Position numbers and translations under genes: made by a program. This document shows, piece after piece, positions 1 to 64,000 of a stretch of DNA of 64,000 bases; positions within the stretch are counted from its first letter, which is position 1, and every line of letters starts with the position of its first letter. The notes beneath the pieces are model-generated. The model did not search any database and was not told the origin of the DNA. It saw only the letters and a program-made list of their open reading frames with translations. This DNA comes from an uncultured Veillonellaceae bacterium (GTDB lineage Bacteria; Bacillota; Negativicutes; UBA1444). The stretch is taken from assembly GCA_964601085.1 (NCBI GenBank), contig CAZRLN010000001.1, positions 19,166-83,165 on the forward strand. The letters run 5' to 3'.

Positions 1-731
1 AAGGGCGCGAATGGCTGGAAAAAGACAGCAAGCGCCTGGGGTACGAGTGGAAAGAGTTGTCGAAAGGCGACCGGCTGGAAGATATCGCCCGCAAGATGAA
101 TTTCGCGAACGAGGAGGATCTGCTGGCATCGCTCGGTTTTGGCGGCGTGACGGTTCATGCCATCATGGTCAAGCTGATCGAGCTGTTTAAGAAAGAGCAA
201 AAGGCCACGGCGCCGCCCGATCTGAGCCAGGTTCTGTCGGAGTTGAAGCCGAAGCGTTCCAAGAGCAAGGGGAGCCATGGCATTCTGGTGAAAGGCGAGA
301 GCGGTCTGATGGTTCGTCTGGCCCGCTGCTGCAACCCAGTGCCGGGCGACGTGATTGTCGGCTATATTACCCGGGGGCGGGGCGTTTCCGTGCATCGGGC
401 GGATTGTCCGAACATTTCTTCCGAACCGGACGAGTTCGAGCGGATGATCGAGGTAGAATGGGATATCGGCGTCGACGACCTGTACAAGGTTACGATCGAG
501 ATTACGGCGCTGGATCGTCCGGGGATGCTGACCGATATCATGATGGTTTTGGCCGAGCACAAGATTAACGCCAGCACGGTGAACGCCAAGACTTTCAAGG
601 ATAAGCGGGCCCTGATCAGCATGTGCATCGATACCAAAAATATAGGGCAACTGGAGAATATCATGGCGAAGATGAAGAGGGTCCGGGATGTGTTTGAAGT
701 GCACCGGGCATCTTCGGTCACGGGAGGGTAA
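1..731 (+). CDS. relA: GTP pyrophosphokinase / (p)ppGpp synthetase RelA/SpoT family, C-terminal part (5' end outside window)
   Basis: ORF runs off the window start in the same frame as 57..731. The motif CCNPVPGDVIVGYITRGRGVSVHRADCPN is the conserved RelA/SpoT C-terminal zinc-finger-like region. It is followed by an ACT-like regulatory domain. Confidence 0.8.
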   Translation, partial: GREWLEKDSKRLGYEWKELSKGDRLEDIARKMNFANEEDLLASLGFGGVTVHAIMVKLIELFKKEQKATAPPDLSQVLSELKPKRSKSKGSHGILVKGESGLMVRLARCCNPVPGDVIVGYITRGRGVSVHRADCPNISSEPDEFERMIEVEWDIGVDDLYKVTIEITALDRPGMLTDIMMVLAEHKINASTVNAKTFKDKRALISMCIDTKNIGQLENIMAKMKRVRDVFEVHRASSVTGG

Positions 732-734
732 TGG

Positions 735-1184
735 ATGCGGGCGGTGGTGCAGCGGACCGGTTGGTCCGAGGTGATGGTCGGCGGCGAATGCGTCGGCCGG
801 GCCGGGTTCGGTCTGACGGTTCTGCTGGGCGTTGGGCGGGAAGACGATGCGGCCGATGCCGTAGTATTAGCGGAGAAGATATCCCATTTGCGGATTTTTG
901 AAGATGAAGCCGGTAAGATGAACCGGTCGGTGCTGGATGTTTCCGGACAAGTTCTGGCGATTTCCCAGTTTACGTTATATGGCGATTGTCGAAAAGGCCG
1001 GCGGCCGAGCTTTGACACGGCGGCGTCGCCCGAAACCGCCAGAATTCTGTATGAAAAGTTTGTCGATGCGTTGCGGGTCCAGGGCCTGAGCGTCGAATGC
1101 GGCAGATTCCAGGCGGAAATGAAGGTTACGCTGGAAAATCAGGGGCCGGTCACCATATTGCTCGACAGTAAAAAAAGTTTTTAG
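735..1184 (+). CDS. dtd: D-aminoacyl-tRNA deacylase
   Basis: 149 aa. The N-terminus MRAVVQR and the SQFTLY motif are typical of Dtd. RBS GGGAGGG lies 6 nt upstream. It sits directly downstream of relA, as in many Firmicutes. Confidence 0.85.
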
Positions 1185-1198
1185 CGGGAGGTTCATCG

Positions 1199-1819
1199 AT
1201 GAAAGTTTTACAACTGGAAGTCGGCAGTCTGGGAACAAATTGTTATATCGCCTACTGTGAAAATACCAAAAAAGCCGTGATTATCGATCCGGGTGGCGAC
1301 GCGGTGCGGATTCTCGCCCTGGTCAACCGGGAGGGGCTGGCGGTGGAGGCGATCATCAACACCCACGGCCATGCCGACCATGTCCTGGCCAATGTCAAAG
1401 TGCAAGAAGGAACCGGCGCGCCAATCTGGATCCATAGCGCCGATGCGAATATGCTGGGCAGCGGTTCGCGCAATCTGTCGGCCTACATGGGCGCTTCCAC
1501 CAGTTGCGGGGCGGCGGACCGGCTGCTGGCGGACGGCGAAGTGTTGACGATCGGCGATTTCACGTTGAAGGTGCTTCATACCCCGGGGCATACGCCGGGC
1601 GGGATCAGCCTGCTTGGCGACAAAGCCGTTTTTGTAGGCGACGCCCTGTTTGCCGAATCCATCGGTCGCACGGATTTTCCGGGCGGATCTTACAGTCAGC
1701 TGATCCAAAGCATCAAAACCAAACTAATGGTCCTGGACGACGATGTCAAGGCGTTCCCCGGGCATGGCCCGGCGACGACCATTGGTTGGGAACGCCGGCA
1801 GAATCCGTTTATCCAATGA
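1199..1819 (+). CDS. MBL-fold metallo-hydrolase (hydroxyacylglutathione hydrolase-like)
   Basis: 206 aa. Beta-lactamase fold metal motif HGHADH with downstream His/Asp ligands. RBS GGGAGG. Confidence 0.75.
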   Translation: MKVLQLEVGSLGTNCYIAYCENTKKAVIIDPGGDAVRILALVNREGLAVEAIINTHGHADHVLANVKVQEGTGAPIWIHSADANMLGSGSRNLSAYMGASTSCGAADRLLADGEVLTIGDFTLKVLHTPGHTPGGISLLGDKAVFVGDALFAESIGRTDFPGGSYSQLIQSIKTKLMVLDDDVKAFPGHGPATTIGWERRQNPFIQ

Positions 1820-1848
1820 TTTAATGCTGGGAAAGTCAGGTGAGGAAA

Positions 1849-2298
1849 ATGGCCATTGACTTGGTCGACTTGCGGCGCAGATTCCGGGAAAAACAGTATA
1901 AGGTTACCCCGCAGCGGCAGAAAATCCTCCAGGTATTCGCCGATCACCAGGAAGAACATCTGAGCGCGGAAGATGTGTATTCGCTGCTGCGGTCGGATGC
2001 GCCGGACATTGGACTCGCTACGGTCTACCGGACACTGGAGATGCTGGAGGAATTGGGATTCTTGCACCGAATCGAGTTCGGCGACGGCAAAAGCCGGTAT
2101 GAACTCGCGACCGGCGATTCGGCCCATTCGCATCATCATCTGATTTGCTTGTCCTGCGGCGCGGTGACGGAGTTCGGCGATGATTTGATGGAAACGCTGG
2201 AGAGCTTTGTTTCCCGGACCGCGAATTTTCAGATCACCGACCATCAGGTGAAGTTTTATGGCTATTGCGGCAAATGCCGGAGCGACAGTGAACGCTGA
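1849..2298 (+). CDS. Fur-family metalloregulator (Fur/PerR/Zur-like)
   Basis: Winged-helix N-terminus, HSHHHLIC metal site and two CxxC pairs (CLSCG, CGKC). Alternative GTG start at 1840. Confidence 0.8.
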   Translation: MAIDLVDLRRRFREKQYKVTPQRQKILQVFADHQEEHLSAEDVYSLLRSDAPDIGLATVYRTLEMLEELGFLHRIEFGDGKSRYELATGDSAHSHHHLICLSCGAVTEFGDDLMETLESFVSRTANFQITDHQVKFYGYCGKCRSDSER

Positions 2299-3493
2299 CC
2301 TTCCTTGGGGAATTTTAACCGGCGTGCGGCCGGCGAAGATCGTGCATCGCCTCCTGGACCACGGCGAAGCGCCGGACTCAATCCAGCGATATTTGCAGTC
2401 CCACTATGGGGTATCGGCCGGGAAAGCTTCGCTGTTGACGGAGGTGGCCGTCAACAATCGCCGCTTCGTGCCGACGCCGGCGGTTCACGAACAAGAGAAC
2501 CGCATAGTATCGCTGTATATGGGGATTCCTTACTGCGCGTCCCGCTGTGTGTACTGCTCCTTTCCTTCGGCGTTGCTGCCGGCGGACGAGGGGCAGATTG
2601 TTTCCCTGCTGCAGGCGATTGGACAGGATATACAAGCTGTGGTAAAATTGTTGAGTACTTGTGGGCTATCGCCGCAATCACTGTATATTGGCGGCGGAAC
2701 GCCCACCTGTCTGCCGGAAAAACAATTCGGACAGCTTCTGGGATGGATCCGTGACGCCTTTGACATTCCATCGATGAAGGAGTTTTCGGTGGAGGCGGGT
2801 AGACCCGACAGCATCGACGAAGCAAAACTGCGTTTGATGCGCGAGGCCGGGGTGACCCGCGTTAGCGTCAATCCCCAGACCTTGCAGCAACGAACGTTGG
2901 ACCGCATCGGCCGCCGTCATCAGGCGGAGCAGACGTTCAGCGCCCTGCGGCTGGTGAGAAAGGCCGGGTTCCGGTTCGTGAACATGGACCTGATCGCCGG
3001 TCTGCCGGGAGAAACTCCCGCGGATCTGCAATCTTCCCTGGCGCAGGTATTGGCGCATCATCCTGAAAACATCACGGTGCATACCCTGGCGATCAAACGC
3101 GGGGCTGAGCTAAAGGACTGTTTCGACAGCGCTGGCTTGCCGGAACCACGGACGGTGCAGGAGATGGTGGAAATGTCGGCCGCCATGATCCGCGCCGGTG
3201 GTTGGTCGCCATACTACTTGTATCGACAAAAGAACTCGCCGGGCAATATGGAGAATGTCGGGTATGCAAAACCCGGCGCCGAATGCATTTATAACATTGA
3301 CATCATCGAGGAAAGACGGACGATTATCGGCATGGGACCATCCGCGGCTTCCAAGGCGGTATGTCCGGAGGAATGGCGGTTGGACAGCTGCCATTTCCCC
3401 AAAGACATTCCGACCTATGTGAATCGGATCGCCGAATTGACTGCCAAACGGGATCAACTGATTACTAATCTTTTCAGCCGCAACGGAGGCTGA
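2258..3493 (+). CDS. HemN/HemZ-like radical SAM protein (oxygen-independent coproporphyrinogen dehydrogenase family)
   Basis: CASRCVYC CX3CX2C radical SAM motif. GILTGVRP motif as in HemZ. The annotated start overlaps the Fur-family gene by 41 nt, so the true start may be an internal GTG/TTG. The N-terminus is shorter than Bacillus HemZ. Confidence 0.65.
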   Translation: MAIAANAGATVNADLPWGILTGVRPAKIVHRLLDHGEAPDSIQRYLQSHYGVSAGKASLLTEVAVNNRRFVPTPAVHEQENRIVSLYMGIPYCASRCVYCSFPSALLPADEGQIVSLLQAIGQDIQAVVKLLSTCGLSPQSLYIGGGTPTCLPEKQFGQLLGWIRDAFDIPSMKEFSVEAGRPDSIDEAKLRLMREAGVTRVSVNPQTLQQRTLDRIGRRHQAEQTFSALRLVRKAGFRFVNMDLIAGLPGETPADLQSSLAQVLAHHPENITVHTLAIKRGAELKDCFDSAGLPEPRTVQEMVEMSAAMIRAGGWSPYYLYRQKNSPGNMENVGYAKPGAECIYNIDIIEERRTIIGMGPSAASKAVCPEEWRLDSCHFPKDIPTYVNRIAELTAKRDQLITNLFSRNGG

Positions 3494-3516
3494 AACAGCA
3501 ATAGGGGGCGCCCAGC

Positions 3517-4782
3517 ATGTTGACCACAGGACCACGGGGAACTCACGACATTACGCCGGGGGAAGTGAAAAATTGGCGCCGGGTGGAGGAAGCCGCCCGG
3601 AAGATTTGTGCGCTGTATCATTACGGCGAAATCCGGACGCCGATTTTTGAGCATACGGAGTTATTTTTGCGCGGCATCGGCGAAACCACCGATGTAGTGC
3701 AAAAAGAAATGTATACTTTTACCGACCGGGGCGGGCGCAGCGTAACCTTGCGGCCGGAAAACACCGCCGCTGTGGTGCGGTCCTATCTCGAACAGAAGCT
3801 GTATGCCGATTCCCAGGCGGCCAAACTGTTTTATATCGGACCGATGTTCCGGTATGACCGGCCGCAGGCTGGGCGGCTCCGCCAGTTTCATCAGTTCGGC
3901 ATCGAAGCTATCGGTCCGGTTGGCCCGTCGGTGGATGCCGAGATTATACTGTTGGCGGTTCGATTTTTTGAAAGTCTGGGTCTGACCAATCTCAATCTGT
4001 TGATCAATTCGGTCGGCTGCCCGAAGTGCCGGCCGCAATACCGGCTCCTGTTGCAAGATTTTTTGCGGGATAAACAGGCGGACCTTTGTGAAAACTGTCA
4101 ATCGCGCTTTGACCGCAATCCGATGCGGATTCTCGACTGCAAGGAAGAGAAGTGCAACCGGTTGTCGGCTGGTGCACCGCAGATGGTGGATTGCCTGTGC
4201 GATGAATGCTCGGCCCATTTTGCCGGTTTGCAGCAATATCTGAACGCGGCGGGAATCACTTATACGTTGAATCCGCGACTGGTCCGCGGATTGGATTATT
4301 ATACGAAAACCGCTTTCGAGATCCAGTACCCTTCCCTGGGCGCCCAAAGCGCCATTTGCGGCGGCGGTCGCTATGACGGGCTGATCGAAGAATGCGGCGG
4401 TCCGGCGACCCCGGGCATCGGCTTCGCGATTGGGCTGGAACGGGTGCTTCTGGCCATGGAAAAGCAGGAACTGCTCGGTTCGGCGGAAGACACGCTACCG
4501 GTATGGGTCATCCCCATCGGGGCGGAGGCCATGTTACCGGCGCTTTCGTTGTTGAACCAGCTGCGTGACGCAGGAATCGCTTCGGACATGGACCATGGCG
4601 GAAAGAGCCTGAAATCGCAAATGAAACAGGCGAACCGGCTCGGCGCCCGAACGGTGGTCATGATTGGCGAGGAAGAAGCCCGCACCAATCAGGTCACGCT
4701 GAAAAATATGGAAACCGGTGAACAAATCCGGCTGTCGGCGATCGACGCGATCAATCAATTGAAACAGGAGATGAACGACTGA
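3517..4782 (+). CDS. hisS: histidine--tRNA ligase
   Basis: 421 aa with class II aaRS motifs and a HisRS N-terminus (GTHD...YGEIRTPIFE). RBS AGGGGG. Confidence 0.95.
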   Translation: MLTTGPRGTHDITPGEVKNWRRVEEAARKICALYHYGEIRTPIFEHTELFLRGIGETTDVVQKEMYTFTDRGGRSVTLRPENTAAVVRSYLEQKLYADSQAAKLFYIGPMFRYDRPQAGRLRQFHQFGIEAIGPVGPSVDAEIILLAVRFFESLGLTNLNLLINSVGCPKCRPQYRLLLQDFLRDKQADLCENCQSRFDRNPMRILDCKEEKCNRLSAGAPQMVDCLCDECSAHFAGLQQYLNAAGITYTLNPRLVRGLDYYTKTAFEIQYPSLGAQSAICGGGRYDGLIEECGGPATPGIGFAIGLERVLLAMEKQELLGSAEDTLPVWVIPIGAEAMLPALSLLNQLRDAGIASDMDHGGKSLKSQMKQANRLGARTVVMIGEEEARTNQVTLKNMETGEQIRLSAIDAINQLKQEMND

Positions 4783-4783
4783 A

Positions 4784-6580
4784 ATGGATACATTGGCGGG
4801 AATGAAGAGGACTCATGCGTGCGGGGAACTCCGCGCCGAACATGCCGGAGCGGAAGTTGTGCTGTGCGGCTGGGTTTCACGGCAGCGGGATCATGGCGGA
4901 CTGATTTTTGTTGACCTGCGGGACCGCTCCGGTATTGTGCAGTTGGTCTTTTCTCCGGAGATCGATGCGACGGCTTTGACAAAAGCGGACGGAGTTCGGA
5001 CTGAATATGTCATCAGTGTTCGGGGCAAAGTCCGGCTGCGTTCCGAGGATACAGTGAACTCCCTGATGGAAACCGGCGCCGTGGAGGTTTGCGGGCAAGA
5101 AATCCGTATTCTGAATCCGGCCAAAACTCCACCGTTTTATATTCAGGATAACGTCGACGTGGATGAGATTGTTCGTCTCAAGTACCGTTATCTGGATCTC
5201 CGGCGGCCGGAGATGCAACGTAACCTGATGCTGCGACATCGTGTGGCGAAAGCTATGCGTGATTTCTTTGACCGACGGGATTTCGTCGAAGTGGAAACGC
5301 CGATGTTGACGAAAAGCACGCCGGAAGGTGCGCGGGACTATCTTGTCCCCAGCCGGGTCAACCCCGGCAAGTTTTATGCGTTGCCGCAATCCCCGCAGAT
5401 TTTCAAGCAAATTCTCATGGTGGCCGGGATTGAGCGCTATTTTCAGATCGTCCGTTGCTTCCGGGACGAAGATTTGCGGGCGGATCGCCAACCGGAGTTC
5501 ACTCAGCTCGACGTCGAGATGTCCTTTGTCGAGCGGGAGGATATCCTGTCCATCATGGAAACCATGATTGCGGAAATTTTCAAGACAGCCTTGGACGTGG
5601 ACGTGCCGCTGCCGATGCAGCGACTCTCCTACGACGAAGCCATGGACAAATATGGTTCGGATAAACCGGATCTGCGTTTCGGCATGGAGATATTTGATCT
5701 GTCGGACGCAATGCGCGGTTCCGATTTCAAGGTGTTTGAGGCGGTGCTGGCTGCCGGCGGCTGCATCAAAGGGATCAATGTGAAAGGCAATGCGGGAATT
5801 CCTCGCCGGGAACTCGATGGTCTGGTGAATTATGTCGGCCAGTACGGGGCCAAGGGGATGGCTTGGATCGGCTATACGGCGGAAGGCCTGAAATCCCAGA
5901 TTTCGAAATTTTTCAGCGAGGAGCAGCTGGAAAAAATCCGCCGGACCGCGCAGGCCGAAGAAGGTGATTTGGTGCTGATCGTCGCCGACAAGCCGAATGT
6001 GGCGGTCAACGCCATGGGACAGTTGCGGCTGGAAATGGGGCGGCGGATGAACCTGATCGATCCCGATAAACTTTCGTTCGCCTGGGTGCTCGATTTCCCG
6101 ATGTTTGAATATGATGAAGAAGAGAAACGGTTTGTGGCGATGCATCACCCCTTCACTTCGCCGCGGGACGAGGATCTTCAATATCTGGAGAGCGACCCGG
6201 GCCGGATCAAGGCCAAGGCGTATGATATGATTTTGAACGGCACCGAGATCGGTGGCGGCAGTATCCGAATCTTCCAGCGGGATGTCCAGGAAAAGGTGTT
6301 TAAAGCCATCGGGCTGTCGGATGAAGAGGCCAACGGCAAGTTCGGTTACTTGCTGGAAGCGTTCGATTACGGCACGCCGCCGCATGGCGGAATCGCCTTC
6401 GGTCTCGACCGCCTGATTATGTTGATGGCGAAACGGTCCTCCATCCGCGACGTCATCGCTTTCCCGAAAACGCAGAGCGCAACGGACCTCATGTCGCAAG
6501 CGCCTTCCGAAGTGGCCCTGCGCCAGTTGAAGGAACTGTCGATTCGCACCGAAGTGGCGGCCAAGAAAACACCGAAGTAA
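4784..6580 (+). CDS. aspS: aspartate--tRNA ligase
   Basis: 598 aa. MKRTHACGELR resembles the canonical AspRS N-terminus, so an alternative start lies at 4802. Class II motifs and the QSPQ motif are present. The 4-nt overlap with hisS indicates an operon. Confidence 0.95.
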   Translation: MDTLAGMKRTHACGELRAEHAGAEVVLCGWVSRQRDHGGLIFVDLRDRSGIVQLVFSPEIDATALTKADGVRTEYVISVRGKVRLRSEDTVNSLMETGAVEVCGQEIRILNPAKTPPFYIQDNVDVDEIVRLKYRYLDLRRPEMQRNLMLRHRVAKAMRDFFDRRDFVEVETPMLTKSTPEGARDYLVPSRVNPGKFYALPQSPQIFKQILMVAGIERYFQIVRCFRDEDLRADRQPEFTQLDVEMSFVEREDILSIMETMIAEIFKTALDVDVPLPMQRLSYDEAMDKYGSDKPDLRFGMEIFDLSDAMRGSDFKVFEAVLAAGGCIKGINVKGNAGIPRRELDGLVNYVGQYGAKGMAWIGYTAEGLKSQISKFFSEEQLEKIRRTAQAEEGDLVLIVADKPNVAVNAMGQLRLEMGRRMNLIDPDKLSFAWVLDFPMFEYDEEEKRFVAMHHPFTSPRDEDLQYLESDPGRIKAKAYDMILNGTEIGGGSIRIFQRDVQEKVFKAIGLSDEEANGKFGYLLEAFDYGTPPHGGIAFGLDRLIMLMAKRSSIRDVIAFPKTQSATDLMSQAPSEVALRQLKELSIRTEVAAKKTPK

Positions 6581-6847
6581 AGTCGCGATAGTGGTTGCCA
6601 GTTGCGGCGGAGTCTGATACACTCATAGTAGGGAATATGAAACGCAGCAAAACCATGATTTTTCCCTGCTGTGTGCGTATACGTCCATTGTTTTGATCCA
6701 ACACTTTCACCTTGGGAGCAATGTCTCTGATCGTTGCGTGGATGCCCCGCCTGGTTCGGGGATCATTACGCGGTCAGGCACGCACCCACCTGCCTGCGGC
6801 AGGTTCAAAACACGGATAGAAAACGGCACGGCGGGGGATAAAAAATA

Positions 6848-6879
6848 AGACTACCGAAAAGCGGTAGTCTTTTTCTTTT
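6848..6879. terminator. bidirectional rho-independent terminator
   Basis: Perfect 9-bp stem agactaccg/cggtagtct with a 5-nt loop, an A-run upstream and TTTTCTTTT downstream. Confidence 0.75.
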
Positions 6880-7181
6880 GAACCTAATTTTGCATGAATA
6901 CTACGCGTTGATTTCAAGAACGATTTGCTGAGAAGGCGGTAGTGAGAGACAACCAAAATGAAACAAAGGTGGTATTATATAACTATTATAAAAAAAGCGG
7001 GGGCATATTCTAAATATCTAGTTGAGTGAATAAATGCTTTCGTTACGACAGAGAATTATGATATAAGAGGAAGCGCTGATTATAGATTCCAAAGCGTTTT
7101 GGCAGTTTCGCTTCAATTTCGTTGAAATTGGTTTCCGCCTGGCAATAACGGAGTCCGAAATTCAATGGAAGGAGACTGGGC

Positions 7182-8207
7182 GTGAATACCAACGTCAATG
7201 CAAGCAGCCGTATAGAATGGATTGACGCCGCCAAAGGAATCGGGATTATTTTTGTTGTATTGGGCCATATCTGGTTAATCGGTCCGGGGCAAAAGTACAT
7301 TAATTCTTTTCATATGCCGTTATTCTTCTTTTTGTCGGGATATATATTTAGAGTTGGCAATTATAGGAATTTAAGGCAGTTTGTATGTTCGAAAGTGAAT
7401 CGAATACTGATCCCTTACGCCTGGTTTTCGATTTTTACTTATATATATTGGGTGATGTTTGAACGAGCGGTATCAGGTAATACTGTCAGTCCAGTGACGG
7501 CATTTGTGAACATTTTTGTATGCCAGGGCACTGATCGGCATTTGCCGCATAACCCCGCGCTCTGGTTTTTGCCGTGTCTATTTATTGTCGAAGTGATGTT
7601 TTTTTGTATCGCCAGAAATATAAAACGGGAATTTGTCCCGATAATATTGCTCATTAGTTCTATCGCCAGTAATTATATAACAAGATGGTTTCCGGGCAAT
7701 GTTTTCTGGAGCGCCAACGTTGCCTTAACCGGCCTGGTTTTTTATGGTATTGGTTATGTCACTCAAAGTACCAGGCGGTTGCTGATTTCTTCCAGTGGGC
7801 GGATCGCTTTCATTTTTGTGACCGCCACTACGATTGGGCTCTTCCTGTCACTGAAAAACACCTATGTTATTATGGCTGCCTGCGTATATGGGGATTATTT
7901 TTACTTTTATTTGGCAGCATTCTTGAATATCACCGGAATTATCGCCATATCGGTTCTATTGAAAAAAACAAATTGGCTAATTTATCTGGGACGAAATTCT
8001 CTCACCATTTTTGCGCTTCATTTTCCGATTAAACGACTCGTTGTCGGGATTCATGGAGTTCTATTGAATATTCCGGCAGAGCAGGTAAAAGCTTCATTCC
8101 TGATGAGCAGTATCGATACCATAGTAACAATTGTTGTTCTGTTGCCAATTACCTGTCTGATTCGGAGACGGTTTGCATTTATACTTGGCGCAACGCGAGG
8201 TTGTTAA
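7182..8207 (+). CDS. acyltransferase family 3 (OafA/YrhL-like membrane O-acyltransferase)
   Basis: 341 aa, about 10 predicted TM segments. N-terminal motif IEWIDAAKGIGIIFVVLGH is typical of Acyl_transf_3. GTG start with RBS GGAAGGAG. Its GC is markedly lower than that of its neighbours. Confidence 0.75.
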   Translation: MNTNVNASSRIEWIDAAKGIGIIFVVLGHIWLIGPGQKYINSFHMPLFFFLSGYIFRVGNYRNLRQFVCSKVNRILIPYAWFSIFTYIYWVMFERAVSGNTVSPVTAFVNIFVCQGTDRHLPHNPALWFLPCLFIVEVMFFCIARNIKREFVPIILLISSIASNYITRWFPGNVFWSANVALTGLVFYGIGYVTQSTRRLLISSSGRIAFIFVTATTIGLFLSLKNTYVIMAACVYGDYFYFYLAAFLNITGIIAISVLLKKTNWLIYLGRNSLTIFALHFPIKRLVVGIHGVLLNIPAEQVKASFLMSSIDTIVTIVVLLPITCLIRRRFAFILGATRGC

Positions 8208-8303
8208 GTCCTTGCAAAAAATATAGTTAATGGTTGTTTTTCAGCAGTACGGAAAGTGGACGCTATTGTTAAAATTCCCGGGCTTTCAGGAGTTTGGCTC
8301 TTT

Positions 8304-9056
8304 TTATTTTGGATGCCCCACCGTTGTCGCCAGGATGATTCTTTGTTCCGGCCGGAGGTTTAAAATTTTTGCCAATGAATCCGAGTCGATATTGATGCGA
8401 GGCACGGAGTTAAATCCTGCCGATGCGCAGAACAGTGCGGCGTTTTCGGCAATAAATCCGGCATCCAGGCTGGCGATCAATATTTTGACATTCAGGTCCC
8501 TTGTCCAGTTGATTTTTGCAAGGTCAGCGACATAGATCAAATTGACCGGAGCAGCCGCCACATAACTGTCCCGGCCGGCGCTTTTCCGATGGTCTCCGTC
8601 GGCCACGGGCAGGAGGCGGTGCGCGTTGGGATCGTACACAAAGGCGCCATTCTTCAGAATCGTATAGATTTCGAACTCCCGAACATTTCTGGCGGATGGT
8701 GCGGTGCGGCGACCGTCGCTGCGGTTGATTCCGTTCGCCGCCCATAGTAGGTTGGCCAGATCCTGATGCGAAAGCGCTTTGTCGGCGAAACTTCGCTCCG
8801 ACCTTCGTTCCTGCAAGACCTGCATCAGTGGCTTTCCCTTGTCCGTTTCCGGCGGTGGCAGCGGAATGACCGTTAACCCTGAAGCGGGTTCGGTGGCCGG
8901 TGCGGTTGTTGCGCTCTTGCTACGGGTCGATTCCCAGGTTTGCGTGAGCAATTCGCTTACAACCGTGAATCCGCCTTTTTGATGGATAAAGAAACCAAAA
9001 ACTGACAGCGCGATAAGGTTGAAAACCAATGAGAGGACCAAGATCGTCGCCTTCAT
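8304..9056 (-). CDS. SagB-type dehydrogenase / nitroreductase-family protein with N-terminal signal-anchor
   Basis: Hydrophobic N-terminus MKATILVLSLVFNLIALSVF, then a Pro/Thr-rich linker, then a nitroreductase-fold domain with RRSERSF. RBS GGAGGT precedes the ATG at 9056. The longer ORF reaching 9116 is probably an over-extension. Confidence 0.7.
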   Translation of the reverse strand: MKATILVLSLVFNLIALSVFGFFIHQKGGFTVVSELLTQTWESTRSKSATTAPATEPASGLTVIPLPPPETDKGKPLMQVLQERRSERSFADKALSHQDLANLLWAANGINRSDGRRTAPSARNVREFEIYTILKNGAFVYDPNAHRLLPVADGDHRKSAGRDSYVAAAPVNLIYVADLAKINWTRDLNVKILIASLDAGFIAENAALFCASAGFNSVPRINIDSDSLAKILNLRPEQRIILATTVGHPK

Positions 9057-9365
9057 ACAGTTTACCTCCTCGACAATGGCTGGATGATTTTGGATTACAA
9101 GGGTAATGTTCTTCAAAGGTTTTGTTTATCCTGTCAGGCAAGCGGCGAGTGAGAAATGATTTCTGACAGACATCATATTAAAGAAGCCTGCGGTTATTTT
9201 TTTTTGAAGGATTACGGCCATACAGCACGAAATTATAATAGCAGGCGGTTGCTAAAAGCCCGCCAGCGAAAGCCATTGAAAAAATTGTCGCGACAGAACG
9301 GGGCTTTTTTTGTTTTCGCCGGTTGATGGCGCATAAAAACGAGCAGGAAGGGATTGTGAATTTCA

Positions 9366-10400
9366 ATGAATAGGATTGATTTGCGAAGCGATACCGTTAC
9401 GCTGCCGACGGCCCAGATGCGGGAAGCGATGTACCGGGCCGAAGTGGGCGATGATGTGTACGGAGAAGACCCAACCCTGATTGAGCTTGAGGCGCTGGGG
9501 GCCCGCATGACCGGCAAAGAAGCCGGCTTGTTCGTAACCAGTGGAACGATGGGAAACCAGGTAGCCGTATTGACGCACACGCAGCGTGGTGATGAAGTGA
9601 TCTGTGAGGCCGAGTCTCATATTTTTTATTCCGAAGTGGCAGGGCTGGCGGTATTATCGGGAGTGCAGGCCAGGACCGTTCCTTCGATCAAGGGGATCTT
9701 AAGCGCGGAAACGATTGAGGCGGCGATTCGTCCCCAGGACATTCACCAACCGAAAACGACGTTGATCTGTCTGGAAAACTCGCACAACCGGGCTGGCGGA
9801 ACCTGTTATTCGCTGGATTCTCTGGCCGCTATCCGCAAAATGGCGGATCGCCGAAAACTACCGGTACACATGGACGGCGCCCGCCTGTTCAATGCGGCGC
9901 TGGCCCAGGGCGTGACAGTCGATAAAATCGCCCAATACGCCGATACGGTCCAATTCTGCCTCTCCAAAGGCTTGTGCGCTCCGGTGGGGAGCTTGCTTGT
10001 CGGTCCGGCCGATTTCATTGCCCGGGCCCGACGGTATCGCAAAATGCTGGGCGGGGGGCTGCGTCAGGCGGGAATTTTGGCGGCGGCAGGAATCGTCGCG
10101 TTACAGAACATGACGGACCGCCTGGCGGAAGATCACGCGAACGCCGCCCAATTGGCGGAAGCCGTTGCTTCGGCAGGTTTTGCCATCGATTTGTCGACCG
10201 TGCAGACCAATATTGTAATCTTTGATGTTTCCCGCATGGGCGTGAAGGCGGCGGATTTTGCCGCCAAACTGAAAAAAGCCGGCGTGTTGGCCAGCGTGTT
10301 CGGCGAATACCGGGTTCGCATGGTGACGCACTACGGGATTACCGCTGATGATATCGCCGCCGTGACGGACATCCTGCACCGGTTGCTCAAGAAAGGCTAG
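9366..10400 (+). CDS. ltaE: low-specificity L-threonine aldolase
   Basis: N-terminus [11 protein letters not shown]...MGNQ is typical of the Beta_elim_lyase / threonine aldolase family (PLP fold type I). Confidence 0.85.
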
Positions 10401-10402
10401 TC

Positions 10403-11746
10403 ATGGAAGATCTGTTTGCCGACCAATTGACACAGCGACTCCAGAAGAATGAACCGTTGGCTTTGCGTATGCGGCCCCGCACTCTGGACGAATTTGTCGG
10501 CCAGAGTGAACTGATCGGGGTGGGACGTTTTTTACGCCGGGTGATTCAGTCGGATTCCATTCCTTCGTTGCTGTTCTTTGGACCGCCCGGCACGGGAAAA
10601 ACGACGTTGGCGAATATTGTGGCGCGCTCCACCGGATCACACTTTGAAGAGATGAATGCGGTTTCCGCCGGGGTGGCAGATATCCGCAAGGCGGTGGAAA
10701 AGGCTCGTGAGCGCCTGATTACGGCTAATCGCGGCACGATCCTGTTTATCGATGAAATTCACCGGTTCAACAAGTCGCAGCAGGATGCCTTGTTGCCCTA
10801 CGTCGAAAACGGCACGATTGTTCTGATTGGCGCCACTACCGAAAATCCTTATTTCGAAGTGAACTCGCCTTTGCTGTCGCGGATGAGGGTATTGCGACTG
10901 GAAGCCCTGACCCGTGACGAGATCATCCTCATCTTGCGCCGGGCCTTGACGGACGAACAGCGCGGGTTGGGGCGGTTTTCGGTCGAGGCGGCGGATGAAG
11001 TGCTGGGAATTTTATCGGACCGGGCGGGCGGCGATGCTCGGGTTGCGTTGAACCTGCTGGAACAAATGGTGCTGCTGCTGCGGGGCGATGCCGAAAAAAG
11101 CGGCGAACCGGCGGTGCTGACCCGCGAAGTCGTGGAAACGGTGGCCGTGCAAAAACTGCAGTCCTACGATAAAAAAGGCGACAACCATTATGACGTTGCC
11201 TCGGCATTCATCAAAAGCATGCGGGGCTCGGACCCGGACGCCGCGATGCACTATTTGGCACGGATGATCGAGGGCGGCGAGGATCCCCGGTTCATTGCCC
11301 GGCGGATCGTGATTTGCGCGGCGGAGGACGTGGGAAACGCCGATCCGGTGGCGCTGATGCTGGCGGTGTCGGCCATGCAGGCGGCTCACATGGTCGGGTG
11401 GCCGGAAGCGCGGATTCCGTTGGCGCAGGCAGTGGCGTATATTGCGGCGGCGCCCAAAAGCAACGCGGCATATCTGGCAATCGACCGGGCGATGGCTGAT
11501 GTCCGGGACCGTGATTGCGGCAGGGTGCCGGCGAATTTGCGGGACAGTCACTACCGGGGCGCGGAACTGCTGGGGCATGGCGCTGGCTATCTTTACCCGC
11601 ACGATTACCCGGAGGGTTATGTGCCGCAACAGTATCTGCCGGATGAACTGGCGGGGGCCAGTTATTACCGGCCGACCGAGCATGGCCGGGAGAAGGACAT
11701 CCGGGCGCGGATGGCGCTGCGACGCAAATCTCCGGATCAAAAATAA
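10403..11746 (+). CDS. rarA: replication-associated recombination protein A (AAA+ ATPase RarA/MgsA)
   Basis: Walker A GPPGTGKTTLA and Walker B ILFIDEIHRFNKSQQD, plus the MgsA C-terminal helical domain. Confidence 0.9.
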   Translation: MEDLFADQLTQRLQKNEPLALRMRPRTLDEFVGQSELIGVGRFLRRVIQSDSIPSLLFFGPPGTGKTTLANIVARSTGSHFEEMNAVSAGVADIRKAVEKARERLITANRGTILFIDEIHRFNKSQQDALLPYVENGTIVLIGATTENPYFEVNSPLLSRMRVLRLEALTRDEIILILRRALTDEQRGLGRFSVEAADEVLGILSDRAGGDARVALNLLEQMVLLLRGDAEKSGEPAVLTREVVETVAVQKLQSYDKKGDNHYDVASAFIKSMRGSDPDAAMHYLARMIEGGEDPRFIARRIVICAAEDVGNADPVALMLAVSAMQAAHMVGWPEARIPLAQAVAYIAAAPKSNAAYLAIDRAMADVRDRDCGRVPANLRDSHYRGAELLGHGAGYLYPHDYPEGYVPQQYLPDELAGASYYRPTEHGREKDIRARMALRRKSPDQK

Positions 11747-11785
11747 GCAGGAAGCAATTGCAAAAACAGTTTTTTTATAAAACGC

Positions 11786-11815
11786 TTTGACTATTCCGAC
11801 GGCTTATGTTATATT
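11786..11815 (+). promoter_or_regulatory. sigma-A type promoter for the Rrf2-nifS-nifU operon
   Basis: -35 TTGACT at 11786-11791. After an 18-nt spacer comes an extended -10 TGTTATATT at 11807-11815. The gene start is about 45 nt downstream. Confidence 0.6.
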
Positions 11816-11860
11816 TTAAACATAAATCCGATTAAAATAGTCGGAATAAGAGGAGCTTGT

Positions 11861-12325
11861 ATGAAAGTCTCAACCAAGAGTCGCTATGGCGTGGCGGCGA
11901 TGGTCGATATCGCCCAGCATCACGGCGCCGGACCGGTGGCCTTGCGCAGCGTGGCCGAGCGGCAGCAGGTTTCGGAACATTATCTGGAACAACTGATGTC
12001 CAGCTTGCGGAATGCGGGATATGTGCGAAGCATCCGCGGCGCTCAGGGCGGATACGTATTGGCGAAAAATCCAGCCCAGATCACCGTTGGCGATATCGTA
12101 CGGGCCATGGAAGGGCCGATTGCCCCGGTGGACTGCATTCTGGCCGAAAAAGGGCCTGACAATCCCTACTGCGCTAAAAGCGGCGAGTGTATCCGACGGA
12201 ACATTTGGCTCAAGATGGGGGAAAGCATTACTTCGGCGTTGGACTCCATTTCGCTTGCGAGTTTATGCGAGGAACATCAACAACAAACAGACGTCAAAGA
12301 AGTCAAGGAAAGAGGCGAACATTGA
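11861..12325 (+). CDS. Rrf2-family transcriptional regulator (IscR/CymR-like, Cys-ligand type)
   Basis: Winged-helix N-terminus MKVSTKSRYGVAAMVD. Three clustered Cys (CILAEKGPDNPYCAKSGEC) are consistent with Fe-S-binding IscR. RBS AGGAG. It is followed by nifS and nifU. Confidence 0.85.
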   Translation: MKVSTKSRYGVAAMVDIAQHHGAGPVALRSVAERQQVSEHYLEQLMSSLRNAGYVRSIRGAQGGYVLAKNPAQITVGDIVRAMEGPIAPVDCILAEKGPDNPYCAKSGECIRRNIWLKMGESITSALDSISLASLCEEHQQQTDVKEVKERGEH

Positions 12326-12327
12326 GA

Positions 12328-13557
12328 ATGAAACGGGTTTATTTTGACCACGCGGCGACTACGCCGACTGACCCGGCGATTGCCAAGACCGTCTATGAAT
12401 ATATGACGGAGGTTTTTGGCAATCCCGGCAGTGTCCACAGTTTTGGCCGTCAGGCCCGACAAGCAGTGGATGTGGCGCGGGAACAAGTGGCGAATTTAAT
12501 TAATGCTCAACCGGCCGAGATCTTTTTTACTTCCGGCGGAACGGAAGCCGACAACACGGCATTAAAAGGAGTGGCTTACGCCAACCGGAACCGGGGCAAC
12601 CATATTATCACTTCCGCGGTGGAACATCATGCGGTCCTGGAACCTTGCGAACAGTTGCAAAAAGAGGGCTTTGATCTGACGGTGCTGCCGGTGGACGAGT
12701 ATGGCCAGGTCAGCGTCGAAGCGGTGCGGAATGCGATTAAACCGGAAACGATCCTGATCAGTATCATGTTCGCTAACAACGAAGTGGGCACGATCCAGCC
12801 AATTGCCGAGATCGGTGCATTGGCGCGGGAACGAAAGATTTATTTCCACACGGATGCCGTGCAGGCCGTCGGCAACTGGCCCATCGACGTCAAGGAAATG
12901 AACATCGATTTACTGACCATGTCCGGTCATAAATTCAATGCTCCCAAAGGAATCGGCGCCCTGTATGTCCGCAAGGGAGTCCGGCTGCGTTCCATCCAGC
13001 AGGGCGGCGGACAGGAGCGTCACTTGCGCCCGGGAACCGAAAATGTGCCGGGGATCGTGGGGTTGGGACTGGCGGCGGAAAAAGCCCGCTTGGGAATGAC
13101 AGAAAAGATCCGCTACACGACCGGGCTGCGGGACCGGCTGTTGTCGGGCATTTTGGCGACTGTGCCGGAAATCAAGCTGAACGGGCATCCGACGCAGCGA
13201 TTGCCGGGAAATGTCAATGTTAGCGTGATTTATGTAGAAGGGGAATCCCTGCTGTTGAATCTGGATATGAAAGGAATCGCCGCATCAAGCGGGTCGGCCT
13301 GCACTTCGGGTTCGCTGGATCCATCCCATGTGCTTCTGGCGATGGGCTTGGATCATGCCACGGCGCACGGGTCGCTGCGACTGACGTTGGGCGATGATAA
13401 TACGGAAGAAGACGTGGATTATTTCCTGGCGGAGTTTCCCGCCATTGTCGAGCGCCTGCGCAATATGTCCCCACTATATGCGACGAGGGGGTTAACCCAG
13501 CAGCGCTGCGATTCGGCTTCATGCAAAGAATCTGAATGTAAAATCAGGGGGTCTTGA
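12328..13557 (+). CDS. nifS: cysteine desulfurase (NifS/IscS, class I)
   Basis: MKRVYFDHAATTP N-terminus, PLP lysine motif SGHKFNAPKG, and active-site loop SSGSACTS. The ORF-track start at 12187 is an upstream over-extension. Confidence 0.9.
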   Translation: MKRVYFDHAATTPTDPAIAKTVYEYMTEVFGNPGSVHSFGRQARQAVDVAREQVANLINAQPAEIFFTSGGTEADNTALKGVAYANRNRGNHIITSAVEHHAVLEPCEQLQKEGFDLTVLPVDEYGQVSVEAVRNAIKPETILISIMFANNEVGTIQPIAEIGALARERKIYFHTDAVQAVGNWPIDVKEMNIDLLTMSGHKFNAPKGIGALYVRKGVRLRSIQQGGGQERHLRPGTENVPGIVGLGLAAEKARLGMTEKIRYTTGLRDRLLSGILATVPEIKLNGHPTQRLPGNVNVSVIYVEGESLLLNLDMKGIAASSGSACTSGSLDPSHVLLAMGLDHATAHGSLRLTLGDDNTEEDVDYFLAEFPAIVERLRNMSPLYATRGLTQQRCDSASCKESECKIRGS

Positions 13558-13559
13558 GT

Positions 13560-13934
13560 ATGTATTCACAAAAAGTAATGGATCATTTTTCAAACCCGCG
13601 CAATGTCGGGGAACTGTCGAACGCCGACGGCGTGGGCGAAGTCGGCAACGCCAAATGCGGCGATATCATGAAGATTTTTCTCAAGGTGGAGAACGGCGTC
13701 ATCGAGGATGTGAAATTCCAGACATTCGGCTGCGGTGCGGCGATCGCCACGAGTAGCATGGTGACGGAAATGGTCAAAGGAAAAAGCCTGGAGGACGCTC
13801 TCCGGGTTACCAATGAAGCGGTAGCGGAAGCATTGGACGGACTGCCGCCGGTCAAAATGCACTGTTCCAATCTGGCGGCCGATGCTGTGCATGCCGCGAT
13901 CAAGGATTACATGGAGAAGCATCCGAACGGCTGA
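13560..13934 (+). CDS. nifU: Fe-S cluster assembly scaffold (NifU/IscU N-terminal domain type)
   Basis: Conserved Cys in GNAKCGD, GCGAAIA and MHCS. 4-nt overlap with nifS. Confidence 0.9.
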   Translation: MYSQKVMDHFSNPRNVGELSNADGVGEVGNAKCGDIMKIFLKVENGVIEDVKFQTFGCGAAIATSSMVTEMVKGKSLEDALRVTNEAVAEALDGLPPVKMHCSNLAADAVHAAIKDYMEKHPNG

Positions 13935-13975
13935 TTTTTTCTCCTGGCTGTTGATAAAGTCCCATCTGCTGTTTC

Positions 13976-14001
13976 AAGGAGCCGACAAACGGCTCCTTTT
14001 T
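13976..14001 (+). terminator. rho-independent terminator of the Rrf2-nifS-nifU operon
   Basis: Stem ggagccg/cggctcc with loop acaaa, followed by TTTTT. Confidence 0.7.
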
Positions 14002-14025
14002 CGTGTTCGCCGGTTGATGCGGCAA

Positions 14026-14055
14026 ATTGACAAGAGTTCGGTAAATTGTGTATAA
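14026..14055 (+). promoter_or_regulatory. sigma-A type promoter upstream of alaS
   Basis: -35 TTGACA at 14026-14031. After an 18-nt spacer comes an extended -10 TGTATAAT at 14048-14055. alaS ATG is at 14098 with RBS GGAGG. Confidence 0.65.
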
Positions 14056-14097
14056 TTCCTTGAGAATGCGCCCGTTAGGCCAATTGGAGGTTAAAGC

Positions 14098-16707
14098 ATG
14101 ACCGGAAATGAATTGAGACAAAAATATCTGCAATTTTTCGCTGGGAAAGACCATTTGATTCTGCCCAGTTATCCCTTGGTTCCCGACAATGATCCGAGCC
14201 TGTTGCTGATCGGGGCGGGAATGGCTCCGTTCAAACCGTTCTTTACCGGAAAGATGAAGCCGCCCCATTTGCGGATTGCAACTTCCCAGCGCTGCATCCG
14301 GACGGGGGATATCGAGAATGTCGGCCGCACGGCCCGCCATCATACTTTCTTTGAAATGCTGGGTAATTTTTCATTCGGCGATTATTTCAAAAAGGATGCC
14401 ATCGCTTGGGCCTGGGAGTTTGTAACAATCGAACTGGGCCTGGCGCCGGAAAAACTTTGGGTTACCATCTATACCGACGATGATGAAGCATTTGAAATCT
14501 GGAACAAGGATATTGGTTTGGCCCCGGAACGGATTATCCGGATGGAGGATAATTTCTGGGAAATCGGCACCGGTCCCTGTGGTCCCTGTTCGGAGATTTA
14601 TGTCGATTTGGGCGAGGACCGCGGCTGCGGCAAACCGGATTGCGCAGTCGGCTGCAATTGCGATCGCTATCTCGAAATCTGGAATCTGGTCTTTACCCAG
14701 TTTAACCGCAACGATGACGGCAGCTATACGCCGCTGGCCAAGAAAAATATCGATACCGGCGCCGGCCTGGAACGGATCGCTTCGGTGCTGCAAAATAAAA
14801 GGTCGAATTTTGAGACGGATTTACTCTTCCCGATTATCGAGCATGCCATGAAAGTGGCTGGCGTCGAATATGGCAAACAAGCCCGTACGGATGTATCCCT
14901 GAAGGTGATTGCCGATCATGCCCGTAGCGTGACGGTCATGATTTCCGATGGGATTCTGCCCTCCAACGAGGGGCGGGGGTATGTGTTGCGCCGCTTGTTG
15001 CGCCGAGCCGTCCGGCACGGACGCCTTCTGGGAATCGACAAGGCCTTTTTGGCGGATATCGTGGATGTCGTGGCGGAGATTTTCCGCATGCCGTATCCGG
15101 ATATCGGCGAAAAACGGGAATATATCAAAAAGATCATTCAGCTGGAAGAGGCCCGGTTCAGTGAAACCCTGGCGCAGGGTACCGAGTTGCTGAATCAGCA
15201 GATTGAAGTTTTGATTGCCGACGGTGGGGATACGCTCGATGGCGCGGTCATATTCAAACTATATGACACATTTGGTTTCCCTTGGGAATTGACGGATGAA
15301 ATTCTGGCCGAGCAAGGTCTGAAACTGGACAAGGCTGGATTCGACAAGGCAATGGCCGAACAGCGGGAACGAGCCCGGGCGGCGCGGCAGGAAGAAGCGG
15401 CGGCTGTTGTGATTCCCGATTTGTCGGGATTGGGCGTTGACAAGCTGCGAGTTGATTATTCGACGAGCGTTGCTACCGTCGTCGGCATGTTCCGCGAAGG
15501 CCGGATTGTGACCGAGACCCGGGATGGCGAAGAGGTGGCGGTTATTTTGGATGTGACGCCGTTTTATGCCGAGGGCGGCGGTCAGGTCGGCGATGTCGGA
15601 ATTCTGACGGGACCGCTGGGGAAAGTGGAAGTCGCCACAACCCGCAAGCTGCCGGATGGAACCGTATATCACCTGGGTCAGGTGACCGAAGGGTTCCTGA
15701 AACAGGGAGACGCCGTCAAGATCGAGTTGGACGGAGAACGACGCGCGGCCAGCGCCCGGAACCATTCCGCGACGCATCTGCTTCAGGCGGCGTTGCGTCA
15801 AGTTTTGGGAACGCACGTAAATCAGGCGGGCTCCTATGTGGGCCCGGATCGTCTGCGGTTCGACTTTTCCCATTTTACGGCCATGACGCCGGAAGAAATC
15901 GCGACTGTGGAATTAAACGTTAACCGGGCGATTCTGACGGATACACATATCGGCACAATCGAAACCAGCCAGGAAATGGCCAAGCAAATGGGGGCCATGG
16001 CCCTGTTCGGCGAAAAATACGGTGAAAAAGTGCGTGTGGTTGTTGTCGGCGATATTTCCAAGGAATTGTGCGGCGGTACCCATGTGGAGTCGACCGGTGA
16101 AATCGGCCAGTTCAAGATTGTCGCCGAATCCAGCGTCGGCGCCGGGTTGCGCCGGATTGAAGCCGTGACCGGGCTGGCGGCTCTGGAATATGCCAACCAA
16201 CGGGAAGCCATTCTGGAACAGGCGGCGCAACTTTTGAAGACCCGTCCGGAAGAATTGGTCAGCCGAATGGAGATTTCCCAAAATCATGTGCGGGAATTGG
16301 AAAAAGAAATCGCGGCGCTTCAGAAACAGCTTTCCCAGGGTATCGTGCAGGAACTGCTGCAGCAGGTGCGTGATGTCAAAGGAATCCGTTATGTTGCGGC
16401 TGCGGTAAGTGCGCCGGATATGGACGAATTGCGCTCCATCGCCGACCGGGTCCGCGATGGGCTTGCCGGCGGCGTAGTGGTATTGGGCGCGGTTGTCGGC
16501 GACAAGGTGAACTTTGTGGCGATGGCCGGCAAGGAAGCGATCGCACACGGCGTTCACTCCGGCAATATTGTCAAGGAAGTATCGTCGGCAGCTGGCGGCG
16601 GCGGCGGCGGCCGGCCAGAAATGGCGCAAGCCGGCGGCAAGAACCCGGAAAAAATGTCGGCTGCGTTGGCGTTGGTCGAGACGATTCTGGAAAAACAGGT
16701 GAAATAA
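14098..16707 (+). CDS. alaS: alanine--tRNA ligase
   Basis: 869 aa with class II core, editing domain HxxxH...CxxxH and C-terminal DHHA1 domain with a Gly-rich tail. Confidence 0.95.
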   Translation: MTGNELRQKYLQFFAGKDHLILPSYPLVPDNDPSLLLIGAGMAPFKPFFTGKMKPPHLRIATSQRCIRTGDIENVGRTARHHTFFEMLGNFSFGDYFKKDAIAWAWEFVTIELGLAPEKLWVTIYTDDDEAFEIWNKDIGLAPERIIRMEDNFWEIGTGPCGPCSEIYVDLGEDRGCGKPDCAVGCNCDRYLEIWNLVFTQFNRNDDGSYTPLAKKNIDTGAGLERIASVLQNKRSNFETDLLFPIIEHAMKVAGVEYGKQARTDVSLKVIADHARSVTVMISDGILPSNEGRGYVLRRLLRRAVRHGRLLGIDKAFLADIVDVVAEIFRMPYPDIGEKREYIKKIIQLEEARFSETLAQGTELLNQQIEVLIADGGDTLDGAVIFKLYDTFGFPWELTDEILAEQGLKLDKAGFDKAMAEQRERARAARQEEAAAVVIPDLSGLGVDKLRVDYSTSVATVVGMFREGRIVTETRDGEEVAVILDVTPFYAEGGGQVGDVGILTGPLGKVEVATTRKLPDGTVYHLGQVTEGFLKQGDAVKIELDGERRAASARNHSATHLLQAALRQVLGTHVNQAGSYVGPDRLRFDFSHFTAMTPEEIATVELNVNRAILTDTHIGTIETSQEMAKQMGAMALFGEKYGEKVRVVVVGDISKELCGGTHVESTGEIGQFKIVAESSVGAGLRRIEAVTGLAALEYANQREAILEQAAQLLKTRPEELVSRMEISQNHVRELEKEIAALQKQLSQGIVQELLQQVRDVKGIRYVAAAVSAPDMDELRSIADRVRDGLAGGVVVLGAVVGDKVNFVAMAGKEAIAHGVHSGNIVKEVSSAAGGGGGGRPEMAQAGGKNPEKMSAALALVETILEKQVK

Positions 16708-16799
16708 AATCTCGCTTTGCGGCAGGAACCTGTCCGTCGCAGTCGAATAGTAAATTCAATGGGATGAATCGCTATTGATTCAGGAAGGAGATGGCCAAG

Positions 16800-17123
16800 A
16801 TGAGTTTTTCCGCCGATGAAACAATTCATACTCCTTTGGCGGCCGGCGAAAATCTCGGCGTGGATTCTTCCGGCGTGAATTTTGACGAGACCATGAAATT
16901 TACGGTGGAGAAGGAAAAAACCGAAGCCGGTAAGATTCTGGACACCGTGTATGCGGCCCTGAAGGAGAAAGGCTATAATCCGATCAATCAACTGGTTGGA
17001 TATTTGCTCTCTGGCGATCCCACCTATATTACGAATTTTAAGGAGGCCCGCAGCCAGATCCGACGGGTGGAGCGGGATGAACTGCTGGAAGAGTTGGTGC
17101 GGTTTTATTTGAAAGATCGGTAA
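16800..17123 (+). CDS. IreB-family regulatory phosphoprotein (UPF0297/YrzL)
   Basis: Small conserved protein encoded downstream of alaS in Firmicutes. Start assigned to the second ATG because of RBS spacing (GGAGG at 16786-16790). Confidence 0.7.
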
Positions 17124-17199
17124 GCTTTTTGTGAGTCATTGCCGCTGTGAGAAGGTTCACGGCGGTATTTTTTTGCAACGATGGTACGGAGGTGACAGA

Positions 17200-17640
17200 A
17201 TGCGTATTTTGGCGCTCGATCTGGGGGAAAAACGAATCGGCGTGGCGGCCAGCGACGAGTTGCTGTTGACGGCGCAGGGATTGTGCGTTCTTGCCAGCAA
17301 AGGAACGGTGAAAGATCTGGGCCAGGTTGCGGACCTGATTCGAAACCAGGCGGTCTCGACTGTTGTACTGGGCTTGCCCCGAAACATGGACGGCAGTATT
17401 GGCCCCATGGCGGAGAAAGTTCGCGAATTCGGCCGGCTGTTGCAGGAACAACACCCGGATGTTCCGGTGGAGTACTGGGATGAACGACTCACGACCGCAG
17501 GGGCGCAGCGGATGTTGATCGGCGCCGATATGAGCCGGTTAAAACGACGCCAGGTTGTGGACAAAGTTGCGGCGGTCCTGATTCTTCAAGGGTATCTGGA
17601 TCACCGGGCCAACCGGCGCAATGCGTCGTCGGAGGGATGA
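17200..17640 (+). CDS. ruvX: Holliday junction resolvase-like nuclease RuvX/YqgF
   Basis: MRILALDLGEKRIGVAASD N-terminus is the YqgF signature. The ORF-track start at 17131 is an over-extension. Confidence 0.85.
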   Translation: MRILALDLGEKRIGVAASDELLLTAQGLCVLASKGTVKDLGQVADLIRNQAVSTVVLGLPRNMDGSIGPMAEKVREFGRLLQEQHPDVPVEYWDERLTTAGAQRMLIGADMSRLKRRQVVDKVAAVLILQGYLDHRANRRNASSEG

Positions 17641-17710
17641 CGGCAGTGGCATTGACAGGCAAAGCGTTATAGTATACCATTAAATCACATTATTTATTGC
17701 GAGGTGTATT

Positions 17711-18052
17711 ATGGCTGATTTTGAACATGACGAGGCGGAAGAAGTCGAAATATTTACGGATGAAGAAGGAAATGAATATTACGTTCATCGGTATATCGAT
17801 ATCGGCGAAAAGAAATATGCAATTTTAGTCTATATCGACGACGAAGAGGATCTCGAGGACGAAAGCGCCGGTTGCGGCTGCGGCGATGAATCGTGCGGCT
17901 GTGACGATGAGTGTGAGGTGGAGATCGCCCGGCTGGAAACCTTGGCCAACGGAGAATCAACATTCGTTTTCATCGACCCGGAGGATCCGGAATATGACAA
18001 AGTATGCGAGGCTTATGAGAAGCTGATGGACTCCGAACCTTATGAAGCCTGA
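17711..18052 (+). CDS. DUF1292 (YrzB-like) acidic protein with Cys-rich insertion
   Basis: MADFEHDE...EIFTDEEGNEYYV...KKYAIL core matches the DUF1292 family, in the conserved alaS-ruvX-mltG neighbourhood. It carries an extra CGCGDESCGCDDEC segment. Confidence 0.7.
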   Translation: MADFEHDEAEEVEIFTDEEGNEYYVHRYIDIGEKKYAILVYIDDEEDLEDESAGCGCGDESCGCDDECEVEIARLETLANGESTFVFIDPEDPEYDKVCEAYEKLMDSEPYEA

Positions 18053-19112
18053 CCGGCTTCTTTTTTTCTGTGGGGCTGCTTCCGCCAAACCGTCCGGAAA
18101 AGGGACTTCACCTCGCTTGTTACTGGCTGCGGCAGCCTTGCTGCTGATTGGCGGAGCGATTCTGGCTTTCGGCTGGTATTCCAATCAACTGAAATCGGTT
18201 GCCCCGAATGATGGAAAAAGTGTGACGGTACAGGTTAAACCGGGCATGACAACCGGCGATATCGCCGGAATTCTTTGGGATCGCGGTCTGATTCGCGACA
18301 AAAATGCGTTTCTGGTTGCCGCGAAACGGGCCGGCCTCGATACATCCCTGCAGGCGGGCGAGTATGAACTGTCACGAAATATGGATGTCCGCCGGATGAT
18401 TGAAGTCATGGCCAAAGGCGAAACCGTGTTTTCCCAGTTCACAACGCCGGAAGGATATACGGTGGAGCAAATTGCCGCTTTGCTGGAGGAAAAGGGACTG
18501 GCCCGACGGGACCGTTTCCTGACTCTGGCTCGGGAATATGCGCCGTTTGACCGGGAACCTTCCCGCCCTGACGTAAAGTACCGGGCGGAAGGTTTTCTGT
18601 TTCCCGATACCTACCGTATCAGCAAGGGCGCTGGGGAAGAAGAAATCCTGCAGACCATGGGCGGTGAGTTCCAGCGGCGGTTTTCGCCGGAACTGCGGGA
18701 AAAATCCCGTAACATAGGTCTATCCGATTATGAGGTCGTTGTGCTGGCTTCCCTGATTGAACGGGAAGTTCAAGTCGCGAAGGAACGACCGATGGTTGCC
18801 CGGGTTTTTCTGAATCGGTTGCAATTGGGGATGCCGTTGCAGTCCTGTGCTACGATCCAGTATATTTTGGGATATCCAAAAGAAGAGTTGACTATTGCCG
18901 ATACCCAACTTCCATCGCCATACAATACCTATCTTCATCCTGGATTGCCGCCTGGACCGGTCGCCAGCCCAGGGTTGGCATCCATTCAGGCCGCGTTGAA
19001 TCCGGCGGAAGGGGATTGGCTTTATTTCGTTGTCGACGGCAAGACTGGCGGTCATCGGTTCAGCCGGACTCTGGCCGAGCATGAGGCGGCGATCGAACAA
19101 ATCGGGAAATGA
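18042..19112 (+). CDS. mltG: endolytic murein transglycosylase MltG (YceG family)
   Basis: N-terminal TM anchor, YceG-like domain. Conserved position downstream of ruvX/DUF1292. Confidence 0.85.
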   Translation: MKPDRLLFFCGAASAKPSGKGTSPRLLLAAAALLLIGGAILAFGWYSNQLKSVAPNDGKSVTVQVKPGMTTGDIAGILWDRGLIRDKNAFLVAAKRAGLDTSLQAGEYELSRNMDVRRMIEVMAKGETVFSQFTTPEGYTVEQIAALLEEKGLARRDRFLTLAREYAPFDREPSRPDVKYRAEGFLFPDTYRISKGAGEEEILQTMGGEFQRRFSPELREKSRNIGLSDYEVVVLASLIEREVQVAKERPMVARVFLNRLQLGMPLQSCATIQYILGYPKEELTIADTQLPSPYNTYLHPGLPPGPVASPGLASIQAALNPAEGDWLYFVVDGKTGGHRFSRTLAEHEAAIEQIGK

Positions 19113-19121
19113 GGAAAGCCA

Positions 19122-20345
19122 TTGAAACTGCCTGAATTGCTGGCGCCGGCCGGCGACATGGAACGTCTGAAAATTGCGCTGGCGTATGGAGCCGATGCCG
19201 TCTATCTGGGCGGCAAAATTTTTGGCCTTCGGGCATTCGCCGATAATTTTTCTCCGGCGGAGCTTGCCGAAGCCTGCCGGTATGCCCATACCCGGTCGCG
19301 CAAAGTTTACGTGACCGTGAACATGTTTCCGCATAACGCCGAAATGGCCTTGTTGCCCGACTATCTGAGCACTTTGGCGGACATCGGTTGTGACGCAATT
19401 CTGGTGGCGGATCCCGGTGTGTTTCGGACCGCACGGAAAGTGGTTCCCCAACTGCCAGTCCATATCAGCACGCAGGCCAACACGACCAATTGGCAATCGG
19501 CGCTGTTCTGGCAGGAACAGGGCGCGAGCCGTATCGTTCTGGCCCGGGAACTGTCCCTGGCGGAGATTCGGGAGATTCGGCAAAATGTTGCAGCGGAACT
19601 GGAGTGCTTTGTGCACGGCGCGATGTGCGTATCGTATTCCGGACGCTGCCTGATGAGCGCCTACATGACGGGACGGGAGGCGAACCGGGGAGAATGTGCC
19701 CAACCCTGCCGCTGGCGCTATGCCCTGGTGGAGGAAAAGCGCCCGGGACAGTATTTTCCGGTGGAGGAAGACGAACACGGGACGTATATCCTGAATTCGA
19801 GGGATCTGTGCCTGCTGGAACAATTGCCGGAGCTGGCGGCGGCGGGAGTCGAGAGTTTCAAGATCGAGGGCCGGATGAAAAGCGTTCATTATCTGGCAAC
19901 AGTAGTCCGGGTGTACCGGGAGGCGTTGGACCGAATGGCGGCCAATCCTGCGATGTATGCGGTTTCGGATCTTTGGCGGGACGAGCTGTACAAGATCGCC
20001 AGCCGCGGTTATACCACCGGCTTTTTTAATGGACCGCCGGCTGCCGACATGCAGGAATATGAAACGGTGCGGGTGTTGCCGGAATGGGAATACTCGGGTC
20101 TGGTCAGGCAGTGGGATTCCGGGCGGGGAATGGCCCTGGTCGAACAACGCAATCATATGCAGCTCGGGGATGAGATCGAGATACTCCGGCCCAATGGAAC
20201 CATCTTCCGACAAACGTTGGACACCATGACCGATGAGGACGGGATGCCGATTGAACGGGCGCCGCACCCGCAACAGCTGCTTTGGTTGCGATTGGCGGAC
20301 GCAGTCGGCGAATATTCGATGATCCGGCGTCGACGCCGCAACTGA
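19122..20345 (+). CDS. peptidase U32 family protein
   Basis: 407 aa with the U32 collagenase-like core (E-x-F-x-H-G-A-x-C-x-S-x-S-G-x-C) and a C-terminal beta-barrel. TTG start with RBS GAGGAAAG. Confidence 0.85.
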   Translation: MKLPELLAPAGDMERLKIALAYGADAVYLGGKIFGLRAFADNFSPAELAEACRYAHTRSRKVYVTVNMFPHNAEMALLPDYLSTLADIGCDAILVADPGVFRTARKVVPQLPVHISTQANTTNWQSALFWQEQGASRIVLARELSLAEIREIRQNVAAELECFVHGAMCVSYSGRCLMSAYMTGREANRGECAQPCRWRYALVEEKRPGQYFPVEEDEHGTYILNSRDLCLLEQLPELAAAGVESFKIEGRMKSVHYLATVVRVYREALDRMAANPAMYAVSDLWRDELYKIASRGYTTGFFNGPPAADMQEYETVRVLPEWEYSGLVRQWDSGRGMALVEQRNHMQLGDEIEILRPNGTIFRQTLDTMTDEDGMPIERAPHPQQLLWLRLADAVGEYSMIRRRRRN

Positions 20346-20435
20346 CGGATTTTTCTGTCCGTCCCTTCGGATGAGTAGCCAAGATCAGGCTTCTTGTGAT
20401 AAAATAAAAAAATCAAAAGTTGTAAAGGCGAGGCA

Positions 20436-20903
20436 ATGGACGCGACAAAACAAAAACGGATTCTGGTGCTGCACGGGCCCAACCTGAATCTGTTGGGCCG
20501 GCGGGAACCTGAAGTCTATGGCAAATTGACGTTGCCGGAGTTAAATGCCCTGTTGCAGGCGAAAGCGATGGAACTGGGCGTGACGCTGGAGTGTGTCCAG
20601 ACCAACCACGAAGGTGTGATGGTGGACACGATTCAGGCGGCGGAAGGACGGTTTGACTTTATTCTGATCAATCCGGCGGCGTTTACGCATTATAGCGTGG
20701 CGGTGCGGGACGCCCTCGCCGCGGTTACGGTTCCGGCCATTGAAGTCCATTTGTCGAATATTTATCGCCGCGAAGAATTCCGACACCATTCCGTTACGGC
20801 GGCAGTCGCAGTAGGACAGATCGCCGGCCTGGGAGCGCAGGGATATCTGTTGGCATTGCAGGCAGCCTGCGGGTTATTGGAAAACAGGAGCAATTCAATT
20901 TGA
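20436..20903 (+). CDS. aroQ: type II 3-dehydroquinate dehydratase
   Basis: [22 protein letters not shown]-terminus and the HLSNI motif. Confidence 0.9.
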
Positions 20904-22000
20904 TGACTGCATGGAGAAATCTTGCGTCTTGGCTGCGCCAACAAGAACTGGAAGCAGTTCTTGTCACCGGTCGAACGAATGTGAGATACTTTAGCGGGTT
21001 TGCCGGATCGGCGGGCGTTTTGGCGGTGTCCGGCGATGTCCGCAAAATTTTCGTGGATTTCCGCTATGTCGAACAAGCGGAACAAACGGCGCCCGAATTT
21101 GAAGTGGTCCGATGCCAGGGAAACCCGCTGGATGCGGCGGCTGATTTTTTTCAGCAGCAGGCGTGGCGCAGCATCGGCTTCGAGGAAGAAATATTGACGG
21201 TGGCGGAATTCAGCCGTCTTCAGGCAAAGGTGACCGCAGACCGTTGGCGTCCGGTTCGGCTGGAGCCGTTGCGGACCGTAAAAACGGCGGCGGAGATCGA
21301 AAACATCGTGGCGGCCGCCGTGATCGCCGATACCGCTCTGATTAAGCTATTGCCGATGATCCGACCAGGTGCGACGGAGATAGAACTTGCCGCCGCATTG
21401 GAATATGAGATGCGCAAACTGGGATCCGAGAAACCCGCGTTTGAAACGATTTTGGCCAGCGGACCGCGTTCGGCTCTTCCCCACGGCTCTGCCTCCGGGA
21501 AAAAGCTCGATGCCGGCGATTTCGTGGTGATCGATTTCGGCGCAACCTTTTCGGGGTATCGTTCCGACATGACCCGGACGGTATGTGTGGGAATGGCTTC
21601 CGCCAGGCAGCGGGAAGTCTACGGAACGGTTCTGAAGGCGCAATTGGCGGGTTTGGCGGCGGTTCGCCCCGGCGTATTGTGCCGGGATGTTGATAAAGCC
21701 GCACGGGCGGTCATTGAAGCCGCTGGATATGGAGCGCATTTCGGGCATGGGCTCGGACACGGCGTGGGTCTGGATATTCACGAAAGCCCCCGGTTATCGC
21801 CGACGGCCGGCGAATCCAGACTGGAACCCGGCATGATGGTTACGGTGGAGCCGGGCGTTTATCTGCCGGGCTGGGGCGGAGTTCGGATTGAGGATCTTGT
21901 AGTGGTCACGGAAACGGGTTGCCGAATTCTCAGTCCGATGACCAAAGAGTTGCTGGAACTGAACGAAACGATCGGTTGCCACTTGGAAGGTCTCATTTAA
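20903..22000 (+). CDS. pepP: Xaa-Pro aminopeptidase (M24B family)
   Basis: Creatinase N-terminal domain and M24 pita-bread domain with the metal ligands D...D...HGLGHGVGLDIHE...E...E. Confidence 0.85.
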   Translation: MTAWRNLASWLRQQELEAVLVTGRTNVRYFSGFAGSAGVLAVSGDVRKIFVDFRYVEQAEQTAPEFEVVRCQGNPLDAAADFFQQQAWRSIGFEEEILTVAEFSRLQAKVTADRWRPVRLEPLRTVKTAAEIENIVAAAVIADTALIKLLPMIRPGATEIELAAALEYEMRKLGSEKPAFETILASGPRSALPHGSASGKKLDAGDFVVIDFGATFSGYRSDMTRTVCVGMASARQREVYGTVLKAQLAGLAAVRPGVLCRDVDKAARAVIEAAGYGAHFGHGLGHGVGLDIHESPRLSPTAGESRLEPGMMVTVEPGVYLPGWGGVRIEDLVVVTETGCRILSPMTKELLELNETIGCHLEGLI

Positions 22001-22019
22001 ATGAAGGGGTGGAGTACAA

Positions 22020-22577
22020 ATGATTTCGAGCAATGAATTTCGGAACGGCGTGACGGTGGAGATGGACGGGGATGCCTGGCAAGTGGTTGAGTTCCAGCAT
22101 GTCAAGCCCGGTAAGGGCGCGGCGTTTGTGCGGGCGAAAATGAAAAACATCCGGACTGGCGCCGTGGTTGAGCGGACATTCAATCCGGGCGAAAAAATGG
22201 CCCGGGCCCATCTCGACAACCGGCAAATGCAGTATTTGTATGAATCGGATGGCGCATACAATTTCATGGACAACGAAAATTATGAACAGATCGCCATTAC
22301 GGCGGAACAATTGGGCAACGCGACAAATTTCCTCAAGGAAAACATGAATATCAGCGTTCAGTTTTATCAAGGAGCGATCATGGGAGTTGAGCTGCCGGTT
22401 TCCGTTGAATTGGAAGTGGTGGAAACCGATCCCGGCATCCGTGGCGATACTGCGACCGGCGGCACCAAACCGGCCAAGGTAGAGACCGGTTACGTTGTGA
22501 AAGTGCCGCTCTTCATCAATATTGGCGATGTTTTGCGAGTCGATACCCGAACCGGCGACTACATCGAACGGGCGTAA
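22020..22577 (+). CDS. efp: elongation factor P
   Basis: 185 aa. [10 protein letters not shown] and the [10 protein letters not shown] loop carrying the modified Lys. Confidence 0.95.
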
Positions 22578-22607
22578 CCAAACTGCGAATACGTGACAGC
22601 ATGTTTT

Positions 22608-22635
22608 AAAAATCCCGTTTCGACGGGATTTTTAT
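22608..22635 (+). terminator. rho-independent terminator after efp
   Basis: Stem atcccgt/acgggat with a 4-nt loop, followed by TTTTTAT. Confidence 0.75.
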
Positions 22636-22762
22636 GCTATTGGCAAACAGCACGCAGTGTTCGCGAAAAATGTATAAAATAGAAGGGATATTCAGAGGGT
22701 AAGTTGAATATAATTACAACGGACAGAACAGGCGTGCAGTCTCGCCGTAAGGAGGGGCCGAA

Positions 22763-23170
22763 GTGGATGATTCCAAATTAACGGACATTGCGGGAGACCA
22801 GGGGATGGATTTGGGCAGTGTTCGAATTGCCGATGAAGTTATTGCCTCGATTGCGGGGATCGCCGCAGCCGATGTCACCGGCGTGGTCGGAATGAGCAGC
22901 GGTCTGATCGGCGGCATGGCGGAAATGATGGGGAAAAAGAATCCGGCCAAGGGTGTCAAGGTTCAGGTCGGCGCCCGGGAAGTAGCGGTCGATTTGTATA
23001 TCATTGTCGAATATGGTCTGCGGATTCCGGATGTGGCGCTGCAGGTCCAGGAAAAAGTGAAGGAAGCCGTGGAAACCGCCACCGGTCTGTCGGTAATTGA
23101 AGTCAATGTTCATGTGCAGGGAGTGGGATTCTCCCAGGTCGACACGGATGAAGAGCTCCGGTTGCGATAG
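22763..23170 (+). CDS. Asp23/Gls24 family alkaline shock protein
   Basis: Asp23 family (DUF322). GTG start with RBS AAGGAGGGG. Confidence 0.8.
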   Translation: MDDSKLTDIAGDQGMDLGSVRIADEVIASIAGIAAADVTGVVGMSSGLIGGMAEMMGKKNPAKGVKVQVGAREVAVDLYIIVEYGLRIPDVALQVQEKVKEAVETATGLSVIEVNVHVQGVGFSQVDTDEELRLR

Positions 23171-23181
23171 GAGGACTGCGG

Positions 23182-23721
23182 ATGGGCATTATTGACAGAA
23201 TCATTCTTTCAATCTATACGATCTTGTTAACCGTCCTTTCCCTGATCGCCATCCTGCTTTCAGCGAAAATTTTGCCGCAGGAGTATTGGCAGCAAGGGCT
23301 GTCGCTCATTTATGGGCGGTGGGAAGCGGCGTTGATCGGGGGAGTGTTTTTTCTGGTCAGCATCCGTCTCTTACTGGCGGGACTACGATCGCGCCGAGGA
23401 CCGAGTAAAATCGTGCATCAGACGGAAATGGGCGTGGTCGAGATTTCGATCGGCGCCGTGGAAGATCTGATTGCCAAAACCGCCCGACACACCCGGGGGG
23501 TTCGGAACGCCAAGGTGCATATCAAACAATTGGCGGAGGAAGTCAAGGTGGATCTGCGGATCGTGGTGGGGCCGGAATATAATATCCCGAAGGTCGCGGC
23601 GGAAATTCAGCAGCGGACCCAGGAATACCTGAAAAATACCGTTGGCGTTTCGATGAGCGAAGTCCGGATTTTGGTGAATGATATTTCCAATGAGTTCAAA
23701 AGCAAGACGCGTGTGGACTGA
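23182..23721 (+). CDS. alkaline shock response membrane anchor protein (AmaP-like)
   Basis: N-terminal TM helices followed by an Asp23-like C-terminal region. It is in an operon directly after asp23. Confidence 0.6.
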   Translation: MGIIDRIILSIYTILLTVLSLIAILLSAKILPQEYWQQGLSLIYGRWEAALIGGVFFLVSIRLLLAGLRSRRGPSKIVHQTEMGVVEISIGAVEDLIAKTARHTRGVRNAKVHIKQLAEEVKVDLRIVVGPEYNIPKVAAEIQQRTQEYLKNTVGVSMSEVRILVNDISNEFKSKTRVD

Positions 23722-23739
23722 GAACGGGGAGGAAAAAAC

Positions 23740-23967
23740 ATGGACCCGATTTTGTTTCAGGAAATCTGGCGGGCGCACAGCGGCAAGATCATAGGAGTAT
23801 CCATCGGCTTTTTTCTGGGACTGATGATTCTTGCCATCGGTTTCTTCCAGGCGCTGTTTGTTTTGTTTTGCATGGTGGTCGGGTATATTGTCGGAAAACG
23901 GATCGATGATAAAGAAGATTTGATGGAGATTTTGGACAAGTTGTTACCTCCGGGAACCCATCGATAG
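23740..23967 (+). CDS. DUF2273 small membrane protein
   Basis: 75 aa with two TM segments. It is the third gene of the asp23-amaP operon, as in staphylococci and bacilli. Confidence 0.55.
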   Translation: MDPILFQEIWRAHSGKIIGVSIGFFLGLMILAIGFFQALFVLFCMVVGYIVGKRIDDKEDLMEILDKLLPPGTHR

Positions 23968-23987
23968 ATAGGAGCGCATAATATAAC

Positions 23988-24401
23988 ATGAGTCGAAGAA
24001 AGGCCCGCGAACTGGCTTTGCAGATTTTGTTCCACATCGACTTCACCGGCGGTTCTCCCCGGGAGGTCATTACTGCTGTTTATGATATGCAGGATGAAAC
24101 TGTATCGGACAGCGTGAATGAGTACGTGGAATGGGTTGTTTTGGGGACACTGGAGCATCAGGCGGAAATCGACAAGCTGATTTCGGAGCTGGCGCACGAT
24201 TGGAAGCTGGAACGCATGGGCGGGGTGGATCGCGCCGCGACGCGGATGGCGATTTATGAAATCAAGTTCGGCGAGAGCCGGATTCCGCCTCGCGCCGCAG
24301 TGAACGAAGCGGTGGAGTTGGCCAAGCATTATGGCTCCGAAGAGTCGGGGCGGTTTGTCAACGGGATTTTGGGATCCCTGGTGCGAGGCTTGCCGGAATA
24401 A
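23988..24401 (+). CDS. nusB: transcription antitermination factor NusB
   Basis: 137 aa. RRKARELALQ N-terminus is the NusB signature. Confidence 0.9.
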   Translation: MSRRKARELALQILFHIDFTGGSPREVITAVYDMQDETVSDSVNEYVEWVVLGTLEHQAEIDKLISELAHDWKLERMGGVDRAATRMAIYEIKFGESRIPPRAAVNEAVELAKHYGSEESGRFVNGILGSLVRGLPE

Positions 24402-24402
24402 G

Positions 24403-25356
24403 ATGGAAGTGGCTGTTGGGATCGATACCAGCTGTTATACCACATCCACCGCTGCAGTGGACCCAGCGGGCAACCTGATTGCCGATTGCCGGATTCCTTT
24501 GCGGGTGAAACCGGGCGGCAAGGGACTGGCCCAGTCGGAGATGGTTTTCCAGCATGTGCGTAACTTGCCGGTTGTCATGAAGGAGTTGCGCCGTGCCATC
24601 GGGAAGGATGCTCGCATTGTGGCCGTAGGCGCATCGTGGCGGCCCCGGCCGCTGGAAGATTCTTATATGCCGGCATTTCTCGCCGGGTTCGGCCTGGCGG
24701 AAGCGCTCGGTGCAGTGTTGAACTGCCCGGTTGTCGGAATCAGCCATCAGGAGAATCATGTTTTGGCGGGAATGTGGTCTGTTGGCGAAGCGTTTGACGA
24801 ATCTTTCCTGGCGGTGCATGTTTCTGGCGGCACCACCGAGATTTTGCATGTCCGGCAGTTTCCGGACCGTCTCGATCTGGAGTTGATTGGCGGCAGCCGC
24901 GACCTGCATGCCGGGCAATTCGTCGATCGGGTGGGAGTGGCGTTGGGCTTGCCGTTTCCGGCCGGGCCGCATCTGGAGGCATTGGCGGAGAAGTGCAGCG
25001 GGCCAGTTCTGGAACTTCCCGTTTCCGTAGATGGAACCCAGATCAGCTTTTCCGGTCCTGAGTCCCATGTGCGGCGCTGGCTGGCAGCGGCGCCGGAACC
25101 GGCCGCAGTGGCGGCGGCGGTCCAGGAGTGTATAGCCGGTTCGTTGTTGCGGGCTATTCTGGCGGCGATCGGGCAGACTAAGTCCAAAACGGTGCTGTTG
25201 GTGGGGGGAGTTGCGGCCAATCGTTTCATCCGCGCTAAACTGGCGGTGGAAATGCAACGGAGAGACTGTGCAACGGTTTGTTGGCCTGAACCCCAATATA
25301 GCGGGGATAATGCGGTGGGAGCGGCTTGGTGGGCGCTTCACCACAGGGTGGTGTGA
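24403..25356 (+). CDS. Kae1/TsaD-like (peptidase M22 / glycoprotease family) protein
   Basis: GIDTSCYTTSTAAVD N-terminus and HQENH metal site parallel the TsaD GIETSCDDT and HHMEGH motifs. ASKHA fold. The ORF-track start at 24331 is an over-extension, and the ATG at 24403 abuts the nusB stop. Confidence 0.65.
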   Translation: MEVAVGIDTSCYTTSTAAVDPAGNLIADCRIPLRVKPGGKGLAQSEMVFQHVRNLPVVMKELRRAIGKDARIVAVGASWRPRPLEDSYMPAFLAGFGLAEALGAVLNCPVVGISHQENHVLAGMWSVGEAFDESFLAVHVSGGTTEILHVRQFPDRLDLELIGGSRDLHAGQFVDRVGVALGLPFPAGPHLEALAEKCSGPVLELPVSVDGTQISFSGPESHVRRWLAAAPEPAAVAAAVQECIAGSLLRAILAAIGQTKSKTVLLVGGVAANRFIRAKLAVEMQRRDCATVCWPEPQYSGDNAVGAAWWALHHRVV

Positions 25357-26588
25357 CAGAGCTGACGAATTTTCTAGAAGCCGATGCTCTGAGCGTGACG
25401 GAATTGACGTCCCATATCCGTCGCCTGTTCGAGGACGATCCGTTGTTGAGCCGGGTTCGGGTCCGGGGTGAACTCTCGAATTTCCGTCGGCATCATTCGG
25501 GGCATTGTTATTTTACGCTGAAGGATTCCGGCGCCTCCCTGCGGTGCGTAATGTTCCGCAGCCGGGCCACCGGCTTGCGTTTTGAACCGGCTGATGGAAT
25601 CCAGGTGCGGATCAGCGGACATGTTTCCATTTATGAACGGGATGGATCGTATCAGTTGTATGCCGATTCCATGGTTGCCGACGGGTTGGGCGATTTGAGC
25701 CTTGCCTTCGCCAAGTTGCGGGAAAAGCTGCTTGCTGAGGGAATGTTCGATGAATCCCGAAAAAAAACGTTGCCGTTGTTGCCGCGGGCCATTGGCGTGG
25801 TAACTTCGCCAACCGGTGCGGTGATCCGGGATATTGTAAGCGTCGCGCGGCGTCGTCACGCAGGAATTCCGATCTTGCTGGTTCCGGCGCAAGTGCAGGG
25901 CGAAGAAGCTCCGGAGCAGATTGTGCGGGGAATTCAGCTGCTGGATCGTTCCGGTCGGGTGGATGTAATCATCATCGGGCGAGGCGGCGGCAGCATCGAG
26001 GAATTATGGGCGTTTAACGATGAACGGGTTGTAAGGGCCATCGCGGCTGCGGTTACGCCGGTTGTATCGGCTGTGGGCCACCAGACGGATTTTACGCTCA
26101 GCGATTTTGCAGCCGATCTGCGGGCCGCTACGCCTTCGGCGGCAGCGGAACTGACGACGCCGGACCGGGCGGCTATGACCCGGCGGTTATTGGCGGCGCA
26201 GCATCGGTTGAACCAAGGGTTGCGACACCGGCTGATCCGGCGGCGGTTGCGGTTGGAGCGCTGTCTGGCGTCTAGACTGTTTCGGCGGCCCGGCGAATTG
26301 CTGCAGGAACGGATTCAGCACCTGGACCAAATTCAGGAGCGCCTGGCGAACGCGATCGCGAACCTGATGAGTCGGAAACGGCAGCGCTGGCAGCTGGCCG
26401 ATGAAAAACTGAACCTGCTGAACCCCTTGCAGGTATTGCAACGGGGCTATAGTGTCGTACGGCGATCTGACGGACAGGTGGTTCGTCGGGCGGAAACCGT
26501 CCGGCAGGGTGAGCGCCTTGATGTATGGCTGCAGGAGGGACGGTTGGGCGTTATTGTAGAGGAAGCGGAGAAGGTGAGGCAGTCTTGA
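25326..26588 (+). CDS. xseA: exodeoxyribonuclease VII large subunit
   Basis: OB-fold N-terminus (LSVTELT...) followed by a long coiled-coil C-terminus. TTG/GTG start. Confidence 0.9.
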   Translation: MVGASPQGGVTELTNFLEADALSVTELTSHIRRLFEDDPLLSRVRVRGELSNFRRHHSGHCYFTLKDSGASLRCVMFRSRATGLRFEPADGIQVRISGHVSIYERDGSYQLYADSMVADGLGDLSLAFAKLREKLLAEGMFDESRKKTLPLLPRAIGVVTSPTGAVIRDIVSVARRRHAGIPILLVPAQVQGEEAPEQIVRGIQLLDRSGRVDVIIIGRGGGSIEELWAFNDERVVRAIAAAVTPVVSAVGHQTDFTLSDFAADLRAATPSAAAELTTPDRAAMTRRLLAAQHRLNQGLRHRLIRRRLRLERCLASRLFRRPGELLQERIQHLDQIQERLANAIANLMSRKRQRWQLADEKLNLLNPLQVLQRGYSVVRRSDGQVVRRAETVRQGERLDVWLQEGRLGVIVEEAEKVRQS

Positions 26589-26845
26589 GAAAGAAAGAGT
26601 CTACGGAATCTGTCGCCAATCTGAGTTTTGACGAAGCGCTGGCGCGGCTGGAAGCGTTAGTGGATGAGATGGAACACGGCGAGTTGAGCTTGGAGGCGGC
26701 CATGAAAAAGCATGCGGAAGGATCCGCGCTGTCCCAATATTGTCTGCAACAACTGCAGATGGCGGAAACGGCTGTCAACAAGGTGATCCGGGAATCTAAC
26801 GGAGCCTTGTCGGAGATGGAACTGATTTTGCCGGAGGCGGACTGA
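26585..26845 (+). CDS. xseB: exodeoxyribonuclease VII small subunit
   Basis: LSFDEALARLEALVDEMEHGELSLE signature. TTG start overlapping the xseA stop. Confidence 0.85.
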   Translation: MRKKESTESVANLSFDEALARLEALVDEMEHGELSLEAAMKKHAEGSALSQYCLQQLQMAETAVNKVIRESNGALSEMELILPEAD

Positions 26846-27723
26846 TGTGGCGTAACTATTTAAAAGAACACCAAATTCAGGTGGAAGCCTGGATGCAATC
26901 GTTGGTTCCGGCGCAGCCCGGTCCTCTGACGCAAGTGATGGAGTCGATGCGGTACAGTCTGTTCGCCGGCGGCAAAAGGCTGCGGCCGATATTGCTGATG
27001 GCGGCGGCTGATGCCGTCGGTTCTGATGGACAACGCTTTTTGCAGTCCGCCTGCGCGTTGGAAATGATTCACACCTATTCCCTCATTCATGATGACTTGC
27101 CGGCCATGGACGACGATGATTACCGACGGGGCCGCTTGACCAATCACAAGGTCTTTGGCGAAGGAATGGCGATATTGGCGGGAGACGGGCTGTTGACGCT
27201 GGCGTTTGAAACCTTGCTTTCCCAGCCGGGAGTGACGCCGGACGTCTTGGTGCGTGTAACGAGCGAAGTGGCGCAAGCCGCGGGTCCATCGGGAATGGTG
27301 GGGGGACAGGCCATTGATTTGGGTTCGGAGGGGCAGCAACCTTCGCCGGAAGTCATGAAACTGATGCATCGGCTGAAAACGGGCGCACTGTTTCGGGCTA
27401 GCCTGCGGGCGGGCGCGATGTTGGGCGGCGGATCCGACGAAGATGTTCGGGGATTGACCGATTACGCGGAACAATTTGGCCTGGCCTTCCAGATTACGGA
27501 TGATATTCTTGACGTCACCGGCACCGAAGCGGCCTTGGGAAAACCTATCGGCAGCGATGAAAAGAACAATAAGGCAACCTATGTTTCCGTCTATTCCCTG
27601 CCGGCAGCGCGACGGATGGCGCAAGAGGCGGTGACGGACGCGGTCGCCGCTCTCGACCGGTTTGGCGACAGGGCGTGGGTGTTGCGGAGTCTGGCGGAGT
27701 ATCTGCTGACTCGCGACAGTTGA
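26845..27723 (+). CDS. ispA: farnesyl diphosphate synthase (polyprenyl synthetase)
   Basis: FARM motif LIHDDLPAMDDDDYRRG and SARM motif FQITDDILD. Confidence 0.9.
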   Translation: MWRNYLKEHQIQVEAWMQSLVPAQPGPLTQVMESMRYSLFAGGKRLRPILLMAAADAVGSDGQRFLQSACALEMIHTYSLIHDDLPAMDDDDYRRGRLTNHKVFGEGMAILAGDGLLTLAFETLLSQPGVTPDVLVRVTSEVAQAAGPSGMVGGQAIDLGSEGQQPSPEVMKLMHRLKTGALFRASLRAGAMLGGGSDEDVRGLTDYAEQFGLAFQITDDILDVTGTEAALGKPIGSDEKNNKATYVSVYSLPAARRMAQEAVTDAVAALDRFGDRAWVLRSLAEYLLTRDS

Positions 27724-27733
27724 GGGCTAGACA

Positions 27734-28192
27734 ATGAATGAGTTGTTGGCTGCGCTACTTCGCAATCAGGTTTTCATGTCGGCGCTTGCAGCCTGGACCG
27801 TGGCCCAACTGACCAAGATCCTGCGCGATGTTTTTCGGGGGAATTTTCGCTGGGAACGGGTAACTGGCGCTGGCGGGATGCCGAGTTCCCATTCGGCGAT
27901 GGTGGTGGCCACGACGTTGTCCTCCGGTTTGACGGCTGGCTTTGACAGTCCTTTTTTCGCCATTTCTTTTGTCCTGTCCGGCATCGTCATGTATGACGCC
28001 GCCGGCGTTCGCCGTCACGCCGGGCGACATGCCCGGGCCTTGAACCGCATCATTTTGGAACTGAAAGCGGAACATCCGTTGAAAAACATCCGACTGAAAG
28101 AACTGATCGGCCATTCTCCCCTGGAGGTGTTGGCCGGAGCGATCCAGGGATTGATTGTCAGTTGGTTGGTTTGCCGAATTATTTATACCTGA
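27734..28192 (+). CDS. divergent PAP2 / DUF212 family membrane protein
   Basis: Acid phosphatase/vanadium-dependent haloperoxidase-related family with motif GMPSSHSA. Confidence 0.7.
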   Translation: MNELLAALLRNQVFMSALAAWTVAQLTKILRDVFRGNFRWERVTGAGGMPSSHSAMVVATTLSSGLTAGFDSPFFAISFVLSGIVMYDAAGVRRHAGRHARALNRIILELKAEHPLKNIRLKELIGHSPLEVLAGAIQGLIVSWLVCRIIYT

Positions 28193-28206
28193 AAGGAGCC
28201 CTGTTT

Positions 28207-30105
28207 TTGAAAGGTTATTTGGAAACCCTTCACTTGCCTGACGAACTCGCCAAGCTTTCCTTCGAAGAGATGGCGGGCCTGGCTGAGGAAATCCGCGATG
28301 TGATGATTCAGACGGTTTCCCGTACTGGCGGTCATTTGGCTTCCAATCTGGGGGTTGTTGAACTGACCTTGGCGTTGCACAAAGTGTTTGACACGCCCCG
28401 GGACCGTATTGTATTCGATGTCGGCCATCAATCCTATGTGCACAAAATTTTGACCGGCCGCCTTGATCGATTCGGCACTCTGCGGACATACAAAGGAATC
28501 TGCGGGTTTCCCCGGCGGGATGAAAGCGTGCATGACGCGTTCGGGGCCGGTCACTCCAGCACTTCCGTCTCAGCGGCGCTCGGAATCGCGTTGGCGCGGG
28601 ATATGCGCGGCGAGAAACACAAGGTGGTCGCCGTCATCGGCGATGGTTCCCTGACGGGCGGGTTGGCGTTTGAAGGCTTGAATCACGCCGGGCATTTGAA
28701 ACGGGATCTTATCGTGGTTTTAAACGACAATGAGATGTCCATCAGCAAAAATGTCGGCGCCGTTTCACATTATCTGGCGAAAATGCGACTGACACCCACG
28801 TATTCCTGGGCGAAACACAATATTGAATTTTTTCTGCGTCGGATTCCAGCCATCGGCGACAGTGTGGCGAACACGGCGGAGCGGATGAAAGACAGCGTGA
28901 AGTATTTGCTGGTTCCCGGGATGTTTTTCGAGGAATTGGGATTTACCTATCTGGGTCCAATCGACGGGCATGATTTGCCGTTGCTCGTCGAGGTGATGGA
29001 AAAGGCGAAAAGCATGCGGACGCCGGTTCTGGTGCATGTATTGACTCAGAAGGGCAAAGGATATCCGCCGGCGGAATGTCAGGCGGATAAGTTTCACGGC
29101 GTCGGGCCGTTTTGCATCGAATCCGGAAAAGTGCTCAAAGGTGTGCAAGCGCCAACCTATACTTCCGTGTTTGGCGACGCCATGGTGGAAATCGCGGCAA
29201 GCAATCCCGATGTGGTGGGCATCACGGCGGCAATGTCGGGCGGTACGGGACTGGATGGATTTGCCGCGAAATATCCGGACCGTTTTTTTGATGTCGGCAT
29301 TGCCGAGCAGCACGCCGTTACGATGGCGGCCGGGCTGGCCTCCCAGGGCAAACGGCCGGTTGTTGCGGTGTATTCCACGTTTTCACAACGGGCCTATGAT
29401 AGCCTGATTCATGATGTGTGTCTGCAAAACCTGCCGGTCATTCTGGCGTTGGACCGGGCTGGACTGGTAGGGGAAGACGGCCCGACGCATCATGGCGCGT
29501 TTGACTTGTCTTTCTCGCGACTGATTCCCAATCTTACGATCATGGCCCCCAAAGATGAAGCGGAATTGCGGGATATGCTGCATACTGCGCTGTCCATCAA
29601 CGGTCCGGTGTTGATCCGCTATCCGCGCGGACGCAGCGACGGGTTTACCATGCCGGAACAACCGACTTTGCTGCCGGTCGGCCAGGGTGAATGGCTGCGG
29701 CAAGGCGGTGAAGTCGTATTTTGCGCGGTAGGCGCCATGGTTCAGGTGGCGCTGAAGGTGGCAGATATTCTCAAAACAAACGGAATTTCTTCAGGTGTGG
29801 TGAATGCCCGTTTCATCAAACCGATCGACGAGGAGCTGCTCTGCAAGATTGCCCAGCAGGCCCGATACATTGTAACTCTGGAGGAAAACTGTTTAATCGG
29901 CGGTTTTGGCTCCGCCGTAATGGAAACGTTGAATTCGGCCGGCATTGCGGCCCCGCGAATTCTTCGTCTCGGCTTGCCGGACCGTTTCATCGAGCAGGGA
30001 TCCCGGGAAGAACTGTTGGAGTGCTTGGGACTCGATCCTATCAGCATTGCCGAAAAAGTGCGAAATTTTATCGGAGTGGATTCTCATGCCAACCCATCGG
30101 CTTGA
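28207..30105 (+). CDS. dxs: 1-deoxy-D-xylulose-5-phosphate synthase
   Basis: TPP-binding GHxSTS and GDGxxxxG motifs with a transketolase-like C-terminus. TTG start at 28207 with RBS AAAGGAG. The ORF-track start at 28162 is an over-extension. Confidence 0.95.
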   Translation: MKGYLETLHLPDELAKLSFEEMAGLAEEIRDVMIQTVSRTGGHLASNLGVVELTLALHKVFDTPRDRIVFDVGHQSYVHKILTGRLDRFGTLRTYKGICGFPRRDESVHDAFGAGHSSTSVSAALGIALARDMRGEKHKVVAVIGDGSLTGGLAFEGLNHAGHLKRDLIVVLNDNEMSISKNVGAVSHYLAKMRLTPTYSWAKHNIEFFLRRIPAIGDSVANTAERMKDSVKYLLVPGMFFEELGFTYLGPIDGHDLPLLVEVMEKAKSMRTPVLVHVLTQKGKGYPPAECQADKFHGVGPFCIESGKVLKGVQAPTYTSVFGDAMVEIAASNPDVVGITAAMSGGTGLDGFAAKYPDRFFDVGIAEQHAVTMAAGLASQGKRPVVAVYSTFSQRAYDSLIHDVCLQNLPVILALDRAGLVGEDGPTHHGAFDLSFSRLIPNLTIMAPKDEAELRDMLHTALSINGPVLIRYPRGRSDGFTMPEQPTLLPVGQGEWLRQGGEVVFCAVGAMVQVALKVADILKTNGISSGVVNARFIKPIDEELLCKIAQQARYIVTLEENCLIGGFGSAVMETLNSAGIAAPRILRLGLPDRFIEQGSREELLECLGLDPISIAEKVRNFIGVDSHANPSA

Positions 30106-30901
30106 CGCGCTGGTCGTTCAAAAAGGCCTGGCGACAGGCCGGGATCAGGCGAAAGCCTATATTCTGGCCGGCCAGATTACGGTGAACGGGCAACGGGTCG
30201 ACAAGGCTGGCGCCATGGTCGAGGAGACCGCTGAATTGGCGTTTACCGGCCATGCCAATCCCTATGTCAGCCGCGGCGGACTGAAACTGATCAAGGCGCT
30301 GGAAGCCTTTAAGATCGATCTTGCCGGAAAACGGGTGCTGGATTTGGGAGCTTCCACCGGTGGATTTACCGATTGCGCACTGCAGCGGGGCGCCTGTCAT
30401 GTTGTCGCCGTTGACGTGGGATACGGTCAATTGGCCTGGTCACTGCGAAATGATTCGCGGGTAACGGTGCTGGAGCGGACCAATGCCCGCTATCTGAAGT
30501 CTGGATTGGTCGGCGAGGCGGTCGATTTTATCAGCGCCGATCTTTCTTTTATTTCCCTGACCAAGATCATTCCGGTTCTGCCGTCGTTGCTTAAGCCGGG
30601 AGGAGAACTGGTGCTGCTGGTGAAACCGCAGTTTGAAGCCGGCCGGGAACAGGTCGGCAAAAAAGGCGTGGTGAAAGATCCTGCCGTTCACATCGAGGTG
30701 ATCGCGCGGGTGGCCGATTGCGCCCGGGATCACGGCCTGATCCCGATTAATCTTGATTTTTCGCCGATAACCGGGCCGGAAGGAAATATCGAATATTTGC
30801 TGCATTTGTCGTTGGCGGCCGAGGCGGCAGCCGATTTTTCGACGCAGATCGCCCAAACCGTTGCGAAAGCCCATCAAAGTCTTCAACCGGTTCGGAGGTA
30901 G
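30086..30901 (+). CDS. tlyA: TlyA-family rRNA 2'-O-methyltransferase (hemolysin A-like)
   Basis: MPTHRLDALVVQKGLA S4 domain followed by an FtsJ-like MTase with GASTGGFTD. Confidence 0.85.
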   Translation: MPTHRLDALVVQKGLATGRDQAKAYILAGQITVNGQRVDKAGAMVEETAELAFTGHANPYVSRGGLKLIKALEAFKIDLAGKRVLDLGASTGGFTDCALQRGACHVVAVDVGYGQLAWSLRNDSRVTVLERTNARYLKSGLVGEAVDFISADLSFISLTKIIPVLPSLLKPGGELVLLVKPQFEAGREQVGKKGVVKDPAVHIEVIARVADCARDHGLIPINLDFSPITGPEGNIEYLLHLSLAAEAAADFSTQIAQTVAKAHQSLQPVRR

Positions 30902-30908
30902 CATTTTG

Positions 30909-31775
30909 TTGACTGTTGGCTTGTTTCCCAATACAAAAAAGCAGGGAGTGGCGACCGTTCTTGAATGGTTGATCCATTATTTACAGGAACAGAACGTTAC
31001 GGTTCGAATGCCGGAAGAAGCCGCCAAAATCATGGACCATCCGGAATTGGGCCGAAGCCGGGAGGAATTGGGCGCTGAACTGACCGTGGCCATGACTCTG
31101 GGCGGTGACGGAACGTTGCTGTGTACGGCGCGGGAGGTAGCTCCGTTCGGGGTGGCGGTATGTGGAATCAACATGGGGCAACTGGGCTTCTTGACGGAAA
31201 TTGAACTGGCCGAGTTGGCGCCTTCCATGGAACGGCTGGTCCGCGGCGAATATTCCATCGAGGAACGTCCCATGCTGGAAGCGGTGGTAGACCGGCCGGA
31301 GGGAGCGATCGTAGCTTCCTCTGCCCTGAACGACGTGGTGATTGCCAAAGGCGGTTTTTCCCGGATGATCCGGTTGAAACTATATATCGGCGATTGTCTG
31401 ACCGCCAACTACCCGGCGGATGGATTGATTGTCGCGACCGCAACCGGCTCCACGGGGTATTCCCTGTCCGCCGGCGGACCCATCGTCAGTCCCAACCTGC
31501 CGGTGACCATCATTACGCCGATTTGTCCGCACAGTCTAAATACTCGGTCGCTGGTTGTGTCGGACACGGAGGAGATTCGGATTGAAACGCTGGCCACCCA
31601 TGAAGATATCGTCTTGACAGTCGATGGACAGACACTGCACAACCTTCGTTCCGGCGACCGGATTTTCGTGCGGCGGTCGCCATTTCAAGCCCGGTTTTTA
31701 AAACTTAAGGGCAGCAGTTTTTATGAAGGACTTCGAACGAAACTTCGCCGCAGTGATCCCGATGATCCCGCGTAA
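30909..31775 (+). CDS. nadK: NAD kinase
   Basis: GGDGT motif and NDVVI...DGLIVATATGSTGYSLSAGGPI motif. TTG start after RBS GGAGGTA. Confidence 0.85.
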   Translation: MTVGLFPNTKKQGVATVLEWLIHYLQEQNVTVRMPEEAAKIMDHPELGRSREELGAELTVAMTLGGDGTLLCTAREVAPFGVAVCGINMGQLGFLTEIELAELAPSMERLVRGEYSIEERPMLEAVVDRPEGAIVASSALNDVVIAKGGFSRMIRLKLYIGDCLTANYPADGLIVATATGSTGYSLSAGGPIVSPNLPVTIITPICPHSLNTRSLVVSDTEEIRIETLATHEDIVLTVDGQTLHNLRSGDRIFVRRSPFQARFLKLKGSSFYEGLRTKLRRSDPDDPA

Positions 31776-32400
31776 TGCGGTGGAAGCCTCCCGGCTTTTT
31801 TTGGCGCCCGTGTTGGCCGATGCGGCGTGCGTAGTCGATGCGACGGCCGGAAACGGGCATGATTCCTTGTTCTTGTGTAAGCAGACAAAACCGGAATGCC
31901 GGGTTTGGGCGTTTGACATTCAGGCGGCTGCCGCCGCCGCCTGCGGCAAACTGCTGGCCCAGCACGGTTTTGCTGATAAAGTGCGGCTGATTCAGGCCGA
32001 TCACGCGCTGTTGCGGGAGGTTATCCGGGAGCCGGTGGATGCCGCGATATTCAACCTCGGCTATTTGCCGGGGCACGATCATGCGGTGACTACCCGCGTG
32101 GAATCTTTGGCGCCGGCGCTGGATTCGTTGCGCGATTTATTGGCGCCGGGCGGTCGGATCGCTCTTGTGGCCTACCCCGGACACTCGCCGGGCCGGTTGG
32201 AGATGGAGTTTTTGGAAGAATATTTGCCCCGGTGGTCCCAGCAGGTTTTTACCATCAGTCGTCTCAGCTTCATCAATCAGAAAAATTATCCGGCAGTCCT
32301 CTATTCTATTGGTAAAACAGGGAGGAAACAGCATGAAAACACATCGCCAGACCAGAGTAAAGGAAATCGTGGAGCGACTGGTGATCCGAACCCAGGATGA
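31762..32400 (+). CDS. class I SAM-dependent methyltransferase (YtqB-like putative rRNA methylase)
   Basis: SAM motif VVDATAGNGHDS...FDIQ. Start uncertain (31723 or 31762). The 3' end overlaps argR by 68 nt. Confidence 0.6.
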   Translation: MIPRNAVEASRLFLAPVLADAACVVDATAGNGHDSLFLCKQTKPECRVWAFDIQAAAAAACGKLLAQHGFADKVRLIQADHALLREVIREPVDAAIFNLGYLPGHDHAVTTRVESLAPALDSLRDLLAPGGRIALVAYPGHSPGRLEMEFLEEYLPRWSQQVFTISRLSFINQKNYPAVLYSIGKTGRKQHENTSPDQSKGNRGATGDPNPG

Positions 32401-32782
32401 ACTGGCCGATGCTCTGCGCAACGAAGGAATTGATGTGACGCAGGCCACGGTATCGCGTGATATCAAAGAATTGATGCTGGTCAAAGTACCAACGGGGGAC
32501 GGCAGTTATCGGTACGCTTTTCCGGCGGAACGCAACGTCACGGTCTCGGTGGCCCGGCTCGAAAAAACGTTTCAGGATTCAGTTCTGTCCATGGATAGCA
32601 GCGGCAATATCATCGTGTTGCGAACCTTGCCCGGTACCGCCCAGGCCGTGGCTTACGTTCTGGATAATGTCCGTTGGCCGGAAATTATCGGCACGGTGGC
32701 CGGCGATGATACGATATTCCTTGTCGTGAAACCGGAAAGTGCGGTTGAGCACGTGAAAGAACGCATGGAATCCATTATGTAG
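32333..32782 (+). CDS. argR: arginine repressor
   Basis: MKTHRQTRVKEIV...QATVSRDIKEL winged-helix domain and an ArgR C-terminal oligomerisation domain ending GTVAGDDTIF. RBS GGAGGAAACA. Confidence 0.9.
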   Translation: MKTHRQTRVKEIVERLVIRTQDELADALRNEGIDVTQATVSRDIKELMLVKVPTGDGSYRYAFPAERNVTVSVARLEKTFQDSVLSMDSSGNIIVLRTLPGTAQAVAYVLDNVRWPEIIGTVAGDDTIFLVVKPESAVEHVKERMESIM

Positions 32783-32793
32783 AGGCGATTCAT

Positions 32794-34500
32794 TTGCTGC
32801 AGGTACTCAAAGTTTTTAATTTTGCGTTGATCGAACAGGCGGAAATCGAATTTTCCGGCGGCTTTAATGTGCTGACGGGGGAAACCGGCGCTGGCAAATC
32901 GATTGTGATCGATGCGTTGAGCGTGGTGCTGGGGGGGCGATCCTCCCTGGATATGATCCGCAGCGGCTGCGAGCAGTATCGGGTGGAAGCGGTGTTTAGC
33001 CTGCAAAATCATCCGGCGGTGTTGTCTTTGTTAGCGGATCAGGCCATTCCGATGGAAGAGGACGGCGCCCTGTTTATAAGCCGGACGGTGTCCCGCCAGG
33101 GGAAAAACACGCTGTTGCTGAATGGAACCCATGCGCCGTTGTCGTTGTTGCGGATGGTTGGCGACCTATTGCTGGATATGCATGGCCAACACGAAAATCA
33201 GGCGTTGCTTCGCCCCGAGTCGTACCTGGCTTTATTGGATGGCTTCGACCCGCAGTTGGAAGCCTTGCTTGGCGCTTACCGGAAAATCTATGAACGCTGG
33301 CGGCAGATCCGTGAGAAAATTGCGACCGTCGATAAAGACGAGCGGCAAAGGGCCCAGCGGCTGGACATGTTGCGATGGCAGCTGGACGAAATCGAAGCAG
33401 CCCGGTTGAGGGAACAGGAAGAAGCGGAATTGACCCGACAAATCGCTTTGTTGACGAATGCGGAAAAAATCGGCGCCGCAGTGGGCAATGCGTGGGCCGC
33501 TCTCGCCGATGGCGGGCGTCAGGGAAAAAGCGTGACGGATATCCTGCAAGAGTGCCGACGGAATTTGGAGAGCGCCGTCCGTTATGATGAAGAGTTGTCC
33601 GTCTATGCGCAGCAGTTTTCGGAAGTTTTGATTTTGCTCGAGGATATAAAGCCGGGGCTGCGGGATTATCTGGACCGGATCGAGCCGGACCCGGCCCGGT
33701 TGTCCAAACTGCAGGAACGGATGGATCTGATTTATCGGCTACGGCAAAAATATGGCGCTTCGGTGGCGGACGTTCTGGCGTACGCCGCGCAATCACGAAC
33801 GGAACTGGAAAGCCTGGAGCGACACGATGAATTGCTGGCGGCATTGCAGCAACAATTGCAACAGCAGGAGACTGAACTGGCGCAGGCTGCGGAGGATTTG
33901 GGCAAGCGGCGGCTACAAGCCGCCACTGAAATGAGCCGGGCGATCGAAGCCCAGCTTAGGGACTTGGGGATGCCGGGCGGCCGCTTCAAGATCCAGGTAA
34001 CTTCGGGGCAGGACTACACTCCGCATGGGCGGGACCAGGTCCGATTCGAGTTTTCCGCCAATCCGGGCGAAGAACTGCGATTGTTGTCCAAAGTCGCTTC
34101 CGGCGGGGAACTGTCCCGGGTTGCCTTGGCGATTAAAACGGTCTGCTCCCGGAATGCGGGGGCCCAAGTCATGGTGTTCGACGAAATCGATTCCGGGGTG
34201 GGCGGGCAAACGGCGCGCAAGGTTGCGGAGAAAATCGCCCAGGTGGCAGCACGAAAACAGGTGCTGTGCATTACGCATCTGCCACAGATCGCTTCCATGG
34301 CGGATTGCCATATCCATATCGAAAAGAAGCTGATGGAAGACCGGACGCAGACCTTCGTGCTAAAACTGTCCGCCGAAGAACGGTTGGCGGAATTGGCCCG
34401 AATGATCGGCGGCGAACCAATTTCCAGGGCCGGCCTGGATAATGCCGCCGAGATGGTCCGAATGGCGGCGGCAATGAAAATTGGCCTGTCCACGCCATAA
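32794..34500 (+). CDS. recN: DNA repair protein RecN
   Basis: 568 aa SMC-like protein with Walker A GETGAGKS and coiled coils. TTG start. Confidence 0.95.
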   Translation: MLQVLKVFNFALIEQAEIEFSGGFNVLTGETGAGKSIVIDALSVVLGGRSSLDMIRSGCEQYRVEAVFSLQNHPAVLSLLADQAIPMEEDGALFISRTVSRQGKNTLLLNGTHAPLSLLRMVGDLLLDMHGQHENQALLRPESYLALLDGFDPQLEALLGAYRKIYERWRQIREKIATVDKDERQRAQRLDMLRWQLDEIEAARLREQEEAELTRQIALLTNAEKIGAAVGNAWAALADGGRQGKSVTDILQECRRNLESAVRYDEELSVYAQQFSEVLILLEDIKPGLRDYLDRIEPDPARLSKLQERMDLIYRLRQKYGASVADVLAYAAQSRTELESLERHDELLAALQQQLQQQETELAQAAEDLGKRRLQAATEMSRAIEAQLRDLGMPGGRFKIQVTSGQDYTPHGRDQVRFEFSANPGEELRLLSKVASGGELSRVALAIKTVCSRNAGAQVMVFDEIDSGVGGQTARKVAEKIAQVAARKQVLCITHLPQIASMADCHIHIEKKLMEDRTQTFVLKLSAEERLAELARMIGGEPISRAGLDNAAEMVRMAAAMKIGLSTP

Positions 34501-34567
34501 GCCTCTCCAGCCGACCTGTTCTTGAGCTTTTTCACAGGGATAAAACACAATGAAAAGAGGCAGGAAC

Positions 34568-35641
34568 ATGAAGAAAAAATATCGCGTTCTGGCGATCAAT
34601 CCAGGATCCACTTCTACGAAAATAGCAGTATACGAAGAAGAAACCAGCCTGTTCGAAGAAACGATCCGGCACAGCGCCGAGGAACTGGCGGGTTTTGCCG
34701 ATATCTACGCCCAGTATGACTTTCGGCGGGAAATGGTGGAGCAGGCCTTGGCGAAACACAATTTCTCCGTTGCCGATCTGCATGCGGTTGTCGGCCGGGG
34801 CGGGGCGCTGAAACCGATTTCCGGCGGAACGTATGCCGTGAATGAAGCCATGGTGGATGATCTTCACCACCGGGTGCAGGTTCACCATGCTTCCAACCTG
34901 GGCGGGCTGATTGCGCTGGGGATTGCCGAGCCCCATGGATTGCCGTCGTTTATCGTCGATCCGGTCTGTGTGGATGAAATGGAACCGATTGCCCGGATCA
35001 GCGGCTGGCCGGAAATGCCCCGGCGCAGTATTTTTCATGCGCTGAACCTGAAGGCTACCGCCCGTCGCGCCGCCCATGAACTGGGCAAACCGGTCGAAGA
35101 TGTGACGTTGGTCATGGGACATTTGGGCGGGGGAATTTCTTTCACCGTGCAGCAGAACGGACGGATGATCGATGTCATCAACCCGATGGACGGCGGGGCC
35201 CTGTCGCCGGAGCGGGCCGGCTATTTGCCGCTCAGCCCCTTGGTTGAACTCTGTTATTCCGGACGCTACACATTCAAAGAGCTGATGCGGAAGATGGTTG
35301 GCCAGGGCGGCTTGATCGCCCATCTGGGGACCGGCGACGCCCGTGAAGTGGAACACCGGATTGATGCGGGCGACGAACAGGCGGCGTTGGTCTATCAGGC
35401 AATGGCTTATCAGATCGCCAAGGAACTGGCGGCAATGACTGTGGTGGTCAATGGCCGTTTTGACGCGATTGTTCTGACCGGGGGATTGGCGTATTCCCGA
35501 CGGCTCGTGGAAATGATCCGGGAACGGGTCGAGTTTTTGGGACAAGTTCTGGTATATCCGGGCGAAGACGAGTTGCTGGCCCTGGCCCAGGGAGCGCTGC
35601 GGGTGCTGCATGGAGAAGAAAAGGCGAAAGTATATGAATAG
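34568..35641 (+). CDS. buk: butyrate kinase (acetate/propionate kinase family)
   Basis: MKKKYRVLAINPGSTSTKIAVYEE N-terminus is typical of Buk. Confidence 0.85.
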   Translation: MKKKYRVLAINPGSTSTKIAVYEEETSLFEETIRHSAEELAGFADIYAQYDFRREMVEQALAKHNFSVADLHAVVGRGGALKPISGGTYAVNEAMVDDLHHRVQVHHASNLGGLIALGIAEPHGLPSFIVDPVCVDEMEPIARISGWPEMPRRSIFHALNLKATARRAAHELGKPVEDVTLVMGHLGGGISFTVQQNGRMIDVINPMDGGALSPERAGYLPLSPLVELCYSGRYTFKELMRKMVGQGGLIAHLGTGDAREVEHRIDAGDEQAALVYQAMAYQIAKELAAMTVVVNGRFDAIVLTGGLAYSRRLVEMIRERVEFLGQVLVYPGEDELLALAQGALRVLHGEEKAKVYE

Positions 35642-35652
35642 AGGCTTGCAAA

Positions 35653-36351
35653 ATGGAATTTGATTTAGGCGTGTTCCGTCATGATGAGGAAACAAGGCCC
35701 CGGATTAAGGTTCTGGTGGGCGAGTTTGGCAGCGGCAAAACGGAACTGGCGGTAAATTTGGCGACTTATCTGCAAAAGTCGGGTCTGACGACAGCGGTCG
35801 TCGATATGGATCTGGCCAAACCCTATTTTCGGACCCGGGAGCACCGACAACGGCTGGAAGCGGATGGCGTAACCGTGGTCATGCAGCAGGCAGGCCTGGC
35901 CCATGCGGATCTGCCGATCATGCCGCAGGGATTGACACGGGTTCTGTACAGTCCGGAATATCGGGTGGTGATCGATGTCGGTGGAGCGAAAGCGGCGATT
36001 GTTCTGGGGCAGGTTCGGGAACAAATCCGGGAAAATGGCTGCGAAGTCTTGATGGTAATCAATGTTTGCCGGCCGTTTTCGCGTAACGCTACCGAAATTG
36101 TCGATGCCATGCGGAATGTGGAGATGGCTTCCGGCCTAGCCATAACGGGGCTGGTGAGCAATACGAATCTGGGCGCCGCGACGACGCTGCAGCATGTGGA
36201 GTCCGGGGCGCAGGTGGTTCGCCAAGTCTCGGAAACGACGGGTCTGCCGTTGCGCTGGCTGGTGGCGCCGTCCTGGCTGGCCGGGCAAGTTCGGGACACC
36301 GCGCCGATATTGCCGCTGTATCCCCGGACTACCTATCCGTGGGATGAATAA
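35653..36351 (+). CDS. P-loop NTPase of unknown function
   Basis: Walker A GEFGSGKTE near the N-terminus and a possible Walker B VVIDVGG. No confident family assignment. It lies 12 nt downstream of buk. Confidence 0.5.
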   Translation: MEFDLGVFRHDEETRPRIKVLVGEFGSGKTELAVNLATYLQKSGLTTAVVDMDLAKPYFRTREHRQRLEADGVTVVMQQAGLAHADLPIMPQGLTRVLYSPEYRVVIDVGGAKAAIVLGQVREQIRENGCEVLMVINVCRPFSRNATEIVDAMRNVEMASGLAITGLVSNTNLGAATTLQHVESGAQVVRQVSETTGLPLRWLVAPSWLAGQVRDTAPILPLYPRTTYPWDE

Positions 36352-36435
36352 TGAATAAGGAACATATCCGGCAATGGCCCTGACAGGGGCCATTTTGCTG
36401 CGGAGAAACAAGTTCGGGTTTAAGGAGACGGTTGT

Positions 36436-36972
36436 ATGGACGAGCATTTGATCGAAACGTTTGTTTCCACCGAAAAAATTTATTCCGGTAAGGTCGTGAA
36501 TTTGCGCCGGGATATCGTGTGTTTGCCCAACGGCAAGGAAGCCTCCCGGGAGGTCGTGGAACATCCGGGGGCTGTCGCCATCGTGCCGGTGCTGGCGGAT
36601 GGCAGAATCTTGATGGTTCGGCAGTTTCGACATCCAATCGGCCGGGTGCTGCTGGAGATTCCGGCCGGTAAGCTGGATGCGGGCGAAAATCCGGATGAAT
36701 GCGCTGCCCGCGAACTGGAAGAGGAAACCGGCTACCGGGCCAAGGTTTTGGAACAGCGCGCTTCGATTTTTACCGGTCCGGGTTTTACCGACGAAGTGAT
36801 TCATTTGTATCTGGCGCGGGACTTATATAAAACTTTGGCCAACCCGGATGACGATGAATTTTTGGAAGTTGGCGCCTATGCGCCGGGAGATATCCGACGC
36901 ATGGTCAGCGAAGGAATGATCTGCGACGCCAAAACAATTTCCGGGTTGTATCTGCTTCAGGCTGAAAAATGA
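36436..36972 (+). CDS. NUDIX hydrolase (ADP-ribose pyrophosphatase-like)
   Basis: Nudix box GKLDAGENPDECAARELEEETG. Confidence 0.8.
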   Translation: MDEHLIETFVSTEKIYSGKVVNLRRDIVCLPNGKEASREVVEHPGAVAIVPVLADGRILMVRQFRHPIGRVLLEIPAGKLDAGENPDECAARELEEETGYRAKVLEQRASIFTGPGFTDEVIHLYLARDLYKTLANPDDDEFLEVGAYAPGDIRRMVSEGMICDAKTISGLYLLQAEK

Positions 36973-38153
36973 ATCATTATTACGCCGATTTTCACATCCA
37001 TGTCGGAATCAGTGAATCCGGTCGCTGGGTGAAGATCCCCACATCCCGCCGCCTGACTGTCCGGACGATTCTGGAGACCGCGCTGCGGCGCAAGGGGATC
37101 GAAATTGTCGGAGTCGTCGATGCGCTGTCGCCCTGGGTGCAGGAAGACATCCAGCGCCTGGTGGATGAAGGCGGTCTGGTGCTGCAAAGCGGCGGCGGCT
37201 ATTTGTATCACAACGGAGTTTCCCTGATTCTTGGCGCTGAGATTGAGACTTGCGAGGAAGGCGGTGGCATGTGCCATTCGCTTTCCTATCTGCCGGATTT
37301 GGACTCCATGCGGGAATTTTCCCGGGAAATGTCGGGATACATCCGAAATATCGGCTTGAGTTCGCAAAACGCCCATTTGCCGTTTCGCCGCCTGGTGGAG
37401 ATTGCTGCGGCGCATGAAGCGCTGTTTGTGCCGGCGCATGCGTTTACCCCGCACAAAAGTTTGTTCGGTTCCTGCACCGATTCCTTGGCTGCAGTGCTGC
37501 CAACGGCGCTGCGATCCTGCATTGCCGCCGTTGAGCTGGGCTTGTCGGCGGATACGGCGATGGCCGATCGCATCAATGACCTGTGGGGCTTCGAGTACCT
37601 CACGAATTCGGATGCGCATTCTCCGGATAAGATCGGCCGGGAATATAACCGGATGGTTCTGGAGGCTTCTTCGTTTGCGGAATGCGCTCTGGCCTTCCGG
37701 CGGCGGCAGGGACGCTGCATCGCCGAAAATTACGGAATGGATCCCCGACTGGGGAAATACCACCATAATTGCTGCGATCACTGCGGTCTGGTCTATGACG
37801 GCAGTGATACAGCGGGAATTTGTCCGGACTGCGGCGGCGCCAAACTGGTAAAAGGCGTTTCCGAGCGGATCGGGGAGCTGGCCGATTTGCCGCCAGGCGC
37901 CCATCCCTCAACCCGGCCGGTCTATCATTACCATGTGCCGCTGCCGATGCTGCCTGGCTTGGGCGGAAAAACACTCGACAAGTTAGTGGCCGAACTGGGA
38001 ACGGAAATGGAACTGATTCATCAAGTTCCCTTGACGGAAATACATCGGGTAGGCGGAACGCGGGCGGCCCGGGCTTTTTCCGCCGTGCGTAGCGGCAGTG
38101 CAACCGTTCAGAGCGGCGGTGGCGGGATCTACGGACGAATCCGCCTTGATTGA
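36969..38153 (+). CDS. endonuclease Q-like PHP-domain protein (TIGR00375 family)
   Basis: ADFHIHVGIS PHP N-terminus and a C-terminal Zn finger CCDHCG...CPDCGG. Confidence 0.7.
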   Translation: MNHYYADFHIHVGISESGRWVKIPTSRRLTVRTILETALRRKGIEIVGVVDALSPWVQEDIQRLVDEGGLVLQSGGGYLYHNGVSLILGAEIETCEEGGGMCHSLSYLPDLDSMREFSREMSGYIRNIGLSSQNAHLPFRRLVEIAAAHEALFVPAHAFTPHKSLFGSCTDSLAAVLPTALRSCIAAVELGLSADTAMADRINDLWGFEYLTNSDAHSPDKIGREYNRMVLEASSFAECALAFRRRQGRCIAENYGMDPRLGKYHHNCCDHCGLVYDGSDTAGICPDCGGAKLVKGVSERIGELADLPPGAHPSTRPVYHYHVPLPMLPGLGGKTLDKLVAELGTEMELIHQVPLTEIHRVGGTRAARAFSAVRSGSATVQSGGGGIYGRIRLD

Positions 38154-38167
38154 CAGGAGTACGGCGT

Positions 38168-39055
38168 ATGGAAGAATTATTGCAGGAGTTTTTGCATTAT
38201 ATCGCGGTGGAACGGGGACTGGCGAGGAACACGATCCTTGCCTATGAACGGGATCTGCGGCAGTTTTTCAACTATTTGGCGGATAACGGAATTCAGGGCG
38301 TGGATCAACTGCAGCCGCCAATTTTGGTGAAATATCTTCGCAGCCTCCAAGCCGACGGTTTGCGGGCCACCTCCATATCCCGAAAATTGGCGGCAATTCG
38401 CAATTACTGTCAATATGCCGTTCGGGAACGGATATTGAAGAAAGATCCCTCCGGCATGATTGAATCCATGAAAACTCCGCTGCGGTTACCGAAAGTACTG
38501 GACGAAAAAGAAATCGCCGCATTGCTCGAACAGCCGGCTGAGCTGAAACCGTCCGGACTGCGCGACCGGGCAATGCTGGAACTGATGTACGCTACCGGAG
38601 TTCGGGTATCGGAACTGGTTTCACTGAAAGTGAACGATGTGAATATGGACATGGGGTACATCCGGTGTTTCGGTAAGGGTTCCAAGGAACGCATCGTCCC
38701 GATGGGCGAGATCGCCCAATCGGCGGTGCGGGACTACCTGAACCGGGGACGGCCGAAACTTTTGAGCCGTTCTCTGGAGGACACGCTGTTTCTCAACCGG
38801 CGCGGCCAAAAAATGACCCGGCAGGCTTTCTGGCTGATTATCCAGGCGAAAGCCCGGCAGGCCGGGATTGCCAAAACGGTGACGCCGCATATGCTGCGGC
38901 ATTCATTCGCCACCCATCTGCTCGACCATGGGGCCGATCTTCGCTCGGTTCAGGAAATGCTGGGACATGTAGATATCACGACCACACAGATTTATACGCA
39001 TGTGACCCGGACCCGGTTGAAGGAAGTCTACAACCGGACTCATCCCCGGGCATAG
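38168..39055 (+). CDS. xerD: site-specific tyrosine recombinase XerD
   Basis: N-terminal SAM-like domain and catalytic R...K...HxxR...Y with LGHVDITTTQIYTHV. Confidence 0.85.
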   Translation: MEELLQEFLHYIAVERGLARNTILAYERDLRQFFNYLADNGIQGVDQLQPPILVKYLRSLQADGLRATSISRKLAAIRNYCQYAVRERILKKDPSGMIESMKTPLRLPKVLDEKEIAALLEQPAELKPSGLRDRAMLELMYATGVRVSELVSLKVNDVNMDMGYIRCFGKGSKERIVPMGEIAQSAVRDYLNRGRPKLLSRSLEDTLFLNRRGQKMTRQAFWLIIQAKARQAGIAKTVTPHMLRHSFATHLLDHGADLRSVQEMLGHVDITTTQIYTHVTRTRLKEVYNRTHPRA

Positions 39056-39070
39056 TTGGGGGGCGGCGAA

Positions 39071-40399
39071 ATGCGCATGGTGGATCTGATCGAAAAGAAG
39101 AAACAGGGCGGCGTTCACGACGACGTCGAGATCCGGCATATTGTTGAAGGGTATCTGGCGGGTGCAATCCCGGATTACCAGATGTCGGCCTGGCTGATGG
39201 CGGTGTGGTTCCGGGGGCTTTCGAAGGCGGAAACGGTGAATTTGACGCTGGCGATGGCGCAATCCGGAAAGATCCTCGACTTGTCGATGATCGAAGGCGT
39301 CAAGGTCGATAAACACAGCACCGGCGGCGTGGCGGACACTACCACGCTGATTGTCGCTCCTCTGGTGGCGGCGACCGGGGTCAAGGTCGCCAAAATGTCA
39401 GGGCGCGGATTGGGCTTTACCGGCGGCACCATCGACAAGTTAGAGGCGATTCCTGGTTTTCGAACGAACCTGGAAATTACGGAATTTATTGACCAGGTCC
39501 GGCGGATCGGCTTGGCCATCATCGGACAGACCCACGATCTGGCGCCGGCCGATGGCAAGATCTATGCGTTGCGGGATGTTTCGGCGACAGTGGACAGCTT
39601 GCCGTTGATCGCAGCTTCGGTCATGAGCAAAAAAATTGCTGCGGGCGCAGACAAGATCCTGTTGGATGTCAAATTCGGCAGCGGCGCGTTTATGAAGGAT
39701 CTTGATTCCGCCAAAGAACTGGCGCGGTTGATGGTTGAGATAGGCAACGGCGCCGGCCGGCAGACGGCGGCCCTGGTGACCGGAATGGCCGAACCTCTGG
39801 GTACGGCGATCGGCAATAGCCTGGAGGTGAGGGAAGCGGTGGAAGTCCTGTCTGGCGCCGGGGATATGCGGTTGCGGGATTTTTGCTTGTTTATGGCGGC
39901 CAGGATGCTGATGCTGGCGAAACCGGAATGGAACAGCGCAAAGGCGGCGGCAGCCGTCCGGACGGCATTGGACAGCGGTGAGGCATTGGCGAAATTCCAG
40001 GAGTTTGTTGTCGCCCAGGGCGGTGACGGTCGTATTGCGACAGAACCGGATCGCCTGGGAGTCGCAGCGTGCAGTCAGGAGATCCGTGTCGACAGGGAGG
40101 GCTTTATCCTTGGAATGGATTCAGCTCGAATCGGAAATGCCGCGATCCTGCTGGGCGCCGGCCGAGCCAAAAAGAATGACGGGATTGATCTGACAGCCGG
40201 AATTCGGTTGCATCGACGCTGCGGCGATTATGTCCAAGCAGGGGACTTGCTGGCGACCCTGTATTTTAAAGATGGTGTGGACCCAACGCCGGCCCGGCGG
40301 AATGTTGAGAAGGCGATTGCGATGGGGACGGCGGCAAAAAAAGAAAATCGCCTGGTTATTGGAATCATGGATGAGACTGGTTGGAATAGCCTGGAATAG
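39071..40399 (+). CDS. pdp: pyrimidine-nucleoside phosphorylase / thymidine phosphorylase
   Basis: KKKQGG...SAWLMAVWFRG and DKHSTGGVADTT motifs of the glycosyl transferase family 3. Confidence 0.9.
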   Translation: MRMVDLIEKKKQGGVHDDVEIRHIVEGYLAGAIPDYQMSAWLMAVWFRGLSKAETVNLTLAMAQSGKILDLSMIEGVKVDKHSTGGVADTTTLIVAPLVAATGVKVAKMSGRGLGFTGGTIDKLEAIPGFRTNLEITEFIDQVRRIGLAIIGQTHDLAPADGKIYALRDVSATVDSLPLIAASVMSKKIAAGADKILLDVKFGSGAFMKDLDSAKELARLMVEIGNGAGRQTAALVTGMAEPLGTAIGNSLEVREAVEVLSGAGDMRLRDFCLFMAARMLMLAKPEWNSAKAAAAVRTALDSGEALAKFQEFVVAQGGDGRIATEPDRLGVAACSQEIRVDREGFILGMDSARIGNAAILLGAGRAKKNDGIDLTAGIRLHRRCGDYVQAGDLLATLYFKDGVDPTPARRNVEKAIAMGTAAKKENRLVIGIMDETGWNSLE

Positions 40400-40470
40400 C
40401 TGAAATTCCGGGCTATTTTTTAGAGGGAGAACAGGCTGGGGGAATTCCATAAAGTTGCGTATTGTCTTTG

Positions 40471-40503
40471 TGCGAGTTGGATAATTCTCGCATTTTTTTT
40501 TTT
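40471..40503 (+). terminator. strong rho-independent terminator after pdp
   Basis: Stem tgcgag/ctcgca with a 10-nt loop, followed by a run of 11 T. Confidence 0.7.
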
Positions 40504-40861
40504 GTGTTTGTTAAACCGGAGCGATAATGAAGTTAGAAATAAAATGGGATACAATCAAGCCACAAGTTGGTCAAGAGCTTAAACAACGAACGATTTGACA
40601 TCTTTTCCCCAACTTGGCAGATAGGTGAAGTTATTGTTTGGACCGGGAATATATGGAAAAATGCGGTGTTTGATATGCGAATATTGACCTGTGGGCAAAA
40701 CTGTCGAAAGACAGTGACGCAATGCTATGGATCTGTAGACGTAAACCGTCCAGGATTGCCAGGCTGCCGGCGCAAAGCGCCGATAGTCGGCAATCCTTTT
40801 GTTTTTTTCGAGAACCAATTCGGTATTGTTCAAAATCATTATCCCAGTGGAGGAGAAAATG

Positions 40862-41152
40862 ATGTCGAAAAAAGGTAATCGTTACAACGCGGATTTTAAG
40901 AAGAAAGTCATTGCCCACAGTCGTCAGCCTGGCAATACTATTGCCGGAACCGCCAAGCAGTTTGACATCAGCGATCAGACTCTGCGCAACTGGCTTAACC
41001 AACGCGAGGATCAGAAACATCTGGACCGACTGCGATTGATGCAATTGGAAAAGGAATTGGCGGAAGCAAAACGACGATTGGCGGACATGGAATTGACCAA
41101 TGAAATTTTGATCAAGGCCACCGCAATTTTTGCCGCTAATAAGCAAGCCTGA
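40862..41152 (+). mobile_element. IS3-family transposase OrfA (HTH + leucine-zipper) lacking an OrfB partner; IS remnant
   Basis: MSKKGNRYNADFKKKVIAHSRQ...QTLRNWLNQ HTH_Tnp_1 domain followed by a coiled-coil, ending ...IFAANKQA*. RBS GGAGGAG. No OrfB-like ORF or frameshift partner follows; a polysaccharide export gene starts 54 nt later. Confidence 0.65.
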
Positions 41153-41205
41153 TGTTATTGTCTGAATCAACCGAACACTTAGTGGACAGAATGGAGGGGA
41201 AGCCG

Positions 41206-41940
41206 ATGAAGAAGTGGTTTTTGCTACTGCTGATTTTGTTGATTATGCCGCACGCCGGCAGTTTGGCAGCCGAACTAAATATCCCTTATATTTTGCACCC
41301 TGGCGATGTGCTGTCGATTAATGTCGCCGGCTATCCCGAATTGAGCTTCCCGCAAACAGAAGGCCGTCAGGGCATTACAATCGGCCTGGATGGGAAAATA
41401 GCCTATCCGTTTTTAGGCGAGGTTTCCACGCAGGGATTGACTGCGGACCAATTGGCAACCTCCTTGGCGGAACGGCTCAAAGGAGTGTATGTAAACGCCG
41501 CTGTCAGCGTAAATATCATGCGGTATGGCAAAGAAAGGATTTATGTTTTGGGGGAAGTGAATCGACCCGGGTCCTACGAACTGGACAAAGTTCGGACCCT
41601 ATTGGACGCGATAGGCGCAGCCAGCGGCTGGCAAACCGATGCGGCGAAAACCAAGGTTTTTATTATTCGCCGTGATCAGAACGGCAAACCACCGATCAAG
41701 GTTAATTTGATGAGTTTGTTGGAAAATGGCGATACCAGCAAAAATCATCGGCTTCGCGAAGGCGATGTCGTATTTTTGGTTGGCTCAAACAAATTGAATT
41801 TGGCGACGGACCTTCTTCCCTTAGTTAATGCGGCGTATCAATTGGCGAAATTCAATCATCTGAATCCCAATAATAACCAAGCGTCGCAGACTTCTCAGAA
41901 CCCCAATAATCCTAATAATCCTGATCCTGGGTGTCACTGA
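41206..41940 (+). CDS. Wza-like polysaccharide export protein (OPX; Poly_export + SLBB domain), paralog 1
   Basis: Signal peptide MKKWFLLLLILLIMPHAGSLAAE, PGD(V/M)LSI Poly_export motif, and an SLBB domain. The C-terminus is low-complexity NPNNPNNPDPGCH. Confidence 0.8.
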   Translation: MKKWFLLLLILLIMPHAGSLAAELNIPYILHPGDVLSINVAGYPELSFPQTEGRQGITIGLDGKIAYPFLGEVSTQGLTADQLATSLAERLKGVYVNAAVSVNIMRYGKERIYVLGEVNRPGSYELDKVRTLLDAIGAASGWQTDAAKTKVFIIRRDQNGKPPIKVNLMSLLENGDTSKNHRLREGDVVFLVGSNKLNLATDLLPLVNAAYQLAKFNHLNPNNNQASQTSQNPNNPNNPDPGCH

Positions 41941-42023
41941 TCTGTATTCCGTCTGGCGTTGGAAATCCAAAGTTTTGCGGGTCTCGATAATCAGGGATTG
42001 TGAATATTTAAGGGGGTGTACTA

Positions 42024-42725
42024 ATGAGAAAATGGTTGTTTCTGGTGATGATTCTGGTGATCCTGCCGCATACAGGCGTGCTGGCGGCTGAAACGAATCC
42101 GGCGCCCACGCCGGACGTTAACAATTCTAATGGCGCCTATATCCTTCATCCGGGCGACATGCTGTCGATCAATGTGTTTGGGTATCCGGAATTGAGTTTT
42201 CCCAATCAGGGCCATATGGAAGGACTGACGATTCGCCCGGACGGAAAACTGACCTATCCCTTTCTGGGGGAAATCGCGGCAAAAGGAATGACGGTAAAAG
42301 ATTTCGCCAAGCTTCTTTCGGAACAGTTGGGCGAGATCTACGTGAACCCGGTTCTCAGCGTGAACATTATGCGTTTTGGTACGGATCGGATCTATGTCTT
42401 GGGCGAAGTCAACCAACCGGGAGCGTATGAGCTGGATAAGAGCCGAAATCTTCTGGACGCGATTGGCGCGGCGCGCGGCTGGACCAAAGATGCGGCGAAA
42501 ACCAAGGTTTTCATTATCCGTAAAGATCAAAACGGCAAGCCGCCACTAAAGATCAATCTCATGTCTTTGCTCAAGGAAGGCGATACCAGCAAAAACTATC
42601 CCCTTCAACAGGGCGACGTTGTATATCTGACGGAAAATCATCGGATTGATTTTGCCAGAGATATTGTGCCGCTCATCAATGCCGCCTACATGATTACCTG
42701 GATTTCCGACAACAACAAACGGTGA
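42024..42725 (+). CDS. Wza-like polysaccharide export protein (OPX), paralog 2
   Basis: About 65% identical to paralog 1 over the core, with signal peptide MRKWLFLVMILVILPHTGVLAAE. Confidence 0.8.
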   Translation: MRKWLFLVMILVILPHTGVLAAETNPAPTPDVNNSNGAYILHPGDMLSINVFGYPELSFPNQGHMEGLTIRPDGKLTYPFLGEIAAKGMTVKDFAKLLSEQLGEIYVNPVLSVNIMRFGTDRIYVLGEVNQPGAYELDKSRNLLDAIGAARGWTKDAAKTKVFIIRKDQNGKPPLKINLMSLLKEGDTSKNYPLQQGDVVYLTENHRIDFARDIVPLINAAYMITWISDNNKR

Positions 42726-42770
42726 CCAGTGCGGGAGAGTGAAAAAATTCAACATTGGGGAGGCACAATT

Positions 42771-44144
42771 ATGTTCGAGGAAAAATTGGAGATGCGTACC
42801 ATTGCCACAATTATCGGTCGACGGCGCAAAATCATTGGCGGCGTTTTGGGGGCAATGATCATTGCTGCGCTGATCTTCAGCTTTTTGCAACCAACCCAGT
42901 ATGAAGGAACGGTAAGCCTTCGGGTCCAATACCCGCTGGGGCTGAACGACAGGCTTTCGGCGCTGCCGTCAGACCAAATGATCACGCAGCAGATCATGAC
43001 CTATGCCGAAATTGCCAAAAGTCGGGCCGTTGTTCAACCGATCATTGAATATCTGTACGCCGATGCCGAGGAAAAGCCGCTCTATGAAGATATGGCCAAA
43101 CGGATCGATGCCAAACCGGTACGCGGGACCGACATGCTGGTATTGAGTATCTTGGCCGGAACACCGGCGGAAGCGCAAAAAGCGGCGGATTATCTATTGA
43201 TGACTTTCAATGCGAAACTTACGGACATTGTCAGACTCCAGGGGAAAGAGTCGCGGGTATTTATTGGCGGCCGACTGGAAGAAGCCAAGCTGGAATTGGA
43301 TAAAACGGAACAAGCGTTGGTCGACTTCAAGTCGAAAAACCAGACGGTGTCCATTAGCGACCAAACAAGAACCTTTGTGGAACGCCAGGCAAATTTGCGA
43401 AGACTGGCGGTGGACAATCAGTTGGCGTTGGAGAAGGCTTGGGCTCAAGTGAGATCGCCGGCGTTAATTTCCGATACGCCCACGATCACAAATCTGAAAA
43501 GTCGTCTTGCCGACCAGGAAGCCGAGCTTGCCGCATTGTTGAAAAACCATACGGATAAGCATCCCAAGGTGAAAACCTTGCAAGCGGCCATGGGCGAAAA
43601 CAAGGCGAAACTGAATGAAGAAATGAAACGTGTGGCCCAAGGCGAACTGGCATTGGGACAAACTCAGCGGGCCACGATCGCCAGACTTAGCAGCCAGGAA
43701 GAACAGGAGATGGCAGCGCTGCCGGCCAAAGAACAGGGTCTCGCCCGGCTGATGCTCAATTATACGGTGGCGCAGGAACTCTATGTCATGCTGGCCAAGC
43801 GGTATGAAGATGCCCGGATCAGTGAAGTGATGCAACCGACCAATGTTCAGGTCGTCGATGTCGCCGCAATGCCGGAAAAAACTGCTCGACCTCGCTGGTT
43901 GCTGAATTTGGCGATCGCCGGCCTGATTGGTCTGTTTTCCGGTGTTACCGCCGCGTTTTTCGTCGATTATTTCCGCAAGACGATCGATACGGCGGAGGAT
44001 GTCAAGAATTATCTTGGACTCCGGGTGATCGGCAGTATTCCCAGCTATGGCATGCAAAAGGAACCGGAAAAAGCTTGGAGCAACTTTACGCACAGGGTAC
44101 CGCAAGTGATCAAATCCGCTGAAGCGAAAAGTCAGGAGGGATGA
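42771..44144 (+). CDS. polysaccharide co-polymerase (Wzz/GumC-like chain-length determinant, PCP)
   Basis: N- and C-terminal TM helices flank a long coiled-coil periplasmic domain. There is no fused kinase domain. Confidence 0.8.
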   Translation: MFEEKLEMRTIATIIGRRRKIIGGVLGAMIIAALIFSFLQPTQYEGTVSLRVQYPLGLNDRLSALPSDQMITQQIMTYAEIAKSRAVVQPIIEYLYADAEEKPLYEDMAKRIDAKPVRGTDMLVLSILAGTPAEAQKAADYLLMTFNAKLTDIVRLQGKESRVFIGGRLEEAKLELDKTEQALVDFKSKNQTVSISDQTRTFVERQANLRRLAVDNQLALEKAWAQVRSPALISDTPTITNLKSRLADQEAELAALLKNHTDKHPKVKTLQAAMGENKAKLNEEMKRVAQGELALGQTQRATIARLSSQEEQEMAALPAKEQGLARLMLNYTVAQELYVMLAKRYEDARISEVMQPTNVQVVDVAAMPEKTARPRWLLNLAIAGLIGLFSGVTAAFFVDYFRKTIDTAEDVKNYLGLRVIGSIPSYGMQKEPEKAWSNFTHRVPQVIKSAEAKSQEG

Positions 44145-44146
44145 TC

Positions 44147-44821
44147 GTGGGAAAACAAACTCGATATATCATCCGGGATCGGGAACAGTCGGCGGTTGCC
44201 GAATCTTTCCGGGTGCTGAGTTCGACACTGCAGGAGACGCAGGCGGAAACCGGCGCTAAAACTATCTTGTTTTCGACCGTTACGACCGGTGAAGGCGATT
44301 CGATGGCAGCTGTCAACACTGCTGCATCCTTGGCATATGCCGGCAAAAAAGTAATTTTGGTGGATTGTGATATGCGACGCCCGGTATTGCACGAAATCTT
44401 CCACGTCGATGTTTTTGGCTTGACCAACGTTATCATCCAGGACAGGGAAGTGGCGGAAATGCTGCAAGACACGGATATCGCCGGACTTAAAGTCTTGTCC
44501 AGCGGATCGGTTCCGGTGGGGCCCGTGGAATTGCTTTCCAATCCCAAACTGCGGGAGGTTCTGGAAACATTGAAGACGATGGCCGATTATGTATGTATTG
44601 TTTGTGCCCCGCTGATCATCCGTTCTTCCAACATACTCTCCGATGCCTGCATTGTGGCGTCCAAAGTCGATGGGGTAATTTTGGTCATCGACAGCCGGTC
44701 CGTGAAAACGCAGACTGCGAAGAAAGCGGTGGAGTTGTTGAACGGCGCCAGGGCAAAGGTGATCGGGACGGTGCTGAACGATGTGAAAGCGGCAGACGAG
44801 TTCATGTATTTTGCCTCTTAG
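44147..44821 (+). CDS. BY-kinase (CpsD/CapB-type) homolog with degenerate catalytic motifs (predicted pseudokinase)
   Basis: AESFRVLSSTLQ N-terminal motif and overall CpsD-like architecture. The Walker A position reads TTGEGDSM instead of GEGKST. The Walker B-equivalent reads DYVCIVCAP instead of DYVIIDTPP. There is no C-terminal Tyr cluster (ends ...EFMYFAS). GTG start is inferred from AGGAGG spacing; the alternative ATG is at 44141. Confidence 0.75.
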   Translation: MGKQTRYIIRDREQSAVAESFRVLSSTLQETQAETGAKTILFSTVTTGEGDSMAAVNTAASLAYAGKKVILVDCDMRRPVLHEIFHVDVFGLTNVIIQDREVAEMLQDTDIAGLKVLSSGSVPVGPVELLSNPKLREVLETLKTMADYVCIVCAPLIIRSSNILSDACIVASKVDGVILVIDSRSVKTQTAKKAVELLNGARAKVIGTVLNDVKAADEFMYFAS

Positions 44822-44839
44822 AGGATACCTGGCGACCAG

Positions 44840-46753
44840 ATGAGAAAAGGCAGGCGAATTCAGGTGCGACAAAAAATAAACCGCTTATGCCTGATGGTTG
44901 CTGATGCAGCGGTTTTTGCCGTCAGCCCCTTCATAGCATTATATCTGCGAGTAGACGACATAGCCGGAAGCGTATATTTGGATAAAATCATCCATTATCT
45001 GCCGGTGCTTCTGGCGGTCCACTTTCTTGCCTTTTTTGCCCTCCAACTGTACCGTCGGGTATGGAAATACGCCGGTATCCATGAATTGCTGTCGATTGTC
45101 GGGGCGGCGACGCTGGCGCAATTGTCGTTGTACCTTCTGGCCCAGGCGGGCGGGATTGGTTTGCCGCGAAGCCTCTATATTCTCTGCGGGTTGTTGGAAG
45201 TTGCAATGATTGGCGGAATTCGGCTGTCGGTAAGAATTGCATCGAACAAATGCCTCGAATTTCTTGGCCGCCCCGAAAAAATTCTGATATTTGGCGCCGG
45301 TGATGTGGGATCTTGGATTGTAAAGGAAATCCGTGCCCATTATGGCGCCAACAAGAAAATTGTTGGATTCATCGATGATGACCCGAAGAAATTGGGTTGC
45401 ATACTGAATGGCGTAAAAGTGCTGGGCGGGCGTTATGAAATTGAAAAAATTGTCACGCAGCATGGAATCGATGAAATCATTGTCGCCATCCCATCCGCCC
45501 GCAGCATGCTAGTTCGGGAAATTGTTAAAATGTGCCGTAGTACGAAAAGTAAAGTCAAAATTGTCCCCGCACTTCATGAGGTCATTGACGGATTGGTTAC
45601 AATTCGCCAGTTGCGGGATGTCAATCTGGAAGATTTGTTGCACCGGGAACCGATCAAACTGGACATTGCCCTGATGCGAACGCAATTTCGGCAAAAACGA
45701 GTGCTGATCACCGGCGCCGGTGGCTCCATCGGATCGGAGATTTCCCGCCAGGTAGCCAAGATGTTACCGGCTAAGCTGTATTTGTTGGGCAAGAGTGAAA
45801 ACAATATTTTTGAAATTGAACGCGAATTGCAAAGGTTGTATCCACACCTGGAAATGGAGCCGATTATTGCGGATGTTCGTGATGAAAAGCGCATCCGCAG
45901 CATATTCGCCGAACGACGTCCGGAAATCATCTTTCACGCCGCCGCGCACAAACATGTTCCCCTGATGGAGAGCCAACCGGTAGAGGCGGTTCAGAATAAT
46001 ATTTTCGGGACGATGACTGTCGCCAGAGCCGCAATGGCCGTGGAAGCAGAATGTTTTGTCATGGTGTCCACGGACAAAGCCATTAATCCTTCCAGTGTCA
46101 TGGGGGTAACCAAGCGAGTGGCGGAGATGGTCATTTGTTCCATGAACGGGAAGAGCGCCACAAGATTCGCCGCGGTACGCTTCGGCAATGTGCTGGGCAG
46201 CAGGGGCAGCGTGGTTCAACTGTTTCGCAAACAAATCGCCCAAGGCGAGGCCATCACGATCACTCACCCCGACATGTGCCGCTACTTCATGACGATTCCG
46301 GAAGCTTCGCAACTGGTGCTCCAGGCCGGCGCCATGGCGAAGGGCGGCGAAGTGTTTGTCCTCGACATGGGGGAACCGATCAAGATTGTGGATTTGGCTT
46401 GCCACTTGATTGAGCTGACCGGTTTGGTTCCCCACAAGGACATAAAAATTGAATATACAGGCTTACGTCCCGGCGAAAAACTGTTTGAAGAGTTGTTGAC
46501 GGCGGAAGAGGGCAGCTCGGCAACAAAACATGAAAAAATATTTGTGACTAATTTGAAAAAAGTGGATGAAGAAAAGTTGTATGAAAGCCTGACGGTTTTG
46601 AGAAATATCGAGGATTCGGATAAAATCGTCAACCTTCTGGCAAAATTGGTTCCCACGTACCAAGGTTCCAGGGTACGGCGGCTGCGCCTGATCGAAGGCA
46701 AAGAAGCGCTGACGACGGTTGATGGGAAAATGGTTCCCGAGGAGGCGCTTTGA
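44840..46753 (+). CDS. membrane-anchored UDP-N-acetylglucosamine 4,6-dehydratase (CapD/PglF/WbpM family)
   Basis: 637 aa. Four N-terminal TM helices, then tandem Rossmann domains with GAGGSIGSE, and an SDR catalytic region. Confidence 0.85.
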   Translation: MRKGRRIQVRQKINRLCLMVADAAVFAVSPFIALYLRVDDIAGSVYLDKIIHYLPVLLAVHFLAFFALQLYRRVWKYAGIHELLSIVGAATLAQLSLYLLAQAGGIGLPRSLYILCGLLEVAMIGGIRLSVRIASNKCLEFLGRPEKILIFGAGDVGSWIVKEIRAHYGANKKIVGFIDDDPKKLGCILNGVKVLGGRYEIEKIVTQHGIDEIIVAIPSARSMLVREIVKMCRSTKSKVKIVPALHEVIDGLVTIRQLRDVNLEDLLHREPIKLDIALMRTQFRQKRVLITGAGGSIGSEISRQVAKMLPAKLYLLGKSENNIFEIERELQRLYPHLEMEPIIADVRDEKRIRSIFAERRPEIIFHAAAHKHVPLMESQPVEAVQNNIFGTMTVARAAMAVEAECFVMVSTDKAINPSSVMGVTKRVAEMVICSMNGKSATRFAAVRFGNVLGSRGSVVQLFRKQIAQGEAITITHPDMCRYFMTIPEASQLVLQAGAMAKGGEVFVLDMGEPIKIVDLACHLIELTGLVPHKDIKIEYTGLRPGEKLFEELLTAEEGSSATKHEKIFVTNLKKVDEEKLYESLTVLRNIEDSDKIVNLLAKLVPTYQGSRVRRLRLIEGKEALTTVDGKMVPEEAL

Positions 46754-48063
46754 ACAACGACAGGAGTGTTGCGGACATCAGGGGTCGGCTTATTTCCGGC
46801 ATCAAATGGACGGCGGTAGTAGCGGTTGTGGTGTCGGCAAGTCATTTGGCTTCTTCGGTAATCGCGGCAAGACTGTTGGGGTTGGAGGAGTTTGGCAAGT
46901 TTTCGATTATTCGGAGTACGGCGATTATGATGGCCAACATTGCGGCAATGGGAATCGGTGTAGCCGCGACAAAATATGTGGCCGAACTTCGCAACACGAC
47001 TCCGGAACGACTGGGTAGAATCTTGGGACTGTGCTCCTCCATCACCATCGTGACCAGCGGATTGTTCGCACTGGCGCTGTTGCTGCTGGCGGAGGAGATT
47101 GCCACCACCAGCTTCAATTCGGGACAATTGGCCGGACAGTTGCGGATTTCCTCCATCTATATCTTCTTTGTCACACTGAATGAATATCAGAATGGTGTGT
47201 TGGCGGGGTTTGAATCCTTCGCGAAGCTGGCCCGAATCAATGCCATCCAGGCGGTGGGCAGCCTGTTGCTGATATCCGTGCTCGCCTTTTTGTGGGGGTT
47301 GACGGGCGCCGCGTGGGCGCTGGGCCTGTCCGGAGTGCTGAACTGGTACCTGAATCGGTTGGAAATTCGAAAACAACTGGCGAAATATCAGATCGCCGCG
47401 ACATATCAGGGGATTTTTCAGGAGAAGGCCGTGCTGACAAATTTCGCGCTGCCGGTGGCTTTTTCCGGAATGATCGGGGCGGTGACAGTATGGGGTTGCA
47501 ATGCTTTTTTGGTCCGACAGCCGGAAGGAATGGCGCAAATGGCCATATTTACGGCAGCAGGGTCTTTCCGGTCGCTCGTTATGTTTGTACCTGGAATGGT
47601 GATCCGCGTTGCAACTCCCATTTTGTGCAACCTGGTCGGCGAAAAAAATTATTTGGCATCATCGCGAGTTTTTAAGATCAATGTCCTGATTTCGGCTCTT
47701 GCCTCCTCCTGTGTTGCAGGCGTAATTATTTGGATGGCTCCGGAACTGTTGGCGCTGTTTGGGAAAAAATTCGTCATCGGCTCAGAAGTTGCAATAGTAG
47801 TTGCGCTAGTGTCAGTCATTGAAGTAATGGCCAGTACGTTGTATCAGCCTTTACTGGCTCATGGAAGAATCTGGTGGCAAGTCCAAGTGATCGTTTGCTG
47901 GAGCATCACTTTATTATTCGTAACCTTCTTGACTGCCGGCGATTATGGCGCTCTTGGATTGGCTGGTTCATATATGGCGGCGCATTTGGTTTCACTGAGC
48001 CTGTATGTATTCATGGGGCATCAGATCCGAAAAATAGCAAAACCGGATTTGGTTAGGATTTGA
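46750..48063 (+). CDS. oligosaccharide flippase Wzx (MOP superfamily polysaccharide biosynthesis protein)
   Basis: 437 aa, about 12 TM segments, typical PST family. TTG start overlapping the upstream stop. Confidence 0.75.
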   Translation: MNNDRSVADIRGRLISGIKWTAVVAVVVSASHLASSVIAARLLGLEEFGKFSIIRSTAIMMANIAAMGIGVAATKYVAELRNTTPERLGRILGLCSSITIVTSGLFALALLLLAEEIATTSFNSGQLAGQLRISSIYIFFVTLNEYQNGVLAGFESFAKLARINAIQAVGSLLLISVLAFLWGLTGAAWALGLSGVLNWYLNRLEIRKQLAKYQIAATYQGIFQEKAVLTNFALPVAFSGMIGAVTVWGCNAFLVRQPEGMAQMAIFTAAGSFRSLVMFVPGMVIRVATPILCNLVGEKNYLASSRVFKINVLISALASSCVAGVIIWMAPELLALFGKKFVIGSEVAIVVALVSVIEVMASTLYQPLLAHGRIWWQVQVIVCWSITLLFVTFLTAGDYGALGLAGSYMAAHLVSLSLYVFMGHQIRKIAKPDLVRI

Positions 48064-48086
48064 CATGACAGGGGAGGCAATTTTAT

Positions 48087-49091
48087 ATGGAATCTGAAGG
48101 AGTGGGCATCCCCTTTTTCAGCATCGTGATACCAGCCTATAACCGGGAAAAAGAAATTGTCCGGGCGATCGATAGTTGTCTCAATCAATCTTTTCACGAG
48201 ATTGAAGTGGTAGTGGTGGATGATGCATCTACTGACCATACGGCGGAAGTTGTTGCGGCAATGGACGATCCGCGGGTGAGACTGATTCGTCATACTATCA
48301 ATCGCAATGTATGCCCAGCTCGGAATACCGGGAGCGATCACAGTCGAGGCGAATGGGTGGTTTTTCTGGACAGTGACGACATCCTGACGCCAGGCGCTCT
48401 CCAAATGATGTGGAAATACGCGCGGGTTTGTCCTGATGAAATTGCCCAGTTGGGTTTCCAATTTGACCGCGAAGATGGCAGGGTATCGCCGGAACCGATT
48501 CCCCAGGAGTGCCTGTTGGACTATACCGGGTTTATCAGACTTTGTGAAGACTTGGTTCTTACGGATTGGGTGCAATGTACCCGACGATTCACATTTGACT
48601 TCGTCAGGTTTCCTGAAAGTCGAGCATATGAAAGCCCTTATCTTCTAGACTTTACGCAAAAATATAAAATTCATCTGATTCCTGAAATTGCTGGATACAA
48701 ATTTTTGGATAGTCCTAACAGGATTACATTGAATGTTGGCAGCGATGTTGTCTTGAAAATTTCCCGGGTTGCTCCCGATCACTTAGCGGCAACTGATTAT
48801 ATTTTGAAGCGACATGGTAAAATGCTCAAAATCCATTCGCCAAGACGATATCGCCTTTTCCGAAAAATGCAGCTTTTGGCCTGTTTCCTTGCAGGCTGGC
48901 GCTGGCGGGGAAGCCACCTGGGAATGAGCTATCTGCTGTCCTACCCCGGAGATGTCAGCGGGTGGGCGATAACCATGGCTGGACTTGCGGGACCGCAGAC
49001 ACTGACCAAAATTCGGCTGATGAAGCAACAACTGGCCAATTTGGCGGCAAAATATAGTTTGCGCTCAAAGACAACTGGAGGGGGAGCATAA
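48087..49091 (+). CDS. glycosyltransferase family 2
   Basis: FSIVIPAYNREKEIVRAIDSCLNQ...VVVDDASTDHT and the DSDD motif. Markedly lower GC than the housekeeping genes. Confidence 0.85.
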   Translation: MESEGVGIPFFSIVIPAYNREKEIVRAIDSCLNQSFHEIEVVVVDDASTDHTAEVVAAMDDPRVRLIRHTINRNVCPARNTGSDHSRGEWVVFLDSDDILTPGALQMMWKYARVCPDEIAQLGFQFDREDGRVSPEPIPQECLLDYTGFIRLCEDLVLTDWVQCTRRFTFDFVRFPESRAYESPYLLDFTQKYKIHLIPEIAGYKFLDSPNRITLNVGSDVVLKISRVAPDHLAATDYILKRHGKMLKIHSPRRYRLFRKMQLLACFLAGWRWRGSHLGMSYLLSYPGDVSGWAITMAGLAGPQTLTKIRLMKQQLANLAAKYSLRSKTTGGGA

Positions 49092-49092
49092 C

Positions 49093-50361
49093 ATGAAAAC
49101 GATGGAAGCCACCTTTGGCGCCTATCCACAAGTGAACGCCCAAGAGGGATTCGGATTTCACAAACTCTTTATGACCGCCTTGGCCGCCGGCTTAATGGGA
49201 GTGCTTTCTTCGTCCGCATTGTTCCCGCCTTCGTCGCCGCCGTTTTTCCGATTGCCGGCGGCTGCGGCGATTGTGGCGCTGATGTTTTTGTTGTCGGGCT
49301 TGCGGATTGGTAAATTTTCGACGGGACGGCTGCTGGCATTGGCCTGTTGGACTGGTTTCGCCCTGACATCCGTGATTTCCGCACTGCTTCACCGGGATTC
49401 CCTGTTGCCGGAAGTGTGGCAAGCCATTGGCGTGCCGCTCATCTTGTTCACGCTGTTTCCCCGGAGCGTCAGCCGGTTTGGCGATAAAATCGTCCTGTTT
49501 GCCATCATTCTGGCCTTTGCGCCCTATATTATCGTTTCCATCATTAAGGTGCCATTCTTTACCCCATATAACGGAGTGTTTTTGAACGCCAACATGTTCG
49601 GAATGATTGTTTCAACGATGTCGGCGGCAATTCTCGCGCTGTTGCGGGGTTCTTTGGATCAACGGGAATTTTCGCTGGCGAATTTGCTATGGCAGGCAAT
49701 GCTGTTGGGGATATTGGCCGGATCGTTGGTGCTGATTTTTTTAAGCGGATCCCGAACGAGTCTGGTGACGTTCAGCATCATGTGTCTGATCTTTTTCGCC
49801 TCCCTGTTTGTGAATATGTCGCGCAACCGTTACATGATCGCGATGTCGATCGCCGGGATTTTCGGCATTCTCCTGTATATTCTGGGAAGCGTTGCCATGA
49901 ATGCTTCGGCGACCGGTTTCGTCGAATACTTGACCAACAAATTCCTCACCAAAATTGCCCAGGACGATACGACCGGCGGACGTTTATACATATGGAGACT
50001 GGTACTGACCCACGCGCAGCTGATGGGATTGGGCAGCAACATATTAGGCGAACAGCCGGCCCACAATACCTACATGATGATTTTGGCGACAAAAGGTCCG
50101 ATCGCCATGGCGTTTATGATGGCGCTTCATTTGACAACCCTGGCGATGGCTTGGCGGCGAGTCGCGGTTGCGATCAAATATGATGGCTATTCCATCGGGC
50201 CATTGCTGATTGTCGTGAACTATCTGGTGATGGGACTGACCGAGAACGTATTTGGATCGCTGGGAAACGGCATCAACATTTCCTTTCTTCTAGCGGCCGG
50301 AATCCTTATTAATCAAGGTCAATACCTGCGGCTGGGGCATCCTCGGCAAGGGATGCGCTAG
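49093..50361 (+). CDS. O-antigen ligase/polymerase family membrane protein (Wzy-like)
   Basis: 422 aa polytopic membrane protein with a Wzy_C-like periplasmic loop. Confidence 0.7.
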   Translation: MKTMEATFGAYPQVNAQEGFGFHKLFMTALAAGLMGVLSSSALFPPSSPPFFRLPAAAAIVALMFLLSGLRIGKFSTGRLLALACWTGFALTSVISALLHRDSLLPEVWQAIGVPLILFTLFPRSVSRFGDKIVLFAIILAFAPYIIVSIIKVPFFTPYNGVFLNANMFGMIVSTMSAAILALLRGSLDQREFSLANLLWQAMLLGILAGSLVLIFLSGSRTSLVTFSIMCLIFFASLFVNMSRNRYMIAMSIAGIFGILLYILGSVAMNASATGFVEYLTNKFLTKIAQDDTTGGRLYIWRLVLTHAQLMGLGSNILGEQPAHNTYMMILATKGPIAMAFMMALHLTTLAMAWRRVAVAIKYDGYSIGPLLIVVNYLVMGLTENVFGSLGNGINISFLLAAGILINQGQYLRLGHPRQGMR

Positions 50362-50363
50362 AA

Positions 50364-51584
50364 ATGAAAGCGATGTTTGTACACGAACACAAGTTTGTTC
50401 GCGACGAAACCGGTAATTACTATTCTTCCGGACAATTTCCCTATCGGATTTGGCAACGGTATCTGGAGAATTTTGACGAATTGGTGGTCGTAGGCCGATT
50501 AAGGCCATTGCGGTCCGGGGAAAACTATCAATCCATGGATTTGTCGAGCGGTCCGAACGTAAGCTTCATGGAAGCGCCTTCACTCAGCGATCCTTGTTCC
50601 ATGATTTTTCGACGGCAGGAAGCAGCGGACAGAATCCGGAAAGCAATGCAAACCTGTGACGCCGTTATTATCCGAACCAGCGCCATGGGGCAACTTGCGG
50701 CTGAAATCGCCATGCAACTAAAGAAACCATGGGCGGTGGAAGTCGTGGGGTGCGCGTTCGATTCGCTATGGAATTATGGCAACTGGCAGGGAAAGTTATA
50801 TGCGCCATTTGCGGCCACCATGAACCGAAGAATGATCGGCAAGGCCCCTTTCGCGATCTACGTGACGCAAAGATTTCTGCAAAACCGCTATCCCTGTCCC
50901 GGTTATTCCGTCGGCTGTTCGGATGTGCAACTGGAAAAACGGGATGAGAAGATATTGATCAATCGGCTCAAGAGAATAGAAGGTAATGGCCCGGTTTTCA
51001 AAATTGGCCTGATTGGATCCCTCGTACATTCCCACAAGGGAATCGATACTGCGCTGCGGGCTTTGAAAAGGAGCAGGGAAAAACTGCCGCCGTTTGAATT
51101 CAGGATTCTTGGCGCTGGCGATCCCAAACGCTGGCAAACACTGGCCGAAGAGTGCGGAGTCGGTTCACAAACTGCATTTTGCGGTACGTTGGCCAACGGC
51201 GCAGCCGTAAGTCATTGGTTGGATGAAATCGACCTGTATATTCAGCCCAGCCGGGTCGAAGGCTTGCCCAGGGCGCTGGTGGAAGCGATGAGCAGGGGTT
51301 GCCCGGCATTGGGGTCGAATGTTGGCGGAATTCCTGAACTTCTGGATTCGCAGTGCCTTCACAAACCGGATGACGTCAATGGCTTGGCCCGGCTGTTGCT
51401 CACTGCCATTGGCAATAGAGAATGGCGGGTTGAGCAAGCCCAAAAGAACTTTTTACACGCCGGGGAATATGATGGCGAGGTGCTGGGCGAAATTAGACGG
51501 AATTTTTGGCGGAAGTTCGTCAACTATTGCCAAAGGGTTTCGGGTCCGGATTCCAACAAAGTATACCGCGATTGCATCGTTTGA
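50364..51584 (+). CDS. glycosyltransferase family 4
   Basis: C-terminal GT-B motif EGLPRALVEAMSRGCPALGSNVGGIPEL (E-x7-E). Confidence 0.85.
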   Translation: MKAMFVHEHKFVRDETGNYYSSGQFPYRIWQRYLENFDELVVVGRLRPLRSGENYQSMDLSSGPNVSFMEAPSLSDPCSMIFRRQEAADRIRKAMQTCDAVIIRTSAMGQLAAEIAMQLKKPWAVEVVGCAFDSLWNYGNWQGKLYAPFAATMNRRMIGKAPFAIYVTQRFLQNRYPCPGYSVGCSDVQLEKRDEKILINRLKRIEGNGPVFKIGLIGSLVHSHKGIDTALRALKRSREKLPPFEFRILGAGDPKRWQTLAEECGVGSQTAFCGTLANGAAVSHWLDEIDLYIQPSRVEGLPRALVEAMSRGCPALGSNVGGIPELLDSQCLHKPDDVNGLARLLLTAIGNREWRVEQAQKNFLHAGEYDGEVLGEIRRNFWRKFVNYCQRVSGPDSNKVYRDCIV

Positions 51585-51624
51585 CCAGAATTTCGGAACG
51601 CAGGCGAGCTTGGAGGATGAAGCC

Positions 51625-52995
51625 GTGAACTTGCGGGAAAAATCGTCGTCAAAGGCCGGGCTGTACTTGATGATTACCGTTTTACTTGTTCTTGCGGGCT
51701 TTGTTTGGTGGAAAGAGAGCAATGCCTTTGGTGTGACGCATTCGAATCCGGCCGGAAAAAAAATGACGGCGTCCCGGAATCAGGTTGCGGGGGCCGGGGG
51801 AACGGAATCAGGTTCGGTCACGGATGTCATCAATGTGAAGTCGTTTGGCGCCCGCGGCGATGGGGAACACAACGATACGGCGGCGATCCAGGCCGCAATC
51901 GATGCCGCCGGAGGCAAAACAACAACCGTTTTCATCCCGCCGGGAGAATATAAAATTGATGCGGTTCAGTCACTGACGCTAAAAAGCGGCACTACCCTGC
52001 AAATGACCCCGGACACCATCCTGCGCGTGATTCCCAATTCTGCACCGCGTTACGCCTTGATCACAGTGAACGGCGTAGAGAATGTCCGGATTCTCGGCGG
52101 TATTCTGATCGGCGACCGCAAGCAACACTTCGGCATAACCGGCGAATGGGGCATGGGGATTCGCATTACCGGCGCGAAAAATATACTTGTTCAGGATACG
52201 ACCTGCAATGAATTTTGGGGTGACGGGTTTTATATCGGCGAAACGACGCCGGGCAAGCCAAGCGAAAATGTCCGCCTGGTGGGCATCAAGGCGGACCGGA
52301 ACCGCCGTCAGGGATTGTCGCTGATCAGCGGGAAAAACATTGAGATTATCAACGCCGGTTTTACAAATACCAATGGAACGGCTCCGGCGGCAGGAATAGA
52401 TATCGAACCCAACAACCCGCGTAATGTATTGGAAAATATTATCATCCGGGATTTAACCACGGCTGGAAATCAAGGCGCGGGAATTATCATCAGCTCGGGA
52501 GCTTTGGCCGGCACGACGAATCCTGTCGGCATCCGAATCCTGAATCACCGGGATGAAGGCAGCGATCGCGGTATGCAGATTTCCACCAAAGGCATCATTT
52601 CCGGTGAGATCCTTATCGATCATCCGGAATGGAATAACACCCGCCGGAATGCAATCGCCATCCAGGGGCATGATCATCGTTCTTTCCACATCCAGATCAA
52701 TGCCGCCGCGATAACCGACGTGAATCAGAGCCTCCCGGGGGCAGCAATCGACATATACAGCTTTAAAGGTAGCAGTCCCAATGAAAATGGCGGGATCGGC
52801 AATGTCAGCGTCAACAGCCCGGTGATCGCCGATACCAGGGTCAATCCCAAGACCATTGCAGCTTTCTATATTTGGGATATTCCCGGCCATCGGATTCGGC
52901 GGTTGTCAATCAGCAATCCGGTTTTAAAAGGAAATTTGACGATGCTTTCTCTCCAAAATAATATTCATGAGTATGTGAACTATACGCAAAAATAG
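51625..52995 (+). CDS. right-handed parallel beta-helix (pectate-lyase fold) protein with N-terminal signal-anchor
   Basis: GTG start after RBS GGAGGA. TM helix LYLMITVLLVLAGFVWW. The Pectate_lyase_3-like motif VKSFGARGDGEHNDTAAIQAAIDAAG is followed by repeated beta-helix coils. Confidence 0.7.
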   Translation: MNLREKSSSKAGLYLMITVLLVLAGFVWWKESNAFGVTHSNPAGKKMTASRNQVAGAGGTESGSVTDVINVKSFGARGDGEHNDTAAIQAAIDAAGGKTTTVFIPPGEYKIDAVQSLTLKSGTTLQMTPDTILRVIPNSAPRYALITVNGVENVRILGGILIGDRKQHFGITGEWGMGIRITGAKNILVQDTTCNEFWGDGFYIGETTPGKPSENVRLVGIKADRNRRQGLSLISGKNIEIINAGFTNTNGTAPAAGIDIEPNNPRNVLENIIIRDLTTAGNQGAGIIISSGALAGTTNPVGIRILNHRDEGSDRGMQISTKGIISGEILIDHPEWNNTRRNAIAIQGHDHRSFHIQINAAAITDVNQSLPGAAIDIYSFKGSSPNENGGIGNVSVNSPVIADTRVNPKTIAAFYIWDIPGHRIRRLSISNPVLKGNLTMLSLQNNIHEYVNYTQK

Positions 52996-53029
52996 TCGGA
53001 TGCCTGAAGGAAAACCGGAGGTGTTATTT

Positions 53030-54313
53030 GTGAACCGAAAGATTGGTGTTATTGGACTCGGGTACGTGGGATTGCCGATTGCCATCGCATTTGCCCGAAA
53101 ATTCGATGGCGTGGTCGGCTTTGACATTAATCCTGCAAAAATCAACTCCTTGCGCCAGGGGGAAGACAACACCGGCGAAGTGGAAATCGCCGATTTGCGG
53201 TCCACTTCCTTGAAATTCACCAATGAGGTTCGGGATCTGGAAGCAGTGGACTTTTTTGTAGTGGCGGTGCCGACGCCGATTGACGAAGCGAATTGCCCGG
53301 ATCTCAGCGCGCTTGAAAGAGCTTCGGAAGTGGTTGGCAGTGTCCTGCGCCCCGGATCGGTAGTGGTTTACGAGTCGACTGTATATCCCGGAGTTACGGA
53401 GGAAATATGCGGTCCCATATTGGCCCGGGTATCCGGACTCAAGCAAGGGGTTGATTTCAAACTCGGATATTCCCCGGAACGAATCAGCCCGGGAGACAAA
53501 AAACACCGGCTGGAAAACATTGTTAAGGTTGTGTCCGGGGAAGATGAACAAACTTTAGATGTTATCGCCCAGGCCTATAATGCGATTGTTGACGCCGGAA
53601 TTTATCGGGCTTCCAGTATCAAAGTGGCGGAAGCGGCGAAAGTCATCGAAAATACGCAGCGGGATCTTAATATTGCGTTGATGAACGAGTTGGCCATTAT
53701 TTTCGAAAAGATGCGGATTTGTACGCGCGATGTCCTGGCGGCAGCCAATACGAAGTGGAACTTTCTTCCCTTTTCCCCGGGGCTTGTCGGTGGACACTGC
53801 ATCGGCGTCGATCCTTATTATTTAACCTATAAGGCGGAAGAAATCGGCTACAGCCCCCAAGTCATCCTGGCCGGCAGACGAATTAACGACGGAATGGGCA
53901 AATATGTGGCCGAGCAGACCGTCAAAAAAATCGCCAAAGAACGGGTGGTGGTTTCGGATGCGAAAGTCGGGATTTTTGGCCTGACTTTCAAGGAGAATGT
54001 GCCGGATATCCGTAATAGTCGGGTCCCGGATATTGTGGATGAATTGCGAAGTTACGGAATTGAAGCGTTGGTGCATGACCCGGCGGCGGATAGAAAAGCC
54101 GCCATGTCCGAGTATGGAATCCTCCTTCGGGATTTGTCGGTGTTGCAACAATTGGATGCCATCATCATAGCGGTGGCCCATGAGGAATATGTAACCGCAG
54201 GCTTGCCGGCGTTTGTCGCTCGGCTAAAAAACCAACAGGGAGTTGTCATGGACGTGAAGTCCATATTCAATCCTGAAAAGTTGCCAATGGGGGTGAGGTA
54301 TTGGAGCCTGTAG
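53030..54313 (+). CDS. UDP-N-acetyl-D-glucosamine/mannosamine 6-dehydrogenase (TviB/WbpA/WecC family)
   Basis: [15 protein letters not shown] Rossmann N-terminus, catalytic Cys region GGHCIG. GTG start after RBS GGAGG. Confidence 0.85.
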
Positions 54314-55353
54314 CAAGCGCATACGAAGTATTGCAGAAACAATTGCGGCATTCGCCCCGAAAGTGGCTTGTGACCGGAGTAGCCGGATTTATTGGATCCA
54401 ATCTGTTGGAAAATCTGTTGTTGATGGACCAGATTGTTGTCGGCGTTGATAATTTTTCAACCGGCTTTCAGGAAAATATCGAAGATGTCCTGTCGAAGGT
54501 CGCTCCGGGACAGGCCGCCCGATTTTCCCTGATCACGGGGGACATTCGAGATGATTCTCTCTGCAGGCAAGCTTGTCAGGGTATCGATATTGTGCTGCAG
54601 GAGGCGGCCCTGGGGTCTGTATCAAGATCCGTCGCCGATCCGGCGACGACTAACCAGAATAATGTCGACGGCTTTTTGAATATGTTGATCGCCGCCCGGG
54701 ATGCAAAGGTAGCGAGATTTGTCTTCGCCTCCTCCAGTTCCGTATACGGGGACTGCACCGATCTTCCAAAAATTGAGGATCATATTGGAAAGCCACTTTC
54801 ACCCTACGCGGTCACAAAATATTTGAATGAGTTATATGCAGGCGTTTTTGGCCGACTTTATGATTTTTCCTGTATCGGGCTGCGGTATTTCAATGTTTTT
54901 GGCCGGCGCCAAAACCCCAATGGCGCTTATGCCGCAGTCATTCCAAAATGGTTTAATAGCTTAATCCGGCGGGAAAAAACTTTCATCAACGGAGACGGAG
55001 CAACCAGCCGTGATTTTTGCTTTATCGATAATGTGGTCCAGGCGAACCTGCTGGCCGGTTGCACCGACAATCCGGCAGCAATCGGCCAAGTTTACAACAT
55101 CGCCTGCGGTGAACGGACAACGCTCAACGAATTGCATTCCATGATCCGAAAGCTGCTGGAAAACGCTAACCCGGATTATCTTTTCACAGAACCGGAGTAT
55201 CGGGAGTTTCTGCCCGGCGATGTACGACATTCCCATGCCGATATTGAAAAGGCCGTTCAGTTGCTTGGTTATTGTCCGACGCATATGGTTCAGGAAGGTT
55301 TGGCAAAAACCGCCGCGTGGTATTTGCAACACGGAACGGGTTGCCCCAAATGA
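54301..55353 (+). CDS. NAD-dependent UDP-sugar 4-epimerase (TviC/WbpP-like)
   Basis: [19 protein letters not shown] Rossmann motif, YxxxK in [11 protein letters not shown]. The adjacent TviB-like gene suggests UDP-GlcNAcA to UDP-GalNAcA conversion. Confidence 0.85.
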
Positions 55354-55372
55354 ATTGATTGGGGGGTCTTCG

Positions 55373-56581
55373 ATGGCTAGAATTCTGGTGATTGGCGGAA
55401 ATGTCCATTCCCTGGTCCTGTTTCGCGGCGATATGATTCAACAAATGGTGGAGGACGGGAATGAGGTTTTTGCGATGGCGCCGGCGACGGATTTGGAAGG
55501 AGAAGCGGCAAACCTATTGACAAAACTTGTGGCGGAGAAGCTTCAAACGCTGGGTGTTCCTTATTTGCCGATTCCGCTGAATCGCACCGGTGTGAACCCT
55601 TTAAAAGATTTGCATACGATTTGTTGGCTTAGCCGAAAAATGAATGAAATAGAACCGGATGTCGTGTTGTCCTACACAATGAAACCGGTGATTTACGGTT
55701 CGATTGCCGCCCGTATGGCTGGCGTGCGAAACATTTTTTCGATGATTACCGGCCTGGGCTATGTGTTTACCGGTGACTCCCTTCGACAACGGGTGTTGGC
55801 GCGGATTGTCATTGTATTGTATAAACTGGCGTTGGGGTTCAATAAAAAGATCTATTTTATGAATCCGGATGATTATAACCTGTTTCGGCAGTTGAAAATT
55901 GTACCTGACGGGAAAAAGACGGTGATGATTAATGGTTCCGGAGTCAATGTGGAGCGTTATTCATTTAAGCCGCCGCAAACGGAGACGTTTATTTTCCTGA
56001 TCATTGCCCGATTGCTTTGGGATAAGGGGGTTGGCGAGTTTGTCAGTGCGGCCCGGTTGTTGAAGGAAAAATATCCGGAAGTTCGCTGGCAAATCGTCGG
56101 TCCGTTTGACAATAATCCCAGCGCCATCCATCGGGAGGATGTGGCGAAGTGGCAGGCGGAAGGCTTGATAGAGTATATGGGGGCAACGGAGGATGTCCGT
56201 CCCTATCTGGAAAAGGCGAGTGTTTATGTGTTGCCGTCTTATCGTGAAGGGACGCCGCGATCCGTATTGGAAGCCATGGCAATGGGGCGTCCGGTTATTA
56301 CGACAGATGCCCCGGGCTGCAGGGAGACCGTGATCGACGGGGTTAATGGTTTTTTGGTTCCGGTGCGTGACAAGGTCGCGTTAGCCGCGGCCATGGAAAA
56401 ATTTATCATTGATAAAGAGCTTATGGCGGAAATGGGCAGAAAGGGACGGGAGATTGCGGAATCCCGCTATGATGTTCATAAAGTCAATCTTTCCATATTG
56501 CGACCGATGGAGTTGGATCAATTTCACGACAAAAGAAATGTTGCCCAGTGGAGTCCGGTCTCCAAATCATCCAAGGCTTGA
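55373..56581 (+). CDS. glycosyltransferase family 4
   Basis: MARILVIGG N-terminus and the GT-B C-terminal EGTPRSVLEAMAMGRPVITTDAPG motif. Confidence 0.85.
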   Translation: MARILVIGGNVHSLVLFRGDMIQQMVEDGNEVFAMAPATDLEGEAANLLTKLVAEKLQTLGVPYLPIPLNRTGVNPLKDLHTICWLSRKMNEIEPDVVLSYTMKPVIYGSIAARMAGVRNIFSMITGLGYVFTGDSLRQRVLARIVIVLYKLALGFNKKIYFMNPDDYNLFRQLKIVPDGKKTVMINGSGVNVERYSFKPPQTETFIFLIIARLLWDKGVGEFVSAARLLKEKYPEVRWQIVGPFDNNPSAIHREDVAKWQAEGLIEYMGATEDVRPYLEKASVYVLPSYREGTPRSVLEAMAMGRPVITTDAPGCRETVIDGVNGFLVPVRDKVALAAAMEKFIIDKELMAEMGRKGREIAESRYDVHKVNLSILRPMELDQFHDKRNVAQWSPVSKSSKA

Positions 56582-56600
56582 TTGAGGCGGTGAGGTTCCT

Positions 56601-57203
56601 GTGAAACGGATGTTTGACCTGGTCGCTTCCGCGACACTGTTGATCTTTCTGTTACCCGTACTGGCCGTTATTGCCGTTTTGGTTCGGTGGCGGCTCGGTT
56701 CTCCTGTAATTTTCAGAGCGATTCGTCCCGGTCTGCATGGCAAGCCGTTTTGCATGTATAAGTTTCGGACCATGACGAATGCCCGTGATAAAGCAGGGCG
56801 TCTATTGCCGGATAAGGAAAGAATCAATCGATTGGGCGAGCTGTTGAGACGGTCGAGTTTGGATGAATTGCCTCAATTGGTAAATGTGATCAAAGGAGAA
56901 ATGAGTCTGGTTGGCCCCCGGCCACTGGCGATGGAATATCTGCCGCTTTACAATATGGAACAAGCTCGGCGGCATCACGTCAAACCCGGGATTACCGGCT
57001 GGGCCCAGGTCAATGGGCGAGCCACGATTTCCTGGACCGAAAAGTTCAAATTGGATGTTTGGTATGTAGATAATCATTCCTTTTCGATCGATATGTTGAT
57101 CTTGTTTCTGACGGTGAAGAATGTAGTTTTTCAACACGGCGTGTGCAACACTGGCGAAACAAAGTATGGCAATTTTTTGGGATCAAATTATAAGGATGGA
57201 TGA
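56601..57203 (+). CDS. undecaprenyl-phosphate sugar-phosphotransferase, small PglC/WbaP-C-terminal type (priming enzyme)
   Basis: Single N-terminal TM helix plus the Bac_transf domain with DELPQL and SLVGPRP motifs. 200 aa, typical of PglC-like enzymes that transfer N-acyl-amino-dideoxyhexose-1-P. Confidence 0.85.
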   Translation: MKRMFDLVASATLLIFLLPVLAVIAVLVRWRLGSPVIFRAIRPGLHGKPFCMYKFRTMTNARDKAGRLLPDKERINRLGELLRRSSLDELPQLVNVIKGEMSLVGPRPLAMEYLPLYNMEQARRHHVKPGITGWAQVNGRATISWTEKFKLDVWYVDNHSFSIDMLILFLTVKNVVFQHGVCNTGETKYGNFLGSNYKDG

Positions 57204-57206
57204 GAA

Positions 57207-57779
57207 ATGTTTATCACGGCAGGGGATATTCGGTTGCGTCGGCCTGAACCCAAGGATGTGGACGAATTATATAGCTATCGTAATGACCCCGGAATTGTTG
57301 GCGCGTTATGCGGGTTTTCTAAAGGATACTCCCGGGCGGATATGTTGGATTGGGTCGAACGGCAACGCAAAAATCAGCAGGACCTTGTTTGGGTGATTGC
57401 TGATGCGGAAGACCGTTGCATTGGTCACTGCGGGTTATACAACATCGATTTCAGTGTTGGTACGGCTGAAGTCGCAATATGTATCGGCAAGGCTGATTTT
57501 CGAAAGGGGCAAAGCCGGGCCATTATGGAGGCGCTAAAAGAATATGGCTTTGGCTATCTGAATCTGCGGAAGATTCGGGGTGAAGTGCTTGGTACGAACA
57601 AATTGGCGATCAATTTCAACAAAAAATGCGGCATGAAAGAAGAAGGCATATTGCGCGAAGAGGAATATAGAGACGGACAGTATGTTGACGTGCATGTTTT
57701 TGGGTTGTACCGAAGGGACTGGAAGCCGATCTTGCCGGGAACTGACGAAAGTGGCCGAGTTTGTGAAACGAGGGGATGA
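57207..57779 (+). CDS. GNAT N-acetyltransferase (RimL/PseH-like), paralog 1
   Basis: Acetyltransf_3-type GNAT: LRRPEPKDVDELYSYRNDP...IGHCGL... Confidence 0.8.
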   Translation: MFITAGDIRLRRPEPKDVDELYSYRNDPGIVGALCGFSKGYSRADMLDWVERQRKNQQDLVWVIADAEDRCIGHCGLYNIDFSVGTAEVAICIGKADFRKGQSRAIMEALKEYGFGYLNLRKIRGEVLGTNKLAINFNKKCGMKEEGILREEEYRDGQYVDVHVFGLYRRDWKPILPGTDESGRVCETRG

Positions 57780-58333
57780 TCTTTTTGCTGATTGACAACG
57801 TCGTCCAGCTGCGGCGGCCTGAACCGGAAGATATTGAAGCGATGTATGACTACCGCAATGATCCTCGGATTGTCGCAACAATGGGGATGACTTCCCGCGG
57901 ATTTGCCCGTGCCGACGTTGCCGAATGGATTGACTCCCATCGAAAGAATAGGGATGATCTCGTTTGGACGATTGCCGATTTGAATGATCGGTGTATTGGC
58001 CACTGTGGACTATACAAGATTAATCCCCGAAACGGAGTTGCGGTGATCGGTATTTGCATTGGCGATGTTGGCCTTTGGGGCAAGGGGATCGGGACAACCG
58101 TAATTGATGGCGTGGTTACGTATGCCTTTCAACAAATGAATCTCCGGAAAATCAAGGCGGAAGTGCTCGCGACAAACATTTCAGCACGGAAGTTGTTCGA
58201 TAAACTCGGTTTCAAGACTGAGGCGATTTTGCGGGAATACAAATATCGAAACGGACAATATCTGGATTTTCATGTTTTGAGTGTATTTAGAAATGAGTGG
58301 GCACAACGGTGCGAACAATGGCAGCCAGAATAA
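57776..58333 (+). CDS. GNAT N-acetyltransferase (RimL/PseH-like), paralog 2
   Basis: About 55% identical to paralog 1 (LRRPEPEDIEAMYDYRNDP...IGHCGLYKIN). 4-nt overlap with the paralog 1 stop. Confidence 0.8.
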   Translation: MIFLLIDNVVQLRRPEPEDIEAMYDYRNDPRIVATMGMTSRGFARADVAEWIDSHRKNRDDLVWTIADLNDRCIGHCGLYKINPRNGVAVIGICIGDVGLWGKGIGTTVIDGVVTYAFQQMNLRKIKAEVLATNISARKLFDKLGFKTEAILREYKYRNGQYLDFHVLSVFRNEWAQRCEQWQPE

Positions 58334-59403
58334 AACCCTGGGAAGCTGGCAGCGAATTTCACTGGATGCCGCTGGCGCATGGTTCACGCAAACCCTATTA
58401 TTTAACGGCGGCAAATCTCTATTCATGCGGCCGGTCGGCATTGGCGGGAATCCTTCAATACGGCAGGGAAGTTTTGGGTTGGAAACGTTTGTGGATTCCT
58501 TCCTATTACTGTCCGGAAGTTGTTGAGACGATATTCGCCACAGGAATTTCAGCAGAATTTTACTTTGACTCTCCAATGGATCAGGTTGTCGTTCCAAGGG
58601 ATATTCTTCCTGGCGATGCAATCCTAATTGTCAATTTTTTTGGCGTGAAAAGTCGGGAAGAGTATGAGGAAATTTTTCGATTGGAGATTCCGGTAATCGA
58701 AGATCATAGTCATGATCCCTGGAGTCTTTGGGTAATGCAAAGCCAGGCCAGTTATCTGACTGCTTCGCTAAGGAAAACATTGCCAATTCCGGATGGCGGC
58801 GCGACTTGGTCGAATATCGGGTCGCATCTCCCGCCTCAACCAGCGCAGAAAGGTCAATCGAGCAACGTACCCGTTGAAAAAATTGAAGCAATGCTACTTA
58901 AAACCTTATATTTAGCCGGAAAGATTTCGGATAAGGAACGGTATCTCGAACTATTCAATTCCGCTAAACATAATCTTTGCCTTTCAACGGTTGATCAGCA
59001 GTGTGGCGAAGAACCGATCAGCGAACTTTCCAAAGGGATTTTGACCTCGTTTCCCTGGCGAGGTTGGCGCGCAAAACGGTTAGCGAATTACCGGCGTTTG
59101 CGACAACAGGTTCTGGAAAAATCGGGGATGAAAATATTGGAATCCAATGACCGGGATGTATGTCCTTTTATGATGACGGTGTTGTTTTCTACCCGAAAAA
59201 AACGGGATCAGATGAAAAAGAGATTAATTAAAAATTCCATTTATCCTGCCATAATTTGGCCGATTGAAGAAAGTCATGCTTGGGCAAGCGAACGGGCAAA
59301 AATATTGTCAGGGCAAATACTGTCCATTCACTGCGACGGCAGATACTCTCTGACCGATATGGACAAAATCGCTGCGATATTCAACCAAGGCATCGTTCCA
59401 TAA
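58318..59403 (+). CDS. divergent DegT/DnrJ/EryC1/StrS-like PLP-fold enzyme
   Basis: Fold-type I AAT pattern is recognisable: YSCGRSALAGIL...EVV...IPVIEDHSHDP...ASLRKTLPIPDGGA parallels the DegT nSGTaAL...DEVI...vIEDaAqAhG...fSFhptKnltxGEGG motifs. Many consensus residues are replaced. Start uncertain (GTG 58297 or ATG 58318), overlapping GNAT-2. Confidence 0.5.
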   Translation: MAARIKPWEAGSEFHWMPLAHGSRKPYYLTAANLYSCGRSALAGILQYGREVLGWKRLWIPSYYCPEVVETIFATGISAEFYFDSPMDQVVVPRDILPGDAILIVNFFGVKSREEYEEIFRLEIPVIEDHSHDPWSLWVMQSQASYLTASLRKTLPIPDGGATWSNIGSHLPPQPAQKGQSSNVPVEKIEAMLLKTLYLAGKISDKERYLELFNSAKHNLCLSTVDQQCGEEPISELSKGILTSFPWRGWRAKRLANYRRLRQQVLEKSGMKILESNDRDVCPFMMTVLFSTRKKRDQMKKRLIKNSIYPAIIWPIEESHAWASERAKILSGQILSIHCDGRYSLTDMDKIAAIFNQGIVP

Positions 59404-59427
59404 ATTGAACCAACAAGGATGGGAATT

Positions 59428-60498
59428 ATGGAATTTTTTAAAATGCTGGACGCTTCCAACAGGGAGGAATATGAAACTTGGCTGCAGGTTTGGTCAGAGT
59501 GGCCGGCGCGCGAAGTGTTCGCGCACCCGGAATATGTCAATCTGTTTGCCAGAAAATGTGATCGTTCGGTATGCGCCGTTCAGAAAAAAAGCGATGGATT
59601 GATCATCATGCCGATGATTATGCGACCAATTTCGGCGGAAATTTGGGCGGACGAGGAAAACCAGTCGTATGATATGGTTGCGCCTTATGGCTATGGTGGA
59701 CCGTATGTGTCAGGGCAATATAACTTGCAAGAATTTTGGCGCCACTTCCTGCGATGGGCGACTGAGAGAGGAATTATCGCCGCGTTTTTTCGCTTTTCTC
59801 CGTTTGCGGCCGATATTTCCGGATTAATTGATTCAGTGGATGTTACCGGCGGAAATGTGATCCGGTCTCTGACCGAAGGAAAGGATGGAATCTGGAACGA
59901 TTACAAGCATGCGGTTCGAACTTGTGTCCGATCGGCAGAAATGAACGAGGTTACAGTGGAATTTGATGAAACGGAAGAGCGATTGCCAAGTTTTATTCGC
60001 CTATATTACCAAACAATGCAACGATGCCATGCGGATCGGCAATATTTTTTCCCAGTGGAATTTTTTCATCGAATCGTTGCGAATTTGCGGGGACAGTATT
60101 TCTTTGCCTTTGCAATGTTTCAGGGGAAAGAGATTGCCGGGAAATTGGTTTTGTATTCGCAAGAACATCTGTATCCGTTTCTCGGCGGAGCTGATGAACG
60201 ATTTTTCAACTTAAATCCGAATCAACTTTTGGACACCAGGATTTTTTACTGGGGAGTTGAAAACGGGAAAAAAAGTTGTGTTCTGGGTGGCGGTTATGAC
60301 GGATACGATGGTGTTTTTCAGTATAAAAAAAAATTTGCTCCAACTGGTGTTGTCCCTTTTTCAGTAGGGAAACACATTCTTGATCCCACTGAATACAGAA
60401 AAATGTATGCAAAACGGCAAGAATATGAAATGAAACAGGGGCGGAATTGGAACAATGAAGGGATCTTCTTTCCCGAGTACCGGTCAAAAAGCGATTGA
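59428..60498 (+). CDS. FemAB-family / BioF2-like (Acetyltransf_6) transferase, paralog 1
   Basis: Family pattern LYYQTMQRCH...FF, NPNQLLDTRIFYWGVENGKK...LGGGYDGYDGVFQYKKKFAP (cf. FemAB/TIGR03019 PEP-CTERM-associated FemAB-related proteins). Alternative start at 59419. Confidence 0.7.
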   Translation: MEFFKMLDASNREEYETWLQVWSEWPAREVFAHPEYVNLFARKCDRSVCAVQKKSDGLIIMPMIMRPISAEIWADEENQSYDMVAPYGYGGPYVSGQYNLQEFWRHFLRWATERGIIAAFFRFSPFAADISGLIDSVDVTGGNVIRSLTEGKDGIWNDYKHAVRTCVRSAEMNEVTVEFDETEERLPSFIRLYYQTMQRCHADRQYFFPVEFFHRIVANLRGQYFFAFAMFQGKEIAGKLVLYSQEHLYPFLGGADERFFNLNPNQLLDTRIFYWGVENGKKSCVLGGGYDGYDGVFQYKKKFAPTGVVPFSVGKHILDPTEYRKMYAKRQEYEMKQGRNWNNEGIFFPEYRSKSD

Positions 60499-60535
60499 TA
60501 CAGGAATGTGGACCGTCGATGGAGGCTGTGCAAAT

Positions 60536-61600
60536 ATGTTTAAGATTTTGGATGCCGCCGATCATAATGATTATTCAAAATGGCTTCGGATATGGGAGAG
60601 TTGGCCATTACGAGAAGTCTTCGCGCATCCGGAGTATGTTAAGCTGTTCGCGCGAGGATGTGATCGCGCCGTGTGCGCGGTTCAGGAGAATGCCGACGGA
60701 ATGATTCTTCTGCCGTTGATTTTGCGTCCATTAGCAGCGGAACCTTGGGCGGGAAAAGATACTCCATATTTTGATGCAGTTGCGCCCTATGGCTTTGGCG
60801 GTCCATTTATCAACGGGCGATACGACATGGAGGAGTTTGGACGTCATTTCAAGGCTTGGGCGCAAAACGTCGGAATTGTGTCCGCGTTTTTCCGGTTGTC
60901 GCCATTTGCCGCAGATATTAGGAATATGGTCGATACCGTGGATGTGAGCGGCGGCAACGTGATCCGATCGCTATCGGAGGGGTATGACGAGATTTGGCGG
61001 GATTATAAACAACTGGTCCGCACTCATGTCAAAAAAGCAACCCAAAGCGGGGTAACCGCGGAGTTCGATGAAACCGGCGATAGCTTGCCGGCCTTTATCC
61101 GCTTGTATTACCGGACGATGCAACGATGCCATGCAGCGCAGCAATACTATTTTTCTGCAGATTTTTTCCGAAAAATCACAACGCGTCTGAAGGGGCAGTA
61201 CTTCCTTGCCAAGGCCAAGTATAAAGAGGAAGTGATCGCAGCGTACATTGTGCTGGTATCGCAGGAAAGCATTTATTATTATCTTGCCGGATCGAATGAA
61301 AATTTCTTTCACCTCAGACCCAATCAGTTTTTAACCAATGCCGTATTCCAATGGGGGATCGACCACGGAAAGAAATGGTGTATTCTAGGGGGCGGATATG
61401 AGGGGTATGATGGTGTGTTTCAATATAAAAAAGCGTTTGCACCCGCAGGAGTAGTTCCCTTTTTGGTTGGCAAACACATTTATTATCCGTCGGAGTATCA
61501 AGATTTCTGTGAAAAGCGAAAAGCGCATGATCTTCAAAATGGATTGAGCTGGATTACCAATGATTCCTTTTTCCCAGCCTATCGAACTAAGAATGATTGA
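60536..61600 (+). CDS. FemAB-family / BioF2-like (Acetyltransf_6) transferase, paralog 2
   Basis: About 60% identical to paralog 1 (FAHPEYVKLFARGCDRAVCAVQ..., RPNQFL...GGGYEGYDGVFQYKKAFAP). Confidence 0.7.
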   Translation: MFKILDAADHNDYSKWLRIWESWPLREVFAHPEYVKLFARGCDRAVCAVQENADGMILLPLILRPLAAEPWAGKDTPYFDAVAPYGFGGPFINGRYDMEEFGRHFKAWAQNVGIVSAFFRLSPFAADIRNMVDTVDVSGGNVIRSLSEGYDEIWRDYKQLVRTHVKKATQSGVTAEFDETGDSLPAFIRLYYRTMQRCHAAQQYYFSADFFRKITTRLKGQYFLAKAKYKEEVIAAYIVLVSQESIYYYLAGSNENFFHLRPNQFLTNAVFQWGIDHGKKWCILGGGYEGYDGVFQYKKAFAPAGVVPFLVGKHIYYPSEYQDFCEKRKAHDLQNGLSWITNDSFFPAYRTKND

Positions 61601-61653
61601 AGCATGACGACTGAGATACAGGTGACGAAGAATTAAAAAAGGAGTGAGCCTTC

Positions 61654-62901
61654 ATGGCAATTCCGCAAAAACGTATCTGTCTTTCGCCGCCCCATATGAG
61701 CGGTTTCGAGCAGGAATATGTGTCGGATGCTTTTGCGTCAAACTGGATTGCTCCGTTGGGTCCCCACGTGGATGCCTTTGAAGCCGGAATTGCCAAGTAT
61801 GTCGGGTGCAAGGCGGCAGCAGCCCTGTGTTCAGGAACTGCGGCCATTCATCTGGCATTGAAATGCGCCGGTGTTCAAAAAGGCGACTGGGTATTTTGTT
61901 CCTCATTGACCTTCGCGGCGTCCGCCAATCCGATTCTGTATGAAGGAGCCCGGCCGGTCTTCATTGATTCGGAACCCGAGTCATGGAACATGTCGCCCAT
62001 CGCCTTGCGCAAGGCGATGGCGGATGCAAAAAGAGAGTGCAGACTTCCCAAAGCGGTGATTATTGTCAATTTGTATGGGCAAAGCGCCGATATGGATAAG
62101 TTGTTGCCAATCTGTGAAAGATATTGCGTTCCCGTTATTGAAGATGCGGCGGAATCCCTTGGCGCGACCTATCGGGGCAAAGCCAGCGGCACTTTTGGCA
62201 AATACGGCATGTTCTCTTTCAATGGCAATAAAATCATCACGACCTCGGGCGGCGGCATGCTCATATCGGACGATGTCGAGGCGATACAGAAAGCCCGGTT
62301 CTGGGCAACCCAGGCGCGTGACCCGGCCCGGCATTACCAGCACAGCGAGATTGGCTACAACTATCGCTTGAGTAATATCGCGGCGGCGATTGGCCGGGGA
62401 CAGTTGTGCGTATTGCCAGATCGCATAAAAAAAAGGCGCAAAATATTTGCGCGGTATTTTTCAGAACTGGAACGATATGATGGGCTTGAATTTATGCCTG
62501 AAGCCCCGTATGGACAGTGTAATCGCTGGTTGACAACGATGACGATCGATCCGGCCCGATCAAAAGTAACCGTCAACGAGGTGATGGATGCTTTGGCGGA
62601 AGAAGATATCGAATCCCGGCCTGTCTGGAAACCGTTGCACCTCCAACCGATTTTCGCCACATATCCTTACTATGCGCATGGCACGACGGAGAGTGTGTCG
62701 GACCGATTGTTTGAGCAGGGGATCTGTTTGCCGTCTGGCAGCAACATGACCGAAGAAGAGCAAGCGAGGGTGATCAAGGTGATTCAGGACTGCCTTGGGC
62801 ATCGCGAGGCAAGTTCCGTCGGATTTTTCTACGGCTCAAAGGGCGGAAACAGCCATTGGCTCAATAATGAGGCCGTTTTAGGCAATACATCGACAAATTG
62901 A
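61654..62901 (+). CDS. DegT/DnrJ/EryC1/StrS-family sugar aminotransferase (PglE/WecE/Per-like)
   Basis: Canonical motifs CSGTAAIHLALK, IVNLYGQSADMD, IEDAAESLGATYRGK and FSFNGNKIITTSGGGML (PLP Lys). RBS AAAGGAGTG. Confidence 0.9.
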   Translation: MAIPQKRICLSPPHMSGFEQEYVSDAFASNWIAPLGPHVDAFEAGIAKYVGCKAAAALCSGTAAIHLALKCAGVQKGDWVFCSSLTFAASANPILYEGARPVFIDSEPESWNMSPIALRKAMADAKRECRLPKAVIIVNLYGQSADMDKLLPICERYCVPVIEDAAESLGATYRGKASGTFGKYGMFSFNGNKIITTSGGGMLISDDVEAIQKARFWATQARDPARHYQHSEIGYNYRLSNIAAAIGRGQLCVLPDRIKKRRKIFARYFSELERYDGLEFMPEAPYGQCNRWLTTMTIDPARSKVTVNEVMDALAEEDIESRPVWKPLHLQPIFATYPYYAHGTTESVSDRLFEQGICLPSGSNMTEEEQARVIKVIQDCLGHREASSVGFFYGSKGGNSHWLNNEAVLGNTSTN

Positions 62902-63233
62902 CAACCATAACAAGATTCTTCTTTCCACATTACAGTTGCGGAAAAAAACAATTTTCCCAGGGAAGTTTCCAGCTCCAATCCTATTTGTTGCTGCAATTCC
63001 AGGAATGAATCGGTCTGAATTGTCAATCCTTCCGGAGAAATTTGCGAAGCTAGAACCTGGTTGCGAATATCAGGCTGATTTTTGGTGAACAAAATAGCAG
63101 GCAGGGATTTTTTCACTCTCGACCGACCTTCTTTTTTCCTTAATAAATGCGATATGCTTGCTCAAGCATAATACATTTTATTTATCATACCATATTGGGA
63201 ATCAAGTTTGAAGAAAATGGAGGATTGATTCAT

Positions 63234-64000
63234 ATGCCGGACCGATCCCGGCCGTTAAGAATTTTGCATATCGTGGGACGCATGAACCGGGGCGGCGTGG
63301 AAACTTGGCTGATGAATCTGCTGCGAACGGTAAGTCGGGATTCCTGGCAAATGGATTTTTTAGTCGGCGATCCCACACCGGCTGACTATGATGAAGAGAT
63401 TCGGCAACGTGGCGCCCGAATATTCCCGTGTTCGCTCCAGAATCCTTTTCTGTACATTTTTCGCTTGATCGGCATTTTGCGGAAGTTTGGTCCTTATGAT
63501 GCGATTCACAGCCATGTGCATCATTTTAGCGGAATAACCCTGCTGATCGCCTATTGGGCGGGAATTCCCGTACGAATTGCCCATAGCCATAGTGACACGG
63601 CGGGCTTGGACTCCAAAGCGGATTGGCGGCGCAGGCTCTATCTGACATTAATGAAAAAATTGATTGACCGCTATGCGACGGTGGGCATGGCAGTGAGCCG
63701 GGAAGCTGCAACGGCTCTTTCCAACGGGAATGCATCCCGCCTGACATGGCAAGTCCGACATTGCGGAATCAATCTTGCGGATTATAGCCATCCCGTTGAT
63801 CGGGAAGCGTTGCGGCAAGAATGGGGAATTCCCCGAACTTCGTTTGTGATCGGGCATGTGGGGAGCTTTACTTTGGTAAAAAACCATAGATTCATTTTGC
63901 AGGTGGCGCAGGAAGTGTTCCGACGGAAACCGGACAGTAGATTGGTGCTTGTCGGGGATGGACGCTTGCGTATCGATATCGAGAATCAGGCAATGAGGCT
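63234..64000 (+). CDS. glycosyltransferase family 4 (N-terminal part; 3' end outside window)
   Basis: LRILHIVGRMNRGGVETWLMNLLR GT4 N-terminal domain. No stop before the window end. RBS GGAGGA 10 nt upstream. Confidence 0.8.
   Translation, partial: MPDRSRPLRILHIVGRMNRGGVETWLMNLLRTVSRDSWQMDFLVGDPTPADYDEEIRQRGARIFPCSLQNPFLYIFRLIGILRKFGPYDAIHSHVHHFSGITLLIAYWAGIPVRIAHSHSDTAGLDSKADWRRRLYLTLMKKLIDRYATVGMAVSREAATALSNGNASRLTWQVRHCGINLADYSHPVDREALRQEWGIPRTSFVIGHVGSFTLVKNHRFILQVAQEVFRRKPDSRLVLVGDGRLRIDIENQAMR

Follow-up and report, generated by a model that had tools for sequence, protein, structure and literature searches.

A probable Wzx/Wzy-dependent capsule or exopolysaccharide locus with a putative c-di-GMP switch and a recurring DegT-fold/FemX-like enzyme trio

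Which surface glycan is made by the low-GC gene series that closes the window (the whole 64,000-nt stretch that was analysed), and how is it exported and controlled? Taken as a whole, the series is very probably a Wzx/Wzy-dependent capsule or biofilm exopolysaccharide (EPS) locus of an uncultured diderm bacterium of the Veillonellaceae/Negativicutes. This type of locus is already known, and the present one is ordinary in kind except for its point of most interest: a widespread and unstudied enzyme trio, which probably modifies a rare amino sugar with amino acids.

Extent of the locus, leader RNA and candidate regulators

From 40.7 kb to the end of the window, 23 intact co-directional genes are present in the list of open reading frames (ORFs), the plus-strand series being unbroken from 40799/40862 to 64000. 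Neighbouring genes are spaced by -44 to +83 nt, with the exception of a single 332-nt gap 5' of the last GT4 gene; other apparent overlaps come from ORF starts called over-long. The GC content is 0.498 at 40859-64000 and 0.554 at 1-40400, with no 2-kb interval of the locus above 0.532 (upstream mean 0.554, sd 0.029). Gene families were assigned by Pfam and NCBIfam profiles, plus structure prediction for 58318-59403, and every gene call of a preliminary description is backed by Pfam, NCBIfam or fold evidence. Its picture of a one-directional locus of lower GC content stands for the main ORF series, but not for one minus-strand gene. As it also proposed, the locus runs past the window: metagenome contigs (99.8-99.9% identity to the window across 6.8-12.3 kb of overlap) extend it by ~7 kb, encoding a canonical PglD-like acetyltransferase, an acyl-carrier/ligase module and a ShlB-type barrel. 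The whole operon-like locus measures ~30 kb, of which the window holds the first ~23 kb. Its leader and candidate regulators are:

40684..40771, plus strand: c-di-GMP-I (GEMM-I) riboswitch aptamer at the locus head (Rfam RF01051)
40752..40808, plus strand: intrinsic terminator, a 20-bp stem plus UUUUGUUUUUUU; expression platform (RNAfold)
40862..41152, plus strand: 96-aa HTH_Tnp_1 (IS3 OrfA-like) protein, first gene of the operon (PF01527, 43.5 bits)
62829..63116, minus strand: small PilZ-like protein, 95 aa (Pfam PilZ, 32.4 bits; cut-off 22.5)

The riboswitch sits just outside the start originally set at 40859. It matches RF01051 over the full model (1-87) with 65.1 bits (E 1.8e-10; gathering score 35) and is kept in L095 and L097, two sister-species loci, at 67.9 and 68.8 bits respectively; the terminator sequence is also conserved there. 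The terminator has a folding energy of -32.7 kcal/mol (z = -5.2), and the 3' part of the aptamer extends into its 5' arm; the two structures are predicted to be mutually exclusive. Binding of c-di-GMP would allow the aptamer to outcompete the terminator, giving read-through, and the locus is probably turned on by this molecule.

The HTH gene lacks a transposase partner and heads the locus in L001-L005, L094, L095 and L097. Compared with the sister species, its product shows 90.6% identity, versus 73.6% for that of the flanking PYNP gene, and it is a probable domesticated regulator. The PilZ-like gene falls in the gap before the last GT4 gene, is convergent with the DegT gene, overlapping its 3' end, and has orthologues in the Negativicutes loci L013 (E 4e-28) and L016 (E 2e-26). 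These proteins carry the (D/N/Q)x(S/T)xxG motif; no clear instance of the RxxxR motif was seen in the PilZ-like protein. The HTH and PilZ-like proteins are further candidate regulators. Neither they nor the riboswitch were listed in the preliminary description.

Export, precursor and polymerisation genes

41152..41940, plus strand: Class-3 OPX protein 1 (Poly_export and one SLBB; Pfam)
42024..42725, plus strand: Class-3 OPX protein 2 (Pfam)
42771..44144, plus strand: PCP-2 co-polymerase (Wzz and GNVR), no kinase domain (Pfam, NCBIfam)
44141..44821, plus strand: stand-alone BY pseudokinase (CapB homology, TIGR01007)

The two OPX proteins are paralogues with 61.7% amino acid identity. The first carries an SPI-type signal with no lipobox Cys, its true start possibly being 41206, and the second is 90.6% identical to its L095 counterpart. 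Both are short (233-262 aa), with Poly_export, a single SLBB and no Wza_C helix, which is the Class-3 architecture (PMC9603273, PMC12819527); of the tandem Wza, GNAT and FemAB-like genes noted earlier, the three tandems are present, but the OPX are not Wza-type. Nor do they imply an outer membrane, as was first proposed: Class-3 OPX, as defined in PMC9603273, also occur in Gram-positives. Since they are uninformative in this respect, the outer-membrane inference rests on the taxon, the nearest relatives being Veillonellaceae/Negativicutes MAGs.

The PCP (Wzz 28.2 bits, GNVR 52.2 bits) has a long periplasmic coiled coil and EpsF-like and pepcterm_ChnLen-like NCBIfam matches. Its stop is overlapped by 4 nt by the start of the BY-kinase homologue (CapB, E 9e-25; TIGR01007, 150 bits). 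Aligned to CapB, the latter has lost the Walker A Lys (GEGDS, Lys to Asp), the Walker B Asp (IVCAPL, Asp to Cys) and the Tyr tail, with a single Tyr in the C-terminal tail. Identical motif losses are found in ~40 Negativicutes homologues at >=45% identity, and dN/dS is 0.07. Judging from these motifs, the protein is a conserved pseudokinase, as previously suspected, resembling EcpK and HfsB (PMC12004946). No phosphatase gene is present in the locus. The pseudokinase may keep PCP-2 in a working state through scaffolding, not phosphorylation, and the polymer would pass from PCP-2 to the two OPX, which would require a separate outer-membrane barrel. No PgaA/Wzp-like barrel was seen, the sole nearby barrel being of the ShlB/TpsB type. 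Such barrels normally export proteins.

The remaining genes of known families are:

44894..46753, plus strand: membrane-bound PglF/EpsC/WbpM-type UDP-GlcNAc 4,6-dehydratase (Polysacc_synt_2, 394 bits; CoA_binding_3 also found)
46750..48063, plus strand: Wzx (MOP) flippase (Polysacc_synt, 39.7 bits; cut-off 28.2)
48087..49091, plus strand: GT2 glycosyltransferase (Glycos_transf_2, 119.8 bits)
49102..50361, plus strand: Wzy-like polymerase, multi-TM (Wzy_C, 28.8 bits, below the Pfam cut-off of 31.7; call based on context)
50373..51584, plus strand: GT4 glycosyltransferase (Glyco_trans_1_4, 79.7 bits)
51670..52995, plus strand: membrane-anchored right-handed beta-helix protein, pectate-lyase-3-like (PF12708, 51.1 bits; Beta_helix, 22.5 bits)
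53000..54313, plus strand: TviB/WbpO-like UDP-GlcNAc 6-dehydrogenase (NF011729, 471.8 bits, below the equivalog cut-off of 592; TIGR03026, 378.5 bits, above 189.8)
54370..55353, plus strand: TviC/WbpP-like UDP-GlcNAcA 4-epimerase (NF011728, 455.5 bits, below the cut-off of 760; Epimerase, 182 bits)
55373..56581, plus strand: GT4 glycosyltransferase (Glyco_trans_1_4, 114.7 bits)
56601..57203, plus strand: small monotopic PglC/EpsL-type phosphoglycosyl transferase (PGT), priming enzyme, 200 aa (Bac_transf, 212.5 bits)
57207..57779, plus strand: GNAT N-acetyltransferase 1, RimJ/L-PseH type (Acetyltransf_3, 68.2 bits; PseH, 59.7 bits, under its cut-off of 93.1)
57776..58333, plus strand: GNAT N-acetyltransferase 2 (Acetyltransf_3, 88.8 bits; PseH, 79 bits), 47% identical to the first
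61654..62901, plus strand: canonical DegT (PglE/EpsN/LegC-like) C4 aminotransferase (DegT_DnrJ_EryC1, 324.8 bits; TIGR04181 LegC, 372.7 bits, under its cut-off of 420)
63234..64000, plus strand: GT4 glycosyltransferase, cut at the window end (NCBIfam stp2-like match)

The dehydratase is homologous to PseB and FnlA and the flippase to TuaB and WzxE; the last GT4 is entire in L007-L012 (379-408 aa). By family membership, UDP-GlcNAc would be converted to UDP-2-acetamido-4-amino-2,4,6-trideoxyhexose by the PglF-like dehydratase and DegT-type aminotransferase(s), the amino groups being N-acylated by the GNATs and the PglD-like enzyme just past the window, and UDP-GalNAcA would come from the TviB/TviC-like enzymes. 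The families behind both sugars proposed in the preliminary description, a PglF/DegT/PglC-type trideoxy-diamino-hexose primer and a TviB/TviC-type N-acetyl-hexosaminuronic acid, were recovered by profile, and the chemistry itself is a prediction from them. The exact sugar stereochemistry is not fixed by these matches, since TviB, TviC, LegC and PseH all score below their NCBIfam equivalog cut-offs. The beta-helix protein, with a TM segment at its N-terminus and at least two paralogues downstream of the locus, probably works on the polymer as a glycanase or epimerase.

The DegT-fold protein and the FemX-like pair

58318..59403, plus strand: member of a large unannotated DegT-fold (sugar-aminotransferase-like) family (structure prediction)
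59428..60498, plus strand: FemX-like transferase 1 (Acetyltransf_6, 56.9 bits; FemAB, 30.9 bits)
60506..61600, plus strand: FemX-like transferase 2, predicted to be aminoacyl-tRNA dependent (AF2 model, profile)

The product of 58318-59403 has no sequence match in Pfam, NCBIfam or PDB. Its AF2 model (pLDDT 88.8) has a sugar-aminotransferase fold, in line with the divergent DegT-like gene proposed before: the top Foldseek matches are all sugar aminotransferases (E ~1e-12), and the PLP Lys and Asp of DegT have aligned, invariant counterparts in K153 and D129. The protein founds a large unannotated family of at least 1,600 clusters (1,614 50%-clusters at E<=1e-30). Of 80 loci of this family from >12 phyla, 68 encode a PGT and 58 a DegT. 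Where at least 3 kb of flank was available on each side of the DegT-fold gene (60 loci), a PGT lies within 3 kb in 50 and a FemX-like gene in 49, whereas a canonical DegT does so in only 31. The trio of PGT, DegT-fold protein and FemX-like enzyme recurs across more than a dozen phyla. Furthermore, fusions of the DegT-fold protein with PGT, GNAT and DegT exist.

The two FemX-like proteins share 57% identity. The AF2 model of the second (pLDDT 92.5) finds its best folds in W. viridescens FemX (TM 0.70-0.76), Sba18/Sbb17, FemA and MprF, and a profile search reaches FemX at E 1.8e-13. The pair most resembles the aminoacyl-tRNA-dependent FemX, a likeness of fold being no proof of the donor, and the earlier suggestion of a probably aminoacylated polysaccharide gains real support. 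A precedent for FemABX enzymes in a pathway of this sort is the MASC/Exo cluster of M. xanthus, for a spore coat that contains glycine (PMC7310880, supplementary file 4; PMC12288465).

In the proposed pathway, the DegT-fold protein would supply or tailor an amino group, on which the two FemX-like enzymes would put amino acids from aminoacyl-tRNA; the new alpha-amine may be capped by a GNAT. The aminoacylated sugar would be the priming sugar, loaded on undecaprenyl phosphate by the PglC-type transferase. The repeat unit would be finished by the GT2 and three GT4, flipped by Wzx and polymerised by the Wzy-like protein, and the polymer probably trimmed or epimerised by the beta-helix protein. The downstream PglD-like enzyme could itself acetylate the C4 amine, so that the Fem acceptor is not obvious, unless two amino sugars are made.

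Nature of the product and inheritance of the locus

It is possible, if the less probable reading, that the FemAB-like pair are acyl-CoA N-acyltransferases and the DegT-fold protein a second conventional aminotransferase, the product being just N-acetylated (diNAcBac-like) with no amino acid. Source annotations name these proteins 'GNAT family N-acetyltransferase' or 'CelD/BcsL family', the Acetyltransf_6 domain is of the GNAT type, and the aminotransferase PLP Lys and Asp are retained in the DegT-fold protein. However, the best 28 structural matches of the second FemX-like protein are all aminoacyl-tRNA-dependent transferases (FemX, Sba18/Sbb17, FemA, MprF and relatives), with acetyl-CoA tandem GNATs ranking after them, and its K308, a catalytic-region Lys within the FemX 'FK' motif, is invariant. 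Moreover, with two GNATs and the PglD-like enzyme, two more N-acetyltransferases would be redundant. More unlikely still is a locus for LPS O-antigen or for protein/S-layer O-glycosylation (pgl-like), with the Wzy_C protein as a WaaL-type ligase or PglL-type oligosaccharyltransferase. Negativicutes do possess LPS, Wzy_C is common to Wzy, WaaL and PglL and matches here below threshold, and general glycosylation systems classically use PglF/DegT/PglD/PglC as their primer module. On the other hand, the locus opens with two OPX, a GNVR-bearing PCP-2 and a BY-kinase homologue, which mark capsule/EPS export and not Wzz/WaaL O-antigen or pgl systems, and c-di-GMP control suits a matrix polysaccharide. 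The surface-polysaccharide locus with PCP/OPX export of the preliminary description is borne out gene by gene, and the analysis found no described serotype locus identical to it.

Horizontal acquisition had also been considered. A recent genomic island, possibly decaying, is highly improbable, even if the GC content lies 5.6 points under the flank, an IS3 OrfA-like gene stands on the 5' border, a XerD-like recombinase is encoded two genes upstream and the kinase motifs are lost. Against decay, no locus ORF contains an internal stop, and the kinase motif losses are common to a whole clade. The HTH gene on the border is more conserved than its housekeeping neighbour. In the sister species GCA_012798135.1, gene content, gene order and insertion point are all unchanged, and nucleotide identity is 74-76% in flanks and locus alike; from this equal sequence divergence, the locus is inherited vertically and not recently acquired. 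All genes tested are under purifying selection, with dN/dS of 0.04-0.21.

Gene content and inheritance of the locus

From 40.8 kb to the end of the window, the ORF list (36-64 kb) and the translations give an unbroken run of plus-strand ORFs. The intergenic spacing is -44 to +83 nt, not counting overlaps that result from over-long ORF starts and one gap of 332 nt before the last gene. The GC content of 40859-64000 is 0.498, compared to 0.554 for 1-40400. This confirms the continuous, co-directional gene run of lower GC that was noticed in the preliminary description. All the gene families named there were also recovered by Pfam and NCBIfam scans. The statement that every gene is on the plus strand holds for the main series, but not for a PilZ-like ORF on the minus strand. 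This ORF had been overlooked, as had an HTH_Tnp_1 gene and a c-di-GMP-I riboswitch. The elements of the locus within the window are the following:

40684-40771, plus strand: c-di-GMP-I riboswitch
40862-41152, plus strand: HTH_Tnp_1 (IS3 OrfA-like) gene of 96 aa, opening the gene series without a transposase partner
41152-41940 and 42024-42725, plus strand: two OPX genes (OPX1 and OPX2)
Following OPX2, plus strand: PCP, BY-kinase homologue, PglF/EpsC-type 4,6-dehydratase, Wzx, GT2, Wzy-like protein, GT4, beta-helix protein, TviB-like and TviC-like enzymes, second GT4
56601-57203, plus strand: small PglC/EpsL-type phosphoglycosyl transferase (PGT)
57207-57779 and 57776-58333, plus strand: two GNAT genes (GNAT1 and GNAT2)
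58318-59403, plus strand: DegT-fold protein
59428-60498 and 60506-61600, plus strand: two FemAB-like (FemX-like) genes (Fem1 and Fem2)
61654-62901, plus strand: canonical DegT
62829-63116, minus strand: PilZ-like ORF of 95 aa in the 332-nt gap, convergent with and overlapping the 3' end of the canonical DegT gene
Up to the window end, plus strand: truncated GT4

As had been proposed, the 3' end of the locus lies outside the window. Six contigs (L007-L012), 99.8-99.9% identical to the window across 6.8-12.3 kb, prolong it with, in order, the remainder of the GT4, a PglD-like hexapeptide acetyltransferase, an acyl carrier protein, an AMP-dependent ligase, a formyltransferase-like protein, a second carrier protein, a KAS-III-like enzyme, an Omp85-type barrel (ShlB/POTRA_2) and at least two more beta-helix paralogues. 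The locus is therefore ~30 kb long. It is a Wzx/Wzy-dependent polysaccharide locus of the PCP-2/Class-3-OPX kind, and the original interpretation was essentially right. As a polysaccharide locus it is ordinary and of modest interest; better leads are its predicted c-di-GMP ON switch and the widespread, unannotated module formed by the DegT-fold protein, the FemX-like enzymes and the PGT.

Exact copies of window proteins are found on many metagenome contigs (41 and 98 index blocks), global-sewage assemblies among them, and the exact flanking PYNP protein corresponds to a single database record. The closest named protein, 81% identical, comes from a 'Veillonellaceae bacterium' MAG. In one scan of genome contigs, the nearest species-representative genomes carrying the locus were 'Negativicutes bacterium' MAGs at 49-51% identity. 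The sister species GCA_012798135.1 contains the same genes, in the same order and at the same chromosomal site, with a nucleotide identity of 74-76% in the flanks and in the locus alike. Over 13 gene pairs between the two species, dN is 0.05-0.31, and dN/dS is 0.04-0.21 for the ten pairs with an estimable dS; for HTH, OPX1 and GT2, dS is saturated and no ratio is given. Because of this synteny, the equal divergence and the low dN/dS, the locus is regarded as a resident and intact part of the genome that evolves under purifying selection, and not as a recent island or a decaying one.

A recent horizontal acquisition, which had been mentioned as one possible origin, is not borne out: the sister species carries the locus at the same site, flanks and locus have diverged equally, and the HTH gene is strongly conserved. 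The same observations led to the rejection of an IS remnant at the head of the locus. Gene decay is contradicted by the ORF translations and by the dN/dS of the ten pairs.

The housekeeping block upstream encodes AspRS, AlaRS, MltG/YceG, DXS, RecN, an acetate-kinase family protein, a XerD-like recombinase and a pyrimidine-nucleoside phosphorylase. A 6S RNA gene is present at 6660-6841 on the plus strand (RF00013, 95.3 bits). A patch of low GC (0.46) at ~7000-9200, possibly a small acquired insert, contains an OafA-like membrane acyltransferase (Acyl_transf_3, 7182-8207, plus strand) and a nitroreductase-family gene (8304-9116, minus strand). A 394-aa ORF without Pfam match (36969-38153, plus strand) is absent from the syntenic contig of the sister species, where the NUDIX gene is directly followed by the XerD-like gene.

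Predicted control by c-di-GMP

The riboswitch matches RF01051 over its full length (model positions 1-87) with 65.1 bits, compared to a gathering score of 35, and itself belongs to this standard family. The aptamer ends 91 nt before the first gene, and it is ~90% identical in the sister species, above the level of the coding sequence. A terminator hairpin with a stem of 20 bp is located at 40752-40797 (-32.7 kcal/mol, z = -5.2), with UUUUGUUUUUUU directly 3' of it. The hairpin shares the last 20 nt of the aptamer, and the two are presumably mutually exclusive folds. Because of this overlap, c-di-GMP-dependent anti-termination is predicted. The riboswitch would thus be an ON switch, a polarity predicted solely from the overlapping terminator. 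As in the surface-structure operons of Firmicutes controlled by c-di-GMP-I riboswitches, the aptamer is situated in the 5' leader of an operon for an extracellular structure; what differs is that an HTH gene and a polysaccharide locus of 30 kb follow it, and that the host is a diderm Firmicute. The predicted control of the entire locus by the riboswitch is directly testable. An 86-aa minus-strand ORF called in metagenomes (40579-40839) overlaps the riboswitch and is probably spurious.

The HTH gene overlaps the start codon of the first OPX. It is 90.6% identical between the two species, compared to 73.6% for a neighbouring housekeeping gene; because of this difference, a domesticated regulator of the polysaccharide operon seems more likely than a leftover of an IS.

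The PilZ-like ORF scores 32.4 bits with Pfam PilZ, covering only profile positions 27-101; two further Negativicutes loci (L013 and L016) contain orthologues of it. The (D/N/Q)x(S/T)xxG motif is represented by QISPEG in the window, by DISPTG in L016 and by NLTMTG in L013. An RxxxR motif is not evident inside the ORF, and binding of c-di-GMP by the predicted protein is, therefore, uncertain.

Export machinery and the kinase homologue

The PCP-2 protein exceeds the Pfam cut-offs for both Wzz (28.2 bits) and GNVR (52.2 bits). The two OPX proteins match Poly_export with 68.5 and 77.6 bits. They are 233-262 aa long, with a single SLBB domain each, and show neither a Pfam Wza_C match nor a Cys after the signal peptide (no lipobox). 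By these features, both are assigned to Class 3 and not to the Wza type (Class 1). Class-3 OPX proteins form no outer-membrane pore, require a separate beta-barrel and also occur in some Gram-positives (PMC9603273, PMC12819527). Deducing an outer membrane from Wza-type OPX genes, as was done initially, is hence invalid in itself, even if the taxon is nevertheless diderm.

Neither the window nor the 9 kb downstream contains a PgaA/Wzp-like barrel of 16-18 strands. The sole barrel in this stretch stands at the 3' end of the locus and is of the Omp85 type (ShlB/POTRA_2). It could be either an exporter of the beta-helix enzymes or an unorthodox outer-membrane partner of the Class-3 OPX. The beta-helix protein encoded in the locus is pectate-lyase-like, with an N-terminal membrane anchor.

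The barrel is two-partner-secretion-like (ShlB/FhaC type) and is kept in the related locus L013 (16118-17725). In the stretch 17404-21248 on L007 it is followed by two or more secreted beta-helix paralogues, which are pectate-lyase-like and share 47% identity with the one inside the locus. No TPS-domain motifs (NPN) were found in the beta-helix proteins adjoining the barrel.

The kinase homologue aligns with Staphylococcus aureus CapB along its whole length (E 9e-25), and its gene overlaps the PCP stop codon. Walker A reads GEGDS (Lys to Asp) and Walker B IVCAPL (Asp to Cys), a single Tyr is left in the tail, and Walker A' is retained. The identical losses are found in ~40 homologues of at least 45% identity; more distant relatives carry all motifs. 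The gene has a dN/dS of 0.07, and there is no phosphatase gene in the locus. By its motifs, the protein is not expected to be an active BY kinase and fits a BY pseudokinase of the EcpK/HfsB kind.

EcpK and HfsB, two recently defined BY pseudokinases, serve as scaffolds for kinase-less PCP-2 proteins (PMC12004946). The EcpK-EpsV pair of Myxococcus xanthus and the HfsB-HfsA pair of Caulobacter share with the present locus a stand-alone BYK homologue without catalytic residues or Tyr tail, encoded together with a kinase-less PCP-2 and with no phosphatase gene (PMC12004946). Unlike EcpK, the pseudokinase described here has the full BYK length, the DxD of Walker A', a clear similarity to CapB and a gene adjoining that of its PCP. 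The motifs were lost independently within Negativicutes, because the nearest relative (P0214) retains all of them. The locus is a clear case, in a diderm Firmicute, of a presumably phosphorylation-independent PCP/pseudokinase pair combined with Class-3 OPX without an obvious porin partner. This combination bears on how the polymer passes through the unusual outer membrane of the Negativicutes.

Sugar precursors, priming and the DegT-fold/FemX-like module

The PGT is a protein of 200 aa with a Bac_transf score of 212.5 bits (cut-off 27). Wzx reaches 39.7 bits with Polysacc_synt (cut-off 28.2), with weak matches to TuaB and WzxE. The Wzy-like protein stays under the Wzy_C cut-off (28.8 vs. 31.7 bits) and has no NCBIfam match; its position and hydrophobicity are compatible with the assignment.

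All four families needed for the primer were found: the PglF-like dehydratase, DegT, the small PGT and, outside the window on L007, the PglD-like enzyme. Together, they correspond to the classical PglF/E/D/C or EpsC/N/M/L route, which would yield a 2,4-diamino-2,4,6-trideoxyhexose primer. The best NCBIfam match of the canonical DegT, LegC, is below its cut-off, as is the PseB equivalog score; the JGI annotation of the DegT is 'EpsN'. The four functions are common to the locus, Campylobacter Pgl and Bacillus subtilis EpsC/N/M/L (UDP-diNAcBac to Und-P). In contrast to those systems, the genes for the PGT and DegT are separated here by two GNAT genes, the gene of a second, very divergent protein of DegT fold and the two FemX-like genes, and the stereochemistry and the N-acyl groups may differ, the equivalog scores all being below cut-off.

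TviB (471.8 bits, cut-off 592) and TviC (455.5 bits, cut-off 760) are the best NCBIfam matches of the uronic-acid pair, below equivalog level. The TviB-like enzyme passes the cut-off of the NDP-sugar dehydrogenase subfamily, and the pair is predicted to produce UDP-GalNAcA. Since all equivalog scores are below cut-off, the exact sugar configurations are left broad. The uronic-acid module presumably resembles the sets of Salmonella Vi, Pseudomonas aeruginosa O6 (WbpO/WbpP) and Shigella sonnei/Plesiomonas O17. In these sets, as in the locus, a TviB/TviC-type N-acetyl-hexosaminuronic acid would be combined with a 4-amino-trideoxyhexose derived from PglF, DegT and a small PGT. The S. sonnei, Vi and P. 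aeruginosa O6 systems are of the O-antigen or ABC type, and their clusters are not known to carry PCP-2, pseudokinase, Class-3 OPX or Fem-like genes.

On L007, at 12762-17364 (equivalent to ~64.4-69.0 kb), the genes from the PglD-like acetyltransferase to the KAS-III-like enzyme, with the two carrier proteins, the AMP-dependent ligase and the formyltransferase-like protein, form an acyl-activation cassette, a hint that an amino sugar carries an unusual N-acyl group. This cassette is missing from the related locus L013.

For the gene at 58318-59403, Pfam and NCBIfam gave no match at E<=0.01, and a PDB sequence search gave none at E<=10. An AlphaFold2 model built from 33 homologues reached a pLDDT of 88.8. 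The best 50 PDB matches listed by Foldseek are all DegT-family sugar aminotransferases (E 4.5e-13 to 7.6e-11, TM 0.53-0.68, identity 12-17%). K153 and D129, both invariant, fall opposite the PLP-binding Lys and Asp in the canonical DegT; hhalign against this DegT gave only P = 0.0028. The model thus predicts a fold-type-I sugar-aminotransferase fold with a putative Schiff-base Lys and PLP-binding Asp, and the gene had been correctly described as a divergent DegT-like gene. The family comprises 1,614 clusters of 50% identity at E<=1e-30 and 8,663 at E<=1e-3, all annotated as hypothetical. Fusions of the DegT-fold protein with a preceding PGT or GNAT, or with a following DegT or GT2, are found. 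What is new is a family of thousands of members without a Pfam or NCBIfam model, tightly linked and sometimes fused to PGTs and FemX-like enzymes.

Fem1 and Fem2 score 30.9 and 42.8 bits with Pfam FemAB (cut-off 24) and also match Acetyltransf_6. For the Fem2 model (pLDDT 92.5), Foldseek places Weissella FemX closest (TM 0.70-0.76, rmsd 3.7 Å), followed by the aminoacyl-tRNA-dependent peptide synthases Sba18/Sbb17, then FemA and MprF. A PDB sequence search with Fem2 alone gave no match; only the family profile found FemX (E 1.8e-13), with the invariant K308 opposite the Lys of the FemX 'FK' motif. This Lys belongs to the catalytic region of FemX. Both proteins are thus assigned to the FemABX fold with its conserved Lys, and an aminoacyl-tRNA donor is predicted. 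A literature search on FemAB together with bacillosamine, or on aminoacyl-tRNA in polysaccharide synthesis, returned nothing relevant. The GNATs are of the PseH/RimJ type. Both gene types are duplicated in this Negativicutes lineage (Fem1 and Fem2 are 57% identical, GNAT1 and GNAT2 47%), and the duplication suggests two residues or two acceptors.

The neighbourhood of the DegT-fold gene was analyzed by phmmer/hmmsearch in 80 loci, which represent more than a dozen phyla. A PGT occurs in 68 of these and DegT in 58. Sixty loci extend 3 kb or more to either side of the gene; of these, 50 have a PGT within 3 kb of it, 49 a FemX-like gene, 31 a canonical DegT and 23 a GNAT. The trio of PGT, DegT-fold and FemX-like protein is kept in Negativicutes, Chloroflexota, Myxococcota, Cyanobacteria, Planctomycetota, Acidobacteriota, Actinomycetota, Bacteroidota and others. 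Such a neighbourhood points to a role of the DegT-fold protein in the nucleotide-amino-sugar branch feeding the PGT. Most simply, it would be an aminotransferase giving the amine that the FemX-like enzyme aminoacylates, after which a GNAT may cap the new alpha-amine. A possible reading, held tentatively and judged somewhat doubtful, is that the trio is an uncharacterised mobile module. With aminoacyl-tRNA as the donor, it would make an aminoacylated amino sugar that, linked to a lipid, primes Wzx/Wzy polysaccharides, and the DegT-fold protein would be a new, dedicated family of PLP enzymes. If FemX-like enzymes do transfer amino acids from aminoacyl-tRNA to a nucleotide sugar, the origin of amino-acid-decorated bacillosamine-type sugars would be explained, and tRNA would gain a new role beyond translation and peptidoglycan synthesis.

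For the Fem feature, the nearest described system is the MASC/Exo spore coat of M. xanthus (WzaS-WzcS-WzeS-ExoE...ExoG/H/I). According to its published annotation (PMC7310880, supplementary file 4), it shares the Wzx/Wzy dependence, a Class-3 OPX and a separate PCP and kinase-like protein, as well as a PGT, after which come two proteins of the FemABX type and a transaminase of the WecE/DegT type. Glycine is linked with the spore-coat polymer (PMC12288465). The M. xanthus pathway has one OPX, next to an 18-stranded barrel, whereas the locus has two OPX; furthermore, neither a c-di-GMP riboswitch nor TviB/TviC genes have been reported for the MASC/Exo cluster. Orthology of the DegT-fold gene to ExoF (MXAN_3230), located beside the M. 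xanthus PGT, was also considered. It was rejected, as MXAN_3230 is CofD-like, resembling 2-phospho-L-lactate transferase by fold recognition (PMC7310880, supplementary file 4); the parallel with the FemABX and transaminase genes exoG/H/I stands.

The lowest GC of the locus is found in the genes at 58.3-61.6 kb (0.45-0.48, GC3 0.445-0.49). Over the GNAT, DegT-fold and FemX-like genes together (57207-61600), GC3 is 0.445-0.51, compared to 0.53-0.65 for most other genes of the locus. This fits a separate, older foreign origin of the module and agrees with its patchy distribution over multiple phyla.

Follow-up and report, generated by a model that had tools for sequence, protein, structure and literature searches.

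A BY-kinase normally controls the export of capsule or exopolysaccharide (EPS). In the window (the whole 64-kb stretch of DNA analyzed here), the gene next to a Wzz-like PCP was predicted from its letters alone to encode a catalytically dead homolog of such a kinase. The locus raises two questions: whether the loss of catalysis is genuine and maintained, and what a kinase fold of this kind does in a polysaccharide export system.

Degenerate Walker motifs in a full-length CapB/CpsD homolog

The ORF encodes a full-length CapB/CpsD-type BY-kinase homolog. Its score of 150.5 bits against TIGR01007 passes the family cutoff (108.05), its score against PF13614 is 36.6 (threshold, 27), and a phmmer search of the PDB matched Staphylococcus aureus CapB over 217 residues (E = 1e-24), in keeping with the end-to-end alignment claimed earlier. 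The AF2 model (pLDDT, 86; pTM, 0.86) has the P-loop NTPase fold of BY-kinases; Foldseek aligned it with 4jmp, 4jlv, 3la6, and 6u1q, which are CapA-B chimeras and Wzc, at TM scores of 0.80 to 0.83 and a probability of 1.00. Translation from the GTG at 44147, which lies 8 nt after a Shine-Dalgarno sequence (AGGAGG) and fits homologs that start with MGKQ, yields 224 aa, and an alternative ATG at 44141 yields 226 aa. Residue numbers refer to the 226-aa form.

The sequence-only reading had described a Walker A Lys-to-Asp change, loss of the Walker B Asp, and a missing C-terminal Tyr cluster, and all three descriptions held. In the phmmer alignment, CapB GAGKST lies opposite GEGDSM and CapB VIIDTPP lies opposite CIVCAP. 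Alignment by hmmalign with 98 canonical BY-kinases gave the same columns, with D53 (44297-44299, codon GAT) where 98 of 98 canonical sequences carry Lys and V154 (44600-44602, codon GTT) where 98 of 98 carry Asp. The concurrence of the two alignments eliminated a misregistration of the motifs. In place of a Tyr cluster there is a disordered tail of 13 residues, DVKAADEFMYFAS, whose sole Tyr, Y223 (44807-44809), occupies the column in which the YYYYYY cluster of active Negativicutes kinases begins. A cluster hidden beyond a premature stop was excluded, since what follows the stop in frame is the beginning of the CapD-like gene; a read-through match past the stop in tblastn was discarded as a chance match of basic residues.

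Other kinase features are retained (Table 1). Walker A' conforms to the pattern hhhhDxDxR, and ESFRVLS corresponds to the EX2RX2R ring-contact motif with the last Arg alone gone. Because Walker A' is intact and only the third EX2RX2R position is missing, the kinase is not fully eroded. A five-residue insertion, which had gone unremarked in the sequence-only reading, forms a small extra beta excursion of lower pLDDT in the AF2 model.

Table 1. Features of the pseudokinase locus, in window coordinates
Feature	Coordinates	Strand	Basis
Second short OPX, duplicated	41152..41940	+	Domain search
Short OPX (Wza-like, Poly_export + SLBB)	42024..42725	+	Domain search; synteny
PCP-2b partner (Wzz + GNVR)	42771..44144	+	Domain search, TM segments
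PCP cytoplasmic C-terminal extension, RKTIDTAEDVKNYLGLRVIGSIP...	43974..44141	+	Alignment with PCPs of active-kinase loci
BY pseudokinase gene, stand-alone	44147..44821	+	TIGR01007, CapB alignment, AF2/Foldseek, SD spacing
N-terminal DREQS signature, then ESFRVLS	44177..44221	+	Alignments
Walker A loop, degenerate, GEGDSM	44288..44305	+	CapB alignment, hmmalign, DNA reading
Walker A', intact, VILVDCDMRRP (D75, D77, R79, P81)	44351..44383	+	Alignments
Walker B, degenerate, DYVCIVCAP	44585..44611	+	CapB alignment, hmmalign, DNA reading
Insertion IRSSN, clade specific	44618..44632	+	Alignments; directly after Walker B strand
Short disordered tail, one relic Tyr	44780..44818	+	Alignments, AF2
Remaining Wzx/Wzy-dependent EPS cluster	44840..62901	+	Domain searches

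Conservation and origin of the degenerate state

A survey of homologs for the same substitutions, proposed with the original prediction, defined a clade of 50 proteins (43 to 82% identity; those with taxon labels are from Negativicutes), which was compared with the 98 canonical BY-kinases. The Walker A Lys and the Walker B Asp are present in none of the 50 clade members and in every canonical relative; V, N, T, I, S, or H replaces the Asp. A Tyr cluster, defined as three or more Tyr in 10 residues, is found in 0 of 50 versus 74 of 98, and the five-residue insertion in 50 of 50 versus 0 of 98. The Lys position is hypervariable, with seven residues (D, G, A, N, T, S, and I) and never K, the Ser/Thr position of the P-loop holds A, S, T, or V, and the P-loops of the most divergent representatives are wholly eroded (THQSDEYAM, CCKKSSASQ, and GSVNPDNDL), as would be expected of a loop that no longer binds phosphate. 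Walker A' is conserved across 51 aligned sequences, namely, the clade and the motif-intact protein P0037 (D75, 50/51; D77, 47/51; R79, 50/51), and N213 and the loop's G-E/D-G portion are also kept in most clade members. Y223 is retained in about 38 of the 50; the remaining 12 or so have F or C there or lack the residue.

The degenerate state is conserved and is the product of neither error nor decay, in accord with the earlier argument from three coordinated losses. In comparison with the pseudokinase of a related locus, L001, pN was 0.092 and pS was 0.66, giving a dN/dS of ∼0.06. Neighboring genes gave values of 0.04 (PCP, also versus L001), 0.05 (OPX), 0.06 (CapD), and 0.10 to 0.13 (Wzx, Wzy, and glycosyltransferases), and purifying selection on the pseudokinase is thus as strong as that on its partner PCP. 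We rejected the reading that the losses reflect faulty sequencing or assembly, or a gene inactivated not long ago and now decaying; it carries next to no probability. The single point in its favor is that one base change would turn the Walker B Val into Asp; against it stand the selection on the gene, the presence of all changes throughout the 50 homologs, the occurrence of the identical protein on at least 24 independent metagenome contigs, the two substitutions that separate the D53 codon from any Lys codon, and a full-length ORF whose model is confidently folded.

We trace the pseudokinase to a CapB/CpsD-type ancestor in diderm Firmicutes. The motif-intact sister of its clade, P0037, is 50% identical, shares the clade signatures SDACILASKVDG and DREQS, the latter invariant in the clade, and grouped with the clade in 200 of 200 neighbor-joining (NJ) bootstraps. 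A single origin of the pseudokinases is likely from the trees; their monophyly relative to P0037 was recovered in 172 of 200 NJ bootstraps and in 78 of 200 when the motif columns were masked, so that strict monophyly is not proven.

The export locus and the proposed role of the pseudokinase

The partner PCP is intact, as first described. It combines Wzz and GNVR domains with two TM segments (TM1, 42831-42887; TM2, 43896-43964) and a cytoplasmic tail of 56 residues, and it has no kinase domain of its own; its start was placed at 42771 by gene callers, and the longest ORF begins at 42729. The PCP and pseudokinase genes overlap. The tail includes a segment, TIDTAEDVKxYLGLRVIGSIP, that is common to the partners of active and dead kinases. 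This extension is the counterpart of the CapA activator tail and of Wzc alpha1-beta1 and the presumed docking site of the pseudokinase, a role modeled on CapA/CapB and EpsV/EcpK (PMC12004946).

A profile scan of contigs from species-representative genomes, a set that does not include the window's own genome, placed this pair in a wider context through its best 80 loci. The OPX-PCP-kinase order is identical in the pseudokinase loci (the window, L001, L002, L004, L081, and L082) and in the active loci (L005 to L017), and the OPX of this triad is syntenic in L001 to L017, L081, and L082. The second OPX occurs in L001 and L084 and is absent from L002, L081, and L082. The downstream cluster encodes a CapD-like dehydratase, Wzx, a GT2, Wzy, a GT4, a beta-helix protein, a UDP-sugar dehydrogenase, an epimerase, a further GT4, a phosphoglycosyltransferase, two GNAT proteins, a protein of unknown function, two FemAB-like proteins, and a DegT aminotransferase; glycosyltransferase sets vary among loci. 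A PilZ-domain ORF closes the cluster.

Active and degenerate loci differ in their phosphatase genes. A CpsB/CapC PHP phosphatase (PF19567) was found within 10 kb at six of the eight nearest active loci versus none of six pseudokinase loci (Fisher one-sided P = 0.009, for 14 loci that are not phylogenetically independent). In those six active loci the gene lies upstream, and most of the active kinases of Negativicutes have a cpsB-like gene directly upstream of the OPX gene. No phosphotyrosine phosphatase was found in the 64-kb window by Pfam searches of ORFs of at least 150 aa, which were treated as the probable genes, by HMM searches, or by tblastn, nor did the window yield a phosphatase remnant by tblastn, an LMW-PTP CX5R motif, or a second BY-kinase. 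The five other pseudokinase loci had neither a CpsB/CapC PHP phosphatase nor a Wzb LMW-PTP within ±10 kb. Two candidates in the window were rejected: a ParA/CbiA-like P-loop protein (35653-36351) as a second kinase, being a weak match (E = 6e-5) unrelated to EPS, and an ORF with a faint PHP_C match (36969-38153) as a phosphatase, because it scored 243 bits against TIGR00375, a family that includes endonuclease Q, and was not matched by the CpsB HMM.

What we observed is the losses, their conservation under purifying selection, a synteny that has not changed, and no linked phosphatase. Beside these findings we place a model, which we consider likely, in which a stand-alone BY pseudokinase serves as a scaffold for its PCP-2b partner without phospho-cycling. 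The pseudokinase would dock on the cytoplasmic tail of the adjacent PCP, as CapB does on CapA and EcpK on EpsV, and would support or organize the PCP oligomer for Wzy-dependent polymerization and hand-over to the OPX protein. Scaffolding of this kind would involve no ATP hydrolysis, autophosphorylation, or phosphatase-driven cycle, and PCP assembly and disassembly would be set by binding and unbinding or by expression level. The overlapping genes, the conserved synteny, and the conserved PCP tail are the grounds on which we infer the contact with the PCP and a role in polysaccharide synthesis. It is reasonable to suppose that phospho-cycling has been replaced by a structural, nucleotide-independent role, and the same scaffold model has experimental backing for EcpK/EpsV and HfsB/HfsA (PMC12004946).

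The single Tyr kept in some three-quarters of the tails could be a trans-phosphorylation site, and an active BY-kinase and a phosphatase could lie beyond the window; in Pelosinus baikalensis, two active kinase loci (L007 and L011) are 24 kb apart on one contig. Control by phosphorylation might be outsourced, with the dead kinase working with an active BY-kinase encoded elsewhere, either as a substrate phosphorylated in trans on Y223 or as a subunit of a mixed ring. Such pairings have been proposed for CapB1/CapB2 and PtkB/PtkA (for the CapB1 idea, see PMC3795738). We regard this arrangement as unlikely. The phi-phi-Tyr relic in the column of the first cluster Tyr, the possibility of several active kinase loci in one Negativicutes genome, and the existence of Actinobacterial proteins that join degenerate and intact BYK domains in one chain are consistent with it, but the relic is not universal in the clade, neither a phosphatase nor a second kinase was found in the window or within ±10 kb at the five other loci, and Myxococcus xanthus genetics argue that EcpK is independent of the active BYKs and of the phosphatase there (PMC12004946).

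Since most members keep Walker A', N213, and the G-E/D-G portion of the loop, residual binding of Mg2+ or of a nucleotide may occur. The remodeled site might then bind a ligand (a nucleotide in a noncanonical manner, Mg2+ alone, or another small molecule) that switches ring assembly, which would make the protein a noncatalytic sensor rather than a passive scaffold. The near invariance of D75, D77, and R79 points in this direction, as do the acidic D53, which joins the Walker A' cluster in 22 of 50 members, a P-loop geometry modeled with pLDDT above 90, the PilZ-domain ORF, and the open-to-closed transition that Wzc needs for ring formation, which is driven by Mg2+ and not by a nucleotide (reviewed in PMC9800525). 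However, D53 is not conserved, the Lys and Ser/Thr positions are unconstrained with no compensating basic residue, the glycine loop is gone from the most divergent members, and some have lost Walker A' as well (VDCNFYSA in P0078 and VDANLRSP in P0075); we judge ligand binding to be improbable. The proposal that the site of an independently evolved pseudokinase now works as a switch for PCP ring assembly that senses a ligand or cation is similarly doubtful, and it is no less speculative to assign that switch to the Walker A' acidic pair, the insertion, and the relic one-Tyr tail together. If true, it would represent a new, nonphosphorylation mode of control for Wzy-dependent export, for which P0037 and the phosphatase-bearing paralogous loci would form a natural before-and-after series.

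Comparison with known BY-kinases and pseudokinases

Scaffolding by a pseudokinase of this type would not be a new idea, as the phosphorylation-independent concept is already published for EcpK/EpsV (2025), HfsB/HfsA, and GumC. The window protein is a new member of the BY pseudokinases, in diderm Firmicutes, where it probably evolved independently, and it extends the phosphorylation-independent PCP-2/BY-pseudokinase class to that group; no mention of BY pseudokinases from Negativicutes turned up in our searches of the literature. The evolutionary series is unusually clean: one and the same OPX-PCP-kinase position is taken by active kinases whose loci carry a CpsB phosphatase, by P0037, and by about 50 pseudokinases, and the phosphatase is missing from the six pseudokinase loci examined. 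Public records misannotate the pseudokinase as an active enzyme, NCBI naming these proteins "CpsD/CapB family tyrosine-protein kinase." Because that name is attached and the TIGR01007 cutoff is passed, motif checks should precede any conclusion from annotation that EPS is under phospho-regulation.

The nearest functional parallel is EcpK/EpsV of M. xanthus, a BY pseudokinase with a kinase-less PCP-2 (Blocher et al., J Bacteriol 2025, PMC12004946). Both systems have a stand-alone protein of BYK fold from which catalytic residues and a Tyr-rich tail are missing, a PCP-2 without a kinase domain, a Wzx/Wzy pathway, and a short periplasmic OPX protein, and EcpK has likewise been proposed to be a phosphorylation-independent scaffold on the PCP cytoplasmic C terminus (PMC12004946). 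As described there, none of the three Walker motifs survives in EcpK, several elements of secondary structure are gone, leaving a five-stranded sheet, the C terminus is a basic alpha-helix, and the gene does not adjoin epsV. Compared with that description, the window protein has a whole fold (TM, ∼0.8 to CapB and Wzc), an intact Walker A', a disordered tail in which one relic Tyr remains, and a new five-residue insertion; it scores above the TIGR01007 cutoff, its gene overlaps that of the PCP, and it belongs to a different phylum. The retained fold and Walker A' may make it a better subject than EcpK for separating the features needed for scaffolding from those needed for catalysis. An origin independent of EcpK and HfsB is suggested because the nearest relatives of its clade are active Firmicute-type kinases and because EcpK as published, with its reduced fold and no Walker A', differs.

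Further noncatalytic BYK-like partners or domains that are needed for, or modulate, Wzy-dependent synthesis include HfsB/HfsA of Caulobacter crescentus and the degenerate PCP-2 list of Cuthbertson et al. (2009), both as cited in PMC12004946, and GumC, termed a "pseudo-BY-kinase" in PMC9800525. As presented in those papers, through which rather than through sequences the comparison was made, they come from Proteobacteria and allies, several are fused to the PCP, and none named there is from Negativicutes or Bacillota.

In solved structure and in sequence family, the closest systems are two active PCP-2b/BY-kinase pairs of Firmicutes that have a CapC/CpsB phosphatase, namely, S. aureus CapB/CapA and streptococcal CpsD/CpsC. 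There, too, a kinase of ∼225 aa follows a PCP that is a protein of its own and carries a cytoplasmic activator tail. In contrast to these pairs, the window system lacks the Lys of Walker A and the Asp of Walker B as well as the Tyr cluster and a linked PHP phosphatase, and it also includes OPX proteins, its host being diderm. Active kinases of Negativicutes (Sporomusa ovata, L006; P. baikalensis, L007 and L011; Dendrosporobacter, L010; and Propionispora, L017) share the OPX-PCP-kinase synteny and 37 to 41% identity with the pseudokinase, but they and P0037 carry GEGK(S/T) and D(A/S/T)PP, have no insertion, and end in YYYYYY or YGxYG tails.

Motif losses in a complete BY-kinase fold

The pseudokinase ORF was confirmed with two candidate starts. 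The GTG at 44147, the start taken in the sequence-only reading, is better placed relative to an AGGAGG Shine-Dalgarno sequence; the alternative ATG at 44141 overlaps the PCP stop. Homologs of 224 aa likewise begin MGKQ. The sequence-only reading had described a CpsD/CapB homolog that aligns along its length, with the Walker A Lys changed to Asp, the Walker B Asp lost, and no C-terminal Tyr cluster, and each of these points was borne out. The protein scored 150.5 bits against TIGR01007 (polysaccharide biosynthesis tyrosine autokinase; cutoff, 108.05) and was above the Pfam AAA_31 threshold as well. Among solved structures, it was closest to the S. aureus CapA-CapB chimeras (217 residues aligned; E, ∼1e-24), with VpsO, BceF, Etk, and Wzc next. 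In the CapA-CapB alignment, GEGDSM lies opposite the CapB Walker A sequence GAGKST, and CIVCAP lies opposite the Walker B sequence VIIDTPP; the motif registration was therefore right. The codons at the Lys and Asp positions are GAT, two substitutions from Lys, and GTT. The tail (DVKAADEFMYFAS) contains one Tyr, and a Tyr cluster hidden beyond the stop was rejected because the in-frame sequence there is the next gene. Absent from the sequence-only reading were the intact Walker A' motif (VILVDCDMRRP), the EX2RX2R ring-contact motif (ESFRVLS, in which the last Arg is the only loss), and a 5-residue insertion, IRSSN, directly after the Walker B strand.

AlphaFold2 with the clade alignment (mean pLDDT, 86; pTM, 0.86) modeled the beta1-loop-alpha1 P-loop architecture confidently. 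The insertion forms a minor additional beta excursion, and the C-terminal 12 residues are disordered. Foldseek comparison to the PDB matched this model to CapA2B2 (TM, 0.80), CapA1B1 (0.83), the Wzc kinase-domain octamer (0.81), VpsO, BceF, and Etk, all at probability 1.00. These matches indicate that the pseudokinase, as modeled, retains the complete BY-kinase fold.

Features of the pseudokinase, its gene cluster, and flanking ORFs
Feature	Coordinates	Strand	Remarks
Butyrate kinase	34550-35641		
ParA/CbiA-like P-loop protein	35653-36351	+	232 aa; adjoins butyrate kinase
PHP-related ORF	36969-38153		TIGR00375 family
HTH_Tnp_1/IS3-orfA-like protein	40799-41152	+	117 aa; directly 5' of first OPX gene
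First short OPX (Wza-like)	41152-41940	+	262 aa; Poly_export and SLBB domains only; N/P/Q-rich tail
Second short OPX (Wza-like)	42024-42725	+	233 aa; Poly_export and SLBB domains only
PCP cytoplasmic tail segment	43974-44141		
Shine-Dalgarno sequence	44133-44138		
Pseudokinase ORF	44141/44147-44821	+	
Walker A Lys-position codon	44297-44299		
Walker B Asp-position codon	44600-44602		
Insertion	44618-44632	+	
ORF without Pfam or NCBIfam match	58297-59403	+	368 aa; between GNAT and FemAB-like genes
Two adjoining FemAB-like/Acetyltransf_6 proteins	59419-61600	+	
Stand-alone PilZ-domain ORF	62829-63116	-	95 aa; PF07238, 32.4 bits (cutoff, 22.5)

Conservation and origin of the degenerate state

Fifty pseudokinase homologs (the clade) and 98 canonical, motif-intact relatives were aligned to a single HMM. 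The Walker A Lys and Walker B Asp were present in all 98 canonical proteins and in none of the clade, where the Lys position was occupied by D (22), G (10), A (7), N (4), T (3), S (2), or I (1). A Tyr cluster was found in 74/98 canonical and 0/50 clade members, and the insert was found in 0/98 and 50/50, respectively. The identical 226-aa protein was also recorded on 24 or more independent metagenome contigs (ENA/Logan), and the earlier argument against sequencing error holds. The most divergent clade representatives had fully eroded loops (THQSDEYAM, CCKKSSASQ, and GSVNPDNDL), and some had lost Walker A' as well. The conserved Walker A', a phi-phi-Tyr relic in ∼38 of the 50 tails, and the universal insert keep two rival readings alive. 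In one, which we consider unlikely, an active kinase encoded elsewhere in the genome phosphorylates the protein in trans or joins it in mixed rings; the other, residual sensing of a ligand or Mg2+, seems less likely still. In the remaining tails, the relic is F, C, or absent.

Nei-Gojobori comparison to the syntenic locus of another Negativicutes UBA1444 genome (L001) gave a pN of 0.092, a pS of 0.66, and a dN/dS of ∼0.06 for the pseudokinase. Values for its neighbors were 0.04 (PCP), 0.05 (OPX), and 0.06 (CapD-like), and Wzx, Wzy, and the glycosyltransferases gave 0.10 to 0.13; synonymous sites are near saturation, so that the ratios are approximate but their ranking is clear. These estimates indicate that selection maintains the pseudokinase in its dead state.

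Word-indexed searching across 5.8 billion proteins yielded 71 relatives. The 43 closest (45 to 82% identity) came mostly from unlabelled metagenome assemblies, with two NCBI-named entries (Veillonellaceae and Negativicutes MAGs), and all except P0037 shared the degenerate features. When 1.84 billion cluster representatives were searched exhaustively with a profile, 81,435 BYK-like proteins passed E < 1e-3; among the listed 50%-identity representatives, only six (P0072 to P0075, P0077, and P0078) were clade members. A search of 185,579 species-representative genomes was examined for the best 80 of 582 confirmed loci, among which the degenerate form occurred in four genomes: three Negativicutes or Veillonellaceae MAGs (82, 70, and 65% identity) and a Pelosinus MAG, whose copy is more divergent (43%). 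The next-best matches in this set were active kinases (37 to 41% identity) with GEGKST, D(A/T/S)PP, and YYYYYY tails, from Sporomusa ovata, Pelosinus baikalensis (two loci), Dendrosporobacter, Propionispora, and related MAGs.

P0037, a metagenomic protein with 50% identity, bears the clade signatures YIIKDREQS and SDACILASKVDG, but its motifs are intact (GEGKT, EAFRVLR, and VDSPP), with no insert and a GGYGSYGS tail. It grouped with the clade in 200/200 neighbor-joining bootstraps with motif columns in or out; clade monophyly excluding P0037 was recovered in 172/200, or 78/200 with motif columns masked. The simplest reading of these sequences is a single inactivation within a Negativicutes BY-kinase lineage. 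The origin would then be separate from that of the proteobacterial and myxobacterial pseudokinases.

Degenerate BY-kinases were also seen elsewhere. Five high-G+C, probably actinobacterial PCP proteins of 780 to 925 aa (P0076, P0081, P0088, P0101, and P0107) carry two BYK domains in tandem and are single-chain pseudokinase-kinase fusions; in P0081, for instance, the first domain is degenerate (GEETT and ILKVAP) and the second is intact (EGKSS, IDTPP, and SYYYD). An Atribacterota MAG (L023, 901-1635) encodes QEGMDIF and ILYAPP, with neither Lys nor Asp and a Tyr-rich tail kept, and a fused PCP-kinase of an Armatimonadota MAG (L068, 2213-4828) has GQGGTT replacing GK(S/T); these two are apparently independent cases.

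The EPS cluster and the phosphatase slot

The pseudokinase gene lies within a Wzx/Wzy-dependent EPS cluster, downstream of housekeeping genes including hisS, aspS, alaS, efp, dxs, recN, and xerD. The cluster order is HTH protein, two short OPX, PCP (Wzz plus GNVR), pseudokinase, CapD-like dehydratase, Wzx, GT2, Wzy, GT4, beta-helix protein, UDP-sugar dehydrogenase, epimerase, second GT4, phosphoglycosyltransferase, two GNATs, unknown ORF, two FemAB-like proteins, DegT aminotransferase, and a convergent PilZ ORF slightly overlapping the last EPS gene. The FemAB-like pair and the two GNATs suggest amino acid or acyl decoration of the sugar repeat unit. The PilZ ORF could provide an alternative posttranslational input, with c-di-GMP binding uncertain because the PF07238 match does not cover the profile's N-terminal RxxxR region. 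Both OPX proteins lack the C-terminal outer-membrane helix domain and resemble periplasmic "D1D2" OPX proteins, which need a separate beta-barrel partner; none was identified in the window. Because three other pseudokinase loci (L002, L081, and L082) carry one OPX copy each, the first copy looks like a recent duplication. The OPX-PCP-kinase order is common to active and pseudokinase loci, and the triad behaves as a module, given that the downstream glycosyltransferase sets of L081 and L082 are quite different.

An HMM was built from CpsB/CapC-type PHP phosphatases (three matches confirmed by PF19567; E, ∼1e-52). Such a gene lay within 10 kb in 6/8 of the nearest active loci having full flanks, just 5' of OPX in five (L005, L007, L009, L010, and L012; order, cpsB-OPX-PCP-kinase) and ∼3 kb further upstream in L017, versus 0/6 pseudokinase loci (window, L001, L002, L004, L081, and L082; Fisher one-sided P = 0.009, relatedness uncorrected). 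With six phosphatases as tblastn queries, the window gave only noise (E > 0.1), and no LMW-PTP motif or Pfam phosphatase match was found among window ORFs of ≥150 aa, taken as likely genes. The PHP-related ORF was rejected as the cognate phosphatase because it belongs to TIGR00375, a family that includes endonuclease Q. In the window, L001 (85% identity), L002 (66%), and L084, the slot held by cpsB in related active-kinase loci contains the IS3-orfA-like HTH gene, which in the window has no orfB or transposase body and probably encodes a domesticated regulator of the EPS operon. No second BYK-like gene was found in the 64-kb window; the sole other weak BYK-profile match (E, 6e-5), the ParA/CbiA-like protein, lies outside the cluster and was rejected.

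Proposed mechanism and relation to known pseudokinases

The pseudokinase combines a motif-dead but complete modeled kinase fold with purifying selection, unchanged module architecture, and phosphatase co-absence. By analogy to the CapB-CapA and EcpK-EpsV pairs, it probably docks on the PCP cytoplasmic tail, whose segment TIDTAEDVKNYLGLRVIGSIP is conserved in PCPs whether the partner kinase is active or dead. Once docked, it would organize the PCP oligomer coupling Wzy polymerization to OPX export, with no ATP turnover, autophosphorylation, or dephosphorylation. The nonphosphorylating structural mechanism suggested by the sequence-only reading is supported to this extent and agrees with the published model.

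The existence of such proteins is no surprise to a specialist. BY pseudokinases are an established concept, and PCP-2 proteins without catalytic residues were listed by Cuthbertson et al. 2009 (as cited in PMC12004946). HfsB/HfsA of Caulobacter (PMC12004946) and GumC of Xanthomonas (PMC9800525) have been discussed as noncatalytic, and the inactive Firmicute paralogs CapB1 (PMC3795738) and PtkB have been likened to pseudokinases. In the literature on BY pseudokinases, we found no report for the Negativicutes. The value lies in a clean natural series, from active kinase with phosphatase through a motif-intact sister to pseudokinases without a linked phosphatase (six loci examined), and in an annotation caveat, as NCBI names dead relatives tyrosine kinases. 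Because it lacks three defining features of active BY-kinases, the window protein does not merit the label of tyrosine autokinase, NCBI's name for its relatives; it fits the BY-pseudokinase functional class. For M. xanthus, Blocher et al. 2025 proposed that the stand-alone pseudokinase EcpK is a phosphorylation-independent scaffold binding the cytoplasmic C terminus of the PCP-2 protein EpsV (PMC12004946). EcpK is described there with a reduced five-stranded core. In contrast to EcpK, known here by that description, the window pseudokinase retains the whole fold and Walker A', keeps a relic Tyr, has gained an insert, and is encoded by a gene overlapping that of its PCP partner. It is a new member of the established class, probably of independent origin.

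Follow-up and report, generated by a model that had tools for sequence, protein, structure and literature searches.

The gene at positions 58318..59403 belongs to a family, large and ancient, that is sister to the DegT/DnrJ/EryC1 nucleotide-sugar aminotransferases and is missed by the Pfam and NCBIfam models. Since a FemAB-like gene is its almost constant neighbour in polysaccharide clusters, the product probably takes part in making an amino sugar that is decorated with an amino acid, by a pathway that is probably so far uncharacterised. The preliminary description of the window, i.e. the whole stretch of 64,000 nucleotides that was analysed, had listed a divergent DegT-like gene beside a canonical DegT and had quoted two motif strings from it. 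Both genes were confirmed and the quoted strings are exact. The features of the target gene are:

58318..59403, + strand: target gene, the 'LONG' form of an unmodelled DegT-like PLP-fold family; 361 amino acids, intact
58339..58365, + strand: N-terminal family motif WEAGSEFHW; Glu9, Gly11 and Ser12 are 98-99% conserved
58693..58731, + strand: VIEDHSHDPWSLW, residues 126-138, with Asp129, His132 and the family-specific His130 and Asp133
58759..58812, + strand: TASLRKTLPIPDGGATWS, residues 148-165, with Ser150, Arg152, Lys153 and Asp159-Gly160
59320..59346, + strand: C-terminal-domain family motif LSIHCDGRY; Asp340 and Arg342 are 100% and Tyr343 99% conserved

Reading frame, fold and spread of the family

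The reading frame (58297/58318..59403, + strand) encodes 361 amino acids from the ATG at 58318, and a public gene call made independently for a contig of identical sequence (L166) begins at the same start codon. Pfam and NCBIfam gave zero matches to the protein at E≤0.1 (hmmscan). Among 34 family members just two match PF01041 at E≤0.01, the best with 1e-4, and 32 of 34 stay below the Pfam threshold (gathering score 19.8 bits). Searches of PDB sequences with phmmer and hmmsearch, with the single sequence and a 34-sequence profile, likewise returned no significant match to the family. As these searches were blank, profile-profile comparison and structure were needed to establish homology. By hhalign, the family aligns with a 6-sequence DegT profile over 293 colinear columns (probability 96.5%, E=7.7e-10), and 201 family sequences align with 47 DegT sequences at 96.7% and E 4.3e-10 in global or 89.3% and E 2.1e-6 in local mode. 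The comparison with the single canonical DegT of the window was weak (probability 14%, E 0.0019), a signal that was raised by using a small DegT alignment. The detectable homology covers both DegT domains.

A template-free AF2 model of the target (pLDDT 87, pTM 0.89) exhibits a full-length, two-domain fold of type I (AAT-like), with low confidence in the WEAGSEFHW region of the monomer. The top ~47 Foldseek matches of this model are all DegT-family enzymes (2e-12 to 1.5e-10), the nearest structural neighbours being DegT-family crystal structures. The fold signature, which had been described as still recognisable, is thus recovered by hhalign and the model but not by hmmscan, phmmer or hmmsearch; the proposed profile check likewise gave no significant match to Pfam, while the AAT fold is clear.

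In comparison with DegT enzymes such as Spr1654, PseC, PglE, WecE and DesV, the target shows 11-17% identity. A helical segment at about residues 166-246 takes the place of the DegT hairpin region. The family carries two additional motifs, the N-terminal WExGSEFHW and the C-terminal D-x-R-Y, and for the LSIHCDGRY motif that contains the latter no counterpart is present in canonical DegTs.

A degenerating gene had been considered. With dN/dS values of 0.335 and 0.16 against two orthologues, an intact reading frame and thousands of full-length relatives sharing 30+ invariant positions, the target is not decaying. The family comprises at least 1,539 clusters at 50% identity for E≤1e-30, or 5,003 for E≤1e-10, and its members occur in more than ten phyla. 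A divergent relative of ~310 amino acids, the short form, was found with the family HMM in the same cassette position; it is absent from most loci, including this window. One protein (P0253) is a fusion of the target family with a short DegT-like form.

Predicted cofactor site and rebuilt pocket

Conservation was compared between 201 family members and 47 canonical DegTs from the same loci. PLP binding and pocket geometry are read here from this alignment, in which the cofactor residues Lys153, Asp129, His132, Ser150 and Gly38 are kept at 96-100%. The pairing proposed earlier for the two motifs holds, as they align to ED-x-A-(Q/H/E)-A and S-F-x-x-x-K of DegT. In the first, Glu128 (95%), Asp129 (98%) and His132 (99%) fall on DegT E-D-x-A-(E/Q/H), with Asp129 at the PLP N1-binding Asp and His132 at the O3' ligand in a D-x-x-H pattern. 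In the canonical enzyme Spr1654 these N1 and O3' roles are played by Asp170 and His173 (PMC5936713). Lys153 is 100% conserved and aligns with the equally invariant Schiff-base Lys of DegT. The loop before it is shortened: the family has S-L-R-K where DegT has S-F-x-x-x-K, with a Ser-to-Lys spacing of 3 compared to 5, and Asp159-Gly160 aligns to DegT (G/E)GG. At the phosphate-ligand positions Gly38 (96%) and Ser150 (98%) are kept, but the Thr is replaced by Arg and the Ser is shifted relative to the Lys. The family is predicted to bind PLP, with Lys153 as the putative Schiff base, Asp129 at N1, His132 at O3' and, possibly, Ser150/Gly38 at the phosphate.

Beyond the residues that would hold the cofactor, the pocket is, to judge from the alignment, rebuilt. 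In the 47 canonical DegTs the H...GxNxR motif is conserved at 98-100%, but in the family it falls on variable or gapped positions. Invariant residues were gained instead, namely Arg39, Cys65, His130, Asp133, Arg152 and Asp340-x-Arg342-Tyr343; Arg39 (97%) replaces Thr62 of the DegT S-G-T, Cys65 a ring-contacting Phe/Tyr, and His130 an Ala. As the changed positions are 96-100% conserved in 201 family members, the divergence reflects a functional shift, as had been suggested, and not noise. The 'HCD' motif was also considered as cysteine-desulfurase-like, an idea abandoned since Cys339 is conserved in just 94%. With respect to possible tRNA binding, the family has a median pI of 6.6 and a net charge of about -2, without a bulk basic signature, which speaks neither for nor against such binding.

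A recurring polysaccharide cassette

The target gene lies among the following genes of the window:

44840..46753, + strand: PglF/CapD-like membrane UDP-HexNAc 4,6-dehydratase (Polysacc_synt_2, E 3.8e-118)
56601..57203, + strand: small monotopic phosphoglycosyl transferase, PGT (Bac_transf, PglC-like; E 4e-63)
57207..57779, + strand: second PseH-like GNAT paralogue (Acetyltransf_3; Pfam/NCBIfam)
57776..58333, + strand: PseH-like GNAT (Acetyltransf_3), whose stop codon overlaps the target start by 16 nt
59428..60498, + strand: FemAB-like / Acetyltransf_6 gene 1, starting 25 nt past the target stop codon
60506..61600, + strand: FemAB-like / Acetyltransf_6 gene 2, with 57% identity to the first
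61654..62901, + strand: canonical DegT aminotransferase (PglE/LegC-like; PF01041 E=9.9e-97)

The target gene thus overlaps the GNAT, and terminators inside the operon do not exceed chance. The best NCBIfam match of the GNAT is PseH. The second FemAB-like gene retains the GGG..D..(F/Y)K..F motif. The canonical DegT, 2.2 kb downstream of the target, has its best NCBIfam match in the LegC-family model TIGR04181 with 373 bits, under the model's cutoff of 420 bits. A bacillosamine-type set of PglF-like dehydratase, PglE-like aminotransferase and PglC-like PGT is present in the locus; in it the dehydratase presumably supplies the 4-keto sugar. A PglD-type LbH N-acetyltransferase was not found within the window; in the syntenic relatives L167 and L168 a PglD_N+Hexapep gene follows the DegT gene at a distance of ~1.5 kb, which lies outside the stretch covered by the window.

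The same order, small PGT-(GNAT)-X-FemAB-like-DegT with the target family as X, recurs in 84 family loci, which were gathered by motif scanning, are not an unbiased sample and include two duplicates (L018 = L001, L040 = L002). A FemAB-like gene is the commonest neighbour, present in 72 of the 84 loci (86%) and immediately downstream in 53; about 14% of the loci have none within 10 kb. This linkage distinguishes the family from DegT/DnrJ/EryC1/StrS enzymes at large. The PGT occurs in 71 loci, and the canonical DegT in 58, usually separated from the target gene by FemAB; about 30% of the loci lack a canonical DegT within 10 kb. A PglF-like dehydratase lies within 10 kb in 22 loci; directly upstream, a GNAT of the PseH-like subtype was found in 22-23 loci and Formyl_trans_N in five. 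Unbiased ORF clustering gave the same ranking of neighbours, with FemAB-like genes in 64 of 83 loci at a median offset of +22 nt. In one locus where FemAB is absent (L070), genes for an ATP-grasp amino-acid-ligase-like protein, an MR/MLE protein and an opine dehydrogenase occur instead, i.e. other amino-acid enzymes take over its place. Fusions of GNAT with target (P0263) and of PGT with target (P0042) were also detected.

Viewed from the FemAB-like side, the LONG form was found in 21 of 63 loci, a proportion (33%) that is an underestimate, because the family HMM, which adds the ~310-amino-acid relative, raises it to 32 of 62 (52%). FemAB cassettes are thus often devoid of the target, but the target rarely lacks FemAB, the pattern that a tailoring step acting after aminoacylation should show; with about half of the cassettes carrying such a gene, it is an accessory one. 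The PseH-like GNAT subtype is confined to loci with the LONG form (10 of 21 compared to 0 of 42, p = 2.8e-6). A wider statement, that the presence of a GNAT follows the target instead of FemAB, had to be narrowed, as target-less cassettes contain GNATs of a different subtype that were missed by the tblastn queries; the association is subtype-specific and not absolute.

The FemAB-like partners retain the FemX-type Lys motif, suggesting that they may use aminoacyl-tRNA. In DhpH, a PLP domain is fused to a FemX-like domain, a precedent for functional coupling of two such modules. For the proposed role of the partner itself, the precedent is the FemX-like, aa-tRNA-dependent Orf11 of the BD-12 pathway, which is reported to aminoacylate an amino sugar from aa-tRNA (cited in PMC12945691). 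Orf11 and DhpH belong to secondary-metabolite pathways, in contrast to the polysaccharide cassette described here. Literature searches on the cassette, WbqC function and the biosynthesis of aminoacylated bacillosamine gave nothing relevant, and neither a characterised polysaccharide cassette of the PGT-(GNAT)-X-FemAB-like-DegT type nor a characterised polysaccharide pathway installing N-linked (acyl-)amino acids was found in the searchable literature.

Proposed role and competing explanations

We tentatively propose, with a probability of roughly 0.45, that the target is a PLP tailoring enzyme in a branch that attaches amino acid to a 4-amino-4,6-dideoxy-HexNAc priming sugar, acting as an accessory step of the PGT-(GNAT)-X-FemAB-like-DegT operon. 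The PglF-like dehydratase and the canonical DegT would form UDP-4-amino-4,6-dideoxy-HexNAc, and the FemAB-like enzyme(s) would attach one or more amino acids to the 4-amine, probably from aminoacyl-tRNA. Once attached, the amino acid would still have a free alpha-amino group, on which the target may then carry out PLP chemistry, with epimerisation as the first guess and transamination as the second, before the PseH/RimL-like GNAT would cap the amine. Loading onto undecaprenyl phosphate by the PGT would yield the lipid-linked sugar that primes synthesis of a Wzx/Wzy polysaccharide. The specific guess of an epimerase is weakened by the MR/MLE-type enzyme already present in L070. As a counterpoint to the tailoring role, every structural neighbour is an aminotransferase with a nucleotide sugar or a related keto compound as its substrate.

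This counterpoint leads to the explanation that survives best besides the proposed one, although we regard it as rather unlikely: a conventional aminotransferase that adds a second amino group to a nucleotide sugar or lipid-linked sugar, a group to be N-acylated afterwards by the PseH-like GNAT or by a formyltransferase, while the canonical DegT makes the amine for FemAB. Besides the closest structures, it would account for the intact catalytic Lys, Asp and His, for the classic pairing with an N-acetyltransferase whose best match is PseH and whose subtype occurs only with the target gene, and for Formyl_trans_N in the upstream position. The GNAT-target and PGT-target fusions are equally expected of a classical aminotransferase/N-acetyltransferase pair on a UDP-sugar. 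However, a maker of a second keto group is missing, with neither a 3,4-ketoisomerase nor a C3 oxidase among the recurrent neighbours. The family also lacks the H...GxNxR motif of the canonical DegTs in the same loci, and it is tied to FemAB-like genes instead of being spread over sugar-amination loci generally. The second, unusual deoxy- or amino-sugar modification foreseen in the preliminary description is possible, but the gene neighbours favour an amino-acid (FemAB-like) branch of N-acylation over another alteration of the ring.

A more far-reaching version of the tailoring role, which we consider unlikely, is that the family represents a new kind of PLP enzyme editing an amino acid already committed to a glycan, as an aminoacyl-sugar alpha-epimerase/transaminase, or, more radically, while still on the tRNA before FemAB-like transfer. 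Remodelling of an aminoacyl moiety on tRNA is carried out by SepCysS and SelA. If true, editing at the glycan stage would explain how D- or modified amino acids come to be N-linked to bacterial amino sugars although the tRNA-dependent donor is L-only. Under both versions, O-antigens, capsules and exopolysaccharides would owe their N-(acyl-aminoacyl) amino sugars to a general route so far missing, the PGT-GNAT-X-FemAB-DegT cassette.

Less probable again is action on a small free molecule, i.e. an amino acid, keto acid or phosphorylated amine, giving a non-standard building block for amide-forming enzymes. Cj1436/Cj1437 of the C. jejuni HS:2 capsule set the precedent of capsule-locus PLP enzymes that serve amide decoration of a sugar and not ring amination, their substrates being free L-Ser-P or DHAP, not sugars (PMC11800397). 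Their products go to an ATP-grasp amidoligase whose substrate is a uronic acid, and the likeness to the target is drawn at the level of role and gene context. The ATP-grasp ligase and opine dehydrogenase of L070 would fit. The newly invariant basic residues Arg39, Arg152, Lys195 and Arg342 could bind a carboxylate or phosphate, and the substrate-carboxylate arginines of AATs are missing from canonical sugar aminotransferases (PMC5936713). Arg39 and Arg152, however, may simply stand in for lost phosphate ligands, the PGT and GNAT fusions favour action on a sugar-linked intermediate, and the FemAB-like enzymes, if they use aa-tRNA, would have no way of transferring a non-proteinogenic product.

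A mainly structural or regulatory subunit, pairing with the canonical DegT or the short form in a hetero-oligomeric site as Ser4 does with Ser5 (Serratia sp. ATCC 39006; PDB 8y96), is quite improbable. There, too, two DegT-like genes occur per cluster, one of them atypical, and the P0253 fusion hints at hetero-pairing. Ser4, in contrast, is truncated at both termini and lacks the Lys, whereas the target family is full length with Lys153 and Asp129 conserved, which argues for catalysis of its own. Moreover, its usual separation from the canonical DegT, the absence of the latter from about 30% of the loci and the scarcity of the short form do not favour such pairing.

Hardly credible is a decaying pseudogene, in view of the selection data above, or a PMP-dependent 3-dehydratase of the ColD/E1 type, the hallmark of which is a His in place of the Schiff-base Lys: the family retains Lys153 invariantly, so that the ColD analogy drawn earlier fails, ColD and E1 score no better against the target than ordinary aminotransferases, two conserved Cys are too few for an E1-type cluster site, and nothing in the gene context suggests 3-deoxygenation.

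Bacterial O-antigens and capsules commonly contain amino sugars that carry N-linked amino acids or N-acyl-amino acids. The cassette marked by the target gene, conserved across many phyla, offers a concrete, testable candidate for this decoration, and the family could reveal the role of a DegT scaffold once the sugar-nucleotide-binding hairpin is replaced. Because the Pfam and NCBIfam models miss the family, its members are mostly annotated as 'hypothetical protein', and a family model would sharpen the annotation of polysaccharide loci. Carriers include Bacteroidota of gut and mouth, among them a Bacteroides thetaiotaomicron isolate and Prevotella pallens.

The gene and its polysaccharide locus

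The gene is located on the + strand, starts at 58297 (GTG) or 58318 (ATG) and ends at 59403. From the ATG it encodes 361 amino acids, and a public gene call made independently on an identical contig from a metagenome (locus L166) has the same start. Both motifs quoted in the preliminary description were found exactly in the protein, VIEDHSHDPWSLW as residues 126–138 and TASLRKTLPIPDGGATWS as residues 148–165. The gene lies within a complete Wzx/Wzy-type polysaccharide locus.

Genes of the polysaccharide locus (start positions unless a range is given)
41152 and 42024 (pair spans 41152–42725), two Wza-like exporters
42729, Wzz/GNVR
44141, BY-kinase ATPase
44840, PglF-like 4,6-dehydratase
46750, Wzx
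48087, GT2
49093, Wzy-like
50364, GT4
about 51670–52995, beta-helix protein
53000, UDP-sugar 6-dehydrogenase
54301, SDR epimerase
55370, GT4
56601, PglC-like phosphoglycosyl transferase (PGT)
57207 and 57776 (pair spans 57207–58333), two PseH-like GNATs
58318, + strand, the DegT-like gene under study
59428 and 60506 (pair spans 59428–61600), two FemAB-like genes
61654, canonical DegT
62829–63116, − strand, antisense PilZ ORF
from about 63235, GT4, continuing past the window end

The start of the gene overlaps the end of the upstream GNAT gene, stop codon included, by 16 nt, the gap from its stop to the next gene start is 16–25 nt, and promoter-like and terminator-like matches at 55–64 kb were not commoner than in shuffled sequence. 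The cassette therefore reads as a single operon. The canonical DegT reported alongside was recovered at 61654–62901 (PF01041, E = 9.9e-97), with a LegC-family model as best NCBIfam match, under that model's cutoff. It comprises 415 aa, a length also kept in the related loci L167 and L168, and is extended at the C-terminus by a tail of some 35 residues missing from the other aligned DegTs.

Relation to the DegT family

Searches with the protein against Pfam and NCBIfam gave nothing even at E ≤ 0.1, and no sequence match was obtained among PDB sequences. A profile of 34 family sequences returned from the PDB only a match to DesI, C-terminal and non-significant (E = 1.7), and only 2 of these 34 members reach PF01041 at E ≤ 0.01. 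In profile–profile comparison, however, the family matched six canonical DegTs with 96.5% probability (E = 7.7e-10, 293 colinear columns), and the match was repeated with 201 family against 47 DegT sequences. With a confident template-free AlphaFold2 model (pLDDT 87.3, 89–97 near the motifs; pTM 0.89), the top ~47 Foldseek hits in the PDB were all DegT-family enzymes (2e-12 to 1.5e-10, 11–16% identity). The DegT-like fold proposed earlier is thus supported by profiles and model, but not by the PF01041 search. Since the sensitive methods match DegT while Pfam does not, the protein is by these methods unambiguously related to the DegT family, as a distant sister that falls outside it as Pfam defines it. 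An unrelated fold-type-I PLP enzyme of threonine-aldolase type at 9360–10397 (Beta_elim_lyase, E = 5.7e-109), outside the polysaccharide locus, weakly cross-matched the DegT HMM.

Comparison of the 201 family sequences with the 47 canonical DegTs of the same loci indicates that the predicted cofactor residues are intact and conserved.

Predicted cofactor residues, conservation in the family and aligned DegT position
Gly38, 96%, Gly of the S-G-T turn
Glu128-Asp129, 95% and 98%, E-D
His132, 99%, E/Q/H three residues past Asp
Ser150, 98%, phosphate Ser
Lys153, 100%, Lys, itself 100% conserved
Gly160, 100%, GG

Because the lysine is retained, the suggested analogy to ColD/E1-type enzymes fails. 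Other DegT positions are exchanged, namely Thr62 for Arg39 (97%), the ring-contacting Phe87 for Cys65 (99%), Ala165 for His130 (99%), Ala/Ser168 for Asp133 (96%) and Asn192 for Arg152 (100%). The Ser-to-Lys spacing is 3 instead of 5, and His230, Gly234, Asn236 and Arg238 (98–100% in DegTs) have no counterpart. Invariant residues new to the family include Trp164, Ser165, Lys195, Lys206, Asp340, Arg342 and Tyr343, accompanied by a new N-terminal motif W-E-x-G-S-E-F-H-W. Judged from the alignment, Arg39 and Arg152 might make up for the lost phosphate ligands, Cys65 might be placed on the cofactor-facing side and Arg342 could mimic the carboxylate-binding Arg of AAT.

The gene is under purifying selection, with dN/dS values of 0.335 (86% identity, dS 0.19) and 0.16 (60% identity) against two syntenic orthologues; its dN/dS is nonetheless above that of all others in the cassette, PGT, FemAB-like and DegT genes showing 0.07–0.11. 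A homologue search revealed more than 1,052 relatives, with few exceptions 350–380 aa long. Both findings speak against a degenerating gene, which had been considered as an alternative. Among 120 relatives listed, none has a precomputed Pfam domain, and public names are mostly "hypothetical protein", occasionally "DegT/DnrJ/EryC1/StrS family aminotransferase". When 1.84 billion cluster representatives were searched exhaustively with a profile, 8,458 matched at E ≤ 1e-3, 5,003 at ≤ 1e-10 and 1,539 at ≤ 1e-30. In reference genomes the closest carriers are Negativicutes (49–51% identity); Bacteroidota (Prevotella pallens ATCC 700821, a Bacteroides thetaiotaomicron isolate), Myxococcota, Cyanobacteriota, Chloroflexota, Planctomycetota, Acidobacteriota, Actinomycetota, Armatimonadota and Noviherbaspirillum carry the family as well.

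Conserved neighbourhood

Family members are linked in operons to PGT, GNAT, FemAB-like and DegT genes. By tblastn with the cassette proteins at 84 loci from reference genomes and metagenomes (two duplicates), a sample biased by the motif scanning that gathered it, FemAB-like genes were found in 72 (directly downstream on the same strand in 53), small PGTs in 71, canonical DegTs in 58, GNATs in 30 (directly upstream in 23) and PglF-like genes in 22, with Formyl_trans_N directly upstream in 5. Unbiased clustering of all ORFs within ±5 kb at 83 loci, each against every other, gave the same ranking (FemAB-like 64, median offset +22 nt; PGT 61; DegT 53; SDR epimerase 31; GNAT 22), and no other family recurred in more than 11 loci. 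Natural fusions join the family to PGT (P0042), GNAT (P0263), GT2 (P0182), FkbM methyltransferase (P0205) and a second DegT-like module (P0253). Without an adjacent FemAB-like gene, other amino-acid enzymes can stand in its place. A Prevotella MAG (L070, 6345–11949) has the order ATP-grasp amino-acid-ligase-like, MR/MLE, octopine/nopaline-type opine dehydrogenase, family member, RmlA, with FemAB replaced, a hint that a dTDP-amino sugar may bear an N-acyl group of opine type. In L084 the family member is followed by a WbqC-like gene. Directly downstream of another member, a single 998-aa ORF (L017:11298–14294) combines FemAB-like, PglD-like LbH acetyltransferase and FemAB-like parts.

In the reciprocal direction, a FemAB-like alignment was used to scan metagenome contigs. 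Of the 80 loci obtained, 63 had sufficient upstream sequence, and tblastn detected the family in only 21 of these. Many of the others show an unexplained gap between PGT and FemAB, in which the family HMM finds a divergent relative of about 310 aa, here called the short form as opposed to the long form studied. Its motifs, IED(E/A)AHA and SLHKMLP..GG, stand between those of DegT and of the long form, it weakly matches PF01041 (E 5e-12 to 8e-22), and the GNAT preceding it is of another subtype, Acetyltransf_1.

Short-form genes directly upstream of a FemAB-like gene
L085:5041–5979
L145:5034–5960
L137:5064–5990
about 10 more metagenome loci

Together, both forms provide an extra DegT-like gene in 32 of 62 FemAB-like loci (directly upstream in 26), the remainder being PGT-GNAT-FemAB-DegT or PGT-FemAB. 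The dependency is asymmetric, since the long form rarely occurs without a FemAB-like partner, yet only about half of the FemAB-like cassettes carry an extra gene and the others work without it. Such asymmetry characterises an accessory tailoring step within the aminoacyl branch. PseH-like (Acetyltransf_3) GNATs occur only with the long form (10/21 vs 0/42, Fisher p = 2.8e-6), suggesting that the GNAT substrate depends on the action of the long form. As P0253 is a natural fusion of both (short part at residues 358–662) and L155 carries them as separate genes, neither form is a plain substitute for the other, and the two may pair. The family combines the DegT scaffold with a remodelled pocket and a conserved set of partners that is new; no paper describing family or cassette was found in the searchable literature, outside which most subscription journals lie.

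Proposed role and further features of the locus

We consider a PLP tailoring enzyme of an aminoacyl-amino-sugar branch the leading reading, with a probability of roughly 45%; all substrates named here are ones we infer. By what is known of these families, UDP-4-amino-4,6-dideoxy-HexNAc would be produced by the PglF-like enzyme together with the canonical DegT, and the FemAB-like proteins, which keep the FemX-type motif GGG..D..(F/Y)K..F (Lys299 98%), would aminoacylate the sugar amine from aa-tRNA. A precedent for this step is Orf11, described as transferring an amino acid from aa-tRNA to an amino sugar (cited in PMC12945691). The DegT-like enzyme would then act on the residue so attached, at its free alpha-amine, presumably the only PLP-reactive group present, before the GNAT would cap that amine and the PGT would move the finished sugar phosphate onto the lipid carrier. 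The tRNA donor supplies L-amino acids only. Epimerisation would be our first guess, because it leaves the amine for the GNAT and would solve the problem of the L-only donor, and transamination the second; we regard any such specific aminoacyl-editing chemistry as unlikely.

The main rival, a classical second sugar aminotransferase, which we regard as rather unlikely, would fit the pairing with a PseH-like GNAT. Against it stand the lack of any cassette enzyme to make a further keto group and the loss of the DegT H...GxNxR motif. Small-molecule PLP enzymes such as Cj1436/Cj1437 (PMC11800397) and a hetero-oligomer subunit like Ser4 (PMC11726168) are lesser alternatives to the tailoring enzyme.

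PseH-like GNATs, FemAB-like genes (57% identical) and Wza-like exporters form tandem paralogue pairs. The doubling of GNAT and FemAB genes suggests either two amino acids or two acceptor sites; each of these genes is present in one to three copies in related loci. The beta-helix product is pectate-lyase-like and might serve the locus as polysaccharide lyase or epimerase; its mechanical call (51319–52995) overlaps the preceding GT4 by about 265 nt, and the public call starts later, at the equivalent of about 51670. The PilZ ORF (95 aa, PF07238, E = 1.2e-7), antisense between DegT and the next GT4 and conserved in the syntenic L167, may be a c-di-GMP input to the locus. Just past the 3' end of the window, syntenic relatives (L167:12101–13086, L168:10835–11832) carry GT4 and a PglD-like LbH acyltransferase, followed by a 77-aa carrier protein (PP-binding) and an AMP-binding enzyme. 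This last pair resembles DltA/DltC, and the locus may thus hold a second module for acylation or aminoacylation, one based on a carrier protein. The G+C content is about 0.55–0.59 at 10–40 kb compared to 0.46–0.52 across the polysaccharide locus (40001–64000), with the lowest values of 0.46–0.47 at 58–62 kb. A XerC/D-type integrase gene (38150–39055) is located just upstream (region 38150–40399), and the glycan genes may form an island subject to horizontal exchange.
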